Shown here: positions 1-33,684 of the stretch, one piece after another
Layout of the letters: each line of letters starts with the position of its first letter
Numbering within the stretch: position 1 is the stretch's first letter
IMG/VR virus record: IMGVR_UViG_3300042894_000686
Span: 1 to 33,684 of that record
DNA from: a virus
Lineage: Duplodnaviria; Caudoviricetes
Strand: one strand, 5' to 3'
DNA length: 33,684 nt
The notes under the pieces: model-generated
The model's input: the letters and a program-made list of their open reading frames with translations, nothing else
What the model was told of the DNA's origin: nothing
Database searches by the model: none
Position numbers and translations under genes: made by a program

Positions 1-2
1 TC

Positions 3-674
3 CATGTAGTTAACCCATCTTTCGCATTGTGGCCTGGAATCCTTGACCAATGATCCAACATACAACAATGCATCCAATTTATATACATTTCGTACGGCCT
101 CATTTACAACACCATCATATTGTCCTAATGCATCACGTGATGATTGCAATGCAATACGTTTTAATACACCTTGTCTTTGCTCGGTTGTTGTCAATTGTTT
201 TGATATCGATTGTACGACATCGGTTAAACTCGATCCCTGGTTAACGGCAATAAACAATTCTTGTTTTAATGGATTTACCAATGATTGTTGTAATCCTTGA
301 CCTTCCATTGCCGTGATCACATTTTGAATGGCATTAGTTTTAAACGTATTGATAAAACTTTTTTTTAATTCAATACCGTTCAAATCTTTGTGAATTTCTT
401 GTTGTGCATTTGCCATTGCATCAAATCCGGTTAAATAATTTGCAACCATCTCTGAATATCCGGCACGTTTTAAAAATCGTTCCACGGCCGTTCTAAATGC
501 ACCAACACGTGCAATGTTCGCATCGGTTCTAATAATACGACCATTTGTTGTGCTGAATTTATTAATCCAATCAACAACTTGTTGAACAAATTTCGGTTCA
601 ACTTTGCCTAATGTTTTTTCAACATAGGCATTCGCTTTTTCAGTAATTTTAAACGGTTGATTTAAATCGGCCAT
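3..674 (-). CDS. Minor head morphogenesis protein (Mu gpF / SPP1 gp7-like), runs off the window start
   Basis: Not in the ORF track; translated by hand from ATG at 674 (MADLNQPFKITEKAN...LLYVGSLVKDSRPQCERWVNYM) and open to the edge. Has a gpF-type 'Y.G..D.RP.C' motif and lies directly downstream of the portal candidate. Confidence 0.75.
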   Translation of the reverse strand, partial: MADLNQPFKITEKANAYVEKTLGKVEPKFVQQVVDWINKFSTTNGRIIRTDANIARVGAFRTAVERFLKRAGYSEMVANYLTGFDAMANAQQEIHKDLNGIELKKSFINTFKTNAIQNVITAMEGQGLQQSLVNPLKQELFIAVNQGSSLTDVVQSISKQLTTTEQRQGVLKRIALQSSRDALGQYDGVVNEAVRNVYKLDALLYVGSLVKDSRPQCERWVNYM

Positions 675-676
675 AT

Positions 677-2428
677 TTACATATTATCATCATCCATATC
701 ATCAATATTGAATTGCTGATTGAAATCTATTTGTTCCGGAACCATTGTAATTTTTACGGCTTCAAATCTCGGTTGCAATATCTTATCAATTTCATTATTG
801 ATTGCCGTAAAATCATTTGTCATTATATCGAAATTATTTTCGTAATACAATGTCGTTGTTGCATCAAAAACAAATGTGGCCTTTATGGCATCCTCTTGTG
901 TTATCTGATTCGATGCAATCATTATATTTCGTTCCTCAACCGTGTACAAATAGATTGATGTGTACATTGCACAAATATCCGCTATTCTACGTGCAACCGG
1001 ATCAGATGCAAACCTTCGATCCATGTATGATCTGTATGCCTCGTATCGTATTGCGGCCGGTTGACCTTTTTGTGATTCGGCAAATTCTTGCATCAAATCG
1101 GTTTCGGTTTTTAAATCAAAACTGATTGGTGGATTCACAATGATATTTGATTCCAAATCTAAAAACACCAAACCCTGGATGATGTACAATATATCATGTA
1201 ATTTACCATACACATCATCGGATATTTTACCGACCTCGATGTATTCCGGTTCACGATCCATTTCCTTTGCAACACCGGATTGTGCCGCATTCAATGATCG
1301 GTTTATATTTAACACTTGTTCGGCCTTCATCAATGCCTCGGTTGCAACCGTTCGTGTTTCCTGGATGGTTGATACATCCGGTGAAAAATAACGAATTGGA
1401 TCAACTTGTTCTTTGTCGTTTCCAAATTTGTTTGTTGTTGGATTTATGTTGTATGCGGCCAATGGTGAAATGGACAATGTTTTACCGTGACCATGACATG
1501 AATTACACGAAATCGAATTATCATGATTAACCGGATCAATCAATCGGCCGGTACCATGACATGTATTACAATCAACACCTTCAACAAATTTGATCGGAAA
1601 ACATGTTGATAACATTACCGATTTATGTTGATTGTCATAAATTGCCGCATCATTTAAATAAGGTATTGCCGGACTAAAATCAGATTTATATACAACAAAT
1701 GCATTTCCATAATTGTCATACATAGGAACCGCACGACCCCCCATGGTGATCCATGGAACAATACCCATATTATGATTATATAAAACAGTAAACTCACTTT
1801 GTCCATCAATGCTTTTTACTTCTGCATAAAATTCATCAGTTACAATATGATACCACAATGGTTGTTCTAATGCAAATGTTGAATATTTTTTCTTATTTAT
1901 TCCTTTATATATTAACAATTTGTAATCCGGATCATTAAAAACTATTCGATCGGATTGGATTGGTTTCAATTCTATATCGACTCTTTGCGTTTCATCAATT
2001 ATACCATCACCAATCGGTGATACCAATAATACGGCATTCGGATCCAATACACGATATGGTACAAATAGATTAAAAAAATATTTTGTCAAATCAACATCAC
2101 CAAATGTTTTATCCTCAATGTATTGTTGCATTTCCAAATTGTCAAATCTGATCGAATGTTTTGCACTTGACAACAATCGATTCAATTCGGTAATTGCTTT
2201 TACCAATGGTGATTCGGTTTTTGGTTGATATGTTCGTTTTCTATATTGTAAAATCTGATCATCTTCATTTGGAAATGCCGTATCCAATGCCAATGGCACT
2301 TGACCATAAAAATGTGGTTTAATGGATTCGTATATTTTTTTCCATTCATTTTTAAATGGATGAACCGGTGGTGATAAAATACCAACGGCAATTTCATCCA
2401 TAAATTTTAAAAATTGTTCAACGTTCAT
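677..2428 (-). CDS. Portal protein with an inserted DnaJ-type CxxCxGxG zinc finger
   Basis: 583 aa, acidic C-terminus, SPP1-portal-like 'AAQSGVAKEMD' segment, immediately upstream of the gpF-like gene. Contains CNTCHGTG and CNSCHGHG. Confidence 0.72.
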   Translation of the reverse strand: MNVEQFLKFMDEIAVGILSPPVHPFKNEWKKIYESIKPHFYGQVPLALDTAFPNEDDQILQYRKRTYQPKTESPLVKAITELNRLLSSAKHSIRFDNLEMQQYIEDKTFGDVDLTKYFFNLFVPYRVLDPNAVLLVSPIGDGIIDETQRVDIELKPIQSDRIVFNDPDYKLLIYKGINKKKYSTFALEQPLWYHIVTDEFYAEVKSIDGQSEFTVLYNHNMGIVPWITMGGRAVPMYDNYGNAFVVYKSDFSPAIPYLNDAAIYDNQHKSVMLSTCFPIKFVEGVDCNTCHGTGRLIDPVNHDNSISCNSCHGHGKTLSISPLAAYNINPTTNKFGNDKEQVDPIRYFSPDVSTIQETRTVATEALMKAEQVLNINRSLNAAQSGVAKEMDREPEYIEVGKISDDVYGKLHDILYIIQGLVFLDLESNIIVNPPISFDLKTETDLMQEFAESQKGQPAAIRYEAYRSYMDRRFASDPVARRIADICAMYTSIYLYTVEERNIMIASNQITQEDAIKATFVFDATTTLYYENNFDIMTNDFTAINNEIDKILQPRFEAVKITMVPEQIDFNQQFNIDDMDDDNM

Positions 2429-2442
2429 TTTTTACTATTTTT

Positions 2443-2476
2443 AAAAAATAGGATGGTATATTTCAACCATCCTATT
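2443..2476 (-). terminator. Rho-independent terminator after the tail tube gene
   Basis: Perfect 11-bp stem AATAGGATGGT (2447-2457) / ACCATCCTATT (2466-2476) followed by a U-tract on the minus strand. Confidence 0.8.
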
Positions 2477-2500
2477 AATCACTAAAAACTATTATTAAAA

Positions 2501-3379
2501 CTAAACAACTGTGATCAGTAATGAACCAACAACTCCCGATGCATCATTGGCCGTTGCAACAACCGTTACCGTACCTAATCCGGTACCGGTTAATAAACCA
2601 CCGGATGAAATTGTTGCCGTACCGGAACCATTAACAACCGACCATGTAAATGTTGGATCTGTGGCATTCAATGGTGTAACCGTTCCAATCATTTGCAATG
2701 TTGAACCATTTGTAACCGTAATTGCCGAACCCGTACCGGTAACAACAATTTGTTGAACCCAACAAACAGATGATGAAATCGATGTTAGGAATGACAATTG
2801 TAATTGAATGAATGATCCAATTTGTTCATTGTATCTGAATTCAGCCGTCCAATATGAATCATCCTCATCTGTTTCTGCGACCTGGTAATATGCACGAATT
2901 GCCGTGTTTGAATACCATCCTAAAAAACGACCATCACATGTAACAAAACCGAATTCATATCCGGAATGTTTTGCCGCATCAGCCAAAAAGTTATACAAAC
3001 CATCAACCGTAAAATCGAAATCATTTTCGGCATCTGTTAGTGTTACCGTTCTCGATTGTTTTACAACCTCTTCTTGACCGCATGATCCACGTTTTTTTGT
3101 GGAAAAATCCGGTGCTGATAAACCACCGGAAATACGTGATCCATTAACACGACCAAAAACTTCCTTTGTTGCAATTGCCGTTTCCCATTCTGCCTGGTCT
3201 GTAATATCGGCAAATTCATATGAACATTTTTTTGCAAACCATCCGGCAATACCACCGGAATAAACGGTTGAATCACATGGATTACATAAATAATCCGGTG
3301 CAAATTCATTATCAACACATGGTGGACATACACCGAATACACCGGTGAAACCCATGTTTAAAAATTTATAATTATTCAT
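2501..3379 (-). CDS. Major tail tube protein with C-terminal Ig-like (Big_2) domain
   Basis: C-terminal ITVTNGSTLQM..TVTPLNATDPTFTWSV...ATISSGGLLTG...GTVTVVATAND is a typical Big_2. N-terminal ~200 aa is tail-tube sized. Followed by a strong terminator. The start could be the second Met (MGFTG). Confidence 0.72.
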   Translation of the reverse strand: MNNYKFLNMGFTGVFGVCPPCVDNEFAPDYLCNPCDSTVYSGGIAGWFAKKCSYEFADITDQAEWETAIATKEVFGRVNGSRISGGLSAPDFSTKKRGSCGQEEVVKQSRTVTLTDAENDFDFTVDGLYNFLADAAKHSGYEFGFVTCDGRFLGWYSNTAIRAYYQVAETDEDDSYWTAEFRYNEQIGSFIQLQLSFLTSISSSVCWVQQIVVTGTGSAITVTNGSTLQMIGTVTPLNATDPTFTWSVVNGSGTATISSGGLLTGTGLGTVTVVATANDASGVVGSLLITVV

Positions 3380-3436
3380 TTTATGATAATTTTTTTTGTT
3401 TTCAATTTATTAACTCGGTATCTGTTACCAACCTTT

Positions 3437-4384
3437 TTATATATCACATCTACGATTATCAATCCGACAAATATCATCAAATGTCAAATCAATTCCGAAC
3501 ATCCTGGAATCATCCGGTTTTTGATCATAAGCAAAATTTTGATAAACATTACCATCAACCGACACATTAAAACCTCTCACCGTTTGTGCCAATTTTTCTA
3601 CATAATATGGTGGATAAACACCGGATATTATTTTGTAATTTTTGGTAATTTGTTTACTTATTACAACATTACGATCATTCTCTGTTACCGATTCCGAATC
3701 ACCAATAAATTCAACATTGCCAAATAATCGGATTGAATTATAATATGGTGAATTACCAACACCAAATGTGTTTCTTAATTGACCATAAAACAAACCATCA
3801 CAATCAAATTGTGAATATGTTGATTCTATTAAAACTGATTCGGTGAATCCACATGCCGGAATTTCTTTATAATACTCGGTAAAAATTATCCTATCATCAA
3901 CCGGTAATCCACTTGTTGGATCAATTTTCCTAAATGTAATTCTTAATTTAAAACAGTCAACATTAATCAATCCGGTATTGACAAAAAATGTTTGAACACT
4001 TCCGGTTTCATCTGAATGTCCAACATACCATTCATCACAAAAATCATCAATATTTTTTGTAATTATATTATCACAACAATCAATTACTTCAACCATTACA
4101 AAATATGAACCACCTAATGATGTTCGAAAACCGCTTGTCAATATCGATGATGGTTGATTGTATTCATCAACAAATCGTGTTTGAAATGGTATAATATCAC
4201 CACTTACATATGGTGTAAAAAACGGCAAATCAGATCCACATAAATTACAATTCCATGATTCCGATTCATTATATATAAAATTCGGTGGCAAATCCGGACA
4301 TGGATATCTAATTGGTACCCTTGCACGAATAGTATTAGTGAATGATGATTCGTTTGTATATGTGACCGGATATTGTATTATCAT
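3437..4384 (-). CDS. Putative virion structural protein (tail module)
   Basis: 315 aa, beta-rich, Cys-rich, between tail proteins and the tail tube gene. Confidence 0.55.
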   Translation of the reverse strand: MIIQYPVTYTNESSFTNTIRARVPIRYPCPDLPPNFIYNESESWNCNLCGSDLPFFTPYVSGDIIPFQTRFVDEYNQPSSILTSGFRTSLGGSYFVMVEVIDCCDNIITKNIDDFCDEWYVGHSDETGSVQTFFVNTGLINVDCFKLRITFRKIDPTSGLPVDDRIIFTEYYKEIPACGFTESVLIESTYSQFDCDGLFYGQLRNTFGVGNSPYYNSIRLFGNVEFIGDSESVTENDRNVVISKQITKNYKIISGVYPPYYVEKLAQTVRGFNVSVDGNVYQNFAYDQKPDDSRMFGIDLTFDDICRIDNRRCDI

Positions 4385-4388
4385 AAAA

Positions 4389-4396
4389 CAAAATTA
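4389..4396 (-). promoter_or_regulatory. Bacteroidota-type -7 promoter element TAATTTTG
   Basis: Matches TAnnTTTG in an AT-rich intergenic gap, 4 nt before the ATG at 4384. Confidence 0.4.
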
Positions 4397-4439
4397 TACT
4401 TAAATATTGTTATTTATTAAATAAAGTTTTTATTTTATA

Positions 4440-6926
4440 TTAACCTAAATCTGTACAAATATATGCATTTGAATCATATGGAATTATCGGTGCCGGATTC
4501 AATGGAACCGGTTTTGGTATTGTTACATTTAACTCATGTCGAATTGTATGTGTACCAAATCCATAATCAAAACCGGCATCAATAATCAATTGAAAATATA
4601 CATCGGTATATATATCATTGATATTTAATACAGTCAAATTATAACCGGAAATAACTTGTGATACACCAACCAAAACATTTGATGAATTAACAACACGATA
4701 TCTTACAATATTTAAACCACCAATATAATTTGGATGTGATAATATTTCATTTACAACATCTGTAATATCAGATAATACCTTCCAACGAACCAATGTACCA
4801 TATTGTGTTGATATTTTTGTGTCATCAACCAATCCAACCGGACAATAATCCGGATCAGTTTTTAAACTTATTGCACTTATCCAATATTGTTGTTGAAATG
4901 GCAATTGTGGTGTGAATATTTCAAATGTTGCAAAATCATCATTCAAAAATCCGGTTTCAACATTGCTTAATTTATCACTAATCAATAACGGCATTTGTAT
5001 AACCGTTGGTTGCCACGATTCCTCCTCTTCAACTTGTGGCATATTTGTGTTTCCGGATGCTGATCCTGGATAAATTGTTGCAATCAGATTTATTGATCCG
5101 GTGTATGCATTGTCCTTTTCAACTTCAACAATAACTTTTTCACGATTACAAAAATCAATGACATCAACTTTTGTTCCTGGATATAAATTATAATCCAAAA
5201 ATCTTACATTGATTAAATTTGGTGTAATCTGATCATTATCAAACAAATCAACTTGCAATTTTTGTTGAAATTCTACCGTGTTAAACTCGGTTTGGCCAAT
5301 TAAAAATGTTGGTTGATTAAAATTTACCGACCAATTAATATAACCGGTATTTCCGGCATATTCCTCATCAATCCTAAATGTTGCTTCGATTCTTAATGTT
5401 GATGCATCATTTATTGCAATTTGCATATCCGGTGTCAATCTCGCATTGTTTAATGGTGGTGTCAATGAATTAGGTATATATACTTGCAATTGATTCGATG
5501 CCGATCCTAAAGATTGGAAATTACATGCTATTCCAAATAATGATGAATCAAATGATCCGGCCAATCCTAATAATGCCAATTGTGAATTATATGATGTTTT
5601 ATCAATTACCAAAGATGATTTAAATCTTTGATGTGGTGATAATGTCAAATCATTTCCACTAAATTCAGCATTATATGTTGACAAATAACCATTAATTGTT
5701 GGAACAATTGGCTCCATAAATGATGCAGTCAATTCCGGTGATATATGTGATGTCACTCTGAATGGATTTGCACTATCGTAAACATTTAAAATTATTCGAT
5801 ATGATGATCCAAATTGTAATAAATTACCATTTATTGTAAATTCAACATAAATATCATCCGGATTCGGTACATTTTCAAACCAATCAGATGGTGTATAAAT
5901 CATATTATCAATAACTGCGGATCCTGGTGTCGCTTGTGGAATAACGGCATCAGACATTTGTAAATCACCAAAAAAATTAATTAAATCTGTTGAACGATCT
6001 GTACAAAACATCAATGCACGTACATCTGTTATTGGTGGATTCGGTGAAGTAAATGAACTGCCTCGTAAATATATTTTTACAGTATTATTTTCATTAATAG
6101 ATAATTGATTTCGTAATACATTGAATGATGCATCAACGTTTTGCAATACATTTTGTGCTGATGTTGCCGTTGCTTTTGTTATTGATGGTAATCCATTACT
6201 AATTTGTGTCGGTGATGTAATTTCAATATCTCGCAAATATCTCATTCCACTCGTTATATTAAGATAATTTGAATTGTACCAACGTGCAGAATGTTCAATA
6301 TTCCAAAACATTGAACCATCATTAGGATTTAATACCGTTTCATTTACCGGAATACTAAAATTTCGAACATTTGCAATGATTCCTAATTGTTTAAATGTTG
6401 TATATACTGATGGTAAATAATTTGTCAATGCAAATTGTGGTGTATTGTCATGCCTGGAATCAATAAATCGATCATTGTTTGTTAATGATAATTGTTCATT
6501 GATATATTGCAACACATCCATTGTTAGATAAAAATCAATTTCAGCCGTTGCCGTTGTAAATGTAGCATCACAATAAAATTTACTAAATAAATTTTGCTTT
6601 GGCAAATTATTGCTTTGACTAATATTACCGGTATTCCAAAATCCATTTAATGGTGTAGTATTTAAATATTGTGATGCATAACCATAAATATTTAAAAATG
6701 GTAATTGTAAATCAGTAAATAATCCTAAATTAACAGTTAATGTTCGACCGGAAAATGTATCAACTCCGGTTGCGTCAATTCTTATTGTTAATCTTATTCT
6801 ATTACCAATTGCCATTTGATTAATCGATGCCGGTGTCGTAAATGGATTAAATGATAACGGTGGCAATAAATCATTACCGTTTTTATCAATATTTTGTATT
6901 GTTATATCTTTAAATTCGTATGGCAT
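4440..6926 (-). CDS. Large virion structural protein (tail tip / baseplate region)
   Basis: 828 aa, N/T/S/P-rich beta-type composition, downstream of tape measure. Confidence 0.6.
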   Translation of the reverse strand: MPYEFKDITIQNIDKNGNDLLPPLSFNPFTTPASINQMAIGNRIRLTIRIDATGVDTFSGRTLTVNLGLFTDLQLPFLNIYGYASQYLNTTPLNGFWNTGNISQSNNLPKQNLFSKFYCDATFTTATAEIDFYLTMDVLQYINEQLSLTNNDRFIDSRHDNTPQFALTNYLPSVYTTFKQLGIIANVRNFSIPVNETVLNPNDGSMFWNIEHSARWYNSNYLNITSGMRYLRDIEITSPTQISNGLPSITKATATSAQNVLQNVDASFNVLRNQLSINENNTVKIYLRGSSFTSPNPPITDVRALMFCTDRSTDLINFFGDLQMSDAVIPQATPGSAVIDNMIYTPSDWFENVPNPDDIYVEFTINGNLLQFGSSYRIILNVYDSANPFRVTSHISPELTASFMEPIVPTINGYLSTYNAEFSGNDLTLSPHQRFKSSLVIDKTSYNSQLALLGLAGSFDSSLFGIACNFQSLGSASNQLQVYIPNSLTPPLNNARLTPDMQIAINDASTLRIEATFRIDEEYAGNTGYINWSVNFNQPTFLIGQTEFNTVEFQQKLQVDLFDNDQITPNLINVRFLDYNLYPGTKVDVIDFCNREKVIVEVEKDNAYTGSINLIATIYPGSASGNTNMPQVEEEESWQPTVIQMPLLISDKLSNVETGFLNDDFATFEIFTPQLPFQQQYWISAISLKTDPDYCPVGLVDDTKISTQYGTLVRWKVLSDITDVVNEILSHPNYIGGLNIVRYRVVNSSNVLVGVSQVISGYNLTVLNINDIYTDVYFQLIIDAGFDYGFGTHTIRHELNVTIPKPVPLNPAPIIPYDSNAYICTDLG

Positions 6927-6930
6927 TATC

Positions 6931-8610
6931 TTAAATTTTACCGGTTATTGTCAATGAATTATTTGTCACATCATATGTTATTTCCTCAATATTACCATCA
7001 CCAATCGGTGTACGTACAAATTTATCAATGGATAATCCACGTAATAAATTGCAATCGGCCGTTACTGATAATGTAAATTTACGAATTTTTATTGATGTAT
7101 TTCTCGGATCATCAATACATAACAATCTTTGATATGCCGTATCATATGATGTTCCATTACGATCAACTAATGGATTTTCAAATACTTGCCATTTGTAATT
7201 ATATGTAAATAAACCGTTGTTGTTTTCATAAAAATTCACAACACCGTATCCACGATATATAAAACCATTTTGATCATATGTTTGTCCAATATCCAATAAT
7301 TTTGGAAAATTTGCAACACCTTTTTCCAATAACATTGCATTATCATTTTCTGTTCTATTTAATACCGGATAAAATCCTCGGTAAAATCTTTTATCAATCG
7401 GTGCCACATCAATTCGATTATTATCAAATCTAAATTGTGATGCTGAAAATGTAAAATTTTTTGTGAATAATCCACGTAAAACCGGATTAATCGGAACATT
7501 CCAATCGATTGAACGTTGTGACCAATTCGGTGCAACTTCATCACCGGAATTATCAACACCATCTTTTGGATAATTATATTCAGCAAATGCATATGGTTTA
7601 TTTTCTGTTGGTTCTATGCAAATACTTAATAATTGATCATCATTTAATAACTCGGTGTCAAACCACAATCCACCATTAAAAAAATCTTTGCGTTCAATTA
7701 CCAATGTATTGTTTGTAATTCGCCAATCAATATTCCATTCTCTTAATGTATCCAAAAACTGAATTCCATTTAAATTTGGTTGATTTAATTGATTAGCATA
7801 TGCAACATCACGATCGTTTTGGCTTCCTGGTTTATATGCCATATCAACACGAACCGTATTATGATAATATCCACCAACATCAAACAATGATGATTGATAT
7901 GATAATGAACATAATTTGCACATATTTTTGAAATATGAATCCATGTATGGTGCAATGTGTTTTTTTCCACATCCAACAATCAAATTTCCTAAGTCATTAA
8001 ATATGTTTGAATCAACACCACCTAAAAAATTAAAAAATTGCAATATTGCCAATATCGGTGTCGTTAAAATAAAAAACCAAATACCCATGATCATCAATGC
8101 CTCATGCGTGAAATCCGGTTTGACATCATCACAATAATATATATACGGTGCAACTCTGAATTCATCAATACCACGTGATCGATTCCTTACATTACCACTT
8201 CGATTTGCTATATCATATGCCATTATATTTTTTAAACAAGTAATTGCCAATCCAACCGAACTATTATCGATCACAGTCACTTGTGCATAACAATTTGGAA
8301 ATATACACCATCGAACATCAGATCCTTCAATCAATCCGGTAAATAATAACCTGGAATTTCCATTATCATCCAAACAACATGTGTCATAAACTAATACCTG
8401 GATTGATTCCAATGCCGGATTCGGTTTGTTGATGATTTCATTATACACATAATCATATGCATTACCGGTTAATGTCAATTCCGGTGAAAATGAATATCCG
8501 GAATCACCGGATTCCGTTTTATTTCGATAAACAAAACTTATTGATTCCGTACCATCGAAATCATTTAAATTCATCAGATTATTATCGAAAAATATTTGGA
8601 TGTTATTCAT
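6931..8610 (-). CDS. Putative tail tip / hub protein
   Basis: 559 aa, first large gene after tape measure. N-terminal 'YSFSPELTLTGNAYDY...LLFTGLI' pattern resembles siphovirus hub proteins. Has an internal hydrophobic segment. Confidence 0.55.
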   Translation of the reverse strand: MNNIQIFFDNNLMNLNDFDGTESISFVYRNKTESGDSGYSFSPELTLTGNAYDYVYNEIINKPNPALESIQVLVYDTCCLDDNGNSRLLFTGLIEGSDVRWCIFPNCYAQVTVIDNSSVGLAITCLKNIMAYDIANRSGNVRNRSRGIDEFRVAPYIYYCDDVKPDFTHEALMIMGIWFFILTTPILAILQFFNFLGGVDSNIFNDLGNLIVGCGKKHIAPYMDSYFKNMCKLCSLSYQSSLFDVGGYYHNTVRVDMAYKPGSQNDRDVAYANQLNQPNLNGIQFLDTLREWNIDWRITNNTLVIERKDFFNGGLWFDTELLNDDQLLSICIEPTENKPYAFAEYNYPKDGVDNSGDEVAPNWSQRSIDWNVPINPVLRGLFTKNFTFSASQFRFDNNRIDVAPIDKRFYRGFYPVLNRTENDNAMLLEKGVANFPKLLDIGQTYDQNGFIYRGYGVVNFYENNNGLFTYNYKWQVFENPLVDRNGTSYDTAYQRLLCIDDPRNTSIKIRKFTLSVTADCNLLRGLSIDKFVRTPIGDGNIEEITYDVTNNSLTITGKI

Positions 8611-8614
8611 TGTA

Positions 8615-8968
8615 TTATTTTAATATGCCATATGTAATGGATCCAATTGTTGTACCGATTGCAACATATCCAATTATTTGCCAAAATTTACGTTTTCTTT
8701 TTTCGGTTTTTATTACATGTGTATATTCAGCACGTTCAACATCCAATGATATTTGACATGATTTATACATGTCTGAATAATTTTCGGATTGTTTTGCCAA
8801 ATTGCCAATCTCGGTATCTTTTAAATCAACCAATTTTTTGTAATTATCGATCAATATTTCACAATCATCAACGATCGACATGCACTCTTTTAATTTGGCA
8901 TCACATTGACCGGATAGATGTTGTGTAAAAATACCGATTAAAAATAATAATATATATTTATTTGGCAT
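8615..8968 (-). CDS. Exported coiled-coil protein with C-terminal TM helix (spanin-like candidate)
   Basis: Signal-peptide-like N-terminus (YILLFLIGIFTQHLSG|QC), coiled coil, KRKRK then a TM segment (FWQIIGYVAIGTTIGSITYGIL). Overlaps the upstream gene. Confidence 0.5.
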   Translation of the reverse strand: MPNKYILLFLIGIFTQHLSGQCDAKLKECMSIVDDCEILIDNYKKLVDLKDTEIGNLAKQSENYSDMYKSCQISLDVERAEYTHVIKTEKRKRKFWQIIGYVAIGTTIGSITYGILK

Positions 8969-9221
8969 CTCTTAATTTTTTAATACGTTGTTTTAAATCG
9001 GTTTCGGATATATCAATTGTGCTTTGCAATGAATCAATTGATCTTTGTAATTTTAAACGTTCATCCTTCAATGCATTTATTTCGATTCTAAGGCTATCAA
9101 TAAATGTTTTGGAATGTTTGTCCAATACTTTGTTTTTTTGTTGAATATCATCAAACATAATGTACAATATCACAATAAAAACAATTATTACTGATGCATA
9201 TTTTATGATGTCAATTTTCAT
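8958..9221 (-). CDS. N-terminal TM plus coiled-coil protein (i-spanin-like candidate)
   Basis: YASVIIVFIVILYIMF TM segment followed by heptad-patterned helix. Confidence 0.5.
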   Translation of the reverse strand: MKIDIIKYASVIIVFIVILYIMFDDIQQKNKVLDKHSKTFIDSLRIEINALKDERLKLQRSIDSLQSTIDISETDLKQRIKKLRDAK

Positions 9222-9388
9222 TTCTTATCCTTTGTTTTTGGTTTTGCATTTTTATTTTTCATGTTGATCGATGCATCCGATAATGCAATGGCAACGGCTT
9301 GGTCTTGTGGATAACCTTCCGAAATTAATTTGCTGATGTTATCATTAACACATTTACGATCACCTGGTAAACATTTCTCTAATGGCAT
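9218..9388 (-). CDS. Small basic phage protein, 56 aa (NI..LI.EGYPQ.QAVAIA type)
   Basis: Below ORF-track cutoff. Hand translation MPLEKCLPGDRKCVNDNISKLISEGYPQDQAVAIALSDASINMKNKNAKPKTKDKK. Fills the gap exactly and has an ATGA overlap with the next gene. Confidence 0.8.
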   Translation of the reverse strand: MPLEKCLPGDRKCVNDNISKLISEGYPQDQAVAIALSDASINMKNKNAKPKTKDKK

Positions 9389-9399
9389 AATATTAAATT

Positions 9400-12024
9400 T
9401 TATTTTGTACGATCATTAATAAATTTTGCACGTTTTTGTCTTTGCTCTACAATTTTAAATATTCCATTGGCATTTGCAGTTACCGTTGTTTTCGGCATAT
9501 ACTTTGGCAAATCACTTAATACATTTTCAATACGTTCCAATCTATTTTCCAACATTGAATTGTCTGAATTTACATTAACAAAAAATGATTTTCCACCCAA
9601 TTCATTGGATAAATTTATATCATTACCACCAACGTTTTGCAATGCTTTCATCAATCCACCGGATTGGTATCCATTGGCAAAATTATTCAGCAAATCGGCC
9701 GGTATTTTGTTATTATGAACGGCACTCAATACATTCCAATATTTTTTGTTTGTATCGGTTGTAATTACACGTTCACCACGGTTTAACCTGGCCGGAACTT
9801 TATCACGACCGGCACCATATTTCATATCCGGATCAATAAATTCCGAACCTTCATAGAATGCATTTCCGGCGGCCAATCTTGCTTGTGCAAATCCGGCTAA
9901 TAATGCAATGATTGTTGATGCAATGGTGAATGGTGCGGCAATTCCACCTTCTGCGGCCGCTTTTGCAATTGCCAATGTACTATTAACAGTCAATTGTATC
10001 AATGCAATTGCCTTTTCCTTTTCAACGGCTCTTTGGCGTTCAGCTTCAACTTGTTCCAATCTTTTTTTCTCGATCTCTAATTGCCTGGCATTAAAATCCT
10101 CTGAATTACCACGTATTTCATCCAATGTCGATTTTGATTTATCGGCCGCACGATCTAATTGTTGTATGTAGGCTTGTGCTTGTGCTGATAAAACTGAAAA
10201 TATTGCATCGGATCCGGATTGAATTAAATCAAATGTTCGATCTCTAATATCTTTAAATTTATCCTCTGTATTTTCGGCAAAATCTGTTAATGGTTTTTCC
10301 AATTGTGCAATCTGTAATTCCAATTGTGCAATTTGTGATTGTGTATCGGCCGTGTCAATACCTAAAATGAATTGTTGTTGCATCACTTCTTTTGCAATCT
10401 TTAAACGTTCCTTTGCAATTTTCAATTCATTTTGCCTTTCGATATTTAATTTACGTTTATTGAATTCGGCATCAATACGTTCAATTTCGGTTTTTAAAGA
10501 TTTTTCATCTTTGATCGTATTAATAGCACTTTGTATTGATGCATTTCGTAATTCCTCATTACCGGCTAATGCTAAATTTAATTCAGCATCATTGGTTGTT
10601 TCCAAATATGCTAATATTTTATCTTGTGATTCTTTGAATGCATCAAAACGTTCTTTGTTTATTTCATCAACGGTTTGTAATTCAACATTTTTATACCTTT
10701 CATTTTCCTCATTACGTAACATTTCATTATATGCAATAAATTCATCTGCGGCTTGTTTCATTGCTAATGCACGATCATAAATATCTTGTTTTTCTTGTTC
10801 CAACAATTGTTTGTTAGATTTGTCAATTTCTTTGTTGGATTTTTCAGCTGATTGTGTTACAACTTCAAATGATCCGGTTAACGTTGATACATCAACCGAT
10901 TTTACTAATAAATCTATTAATGCACTTTCAGTTGCATTCAATGCCGTTAATTCTTGTTTTGTTGTTTCAATTACTGCATTGATTTCCTCAAAACGTTTCT
11001 TATCGGCTTCCCTTCCCTTCTCATTTAATGATCCAAATGGATCAGCTTCAATTGATGCAATTTCATCTTGAATTGCCTTAATACGATTTATATCACCGGC
11101 TTGAATTGCAACTTGTTCCGATCTCCTTAATGATTCAATTCGTTTTTTATTGGCATCAAAAAATTTAACCGTTTGTAATTGACGTTCCTTTTCTAATTTT
11201 AATATTTGTTTTATTGATTCTTGTTGCAATTTTGTTTTTTCCTCTGCAATTATTTTTTTCGCAATTTCTGATGCGACTGCACGATATGCCAATGCCAATT
11301 CAGCTTGTCCGGCTTTCTCTAAATTAATATTTTTTAGATATTCCGGATAACGTTTTTGCAATTCAGCTATAATTGCCGCTTTATTACCAATACCTTTATT
11401 TGCCTGGTTTAATGCTCCAAAAAGATTATTCAATTCTGTTGTTTCATTAATATATGAATCCACAATACTATCGGTGGCTTTTTGTAATGCCGTTGTTTCT
11501 TGTTCGGTTTCTTTTGTGAATCCTAAAAAATCAGATATGTAACCTATTGCCGTAGGTAAAAATGATACCAATAAACCAAATGGATTCAATCCACCTAATA
11601 ATCGAAAAACATTACCCAACATCATTCCGGCTCTACGCATGGAATTTATTTTTTTGGCACCATCAAATAATGTTGATCCTAATGATTTATTTTTTGTGGC
11701 TAATTCACCGGTTGAAACGGCCAATTGTTTGTTTGTTTTATCTAATTCAGCCGTTACAACTTTGCCGGTATGCGTTTCCTTATTAGCTTTCTTTTGCGTT
11801 TCAACCAATACATTACGTTTTGCATTCAGATTTTCAACTCCTTTTGCTTCCATACCTAATGTACGTGTCAATTCACCTTGTGCATCGGCCAAATCATTTG
11901 TGGCATCCTGGCCTTCAATAATGGAATCAGATAATTCCTCAATTTTACCAATTGCCGAATCAACTTCACTTTGAAATTGTGATGCATTAAATTCTAAACT
12001 ATAGACATCTTTTATTTCAGCCAT
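9400..12024 (-). CDS. Tail tape measure protein
   Basis: 874 aa, A/E/K/Q-rich coiled coil with hydrophobic patches, C-terminal 'FYEG...DKVPARLNRGERVI' motif, directly after the frameshifted chaperone pair. Confidence 0.88.
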   Translation of the reverse strand: MAEIKDVYSLEFNASQFQSEVDSAIGKIEELSDSIIEGQDATNDLADAQGELTRTLGMEAKGVENLNAKRNVLVETQKKANKETHTGKVVTAELDKTNKQLAVSTGELATKNKSLGSTLFDGAKKINSMRRAGMMLGNVFRLLGGLNPFGLLVSFLPTAIGYISDFLGFTKETEQETTALQKATDSIVDSYINETTELNNLFGALNQANKGIGNKAAIIAELQKRYPEYLKNINLEKAGQAELALAYRAVASEIAKKIIAEEKTKLQQESIKQILKLEKERQLQTVKFFDANKKRIESLRRSEQVAIQAGDINRIKAIQDEIASIEADPFGSLNEKGREADKKRFEEINAVIETTKQELTALNATESALIDLLVKSVDVSTLTGSFEVVTQSAEKSNKEIDKSNKQLLEQEKQDIYDRALAMKQAADEFIAYNEMLRNEENERYKNVELQTVDEINKERFDAFKESQDKILAYLETTNDAELNLALAGNEELRNASIQSAINTIKDEKSLKTEIERIDAEFNKRKLNIERQNELKIAKERLKIAKEVMQQQFILGIDTADTQSQIAQLELQIAQLEKPLTDFAENTEDKFKDIRDRTFDLIQSGSDAIFSVLSAQAQAYIQQLDRAADKSKSTLDEIRGNSEDFNARQLEIEKKRLEQVEAERQRAVEKEKAIALIQLTVNSTLAIAKAAAEGGIAAPFTIASTIIALLAGFAQARLAAGNAFYEGSEFIDPDMKYGAGRDKVPARLNRGERVITTDTNKKYWNVLSAVHNNKIPADLLNNFANGYQSGGLMKALQNVGGNDINLSNELGGKSFFVNVNSDNSMLENRLERIENVLSDLPKYMPKTTVTANANGIFKIVEQRQKRAKFINDRTK

Positions 12025-12329
12025 TATTTATTCAATTTATTTTTACTTTCAATCTGTTTTGCTCGATCATTATCTTTTAATATTTGTTCCAATGCCGAAT
12101 AATAATCAGCAATAATCCAATATTTTACGTTTTGCATTTCAACCGGATTACCTTTTGTGATAATGTAGTCATTTTCCCTTGTCATTTCACGAAATGATGT
12201 TAATGCCGATTGATAAAATTTTTTCTTTTTGTTCTTTTTACCACCATCATCCTTCAATAACCTTGGAAAATTTAATCGTTTATAGCGTTCGAACCTTTCA
12301 ATATTTGTTCGATACTGTTCAAAAAAAAA
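12024..12329 (-). CDS. Tail assembly chaperone gpT-like extension, reached by -1 frameshift
   Basis: The frame of ORF 12024..12257 stays open upstream to the T9 run at 12321-12329 (FFFEQYRTNIERFERYKRLNFPRLLKDDGG...) and is closed by TAG just before the run. No upstream ATG. Confidence 0.82.
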   Translation of the reverse strand, partial: FFFEQYRTNIERFERYKRLNFPRLLKDDGGKKNKKKKFYQSALTSFREMTRENDYIITKGNPVEMQNVKYWIIADYYSALEQILKDNDRAKQIESKNKLNK

Positions 12330-12832
12330 CTACGTAATTCATCATCGGCCTTTATACATTCCAATTTACGTTGTTGTGTTTCCTCGTTTATGATGTATGG
12401 ATTTTCACCATCGATGTAAAAAAAATACAATGCGGCCTGGATTAACATATCATCCAATTTTATTCGTTTCATCCGGAATAACATATCACCAATATCATTC
12501 GTTGATGATTCGACAAATTGTCTTAATTTATCACGTGTCATGTTTTGCCATGGCATTTCCTTTATTTCGGCCAATAAACTATTCAACTTATTTTCGATTT
12601 CATCCTTTGATACACCGTATTCGATTGCCAATAATGATTCCTCGATTCGTTGTGAACGTTCACGTGTTAAATGTCCTGGATTTTTCAAGATATAAAAATT
12701 GTTATCATATCGATCTGTCCATATTCTAACTAATTCAATTTTTTGATTTGTTGTTGTCGGTATATACGTTTTTAACCATTTTTGATAATTAGATTCGTTT
12801 TGTTCCGATCTGTTTTTTTTCTTGAATATCAT
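12272..12832 (-). CDS. Tail assembly chaperone (gpG-like)
   Basis: 186 aa helical protein two ORFs upstream of tape measure, with slippery T TTT TTT near its 3' end. Confidence 0.8.
   Translation of the reverse strand: MIFKKKNRSEQNESNYQKWLKTYIPTTTNQKIELVRIWTDRYDNNFYILKNPGHLTRERSQRIEESLLAIEYGVSKDEIENKLNSLLAEIKEMPWQNMTRDKLRQFVESSTNDIGDMLFRMKRIKLDDMLIQAALYFFYIDGENPYIINEETQQRKLECIKADDELRSFFLNSIEQILKGSNAIND
12321..12329 (-). other. Programmed -1 ribosomal frameshift slippery site (T9)
   Basis: AGT TTT TTT TTG fits X XXY YYZ and links the gpG frame to the downstream -1 frame. Confidence 0.82.
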
Positions 12833-12852
12833 ATATTGTTTTATGTTTTAAA

Positions 12853-12860
12853 CAAAGATA
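12853..12860 (-). promoter_or_regulatory. Bacteroidota-type -7 element TATCTTTG for the tail operon
   Basis: Exact TAnnTTTG match 20 nt upstream of the ATG at 12832. Confidence 0.55.
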
Positions 12861-12905
12861 GTTTAGTTAGATGTAAAATATTTTGTAAAATAATTATAAA
12901 ATATG

Positions 12906-12935
12906 TTGCAAATATGAAAAACGGTTGTATCTTTA
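12906..12935 (+). promoter_or_regulatory. Bacteroidota-type promoter for the plus-strand island
   Basis: TTG (12906-12908), 19-nt spacer, TATCTTTA (12928-12935; one mismatch to TAnnTTTG). Confidence 0.55.
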
Positions 12936-12968
12936 TGCTATTGAATAACACAACATAAAAAAAATATC

Positions 12969-13370
12969 ATGAAAGCATTAAAAAATAAAACGGCATTTAA
13001 TGGACAATTAAAACAAATGAATTCCAATACATATGAATTGAGAAAAAAAGTAATGGAAATAATTTATGAATGTAAAAAAAATGGTTTTATCCTTCCACGA
13101 ATAGAAATTAGAATTGTTAATGAACAAACAGATGCATGTGCATATGCATATTTAGGTAAAAATATAATTCATGTAAATGAAAAATATATTACAGAAAATT
13201 ATTCTAAATATTTTACACAAATAATTTTACATGAAATTGTACATGCATGTTTTGGAATTGGTGAAATTAAAGGATGTAAACTAATGCATTGCAGTAAATT
13301 TTGGGAAAATAAAATAAACGTTTATGATGCATGGAAAATATTCAATAAATATTATTTATCTAATAAATAA
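12969..13370 (+). CDS. SprT-like zinc metallopeptidase domain protein
   Basis: ILHEIVHACF (HExxH), preceded by 'ACAYAY..KNIIHVN' strands, with a downstream 'CKLMH'. Confidence 0.7.
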   Translation: MKALKNKTAFNGQLKQMNSNTYELRKKVMEIIYECKKNGFILPRIEIRIVNEQTDACAYAYLGKNIIHVNEKYITENYSKYFTQIILHEIVHACFGIGEIKGCKLMHCSKFWENKINVYDAWKIFNKYYLSNK

Positions 13371-13385
13371 CCAAACCCCTGGTTG

Positions 13386-13412
13386 CCGGTGATCCTTAAA
13401 CCGGTTTTTTTT
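13386..13412 (+). terminator. Putative terminator after the SprT-like gene
   Basis: GCCGGT-N9-ACCGGT stem followed by a T tract. Confidence 0.5.
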
Positions 13413-13432
13413 AAACTCAAATACTTTAACAC

Positions 13433-13684
13433 ATGGCAACATTTAAATTTAAAGATCATGAAATTGTGGTTTTCGGTAAATATCACAAACATCAATACGG
13501 TGATCGTGATCGATCCGGTGGTAAATTGGAACCGGATGAACCGGCACATTGGGAAATTACCGAAATATATTTTAACGGCATCGAATCAGATATATATGAA
13601 ATCTGTGATGAATTGGATGTAAATTGTGATCAGTTTATTGATCGATGTGAACGTGCATTAAAAAATGATTTTTTAGAATTTTAA
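13433..13684 (+). CDS. Hypothetical acidic protein
   Basis: 83 aa ORF with A-rich leader, tiled with neighbours. Confidence 0.75.
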   Translation: MATFKFKDHEIVVFGKYHKHQYGDRDRSGGKLEPDEPAHWEITEIYFNGIESDIYEICDELDVNCDQFIDRCERALKNDFLEF

Positions 13685-13697
13685 ACCTATTTAAAAC

Positions 13698-14066
13698 ATG
13701 AAATTGTTTATCCATAAAATTATTGATCGATCGGAATATTATTTGTTGAATGAAAATGAATCCGGATCCATTGGTTGTGCTGATGTGACAATTGTCAATC
13801 ACGAACCTAAAAAAATACAATCGGATTTTGTTCGACCAAATCAATATCGAATTGCATATCTATACAACAACAAAAATTATTGTGTCGTTGATTCGGTTAA
13901 ATACAATCAAACACATTTGTTGTCAATTGATGTATCCGGTGAATTATCCGGTATATTAGGCCAATTGGATGATATATATCAAACAATGATCGACAATCAA
14001 AAAATGATTGAGGAAATTAAAGAAAAAATATTACAATTACAATTTAAAAAAATTGATCATGAATAG
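13698..14066 (+). CDS. Hypothetical protein with C-terminal coiled coil
   Basis: 122 aa ORF, tiled in the island. Confidence 0.72.
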   Translation: MKLFIHKIIDRSEYYLLNENESGSIGCADVTIVNHEPKKIQSDFVRPNQYRIAYLYNNKNYCVVDSVKYNQTHLLSIDVSGELSGILGQLDDIYQTMIDNQKMIEEIKEKILQLQFKKIDHE

Positions 14067-14184
14067 TTTAATTCTAATTATTGCAATATTATGCATCACC
14101 ATTGGTTTATTGATTCAAACGGCAAATAGACCAATTCAATATCGGAAAAATAAATATGATGATGCCGAACCTAAAAATCACTAA
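14059..14184 (+). CDS. Small single-TM protein, 41 aa
   Basis: Hand translation MNSLILIIAILCITIGLLIQTANRPIQYRKNKYDDAEPKNH. Overlaps the previous gene end and stops 6 nt from the terL stop. Confidence 0.65.
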   Translation: MNSLILIIAILCITIGLLIQTANRPIQYRKNKYDDAEPKNH

Positions 14185-14190
14185 TTAATA

Positions 14191-15678
14191 TCAAACCGGA
14201 TTATTGTATCCGGTTTTTGTTTTTATATCCTGGCAAAACGTATTGATCAGATATCGTAAATTATCGAGTAAATCCGCTTGACGTTCCTCTCCTTTACCTT
14301 TTATTATTTGCCGTGAATTATTCGATTTGATCCTCAATACATCCATTCTAAGATTTGGACATTTATCCTCATATATTTCAAATACCGGACATTTACTGAT
14401 CAATGTATTCACTTGTACATATGATTCGGCATGTAATGGATTTGCCTTTGGTAATATTATTTTGTCGATCGGTATTTGCAATTCATCCTGGATGATCTGA
14501 TAATATGTTATCGGTACCTTTTGTCGACCATCTGATCTGTTACCGGATGCATCACCGGTTATTAAAAACGGTACCGTACATGGAAATCGATATTTTATTT
14601 CACCGTTTTGATACCATGATCCAATTTTAATTCCGGTTTCCTGGAATACCCATTCACGTATTTCATGACATGTATCATATATCGATGCTTCACCACGTTC
14701 AATGGATCCGATTTTAAACTCTTTTACAATATGAACACCGTATCGATATAATGATGTGTTAACCTGGTTGATTGTCATCGGAACCTTTTTCATTACACAT
14801 GCAGTCATAGGAATTTTATTGAAATCAAATGACAAATATAATTGATCAGCACCCCAAACAATTGGTTTTGATTTCGTGAATACACGATTTTGCAAATCTT
14901 TATCTTTTAAAACATAAACCCATGCCTCACCGGAATAATCAACAAACACCGACATGTACTCTTGTTCAAATGTCAATGAATCCAAATCACGTGATGCATC
15001 ATGAACTTCCATTGGATCAATCATCGGATTATCGGTTGTGATCATCCGGAATGTACACCATGATTCCGATGTATTTTCGGATTGTGGCAAATCCATTTCA
15101 TTATAAAAATTAAACTCTGATCCACCATTACGTGAACCATTTTGACATAAACGGTACCAATAATTATCCTTACCGGCCGCCGTACCAATGAAAAATGCAT
15201 CACCTTTGAAATCTGTTAATGTAGGCCTGGCAACCGTTTTCCAATGATATTCCAATATATGTGATGGTATCTTTTGCGTTTCCTCATAAATGATCCGGTG
15301 ATATTTACGGCCTCGACCTTTTTCCTTTCGGCCTTCATCACCAATCGACCAAACTTCCAATACACCACCGTTTAAAAATTTAATAATCTTTGATGTATCA
15401 TCTTTATGTTCGATCAATCCACCTTCAGATTTCAATCGATACGTTTCAATAATCTTTGTCCATGACTGTGCAAAATCTTTAAAATCATCAACGAATATAC
15501 CAACATATTTACCATAAAAAACGGCCGGTGCAATCAATGGTAATGCAACCGATGTGATCAATTCAGTTTTACCAAAACGCCTGGCACATACAATACAATT
15601 AAACCTTCGATGATTTTCTTGTATACGTTTTTGACCATCATGTGGTTTGTATAATGTAATGTCAATATTTTTTGGCAT
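14191..15678 (-). CDS. terL: Terminase large subunit
   Basis: KPHDGQ adenine-binding motif, Walker A CARRFGKT, 'GRGRKYHRIIYEE' Walker B region, nuclease acidic motifs LSFDFN, GDASG and DLLDNLRY. Confidence 0.93.
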   Translation of the reverse strand: MPKNIDITLYKPHDGQKRIQENHRRFNCIVCARRFGKTELITSVALPLIAPAVFYGKYVGIFVDDFKDFAQSWTKIIETYRLKSEGGLIEHKDDTSKIIKFLNGGVLEVWSIGDEGRKEKGRGRKYHRIIYEETQKIPSHILEYHWKTVARPTLTDFKGDAFFIGTAAGKDNYWYRLCQNGSRNGGSEFNFYNEMDLPQSENTSESWCTFRMITTDNPMIDPMEVHDASRDLDSLTFEQEYMSVFVDYSGEAWVYVLKDKDLQNRVFTKSKPIVWGADQLYLSFDFNKIPMTACVMKKVPMTINQVNTSLYRYGVHIVKEFKIGSIERGEASIYDTCHEIREWVFQETGIKIGSWYQNGEIKYRFPCTVPFLITGDASGNRSDGRQKVPITYYQIIQDELQIPIDKIILPKANPLHAESYVQVNTLISKCPVFEIYEDKCPNLRMDVLRIKSNNSRQIIKGKGEERQADLLDNLRYLINTFCQDIKTKTGYNNPV

Positions 15679-15690
15679 ATCGTACCGGTA

Positions 15691-16098
15691 TTAATCCGGA
15701 TATTTAATGTTGATATTTACATTGTGATCGGAACCATCATCCGGATCCTTATCACGGAATCCATAATTGTTTTTCAAATTAAAGATTGTGATTGCCGGAT
15801 TATTATCACCATCCAATGCACGTTCAGTTAAATTAGCCAATATTTTTGCTTTGGCTTTTTTAATTGTGGGAAAAAATTGTGCGTATTCCGGATTGGTTTC
15901 GTAATTTAATAATGATCTTCTATCAATCTCTAATGCAACGGCCAAACCTTCAATTGTGTATGGCTTCGGTGCCGTTTTTGTGTATTTTTCACCATCCTTT
16001 GTGATGAAATCTTTTTGCCTGGTGTCACATTCGTGAAAATATTTATTGATAGCATTTTCCAATTGTTCAACCGTTTCAAATATTTTATATCGACCCAT
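15691..16098 (-). CDS. terS: Terminase small subunit (P22 gp3-like DNA-packaging family)
   Basis: MGR..FETVEQLENAINKYF...PYTIEGLAVAL.IDRRSLLNYE...IFNLKNNYGFRD, directly upstream of terL. Start set at 16098 rather than 16161. Confidence 0.88.
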   Translation of the reverse strand: MGRYKIFETVEQLENAINKYFHECDTRQKDFITKDGEKYTKTAPKPYTIEGLAVALEIDRRSLLNYETNPEYAQFFPTIKKAKAKILANLTERALDGDNNPAITIFNLKNNYGFRDKDPDDGSDHNVNINIKYPD

Positions 16099-16111
16099 AT
16101 AATTTTTTTTA

Positions 16112-16142
16112 TAAAGGTAAAAATAAAATAAAACGATTACAA
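16112..16142 (-). promoter_or_regulatory. Bacteroidota-type promoter for terS-terL
   Basis: TTG (16142-16140), 20-nt spacer, TACCTTTA (16119-16112), 13 nt upstream of ATG 16098. Confidence 0.5.
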
Positions 16143-16173
16143 TAAAAATGCAAAAAAACATAAAATATTCGTT

Positions 16174-16590
16174 TTAAGACCATCAAAATAATAAAGTGAT
16201 ATATTGATACCGTTTTGATATTAAAATGTCTATAATACGGCAAAGAATTGCATTTAAGACTATATATACATATTTGCCGGAATAGAATAAAATTAAACGG
16301 AATTGATTAAAAATAGTTATAAATCAATATATATCGGCATTACAATAAAAAACTTAAGAAAATTAAGAGACACCTCAACACGAAAACCCCGATAAACACT
16401 GTATATATATATATATTAATTAACTTAACTATAAATATATATATATATATATATAAATTCTATTTGACCCTATATGTGACGTTTTTTTTCTATGTATGTT
16501 ATTTTTTTTTAAAAAACTTAAGACGTACCAAAAAAAAGACCTCAAACGTAATACCAAACGGCATTTGAGTCTCTTAACATCGTCTTAAGT
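16174..16590. repeat. Non-coding repeat region: TTAAGA copies, two (TA)n tracts and an inverted repeat; candidate origin or packaging site
   Basis: TTAAGA at 16174, 16254, 16354, 16363, 16518 and inverted at 16572 and 16583. (TA)n at 16402-16416 and 16435-16455. ACTTAAGACG 16516-16525 / CGTCTTAAGT 16581-16590. Confidence 0.65.
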
Positions 16591-16658
16591 CATTCAGTAT
16601 TTATCGGCATTTCAGCATATTAACTAAATTAACATTTTTTATTATGATTTGTATTTTG

Positions 16659-16666
16659 TAAATTTG
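16659..16666 (+). promoter_or_regulatory. Bacteroidota-type -7 element TAAATTTG for the DUF3127 gene
   Basis: Exact TAnnTTTG match about 30 nt upstream of ATG 16698. Confidence 0.5.
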
Positions 16667-16697
16667 AATATTATTAAAACACATAAACAATAAAAAA

Positions 16698-16985
16698 ATG
16701 AATTTTGAAATCAAAGGAGAATTGATCTACACCGGATCAGTAACAGAAAATGCAAAGGGATTTATCAAATCTGATTTTGTAATCCGAACCCTGGATGAAA
16801 AATATCCTCAAGAAATCAAATTTGAATTGTTCAAAGACAATACAAAAAAGATTGATGATATTACCATCGGATCAAAAATAAACGTACATTTTAACATCAA
16901 AGGTCGACAATGGAATGATAAATGGTTGACCTCGATTGAATGTTGGAAAATAGATTTGATTGAATTAAACAAAAATCCATTTTAA
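16698..16985 (+). CDS. DUF3127 family protein (OB-fold, SSB-like)
   Basis: 'F.K.DFVI.T..EKYPQEIKFELF.D....IG..INV.FNIKGRQWN.KW.TSI.CWKI' is the DUF3127 pattern typical of Bacteroidota and their phages. Confidence 0.85.
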   Translation: MNFEIKGELIYTGSVTENAKGFIKSDFVIRTLDEKYPQEIKFELFKDNTKKIDDITIGSKINVHFNIKGRQWNDKWLTSIECWKIDLIELNKNPF

Positions 16986-16987
16986 AT

Positions 16988-17026
16988 AAAAAAACCGGTA
17001 TCAAATTAAGGTACCGGTTTTATTTT
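16988..17026. terminator. Bidirectional terminator between convergent genes
   Basis: AAAACCGGTA (16991-17000) / TACCGGTTTT (17012-17021) stem flanked by A and T tracts. Confidence 0.75.
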
Positions 17027-17422
17027 TTATAGTGCTAAAATTGAATAATTATCATATGATGTAACACATGCTATTTGATAGATCAGATGTGTTTCAAAAA
17101 ACGATTTTGGTGTATATGATGTCTCTGTTTCAATTTTATAAATAAGGCCTTCAAACGGCATATAATGAATCAGAAAACAATGTGTTTTGGTAAACATAAA
17201 CATCGGAATTTTAATGTCCTTATAAGTTAAAAAACTCATTGTGATGTTATCGAATTCACGTTGTGACAAATGTTTATAATGTGATATAAGGATCCAAACC
17301 GAATATTTGTCCGGAATCATTCGTTGGATGTCACATATTTGATATCCATTGATTCGATCTTTGAATTGTGATAGATCTAAGTAAGGAAATAAATCATTTA
17401 CTGATTTTACAACACAATTCAT
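17027..17422 (-). CDS. Hypothetical protein
   Basis: 131 aa, ATGA overlap with the amidase stop. Confidence 0.7.
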   Translation of the reverse strand: MNCVVKSVNDLFPYLDLSQFKDRINGYQICDIQRMIPDKYSVWILISHYKHLSQREFDNITMSFLTYKDIKIPMFMFTKTHCFLIHYMPFEGLIYKIETETSYTPKSFFETHLIYQIACVTSYDNYSILAL

Positions 17423-18072
17423 ATTACATTATTTTTAATAATATCAATCATTGATTTTACCACTTTTTGTCGAAATTCCGGTTTCATTAAAAGATCAGCA
17501 TTGTTTGGATTATCAAAAAAACCGATCTCAAAAAGTATTGCAGCCATATTTGTTGCCGTTGTGATTGTCAATGGATTGTCATTTACTAATTGTGATCTGC
17601 GTTTTGAACCATGTGCATCAAATACGTTTTGCATCGATAATGTTATTTTTTCTGCCAATTTTGCCGTTTCTGATCCTAATTTATAAACAAACGAGCAAAC
17701 ACCTTCGGCCGATGTTTGTGGTGCCGTACCAACGGCCGTTGCATTGGCATGAAATGAAAGAAACAATGATTTTGAATTATATTTTTGTTGTATTTCATTA
17801 CCGGTTTTTGGCCGATCATTCAATGGTGTATCCAAGTAAGGATGATATACCGGATGACATATATATCCGGCATCTTTAGCCTGGGACATAAATTCCAAAG
17901 CAAATTCACGATTGAATTTACCTTCATAAAACCAACCACCACCGTGATATGGTTTTCCATTTGTATGTAATGTTTTTTTGCCGATTGTCGGTGATGTTGT
18001 ATATAATCCGGTATTCGGATCAATTCCACCATGTCCGGCATCAATCAATAATAGTGTTTGTTTGATTTGCAT
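17419..18072 (-). CDS. N-acetylmuramoyl-L-alanine amidase (Amidase_3), probable endolysin
   Basis: IDAGHGG, YEGKFN, FLSFHANA and AILFEIGFFDNPND-like zinc/catalytic motifs. Start set at ATG 18072. Confidence 0.9.
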   Translation of the reverse strand: MQIKQTLLLIDAGHGGIDPNTGLYTTSPTIGKKTLHTNGKPYHGGGWFYEGKFNREFALEFMSQAKDAGYICHPVYHPYLDTPLNDRPKTGNEIQQKYNSKSLFLSFHANATAVGTAPQTSAEGVCSFVYKLGSETAKLAEKITLSMQNVFDAHGSKRRSQLVNDNPLTITTATNMAAILFEIGFFDNPNNADLLMKPEFRQKVVKSMIDIIKNNVI

Positions 18073-18073
18073 G

Positions 18074-18268
18074 TTATTCTGATTTAAATGTATTATTAAA
18101 ATAATCCATTGGAATAACATCGGTTAAACCTTCATGATAAGCGTTTTTGATCTGATCCATTTCCATTAATTTTGCCGTTGAACAAATGTTCATTTTTTCA
18201 TCATGATTCAAAGTATTCCAATCTGTTTTGTATAATTGTTCCTCCAACCATTCGACCGCAGTTTTCAT
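18074..18268 (-). CDS. Small phage protein, 'TAVEWL...AK.ME..QI..AY' type
   Basis: 64 aa, similar to 21512..21739, ATGA overlap. Confidence 0.75.
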   Translation of the reverse strand: MKTAVEWLEEQLYKTDWNTLNHDEKMNICSTAKLMEMDQIKNAYHEGLTDVIPMDYFNNTFKSE

Positions 18269-18720
18269 AAATCGTATTTTTGAAGATTATATAAATCTAT
18301 TATTTTACCGATTTCAATCCAATAATTTCCGGCACCATATCCTCGGCAATTATTAATCCAATACGATGCCGGTTTACCAATTGCATGATCATAATATTGA
18401 TTCAAAAAAATGGCATGATCGATATATGAATCAATTGAATTATCATATGCACGGTATGAATTATATGATTTTCCTGGCCAATTTTTATATGCCTTAATAC
18501 CAAAATGATTGTTTGATTTTTTGGCAACATTTGATCGACCACCACCGGATTCGGCAATGGCTTGTGCAATCTGTATTGATGCCGGTATTCCACATTCAAT
18601 TTGTATTTGATTTGCAATTGATATATGTTGATTGATATAATTTTTGTATGTATTATTAACCGGATTAAATGCCGTACATAATACGAATATCGGTATCAGT
18701 TTAATTTTAAAAAATTTCAT
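18265..18720 (-). CDS. GH73 glucosaminidase-domain protein, short and divergent
   Basis: GIPASIQIAQAIAESGGG, NNHFGIK, YRAY.N..DSY.DHA.FL. Signal-like N-terminus. YATD motif absent. Confidence 0.82.
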   Translation of the reverse strand: MKFFKIKLIPIFVLCTAFNPVNNTYKNYINQHISIANQIQIECGIPASIQIAQAIAESGGGRSNVAKKSNNHFGIKAYKNWPGKSYNSYRAYDNSIDSYIDHAIFLNQYYDHAIGKPASYWINNCRGYGAGNYWIEIGKIIDLYNLQKYDL

Positions 18721-18723
18721 AAT

Positions 18724-18972
18724 CTAATAAATTAAATCATTACAAAAAATTGGTGTTTTTTCACCTACATATGCGGATTCAATATTGAAATAATAATATT
18801 CAATTGCATCATCATATGACATATGAATCATCAATAATTGAATAATTTTTGATACTGAATAAATTAATTTTAATGAATTTTCTTCAAAACCGATTATTGC
18901 ATCATCAAAATCATTTGCTATTAAAAATAATTCATCCGGATATTTTTCAAATATTTTATTTATCATATTCAT
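18724..18972 (-). CDS. Conserved hypothetical phage protein
   Basis: 'A.DFDDAIIG...IYS..KII..L..M.YDDAIEYY.FNI..AYVGEKTPIF' pattern familiar from environmental phages. Confidence 0.78.
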   Translation of the reverse strand: MNMINKIFEKYPDELFLIANDFDDAIIGFEENSLKLIYSVSKIIQLLMIHMSYDDAIEYYYFNIESAYVGEKTPIFCNDLIY

Positions 18973-19606
18973 GTAAACGGTATTTTTTGATGATTTTAAT
19001 TAGTTTTTCCGGATATTTTTTGTCGGTTGCATAACCGCATTTTTTTAAACCATACGACCATTCAACATAATTTTTACCATATTTTTTCAATGATTTGTAT
19101 CGATCCGATGTCAATAATATTGAATGTTCACGATATGATTCTTTTGCTGAATTAAAAACTCGGAACATATCATCCGGATCATCATCATGGTAATTTACAC
19201 ATTTACCGGTATAATTTGATTTACATTTGATACCGAAATGATTGTTGTATTTACGTGATAATTCCGATTTACCAATGTTTGATTCGAGTAATCCTTGTGC
19301 CAATGTAATGGATGCCGGAATACCATATTTTTTCATTTCATTGATTGCAATTGATTTATATTTGTTAATATAATCATCAACGTTTTTTGGCAATTTTTGA
19401 ACGTTTATTGATTCAAATTTTGTCGGTATTATTGATACTGTTTTTGGTTCTTTATTGTACGGTTCAATTACTGATAAACATTTTGTTGTGTCAATATCAA
19501 TTGGTATTGAATGATATGATGGTGTTAATGGATCAACCGATCTTGGTTGACATAATACCCAAATGACAATTAAAAAAATTGCTGAATAAATGATGTTGTG
19601 TTTCAT
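18956..19606 (-). CDS. GH73 glucosaminidase (FlgJ-like) with N-terminal signal/anchor
   Basis: YGIPASITLAQGLLES, NNHFGIKC, FRVF.SAKESYREHS, GYATDKKY. Hydrophobic N-terminus. Confidence 0.9.
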   Translation of the reverse strand: MKHNIIYSAIFLIVIWVLCQPRSVDPLTPSYHSIPIDIDTTKCLSVIEPYNKEPKTVSIIPTKFESINVQKLPKNVDDYINKYKSIAINEMKKYGIPASITLAQGLLESNIGKSELSRKYNNHFGIKCKSNYTGKCVNYHDDDPDDMFRVFNSAKESYREHSILLTSDRYKSLKKYGKNYVEWSYGLKKCGYATDKKYPEKLIKIIKKYRLHEYDK

Positions 19607-19625
19607 GTTGTTGTTATTTAATGTT

Positions 19626-19664
19626 AAAAAAAATTGGCCGGAATAACAAAAATATCATCCGGCC
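19626..19664 (-). terminator. Putative hairpin / terminator
   Basis: GGCCGGA (19636-19642) / TCCGGCC (19658-19664) with a downstream U tract. The loop is long. Confidence 0.4.
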
Positions 19665-19671
19665 TGGATAA

Positions 19672-20148
19672 TTATAATTCGTAAAATCTTACAATTTCGG
19701 TTTTTACATTGGCATTAAATTCATCTTTACGGCATTGATGTATTGGTATTTCAATTGGTTTTCTTTTGTCAATTGATGATTGTATTTTTCTACGTGATAC
19801 ACCAAAAAATCTCATTGCAGACATTACCGAATCAAACAACGTGTATGTTTCATCATAAAAAACACATTTGATACGTTTGTTTGGTTTTGGTAATTTACCG
19901 TGTAATTTCATCATTTCACGTTGATTTTCGACATATTTTTTTACCGATTCCTCAGTAACTAAACGTGATACAACAATGTTTTTTAACTCGACAAAATCAC
20001 CGTTTTCATTTCTTACAAAAACATCCGGTTTTGCTTCAACGATTTTACCTAATTTTATTAATCCAATCAAACGTGTATTTGCATAATTTGGATTTTTTGG
20101 TTGTTTAACCTTAATTTTTTTTAATGCCTGGTCAAATGTTAGATACAT
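19672..20148 (-). CDS. Basic putative DNA-binding protein (C-terminal NUMOD1-like HTH)
   Basis: 'FDSVMSAMRFFGVSRRKIQSSI' resembles the NUMOD1 HTH. Lys/Arg-rich. Confidence 0.55.
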   Translation of the reverse strand: MYLTFDQALKKIKVKQPKNPNYANTRLIGLIKLGKIVEAKPDVFVRNENGDFVELKNIVVSRLVTEESVKKYVENQREMMKLHGKLPKPNKRIKCVFYDETYTLFDSVMSAMRFFGVSRRKIQSSIDKRKPIEIPIHQCRKDEFNANVKTEIVRFYEL

Positions 20149-20154
20149 AATATT

Positions 20155-21012
20155 TTATATTAGTTTATGTAATTTCATTGCACGTATCAAACGAGTTATA
20201 CCGATTCCGGCACCATAACGTGGAACAAAATCATTTTTTAGAAATTCATTCAATTCAGATATTACACGATCATAACCGAATAAATCAATTATTTTTTCGG
20301 AATATTTACCGTTTTCAATCGTGAAAAATGTTTTTCTCATTAAATTTTTATCACATGATCTTTGTGCTGATCCGATTGTTTCCTGGCCGTATAATAAAAC
20401 ATCAATTTTATTTGCAATGCCGTGATCATTACGTTCCATATTCCAAAATGGATTTGTACGTTCCGGAAAATATTGCAATGATATATTGTGACCGTATTTT
20501 TTGTACAATTCGGTTTCATGATCACCGGTAATAATATCGGTACCAAATTCCAAACATGCATCCTCATAAAAAATAATATAAGGATTTCCAAATCCTAAAA
20601 ATTGCAATAATTCAGATTCCAATTTTTGAAGATCAAAAATATCACCAAATGATTCAAATTCGAACATTGGAAATATTTTGCAATGCCTTCCGGATACCGG
20701 ATTTTTTTCATTACGATATGATGTTGATAAACAAAACCAACCATTTGCCAATTCGTTTTTATCTGAATTTAATAACTCATGTTCCAACCACATTTGACCC
20801 GTTTGTGGTAACGGCCAATTTTTATTTTCATAGTTGAATGTACCAATATTAAATGGATCCTCACATGCGGCCAAAATCGACAATCTGTTTTGTGTATGTA
20901 CTTCCAAAAATCCTTTGTTGGTGAAAAATTCACGTAATTTTTGTGTCACATATGTAAAATCGTAATTGTCGATATGTGGATAAAATTCAGATGATAAACT
21001 GTGTTTTTTCAT
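20155..21012 (-). CDS. Stand-alone class IIb aminoacyl-tRNA synthetase catalytic domain (Asp/Asn/Lys type), no anticodon-binding domain
   Basis: Motif 1 LREFFTNKGFLEVHT, motif 2 SYRNE...RH..FPMFEFE, ETIGSAQR, motif 3 PRYGAGIGITRLI. Only 285 aa. Confidence 0.88.
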   Translation of the reverse strand: MKKHSLSSEFYPHIDNYDFTYVTQKLREFFTNKGFLEVHTQNRLSILAACEDPFNIGTFNYENKNWPLPQTGQMWLEHELLNSDKNELANGWFCLSTSYRNEKNPVSGRHCKIFPMFEFESFGDIFDLQKLESELLQFLGFGNPYIIFYEDACLEFGTDIITGDHETELYKKYGHNISLQYFPERTNPFWNMERNDHGIANKIDVLLYGQETIGSAQRSCDKNLMRKTFFTIENGKYSEKIIDLFGYDRVISELNEFLKNDFVPRYGAGIGITRLIRAMKLHKLI

Positions 21013-21028
21013 TATATTTTAATAGTTT

Positions 21029-21053
21029 AAAAAAAACCACCGTTTCCGGTGGC
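21029..21053 (-). terminator. Rho-independent terminator-like hairpin upstream of the aaRS-like gene
   Basis: On the minus strand GCCACCG-GAAA-CGGTGGT followed by a T tract. GNRA loop. Confidence 0.7.
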
Positions 21054-21103
21054 TAAAATGGAATAACAACAACAATGTAAATATAAAATTAAAATATTAT
21101 ATT

Positions 21104-21487
21104 TTATTCATGTTCGACATTTTTTTCTATTTCCTCATAAACTAATTTTGATGATAGATCAGTAACGGCATTTAAAAAATCCGGTAATTTATGATCCGGA
21201 ATTGCACATGCCAACATGAATAATTTTTGCATCATAACGACATGATCATAAACAATGTATTCGGTTTCGGTTTTTGTCAATGCCTTGTTGTCGGTTAATC
21301 TGAATGATTTTGAAATGATATTATTGGCAAATGTTTTAATATTGCTAAATCGATTTCTTGTATTAAATTTTATTTCCGGATCATCCAAAATATTTTCAGA
21401 TGCATAATCTAATGCATAAAGAGAACAAAGAATCAACCATTGATTTATTTTATGATCTTTTTTTTTGATAGAAAATTCGTGTTTCAT
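21104..21487 (-). CDS. Hypothetical protein
   Basis: 127 aa helical ORF in the operon. Confidence 0.7.
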   Translation of the reverse strand: MKHEFSIKKKDHKINQWLILCSLYALDYASENILDDPEIKFNTRNRFSNIKTFANNIISKSFRLTDNKALTKTETEYIVYDHVVMMQKLFMLACAIPDHKLPDFLNAVTDLSSKLVYEEIEKNVEHE

Positions 21488-21511
21488 GTTTAAAATTATT
21501 GAGTAAAAAAA

Positions 21512-21739
21512 TTATTTTATAGGATAAAAATGTTTGTAATTTATTGTATAATAAAAATCAGCATCTTGATCTGAAATACAATTTATTCCAGATTTATAAG
21601 CATCAATTATCTGTTGTTTTTCCATTTCTTTGGCTTGTTGTATTAGTGAATCTAATTGTTGCCATTCTATTTTACAAAATTCTGGGTCTCCATATGATTC
21701 TAATTCTTTTCCTAACCATTCTAATGCAGTTTGTTTCAT
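21512..21739 (-). CDS. Small phage protein, 'QTALEWL...AKEMEKQQIIDAY' type
   Basis: 75 aa, similar to 18074..18268. Confidence 0.75.
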   Translation of the reverse strand: MKQTALEWLGKELESYGDPEFCKIEWQQLDSLIQQAKEMEKQQIIDAYKSGINCISDQDADFYYTINYKHFYPIK

Positions 21740-21743
21740 GTTT

Positions 21744-24380
21744 TTACTTTTTAAAAATTTCTGTTAATGGAATCAATATTGCCGGTGAATAATTACCGAC
21801 TGAATAATATGTATTATTTTTTCTGAATGCACCTTTTATCCTGGATAATACTTGTGCATAATTTTTTGCCCATGGTGTACCTCTTAATGATGCATTTACA
21901 AATGTTGATGTTGTACTAATTGCAAGATTTTCTCCTTCAACTTTGATTCCAATACGTTTTAAATGTGGATCAACATATGTAAATTTCAATGGTTCTGCTA
22001 AAATCGAATTATCAACAATTTCAATCAATTCACCAATTGTACGTGTATGCATTCCATATTCGGTTTCAACCTTTGTTTGAACTGTTAAAATATGTTGCAA
22101 ACAACGTACTTCATCAGATTGTACATTAATACCTTGTTCATTGGAAAAATCAAATTTTTTGACAATTTGTATTGCATGTTCTAATGTTGGACAATCATCT
22201 GATGCCAAATGATATGCACCACCAATTAATGCACCTAATTGATCACCCATTGCACGATTTGACAATGTTGTCGTTATTGCTTGTGTAAAAATGCCAATTG
22301 TTTTTAACAAATTAGGTAATAAATTGATAATCCTGGCATGAAATCGTTTTACATAATCATCGGATGCATAATCATTATATTCTAATGAAACGGATTCAAA
22401 TTCCTCATTTGTAATACCACCTTTTTTTAATTCAAGATTTGTAATCCTTCGAACATCGGAACCTAATGTCGCTTGTGGCACAATAGAACAAAATGCAAAA
22501 CATGATCTTATTGTGTATGTTTTGGCACCATTACCGGTACCTTTTGCAATCAATCCACCATCCGATGATGATGCCGCTCTCATTAATTGCAATACACGTT
22601 GTATTTGATTTTGTGCAATTTCGTTTTCACCTTCGGCTTCATCAAATAAAACATTCAATGCATCATTTCCTAAATATTCACGTAATCCGGCCTCGGATGT
22701 GTTACCTTGTACCGATACTGAAATACCTTTTGTAAAACGTTGCAATACTTCCTTATTAATCCATGATTTTCCGGATCCGGCACCACCGGTAATCCAAATA
22801 TGTGGCCTCCAATTTAAAACACCACAAACCGGTGCCAATGCCAACCATCCGGCTAATAATGTGGCATCGATTTCACGTTCCCATGATAATGATTGTAAGG
22901 TATCTAATAGCTTTTTGGATTCATGTTTTTTTAACGGATTTTTAAAATTCAGATTCAATGGTTCACCCAATTCATAAATATATTCCGTGTCAATTTCACC
23001 TAAATTATAACTCTGTGAATCCACAATTAAACAATCACCATTATGTATCACAATACGATTTCTATCAATCCATGCACCACGGCCTCGAATTTTGTTTAAA
23101 TTAAAATAACCACGTGAATTGCCCAAATCAATCAAATATTGAACGGCCGAATCAATATTAAAACTATTTGATTTTTCTTTTGGAAATGATATATTCCAAA
23201 ATTCCATTGGAGCCAATGCAAAAAGATTATTTTTTGACATTTTGGCCGGTGATAATTTTATAATTGTTCGTGATCCGATTGAGTAAAAATGAAATGATTG
23301 TACACCATCATCATTTTTCATAAATCCTAATGGCATAAAATGTTTTGAATAATGCATCGTTTCACGTTGTTTCGTGACAACCGGATTTAATGTTACATTA
23401 CTCGGTTTTTGTTGTTTCCAATCATTCCAAATTCCAAAATCACTTACATATCGTTTATAAGGATATTCAATACAATTTGTTTTGACATCAACTCCCAATG
23501 TCGATGTGGCATAATTGTATGCATCGGATTCGGATATACCCATCCGGTTTAAAACAATTGAAAACATTGTCAAAAAATTATGATAATTTCCTGGTAAACA
23601 TGAACCGGTTTTATTTTCGGCATATTTCAATGCAATTTTGTATGGATCCGAATCAGTATTTGAAATCGTGATAATTTCATTAGACATTTGTTTTTTATCC
23701 GATGCAATCAAATACATTTCCAATGCCTTAATTGGAATTTCTTTGGCATCGTAATTGACAAAAATGTTATCATCATAACTTAAATATCTCAATCGTTTAA
23801 TATCCTTGGATGATCCGGATTTGATTTTAAATTCGTTTTCCAAATTTTCACTAAAAAAATCAAAATATGCCGTGTGCAATTTAGATTTATAATCATCAAT
23901 TTTTAATTGCAATCGATTGATTAAATAATCAGATACATCAGAAAAATCATTCGGAATATCAACCAAAATATTGATCCACATCGATCCATTATATTTTCCG
24001 GATATTGAATGTGCTGATGCCTCAATGTATGGTATTTTGTTTGATTTTATCAAATCATAAAATTTATCCAAATCATGTTTTGGATTTTGATCAATGTCGA
24101 TATTAATCCGGCCGGTATGCAAAACATATTGTTGATTTTCGATATTTGTTGACCTATCAAAACATCCGGAAAAAACCACGGCCGGTAATGATTTTTTATC
24201 GTGTTGATATGTTGATTTATCATATCCATTAAAATCGGCCTGGATGCCGGTAATATGTTTTTGTTGGATGTTTTCTGTTATTTTTTTTAACTCCAATTCT
24301 GTTATTTTGACATATACATCCATTATGTCAATTTGAATCGGTTTATTTTCAAAAATATTTGAATAATAATTGCAATACAT
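21744..24380 (-). CDS. Primase-helicase fusion (BT4734/VirE-N-like primase plus C-terminal P-loop helicase)
   Basis: N-terminal KKSLPAVVFSGCF...HTGRINIDID...SISG...KDIKRLRYLSYD. C-terminal Walker A GGAGSGKS and Walker B VLFDEAE. Confidence 0.82.
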   Translation of the reverse strand: MYCNYYSNIFENKPIQIDIMDVYVKITELELKKITENIQQKHITGIQADFNGYDKSTYQHDKKSLPAVVFSGCFDRSTNIENQQYVLHTGRINIDIDQNPKHDLDKFYDLIKSNKIPYIEASAHSISGKYNGSMWINILVDIPNDFSDVSDYLINRLQLKIDDYKSKLHTAYFDFFSENLENEFKIKSGSSKDIKRLRYLSYDDNIFVNYDAKEIPIKALEMYLIASDKKQMSNEIITISNTDSDPYKIALKYAENKTGSCLPGNYHNFLTMFSIVLNRMGISESDAYNYATSTLGVDVKTNCIEYPYKRYVSDFGIWNDWKQQKPSNVTLNPVVTKQRETMHYSKHFMPLGFMKNDDGVQSFHFYSIGSRTIIKLSPAKMSKNNLFALAPMEFWNISFPKEKSNSFNIDSAVQYLIDLGNSRGYFNLNKIRGRGAWIDRNRIVIHNGDCLIVDSQSYNLGEIDTEYIYELGEPLNLNFKNPLKKHESKKLLDTLQSLSWEREIDATLLAGWLALAPVCGVLNWRPHIWITGGAGSGKSWINKEVLQRFTKGISVSVQGNTSEAGLREYLGNDALNVLFDEAEGENEIAQNQIQRVLQLMRAASSSDGGLIAKGTGNGAKTYTIRSCFAFCSIVPQATLGSDVRRITNLELKKGGITNEEFESVSLEYNDYASDDYVKRFHARIINLLPNLLKTIGIFTQAITTTLSNRAMGDQLGALIGGAYHLASDDCPTLEHAIQIVKKFDFSNEQGINVQSDEVRCLQHILTVQTKVETEYGMHTRTIGELIEIVDNSILAEPLKFTYVDPHLKRIGIKVEGENLAISTTSTFVNASLRGTPWAKNYAQVLSRIKGAFRKNNTYYSVGNYSPAILIPLTEIFKK

Positions 24381-24420
24381 ATTGTTGTTGTTTTTGTTGT
24401 GGATTCCAAAAATAAAATAA

Positions 24421-24807
24421 TTATTTTATATTATCAAACAAATTATTTAAATCATCAACCGATCTTAAAACTGATGCAATACCACCAAATCGATTTACTG
24501 TTTCAATAAAATTTGTTTGTTCTTTGCTGATTTTACCGGCTTGTGTTTTTATTTCCAATGCAGTAAATATGGCAATTTTTTTACCAACCATTTCCGGTGT
24601 AATATCGATTGATGTCCAACCAATAAGATCAGATGATCCGACACATAATCCGGAATGTAATGGTCGTGCATTTTCAATAATAATGGCACCGGATTTTGTT
24701 CGGCCGGTTTTACCGATCCAACCGGTTCCAACATTATTTCGGAACATGCGAACATTTTCCGGTAAATTCAATCGAATTTCGTTTTGTATGTTTAACTCTT
24801 TATTCAT
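24421..24807 (-). CDS. VRR-NUC domain nuclease
   Basis: E..IQ.EIR, FRNNVG, GSSDLIG, ALEIKT..GK.SKEQ.NFI. Start set at ATG 24807. Confidence 0.88.
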   Translation of the reverse strand: MNKELNIQNEIRLNLPENVRMFRNNVGTGWIGKTGRTKSGAIIIENARPLHSGLCVGSSDLIGWTSIDITPEMVGKKIAIFTALEIKTQAGKISKEQTNFIETVNRFGGIASVLRSVDDLNNLFDNIK

Positions 24808-25033
24808 TATCAATTGCAACTTTTACCTCATTCCAATACATATAAAAATCAAATAAATCATTTTGATTAACATATCTAAACTGATATTTTAATATATTAT
24901 CAACCATTGTATGTGTACATTCTTTTGCTATATGTGTACATAATATTTCATTGCCACATTCGGAATCGGATTTCATTAAAATGATTCTAAAATCATCAAT
25001 TATTGTTTTTGCCATTTGTATTGGATCAGACAT
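24800..25033 (-). CDS. Hypothetical protein
   Basis: 77 aa, ends 'YWNEVK.AI', tiled in the operon. Confidence 0.72.
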   Translation of the reverse strand: MSDPIQMAKTIIDDFRIILMKSDSECGNEILCTHIAKECTHTMVDNILKYQFRYVNQNDLFDFYMYWNEVKVAIDNE

Positions 25034-25036
25034 TAT

Positions 25037-25486
25037 TTATTTTTTTAATAATAGTGAAATAACTTTTTTATGTGCATCGATGTTGTTTTCAAAATATGTA
25101 TTTGAAATTAACGAATCGTGTATCATTACACCATGCCGTTCAATATGATAAGACCATCCTCGTTTTGGATGATTTACCAATTCGACATAATATTTTTTTC
25201 CGGATACAACAATCATGTTGTGATATGTATATTGGTTTTCGATGCCGATATGATACAATGCATATTCAACATTGCCACATTTTAATTTTGGCCGATTGCA
25301 AGTAAAATTTGATGAAAAAATCGACAAATTTTTGTTTTCATTTTCATCCTGGTTGTTTTTTGATTCCATTAGTTTTTGTAATGCAATATCGTATTCATTA
25401 TAAATTCCAACATAAAAATATTGATTATTTTTTCTAAATTGTACGATATATTTATTTAATCGGTTGCTGAATGTTATTCCTTGCAT
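25037..25486 (-). CDS. Protein with N-terminal AP2-like DNA-binding domain
   Basis: GITF....KYIVQFRKN...YVGIY.EYDIA fits the AP2 three-strand-plus-helix pattern. Confidence 0.55.
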   Translation of the reverse strand: MQGITFSNRLNKYIVQFRKNNQYFYVGIYNEYDIALQKLMESKNNQDENENKNLSIFSSNFTCNRPKLKCGNVEYALYHIGIENQYTYHNMIVVSGKKYYVELVNHPKRGWSYHIERHGVMIHDSLISNTYFENNIDAHKKVISLLLKK

Positions 25487-25487
25487 T

Positions 25488-26543
25488 TTATTTCATATAG
25501 TTTAAAATGTGACAAATAATATCAATTGTCCAACCGTTTCCAATCATCTTATACCTTTGTGAATCTGAAACATGATTCGTGTAATTGTCTTTTACTGTTT
25601 GTAATCTTTCCCATTCAATTGGTGTTAATCTTCTGATATACTCATTATCATAATTTTCATAATTATCACCATGATCACATGTTTCGCACATAAAACCAAA
25701 ATTCATACATGTATAAAATCCATATTTACAATTTGCAATAAATACCATATTATCTGTTGGACAAATACGTGCATTTGCCCTCAAACAATTTGCTTTATCA
25801 TAAATATCTTTTACTTTAAATGCAAAACCGGTTCCTTTATCATTATGTCTTATTGCATGTCTTTCAAATGCTTCTGTTAATTTTAAACTGATATTATATT
25901 TTTTATCAACATCATTTTGTAAAATATCTTTTAATAATAATTTTTTATCTTTTGGTTGTTTAATAACACTAAACATATCATTAAATAATCCTCCTGGTTG
26001 CATTCCAATATTTGTCCAATAAATACGTTTTCTATTTTGTGCTGATACTAATGATGAATTCATATGAATACCATTAACATCAATAGCCTTACTTAAAACC
26101 TTTTCCCACTTTTCACCCATTTCTACATTTTCAAGTAAAAAAAATATATTTGGATTTTTAACTCTTAACTCATTTAATAATCTCATATATTCCCAAAACA
26201 AATAAGATTCACCTTCAAATTCATAACCTTCAGATTTTAATTCTAAATAATGTTTTAAGGTATATATTTCAATATTATCTTTTGTTGACATTGCTTTACG
26301 TTTACCTACAAATGAAAATGATTGACATGGTGATCCACCTAATAATAAATCTATTTTTGGCAAATCATATCCATTAACGTTAACAACTGATCCTAATTGA
26401 ATAGTATTTGGATAATTAGCCATAGTAACTTTTATAGCATATTTATCAATTTCAGATGCAAAATAATTATCAACATTAAATTCACATCTTTCCAATGCTT
26501 GTTGACCACATGACATTCCGTCAAATAAACTTAATACATTCAT
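25488..26543 (-). CDS. DNA cytosine-C5 methyltransferase
   Basis: Motif I LSLFDG, motif IV GSPCQ, motif VI ENV, motif VIII QNRKRIYW, motifs IX-X RRLTP.E.ERLQ...YKMIGNGW. Confidence 0.93.
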   Translation of the reverse strand: MNVLSLFDGMSCGQQALERCEFNVDNYFASEIDKYAIKVTMANYPNTIQLGSVVNVNGYDLPKIDLLLGGSPCQSFSFVGKRKAMSTKDNIEIYTLKHYLELKSEGYEFEGESYLFWEYMRLLNELRVKNPNIFFLLENVEMGEKWEKVLSKAIDVNGIHMNSSLVSAQNRKRIYWTNIGMQPGGLFNDMFSVIKQPKDKKLLLKDILQNDVDKKYNISLKLTEAFERHAIRHNDKGTGFAFKVKDIYDKANCLRANARICPTDNMVFIANCKYGFYTCMNFGFMCETCDHGDNYENYDNEYIRRLTPIEWERLQTVKDNYTNHVSDSQRYKMIGNGWTIDIICHILNYMK

Positions 26544-26546
26544 TAT

Positions 26547-27191
26547 TTAAAATAGTTTTTGTTGTGATACATGATTTTTAATTCTTTTAATTGCTGAATC
26601 ATAATATTCCTTATCCAATTCACATGCAGTCAATTCAAATCCATAATCATGACATGCAATTGCAATTGATCCGGATCCTAAATGTGTATCCAAAATTTTA
26701 TCACCTTGTTTAGCATATTTGTCTAAAATCCATTTATATAATAATATTGGTTTTTGTGTTGGATGTTGTGTTCCGCCATCAACAATTAATTGATTTCTAT
26801 TTATTATTTTTCTACGCAAAGCAATTTCAAATGATGTAAATGCTAATTCGCCATCACTCATTGTCAAATCTTGTCCTTTATCCCAAAATATCCAACCCAT
26901 TGAAGATGGCAAATATTGAGTAAAATAATTTGCACCCCAAATTATTTGATTTTTACTTACTCTAAAAAGTTGATCAAAATATTCTTTTTTTGGAATTTCA
27001 TTATCCCATCCTTTATTTTTAAAATATTTTCTTTTATGTTTTGGATTTTTAGTAATAATTTGTCTTTGTCCACTTCTATTTATTCCATATGGTGGATCAA
27101 CAATTGCCAAATCAAAATATTTATCCGGATAACGTGACATTAATTCCATGTTGTCCTCGTTTGTTATAGTTATTTTTTCTGTTACATTCAT
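26547..27191 (-). CDS. DNA amino-methyltransferase (N6-adenine or N4-cytosine), beta class
   Basis: DPPY near the N-terminus, HPTQKP, LDTHLGSGS near the C-terminus. Confidence 0.92.
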   Translation of the reverse strand: MNVTEKITITNEDNMELMSRYPDKYFDLAIVDPPYGINRSGQRQIITKNPKHKRKYFKNKGWDNEIPKKEYFDQLFRVSKNQIIWGANYFTQYLPSSMGWIFWDKGQDLTMSDGELAFTSFEIALRRKIINRNQLIVDGGTQHPTQKPILLYKWILDKYAKQGDKILDTHLGSGSIAIACHDYGFELTACELDKEYYDSAIKRIKNHVSQQKLF

Positions 27192-28543
27192 TATTTTCTG
27201 TTTTTAAATACCATCATTGCCCATCCTGGTTTATATCCTCTATTACGTTCTATTTTTAATAATTCATCCATTGTTCGTGCTTTGCCTATTTCCATTCGTT
27301 TTTGTTTTTTTACGATTCCGATTTCAACCAATTCACCATCTGTTTTTTCAATTACACGTTCTTTTTGTTCAACCTCGGTACCACATAATGGACAAATATT
27401 TTTATGCTGAAATGTATAAAAACACGATTTACATGTTTTAATTAAAATATTTTTTTCACCGGATTTCCTTTTACTTTTTTTAACGGCATCCAACGACCAT
27501 TCACGATCATCACATGGATGTCCATGTTTCAATGTATTACCTACATGATCCAAAACAATTGCAAATTCTTTACCTTCAAACGGCCTTAATCCACGGCCTA
27601 TTTGTTGCAAATATAATGATTCTGATATTGTAGGCCTCAATAACATAACACATCCAACGGCCGGAATATCGGTTCCCTCGGATATTAAATCACATGATGT
27701 GATTACATTAATTTTACCGGTATATAAATCATTCAATATTTTATCAATTTCCAATTGTTTCATTCCACCATGAACCGATTTTGCAATTATTCCGGAATTA
27801 CAAAATTCTAATGAAACATGTTCGGCATGTTTTACAGATACACAAAACACTATTCCTGGTAATCCATTACACATCTTTTTATAATGTGATACGACATCAC
27901 CGGTTATTTTTGGCCGATTCACGGCATTTTCTAATTGATTTCGATTATAATCACCACCGGTAATTTTAACCTGGCTTAAATCGATATTTGTCGGTGGAAC
28001 ATAAATCCTCGGTGATACCAAATATTTATTATCAATCAAATTATTAATCGATGATCCGATTATCATATCATCAAACATATCAGATAAACCAACACCATCC
28101 GTTCTGCATGGTGTTGCCGTAACTCCCAAAACTTTAGCATCCGGATATGCATTTATAATCTTTTTGTATGTTGATGCCGTTGCATGGTGGCATTCATCAA
28201 TAATAATTAAATTTGGACAAAATTTGTCCAATCGATTTACCATTGTTCCAATTTTTGCAATTTGACAATTATACGTATAATTTGCACCATATCCGGCACC
28301 AATCAAACCATGTCGAACTCCAAATTGTGTCAATGTTTTTGATGTCTGTTTAAATAATGAATCACGATGCACCAATATCAATACATTATTATTTTTCTGT
28401 ATTGTGGCATGTGCAATGTAACTAAAAATAATCGTTTTACCACCACCGGTTGGTAATACTAAAATCGGTGATTTATAGCCATTTTTGTATGATTCACGTA
28501 TTTTATAAATGGCATCTTTTTGATAATCTCTTAAAACAATCAT
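27191..28543 (-). CDS. SF2 DEAD/DEAH-box helicase with C-terminal zinc finger
   Basis: LRDYQ, PTGGGKT, DECHH, TATP, SEGTDIP, QQIGRGLR, CKSC...CPLC. Start set at ATG 28543. Confidence 0.93.
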   Translation of the reverse strand: MIVLRDYQKDAIYKIRESYKNGYKSPILVLPTGGGKTIIFSYIAHATIQKNNNVLILVHRDSLFKQTSKTLTQFGVRHGLIGAGYGANYTYNCQIAKIGTMVNRLDKFCPNLIIIDECHHATASTYKKIINAYPDAKVLGVTATPCRTDGVGLSDMFDDMIIGSSINNLIDNKYLVSPRIYVPPTNIDLSQVKITGGDYNRNQLENAVNRPKITGDVVSHYKKMCNGLPGIVFCVSVKHAEHVSLEFCNSGIIAKSVHGGMKQLEIDKILNDLYTGKINVITSCDLISEGTDIPAVGCVMLLRPTISESLYLQQIGRGLRPFEGKEFAIVLDHVGNTLKHGHPCDDREWSLDAVKKSKRKSGEKNILIKTCKSCFYTFQHKNICPLCGTEVEQKERVIEKTDGELVEIGIVKKQKRMEIGKARTMDELLKIERNRGYKPGWAMMVFKNRK

Positions 28544-28560
28544 ATATTTTTTTGTTGTTA

Positions 28561-28594
28561 TTTGCACAAATATAAAATAATACTTTTATATTTG
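28561..28594. promoter_or_regulatory. Overlapping divergent Bacteroidota-type promoters
   Basis: Plus strand: TTTG (28561-28564) and TATATTTG (28587-28594). Minus strand: TATATTTG (28574-28567) upstream of the helicase. Confidence 0.6.
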
Positions 28595-28625
28595 CATCAT
28601 TATTTAATTAAAATTACACAACAAA

Positions 28626-29117
28626 ATGGAAAAAACACATTGGAGAAAATTAAAAGATACCAATTTTCTCGGATCCTGGGACATCGTAAACAATGAATTG
28701 ATTTTGACAATTAAATCAATTATTACTGAAAACGTACAATCACCGGATGGTAAAACCGAACAATTGCCGGTTATGCATTTTATAGAAAATTATAAACCTA
28801 TGATTTTAAATGCAACCAATTTTAAAAACATTTCAAAGGCTTTAAATTCAAATTTTATTGAGGATTGGATCAATAAAAAAATATCAATTTATGTAACACC
28901 GGTAAAGGCCTTTGGACAAATTACCGATGCATTACGTATTAAACCGAATGCACCAAAAACAGAAAAACCGGTATTGACAATTGATCATCCGAAATATCCG
29001 GATGTTGTTGAAAAAATCAAATCCGGTGAAACAACCATTGAAACGGTAAAACAATATTTTGATTTGCATCCGGCCGTTATTGAGGCCATTAATATTTTAA
29101 CCAAAAAATCCAAATAA
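28626..29117 (+). CDS. Conserved phage protein, putative ssDNA-binding or annealing partner of the exonuclease
   Basis: 'THWRKL...FLGSWD...LTIK...KPMILNATN...IEDW..KKI.IY...DALRI' pattern, directly upstream of the YqaJ gene. Confidence 0.55.
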   Translation: MEKTHWRKLKDTNFLGSWDIVNNELILTIKSIITENVQSPDGKTEQLPVMHFIENYKPMILNATNFKNISKALNSNFIEDWINKKISIYVTPVKAFGQITDALRIKPNAPKTEKPVLTIDHPKYPDVVEKIKSGETTIETVKQYFDLHPAVIEAINILTKKSK

Positions 29118-29119
29118 TT

Positions 29120-29710
29120 ATGCCAAAGATAGGATGTATTACACCATCACAATTCAAAAAAGTTATGACAACATCACGTGGTGGAACCGGATTCGGCCAA
29201 ACTGCATTGACTTATGCCGATGAAATTGTATTGGATATTATCGGTGTTGAACGTGATCAGATTATTGCACCGGCATTAACTCATGGTATCGAAAACGAAT
29301 CACTTGCCGTTGATAGATATCAAGAGGATACATTGAATACTGTAACAATTGTTGATGAACCGATTCAACATCCGGATTATGATTTTATATGTGGAACACC
29401 GGATGGTTTGATTGGATCCGATGGTATTGTTGAAATTAAATGTCCATTTAACTCGGTTAATCACCTGGCAAATTTACGGTGGCAATTTAATCCGGATGAT
29501 ACACAAATTTCGGATTATTGGTGGCAAATTCAAGGATATTTGTGGATCACCAATCGACAATGGTGTGATTTTGTTTCATATGATCCACGATTTCCATATG
29601 ACAAACAAATATCAATTCAACGTGTAAAACGTGATCAATCTGAAATTGACAAATTATCTGAAAAATGTATGTTATTTTGGAACCTGGTTCAATTAAGATT
29701 GCCAAAATAA
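29120..29710 (+). CDS. YqaJ / lambda-exonuclease family protein
   Basis: G.IT.SQF, HGIENE..A, TPDGL, VEIKCP, YWWQIQG.LW.T...CDFVSYDPR. Confidence 0.92.
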   Translation: MPKIGCITPSQFKKVMTTSRGGTGFGQTALTYADEIVLDIIGVERDQIIAPALTHGIENESLAVDRYQEDTLNTVTIVDEPIQHPDYDFICGTPDGLIGSDGIVEIKCPFNSVNHLANLRWQFNPDDTQISDYWWQIQGYLWITNRQWCDFVSYDPRFPYDKQISIQRVKRDQSEIDKLSEKCMLFWNLVQLRLPK

Positions 29711-29734
29711 ATAAAATTTGTGTTTGTGTTAATT

Positions 29735-29766
29735 ACCGGTGTATATCATTTGATTGCACCGGTTTT
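29735..29766 (+). terminator. Terminator after the exonuclease
   Basis: ACCGGTG...CACCGGT stem followed by a T tract. Confidence 0.65.
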
Positions 29767-29771
29767 TAATT

Positions 29772-29800
29772 AAAAAAACCACCGTATAAAATACGATGGT
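29772..29800 (-). terminator. Terminator after the holin
   Basis: Minus strand ACCATCGTAT-TTT-ATACGGTGGT followed by a T tract. Confidence 0.7.
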
Positions 29801-29827
29801 CAACATAAAACACAACAATAAAAATAA

Positions 29828-30277
29828 TTATTTGTCATCGTTTTTGTTTTTCATATCATCTTTGATATCGTTTGTTAGTTTTAATAACTCTTTAAAATAT
29901 TTAATAAGGCTTTTACCTTTTATTATTTTGAATGTTTCATCAATCGATTTAAATTCAATATATATCAATACACATGATAATAATTTTGTCATTAAAAAAT
30001 CAACTTCAATAAACATTTTGGTGAATTCAAATAGGATAAATTTATCCATTATAAAAAACAAAATCACGATTGTTTGATATGCCAAAAATTTTGGAATCAA
30101 TCCAACTCTTAATCGTTTTGATGTCCATTCAACATTTTTAATTTTGCATCTCCAATATGCCATTACCGTGTCAAACATAATAAACAATCCAACACATAAT
30201 AATACACCGTGAATTGGTGATAAAAATGCAATCATTGTTAGTAATGCTGATGTAAATGCACTTTCAATATGTTTCAT
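29828..30277 (-). CDS. Holin (phage_holin_4_1-like)
   Basis: Several TM helices, 'DT..AYW...TSKRLR.G..K...Y' and 'IEFKSIDE' motifs, charged C-terminus. Confidence 0.75.
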   Translation of the reverse strand: MKHIESAFTSALLTMIAFLSPIHGVLLCVGLFIMFDTVMAYWRCKIKNVEWTSKRLRVGLIPKFLAYQTIVILFFIMDKFILFEFTKMFIEVDFLMTKLLSCVLIYIEFKSIDETFKIIKGKSLIKYFKELLKLTNDIKDDMKNKNDDK

Positions 30278-30762
30278 TAGTTAATATTGATATATCTTGA
30301 TAAAATTGTTGATGATGCCGATCCAATCAAACAAAACCAAATCGGTAATGGATGCAAAATACAAATAATAATCCAACAAAACAACCCCACCCAAATGCCA
30401 AAACAGATTGGACATGCACCCATCATTGAATATGGATTCGGTTTCATTTTTGATTCAACCATTTTGTATTCATTTTCAACCTCTTTTAAAAATTGCTTAT
30501 AAACACTATCTGATTCATTGATTGATATATTTTTTAATTTATCATTCAATTCCTTGTCTTTATTTAACTTCCAATAGTCATAAATTGACCATACACGATC
30601 ATTTTCCTTTTGTTCCCATTGTTTATACTTATTGGAAATAAAACGGCCGTAAAACGAAAATATTCGGCCGGAATAGAATTCACCCTGGATTGGTGATCCA
30701 ATACAATAGTGAACAAATTTTATAAAAAATGGAATCGTAATAAAATATAAAATCAGCATCAT
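30277..30762 (-). CDS. Membrane protein with CPxC motif (DUF1360-like)
   Basis: N-terminal and two C-terminal hydrophobic segments, GACPICFGIWVG. Confidence 0.55.
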   Translation of the reverse strand: MMLILYFITIPFFIKFVHYCIGSPIQGEFYSGRIFSFYGRFISNKYKQWEQKENDRVWSIYDYWKLNKDKELNDKLKNISINESDSVYKQFLKEVENEYKMVESKMKPNPYSMMGACPICFGIWVGLFCWIIICILHPLPIWFCLIGSASSTILSRYININ

Positions 30763-30962
30763 ATTTCTTTTGGTATATATTCAATTAACGGTAAATTTTT
30801 TACCCATAATAATTCCGGATTAACACATTGATCAACTTCCTCAATTGATATGATCCAATTATCATTTGCATCCTGGATTGGATTAAAATATGAATCCGGA
30901 TCATATAATTGACCAATCAATTCATTTTTTTGCAATTCTGTTAATAAATAAACGTAAATCAT
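30759..30962 (-). CDS. Conserved small protein downstream of a fibre-like gene
   Basis: LLTE.QK.EL.GQ.Y.PDSYFNPIQD.NDNWIIS.EE. 4-nt overlap with the next gene. Confidence 0.75.
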   Translation of the reverse strand: MIYVYLLTELQKNELIGQLYDPDSYFNPIQDANDNWIISIEEVDQCVNPELLWVKNLPLIEYIPKEI

Positions 30963-30965
30963 AAT

Positions 30966-31751
30966 TTATCGGCCTAATGCCGTATTATAAGTATTAACAA
31001 TATTATAAAAATTCAATGCCTCGTTATCGTTTAACCCTTCACCAACGGATGCAAAACTAAATGTTTTTGCCAAATATGCACTCATTGTATTATTAAAATT
31101 CTTTTGTCCTAATACCGGAATTGTTGCCGTTGATCTTGCAACTGATGCCGTTGTATTTGTTATAATTGCTGATCCATTTTTATATAATTTTCTGCTATTT
31201 GATGCCGTTCTCGATGCACAATAAAAACCACTTGAATCGGTAACAGATGTAAGTAACGTACTTGAATTATCATTAATTTGGTATTGTGTTTGATTTGATG
31301 CATTTCTCGTTATTACTCTCAATCCGGCATTCAATGAACCATCAACAATACCCATTTCGGCATTAGCATTTTGACTGTTTGTTTTACTCCAAAATGATAT
31401 ATGTGTACTATTTAAAAGTAAATTTGTACTCGGTTGTATATATGTTTCACCATATCCATTTGTACCATTACCAACAATACCGTTTGATGTATGTGTTACA
31501 CCACCATTCCAAATAATTCGAAATGCACCATTTGTATCCAATGGATTTTTCAAATTCCATTTATGAAATGATGCCGTACCACCAACAAATGGATATAATG
31601 CATACATTTTTGTCCATAAATTATTGGATTTTAAACTAACAACCAATTGATTTACGGCATTCTTTTGTCCTGGATCAGACAAACCACTTGCAGTAAAAAA
31701 TGCTTGTGCATCAGCATCAAAATATGTAAATTGATATGGATTGATTATCAT
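30966..31751 (-). CDS. Putative virion appendage protein with ConA/LamG-like beta sandwich
   Basis: DADAQAFF.A.G..D...AVN.LV..LK...LW.KM.A.YPFVGG N-terminus, GNGTNGYG.T, 'KLYKNG', T/S/N-rich. Confidence 0.65.
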   Translation of the reverse strand: MIINPYQFTYFDADAQAFFTASGLSDPGQKNAVNQLVVSLKSNNLWTKMYALYPFVGGTASFHKWNLKNPLDTNGAFRIIWNGGVTHTSNGIVGNGTNGYGETYIQPSTNLLLNSTHISFWSKTNSQNANAEMGIVDGSLNAGLRVITRNASNQTQYQINDNSSTLLTSVTDSSGFYCASRTASNSRKLYKNGSAIITNTTASVARSTATIPVLGQKNFNNTMSAYLAKTFSFASVGEGLNDNEALNFYNIVNTYNTALGR

Positions 31752-31752
31752 A

Positions 31753-32805
31753 TTATCTATATCCTATTAAAGTAATTTTTAAACCTTTTGCAGTACCATC
31801 GCCAATTTGATCAATGTCAATTGTAATTTCACTATCATCGGCCAATGATGAATCCGAAATTACTGCCGGTGTCAATGCCGTTTTTGATGTTTTTTCTGTA
31901 TTATCAATTGTCAATTTTGTTGATAGAATTGATGTTCCATTTTCATTGATATCAACCGTAAAAATTGATCCGGATGTTTGTGCCGTTGTTAATGATGCAC
32001 GAACTTCAGTCAATGTGAATGCACATGGTGTTCTAAATGTTACCTTTGATGAACCGGTTGTCAATGATGTTGTTTCATCACTTGCGGCCAATTGGATTTC
32101 AATTGGATTAATAAAAAATTTAATTGCCCAAATTGCACTTCCGGTACTCGCATCATTACAAACATATGTATTTCCATTATCCAATGACCATAAACTTCCA
32201 ATTTGATAACCTTTTGTATTATCATCGGTTGATGTTGGAACATTGTTGAAATTATATAAACTTTGTCTGATTAAATTGCCACTACTGCCCATAACATATA
32301 AAACACCACCTTCCCATTTTAACTCATAGCCAAGACCACAGATTTGTGCAATACCATTATTTCCGCCAAGACCGGCATCAATGGTTCCTTTTTTTAGTCT
32401 TGAATTATTATCAAATAATAAACCATATGTTGTATCAAATACAATATCATTTGATCCGGAATTATTACCAACAATTAAAACTTGACTTAAATTTTGAGAT
32501 CCACCACCACCGGATGTTAACTCAAAAAAAAAATCCGTTGCTAACAACTGTGATAAATCTAAACAATTACCAACAAACGGTATGGATGCACCTGGTAATA
32601 TTTGTGTATCAACTACCAATGCCGGATCAAAATATTCAACCGATCCATTATCCATAATAACTTTTACAATACCGTTTTCATTACATTCAATTTTAATTAT
32701 GTCACTTGACAATGATTTTACAAAATCACCGGTGTCATTATTATATATGAAAACATTGCCATTTAATTCCTTGACAATACTGATCGGAAATGGAAAACAT
32801 GTCAT
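31753..32805 (-). CDS. Modular tail fibre-like structural protein
   Basis: N-terminal ~94 aa domain, GGGG linker, 'QNLSQVL.VGN' and 'PTSTDD.TKGY.IGSLW' fibre-type segments, C-terminal 'ASDETT.LTTG..KVTFR.P...IDIDQIG.GTAKGLK' domain. Confidence 0.68.
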   Translation of the reverse strand: MTCFPFPISIVKELNGNVFIYNNDTGDFVKSLSSDIIKIECNENGIVKVIMDNGSVEYFDPALVVDTQILPGASIPFVGNCLDLSQLLATDFFFELTSGGGGSQNLSQVLIVGNNSGSNDIVFDTTYGLLFDNNSRLKKGTIDAGLGGNNGIAQICGLGYELKWEGGVLYVMGSSGNLIRQSLYNFNNVPTSTDDNTKGYQIGSLWSLDNGNTYVCNDASTGSAIWAIKFFINPIEIQLAASDETTSLTTGSSKVTFRTPCAFTLTEVRASLTTAQTSGSIFTVDINENGTSILSTKLTIDNTEKTSKTALTPAVISDSSLADDSEITIDIDQIGDGTAKGLKITLIGYR

Positions 32806-32829
32806 TTTATTATAAATTTAATTGTTTAT

Positions 32830-33684
32830 TTATCGAATTTCTCTAAATTTTATTGCACCTCTACATGCTTGTGTACCGGATAAACTTTTCATAATTAGTG
32901 TAATTGTACCCAAAACTCTATGATTTCCGGATGCATCCAATGTTATTGGATAACGTGAATTTATTGCCGTATTTGTAACGGTTTTTACACTTCCACTTGC
33001 CGGAACCCATCCACCATCTATTTTAACGGCATATGCACCACTCAATGTACCGGCCGTGTTAAATTCGGTTGATGAATACAATGCACTCACATCATTAAAT
33101 GTTGTTGTACCGGATAACGCTTGACCAACAACCAAATCCCATTGAACCGGTTGATTTCCACCATTGTAAATTTCAACATCAATAAATGATACACGTGATC
33201 TGTTTGTTAAACCACTAAATAATAATTTAGGCCTCAATGTCAATATATGTGTATCTGATGTCAAAACATTTGTTGATCCACTCATTTGTTGAAATGTATA
33301 TCCAAATTGACTTACATCATCTCCACCACCTTCAGAAATAACGGCCGAACATAAAAAATACATTGATGTTGTTGATGTATCGGTACATGTCATTCCACAA
33401 CGAACCGGTAAACTCGCATATGCCAAATATGGTGGTGTAATACTGTTTGAATGTAAAAATTCATGTGCATAAACAATTACACCATTGATATCAAATCCAA
33501 CACGTACACGACCGGCATATAATGCTTGTAAATCAATTACCAATATTTGCACCTTACTGATATCTAAATTAATTCCACTTTTACCGGTACCATCTAATTT
33601 ATCCAAATTCCATTCAGATTGCAATTTTGTCAAATTACCTTGTGATGTTGATGAATACAAATGGAATTGTTTTTCTGTGCCTTT
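32830..33684 (-). CDS. Putative structural protein, start lies beyond the window end
   Basis: Frame is open to 33684. 'QSEWN.DKLDGTG.SGI.LD..K.QI..ID.Q..Y.GRVR.GF' pattern, T/S/G-rich. Confidence 0.7.
   Translation of the reverse strand, partial: KGTEKQFHLYSSTSQGNLTKLQSEWNLDKLDGTGKSGINLDISKVQILVIDLQALYAGRVRVGFDINGVIVYAHEFLHSNSITPPYLAYASLPVRCGMTCTDTSTTSMYFLCSAVISEGGGDDVSQFGYTFQQMSGSTNVLTSDTHILTLRPKLLFSGLTNRSRVSFIDVEIYNGGNQPVQWDLVVGQALSGTTTFNDVSALYSSTEFNTAGTLSGAYAVKIDGGWVPASGSVKTVTNTAINSRYPITLDASGNHRVLGTITLIMKSLSGTQACRGAIKFREIR

Follow-up and report, generated by a model that had tools for sequence, protein, structure and literature searches.

The window analysed here, a stretch of 33,684 nt from a lake bacteriophage (Caudoviricetes), carries an array of 51 evenly spaced copies of the word CCTGG on its plus strand (positions 33 to 32595). 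On the minus strand, the main coding strand, these read CCAGG, and no copy is reversed. A sequence-only reading had reported about 51 CCTGG with no CCAGG or CAGG on the plus strand, and CTGG or CCAG outside the word only near 21588 and 21682. The exact count returned 51, 0 and 0, the copies listed individually had all been placed correctly, and the tetramers agreed as well. CCTG occurs 51 times on the plus strand of the window, always within CCTGG, CTGG 52 times (the extra copy at 21682) and CCAG once (21588), and the only two free CCAG/CTGG tetramers (21588 to 21685) lie within one small gene (21512 to 21739). Outside CCTGG, both CCAG/CTGG and CAGG/CCTG are near-absent on the two strands of the window. 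When near-identical contigs are added, the CCTGG:CCAGG ratio is 63:0 across 41.4 kb. No shared flanking consensus was found around 60 CCTGG/CCAGG sites.

Several genes of the window bear on the array. A primase-helicase on the minus strand (21744 to 24380) has a predicted N-terminal AEP-like (BT4734-like) domain, a helical bundle and a C-terminal ATPase, and would be the candidate reader of the word if the sites were used for priming. The BT4734-like_N match is weak in this protein and above the cut-off in three of five homologues. In a structure comparison the top seven VIA rows were all AEP-fold proteins with middling Z values (5.2–6.7), while the sequence search of the PDB gave no matches and Foldseek with the full-length protein only weak rows. 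At higher coordinates, also on the minus strand, are a C5 cytosine methyltransferase (25488 to 26543), missing from contigs of close strains, an N6/N4 methyltransferase (26547 to 27191), which one strain contig (run X7) lacks along with the C5 gene, and an SF2 helicase (27191 to 28567). The helicase lies in a block with an unusually high similarity (87%) to relative L141, which holds all four CCAGG of L141. The phage methyltransferases were rejected as the cause of the array: the C5 family of the G003 type is present in genomes with no CCWGG and does not follow CCWGG presence across genomes, and the run X7 contig without both genes keeps four sites (1.8 kb checked).

The polarity was claimed to be independent of gene direction, and it is (Fisher P = 3e-7): all five CCTGG copies in plus-strand genes follow the genome strand. 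One lies on the coding strand of an SSB-like gene (16698 to 16985; site 16790 to 16794), where it uses the rare CTG codon. Another, read as TCC TGG in the gene at 28626 to 29117 (site 28675 to 28679), is missing at the equivalent place in L141 and L424 and was therefore likely gained in the window-phage lineage. Two more, starting at 29464 and 29683 (29464 to 29687), are in the plus-strand YqaJ exonuclease gene, and the second is missing in L141 and L424. Polarity is also continuous through both ends of a block (approximately 16990 to 29710) that is inverted relative to L141 and G003.

The word is about five-fold more frequent than synonymous-codon shuffling predicts. The 36 minus-strand genes hold 43 CCAGG on their coding strand versus 8.8 in the shuffles (maximum 15 in 300 shuffles), and the seven plus-strand genes hold 4 CCTGG versus 0.6. 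Sites occupy all three reading frames. Opportunities for the word are realised at an equal rate in plus (5/13) and minus genes (49/144), whereas CCTGG opportunities are realised in 5/13 cases in plus genes and 0/188 in minus genes (P = 5e-7). Glutamine is encoded by CAG in 20 of 21 C-Gln-G contexts versus 19 of 300 Gln codons without a following G. CCSGG is absent, so each Pro-Gly pair lands on CCWGG (15/60 sites), and CCGG is 3.4-fold enriched. That the reverse word is missing is another matter, as the shuffles give only 2.3 copies in minus genes, i.e., about two to three by chance. The proposed comparison of 5-mers with their reverse complements did find CCTGG one-sided, but 25 words are likewise so (at least 15 copies versus at most one), almost all containing CT or CCC, because such words are avoided on the coding strand. 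Taken alone, the zero count is weak evidence. Only a comparison with sister phages of matching composition makes the reverse word look purged (63:0 versus 13:5, P = 3e-4).

The mean spacing of 651 nt and the largest gap of 1,562 nt agree with the approximate values read from the sequence (0.66 and 1.56 kb), and the latter remains the largest over the 41.4 kb with near-identical contigs. The suggested gap-length comparison showed a departure from random towards evenness (CV about 0.64–0.65, P = 0.00035). Among 126 5-mers with 40–65 copies CCTGG is the most evenly spaced, and the evenness persists when site positions are resampled among the synonymous opportunities (P = 0.0006).

Relatives were compared as had been proposed, and both a relative without the array and sisters with mixed directions were found. 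L141, whose primase is 79% identical to that of the window phage (71% over the N-terminal 320 aa), has four CCAGG in 15.5 kb, all inside one exchanged block, and no alternative word polar in both gene directions was found there. Several site gains relative to L141 are A-to-C transversions. The sister phages, compared over 18 sites within 16.4 kb, have CCTGG:CCAGG ratios of 6:3 (L108, 94% nucleotide identity), 6:2 (L424, 91%) and 1:0 (L158), 13:5 in total. In the 91%-identical blocks L424 keeps three of eight sites and has one flipped, a Pro-Gly site in the helicase gene (27855 to 27859 on the plus strand) where the coding strand reads CCAGG in the window and CCTGG in L424; this sister also has a 2.4-kb gap in the forward direction and a gap of 1,985 nt. 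At 91–94% identity sites are lost or flipped at about the background rate. In L108 the largest gap would be 1,664 nt without the three reversed sites and is 995 nt with them (P = 0.003, a post hoc test).

CCWGG with both directions pooled is evenly spaced in unrelated phages as well: G275 (CV 0.53, P = 0.0005), G276 (0.45, P = 0.0007), and G277 (0.64, P = 0.017). It is also evenly spaced in G005 (0.46, P = 0.015). Across 13 genome groups the combined P for evenness is 2e-4, rising to 0.007 when the strongest group is left out; evenness is lacking in G022 (CV 0.95), G013 (1.03) and G007 (0.99). CCGG and GATC are also evenly spaced in G005, G009 and G010. An apparent separate spacing of each strand (49 same-direction pairs versus 70 expected in four sequences) faded under label permutation, which was not significant in G003, L229, L213 and L108 and reached P < 0.05 in one of 24 tests, all with small numbers; the gap filling in L108 points the other way. 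Since unrelated phages space CCWGG evenly whatever its direction, even spacing appears to belong to direction-blind CCWGG, and the polarity to be a recent filter in one lineage. Of 80 other phage loci, 5 lack CCAG/CTGG altogether and 4 lack CAGG/CCTG except within CCWGG. CCTG/CAGG is enriched in relatives and likewise in a bacterial chromosome.

The reading that we favour, at roughly even chances, is that host methylation and restriction maintain CCWGG, and that a host defence dependent on inverted site pairs (type III, type ISP or MANTIS-like) removed one direction. In a first, direction-blind layer, common to sisters and unrelated phages, the host would likely restrict CCAG and CAGG, and overlapping Dcm-type methylation would likely spare CCWGG. 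In a second layer, confined to the window-phage lineage, an enzyme that recognises CCAGG or its core would cut between opposed sites, and any reversed copy would be selected against. The mixed sisters of equal composition, the flipped L424 site, the gap-filling reversed sites of L108, the direction-blind evenness of CCWGG in other phages and the loss of sub-words in phage loci, as expected of restriction sites, support this reading. Against it, free CCAG and CAGG are absent although a strict type III enzyme would leave co-oriented copies alone, which makes a second system necessary. Restriction also gives no account of gain, seen in the use of CAG in C-Gln-G contexts and in the equal rates in plus and minus genes; the evenness is not universal, and L424 has its long gap. 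The earlier suggestion that co-orientation evades an enzyme needing inverted sites fits the comparative data best, but alone leaves enrichment and spacing unexplained. Gain and spacing may be driven by a benefit of methylated sites, by repair bias or by the removal of closely spaced pairs through two-site enzymes. Very-short-patch repair as the sole cause of gain was rejected: CCAAG is depleted in the window, CTTGG is not in L229/L230, and gains include transversions.

The closest parallel is that of the EcoP15 sites, 36:0 in T7, which is resistant, and mixed in T3, which is restricted (PMC3874151): an asymmetric word is one-way in one phage and mixed in a close relative. Unlike the T7 sites, the window word is one form of CCWGG, five-fold enriched against codon preference and evenly spaced, with its sub-words purged on both strands; even spacing of the 36 T7 sites is not described in the available part of that report (PMC3874151), which counts against the defence reading. 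For MANTIS (Gao_RL), depletion and sometimes enrichment of sites on one strand occur in virulent phages, and direct repeats are less restricted (10.64898/2026.09.23.753747); the MANTIS sites, however, are 6 bp long and from Pseudomonas, versus a five-letter word here, and their spacing is not described in the accessible text (10.64898/2026.09.23.753747). The strand bias in T7 and MANTIS arises by loss, whereas here the site is also gained and spaced. The type ISP enzymes LlaGI and LlaBIII require head-to-head sites and nick head-to-tail pairs (PMC4666363); such nicking could penalise co-oriented sites too, for the window phage by analogy only. The words evenly spaced in relatives are sites of the two-site looping enzymes EcoRII (CCWGG), HpaII (CCGG) and Sau3AI (GATC), and EcoRII is reported to be insensitive to site direction (PMC1474071). 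At the density of the window, 1.5 per kb, escape from EcoRII would not be expected.

It is possible, and we hold this tentatively, that the phage itself builds an oriented map of CCAGG no more than about 1.5 kb apart because every site functions as a signal. Each would be a methylated 'self' beacon for a host scanner that moves in one direction, or else a priming site in the sole methylation-protected context, with direction use switching between sister lineages.

That the word is simply the start site of the AEP primase-helicase on the lagging-strand template in one-way replication, with Okazaki-like spacing and the other direction unselected, seems rather doubtful. It was proposed from the sequence, and within the window genome it fits the enrichment, the even spacing without longer gaps, a site density that is as high in plus genes as in minus genes even though rare codons are used, and the few reverse words expected by chance. 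AEP primases have template sites such as GTG(G)/TTTGGTTA in NrS-1, where the helical bundle is the site-reading part (PMC8718748), and the window phage similarly combines an oriented short word with an AEP-like primase-helicase. Three comparative predictions fail, however: L141 lacks the array, sisters lose or flip sites at about background, and the gaps in L108 are filled by reversed sites. Nor does the word follow the degree of kinship between primases, in L141 or in the L229 family, where a drop in primase identity from 98% to 65% goes with a fall in site density from about 2 to about 0 per kb. Separate-strand spacing is mostly not significant, and sub-word loss on two strands is left unexplained, though under priming a short word, e.g., CCTG, may have been squeezed into CCWGG by restriction. 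The supporting argument from E. coli DnaG and 5'-CTG does not apply because the window primase is AEP-like.

An unlikely alternative is a single host system in which a scanning helicase-nuclease reads methylated CCAGG, in one direction only, as a 'self' mark, the phage keeping a minimum density facing the scanner. It would account at once for the gain of sites, their spacing and their polarity; the word is of methyltransferase type, and CCGG is enriched too. But in L108 the reversed sites appear to contribute as well, and no such mechanism was found in the literature searched. Class 2 DISARM, which marks CCWGG, reportedly did not let methylated phage escape, which also counts against it. Still less probable is a signal, whether Chi-like or serving packaging or ejection, for a motor that comes in at one end. 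Phages LLS (20:3) and MD8 (32:0) do carry Chi arrays that are polar and enriched, but these are octamers, end-clustered, in phages without recombination genes (PMC12315714), whereas the window sites are uniform, the phage has YqaJ exonuclease and SSB, and sisters carry mixed directions. A leading-strand skew of CCWGG is absent in one complete Bacteroidota chromosome, which may not be the host's (G028, z 1.0), and the Chi/KOPS-like proposal found no support. That codon usage with general avoidance of AG and CT (O/E 0.21 and 0.45 on the plus strand) produces the pattern with no selection on the word is hardly credible: other 5-mers are similarly one-sided, but the shuffles, the three frames, the even gaps and the independence from gene strand largely rule it out as the source of the enrichment, the direction and the spacing.

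A host search returned one terminase relative among genome contigs, and screening by signature among 251 Bacteroidota genomes, of which 15 were sampled, gave no match (best r 0.66). The literature searched, with few subscription papers, contained no account of a CCWGG array that is polar or evenly spaced. If the favoured reading is right, unknown asymmetric motifs used in defence by uncultured lake hosts, which are probably Bacteroidota, could be predicted from phage genomes, with natural sister phages, including one flipped site, as controls. A word that is polar and evenly spaced in a phage need not mark priming sites, and the evenness of CCWGG, CCGG and GATC across several of the lake phages forms a pattern of its own.

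On the + strand of the window an exact count gives 51 CCTGG and neither CCAGG nor CAGG, as the sequence-only reading had estimated by hand, and every CCTG is part of CCTGG. The free four-letter words are, again as noticed before, a single CCAG at 21588 and a single CTGG at 21682. When near-identical contigs are added, the polarity extends to 60:0 over 38.3 kb and then to 63:0 over 41.4 kb. The outer ends of this extension have five letters in common and resemble the two arms of one hairpin, and the 41.4 kb are therefore probably the whole phage genome. Of all 5-mers in the window, CCTGG exceeds its maximal Markov expectation most strongly (z 14). Polarity is indeed independent of gene direction: in minus-strand genes CCTGG is realised at 0 of 188 protein-permitted places and CCAGG at 49 of 144, while plus-strand genes have CCTGG at 5 of 13 (P 5e-7 against 0/188) and CCAGG at 0 of 8. 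The array is a real and strong feature, a variant of known site co-orientation from which it differs by its unexplained enrichment and spacing. No published account of such a CCWGG array was found in the article texts searched.

Codon usage does not reproduce the enrichment. The coding strand of the 36 minus-strand genes has 43 CCAGG versus 8.8 in synonymous shuffles (maximum 15 in 300 shuffles), occupying all three frames, and that of the seven plus-strand genes has four CCTGG versus 0.6. A Gln codon between C and G is CAG in 20 of 21 cases, whereas Gln codons without a following G are CAG in 19 of 300. Pro-Gly, always encoded CCNGG, is written CCAGG in 15/15 pairs, and CCCGG/CCGGG are absent from the window. 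End-mismatch neighbours of CCAGG/CCTGG are nearly absent from both strands (two copies in minus-strand genes), and no flanking consensus was found around the array sites. Taken alone, absence of the reversed word is weak evidence, because the shuffles themselves contain just 2.3 such copies on average, the whole genome is poor in AG and CT, and 25 5-mers of the window are similarly one-sided. Of 80 further phage loci retrieved by means of the window's N6/N4 methyltransferase, five are entirely without CCAG/CTGG and four lack CAGG/CCTG outside CCWGG, a pattern that would be expected of separate 4-base restriction targets.

Gap lengths, singled out earlier for checking, are trimmed at both tails: two gaps are below 100 nt versus 8.4 expected, and none exceeds 1,600 versus 4.8. 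Pooled CCWGG sites are even in genomes G275 (gap-length coefficient of variation 0.53), G276 (0.45), G277 (0.64) and G005 (0.46). Genomes G022, G013 and G007 do not have this evenness. Combined over 13 genome groups, with one value per near-identical pair and genomes with fewer than eight sites excluded, evenness gives P 2e-4. CCGG and GATC are evenly spaced in G005, G009 and G010; in the window they are not. CCWGG spacing is mostly direction-blind, and separate spacing on the two strands was mostly not significant under label permutation.

Nine of 79 overlapping AT-rich phage loci with at least 10 CCWGG are one-sided. Eight are the window phage itself. The ninth, a fragment, has 11:1, and its near-complete relatives have 39:15 and 32:25. 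The sister phage L108, which is 94% identical in nucleotides and shares the AG/CT signature, has 6:3; two of its reversed sites are one silent base away from the window sequence, and its largest gap falls from 1,664 to 995 once reversed sites are counted (P 0.003, the test being picked after the data were seen). Another sister, L424 (91%), has 6:2, retains three of eight window sites within its 91% blocks, carries the site at 27855 flipped and has a gap of 1,985. L141, whose primase is 79% identical, lacks the array: its 15.5 kb contain four CCAGG, all inside a helicase block of 87% identity. Genome G003 (primase 53%) has 40:32, both directions being enriched 2- to 3-fold. Compared with L141 and G003, the window has its 17.0-29.7 kb block in the opposite orientation, yet the polarity continues through it. 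An unrelated phage family has about 2 CCWGG per kb where the primase is 98% identical to that of locus L229, a density that drops to about 0 where identity is down to 65%.

CCWGG is the Dcm word. As the most likely reading we propose two layers, the first direction-blind, in which host methylation would spare CCWGG, also the EcoRII site (PMC1474071, in part), while its sub-words are restricted; spacing could arise because two-site enzymes cut close pairs or because a minimum site density is useful, the gap data being compatible with both. In the second layer, particular to the window lineage, a defence requiring oppositely facing sites would have eliminated one direction, much as in T7, whose 36 sites all face one way and which is resistant, in contrast to T3 (PMC3874151, in part), and as in the report on MANTIS, the Gao_RL defence system (10.64898/2026.09.23.753747, in part). 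Type ISP enzymes (LlaGI/LlaBIII) nick even head-to-tail pairs (PMC4666363, in part), and similar nicking could make co-oriented sites costly too. The earlier idea that co-orientation evades an enzyme needing inverted sites would fit the loss of one direction and leaves site gain unaccounted for, which is the weak point of the two-layer mechanism. Site density is equal in plus and minus genes; this argues for a real benefit of the sites, which restriction does not provide, and therefore two other readings stay alive.

One, that CCTGG sites serve the phage primase as priming sites, as first proposed, is unlikely. The N-terminal 320 residues of the encoded primase have a confident predicted fold (pLDDT 91.8), and the best seven structural neighbours, with Z scores in a middling range of 5.2-6.7, are AEP-fold proteins, e.g., RepB' and S-2L PrimPol; the predicted fold is AEP-like and not DnaG-like, contrary to the analogy drawn earlier. 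AEP enzymes such as NrS-1 can read template words (PMC8718748, in part), so that priming is mechanistically possible and could supply the benefit implied by equal density, but the word does not track the primase across relatives and the separate strand spacing that priming would predict was mostly not significant under label permutation. The same benefit could come from CCWGG as a protective methyl mark, a reading we hold quite improbable. A Chi-like signal, also suggested earlier, is less likely, as published polar Chi arrays are end-clustered and in phages without recombination genes (PMC12315714, in part) and no replichore skew of CCWGG was found in 400 kb sampled from G028, a complete Bacteroidota chromosome not known as host.

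The window carries a tailed phage gene set: terminase, portal-like and tail genes, endolysins, SF2 helicase, SSB, primase-helicase, YqaJ exonuclease and two methyltransferases. A class II tRNA-synthetase-like protein (phrog_29758; 20155-21012, minus strand) is shared with L141 and G003, and three consecutive cell-wall hydrolases, one amidase and two glucosaminidases, lie at 17419-19606 (minus strand). The methyltransferase genes (25488-27191) are accessory, both being skipped by a contig of sequencing run X7 and the C5 gene by one of X11. A repeat or indel region lies at about 16100-16470, where locus L016 has about 300 extra bases and reads are cut at 16391-16466. Six lake-water runs hold at least half of the sampled window words, and one of these runs may be where the sequence came from. 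The host would belong to Bacteroidota, because the primase domain is BT4734-like, the C5 methyltransferase is nearest to Bacteroides phages and one terminase relative lies in a Bacteroidetes MAG contig; a signature screen of Bacteroidota genomes (251, 15 sampled) did not find it.

Several other words stand out. In the G028 sample (G028:C2, L312-L331) TTGCAGG/GCAGG have the strongest leading-strand skew and may be a Chi-like word, and CTWGG/CCWAG are strongly depleted, possibly a Dcm repair signature. On the + strand of the window AG has O/E 0.21 and CT 0.45, GGG occurs seven times, CTAG, GCGC, CGCG, GGNCC and CCSGG are all absent, and CCGG is 3.4-fold enriched; the sisters share this extreme avoidance. 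Minus-strand genes of the window have 26 ATCTGA versus 3.1 in shuffles (8-fold, despite CT avoidance) and 20 CGGCCG versus 1.2. Genomes G009, G010 and G011 (L191-L197) mirror the pattern, with 0-1 CCWGG and CCGG nearly confined to CCSGG; they have 25-29 GATC, evenly spaced in the first two, and GATC is absent from G008, G012, G013, G015 and G017. Two words of G003 (L102-L104) are polar whatever the gene direction yet not evenly spaced: GGTTG at 28:1, with 14 copies in plus genes and 11 in minus genes, and CGGTG at 29:0. They are candidates for another co-oriented restriction site.
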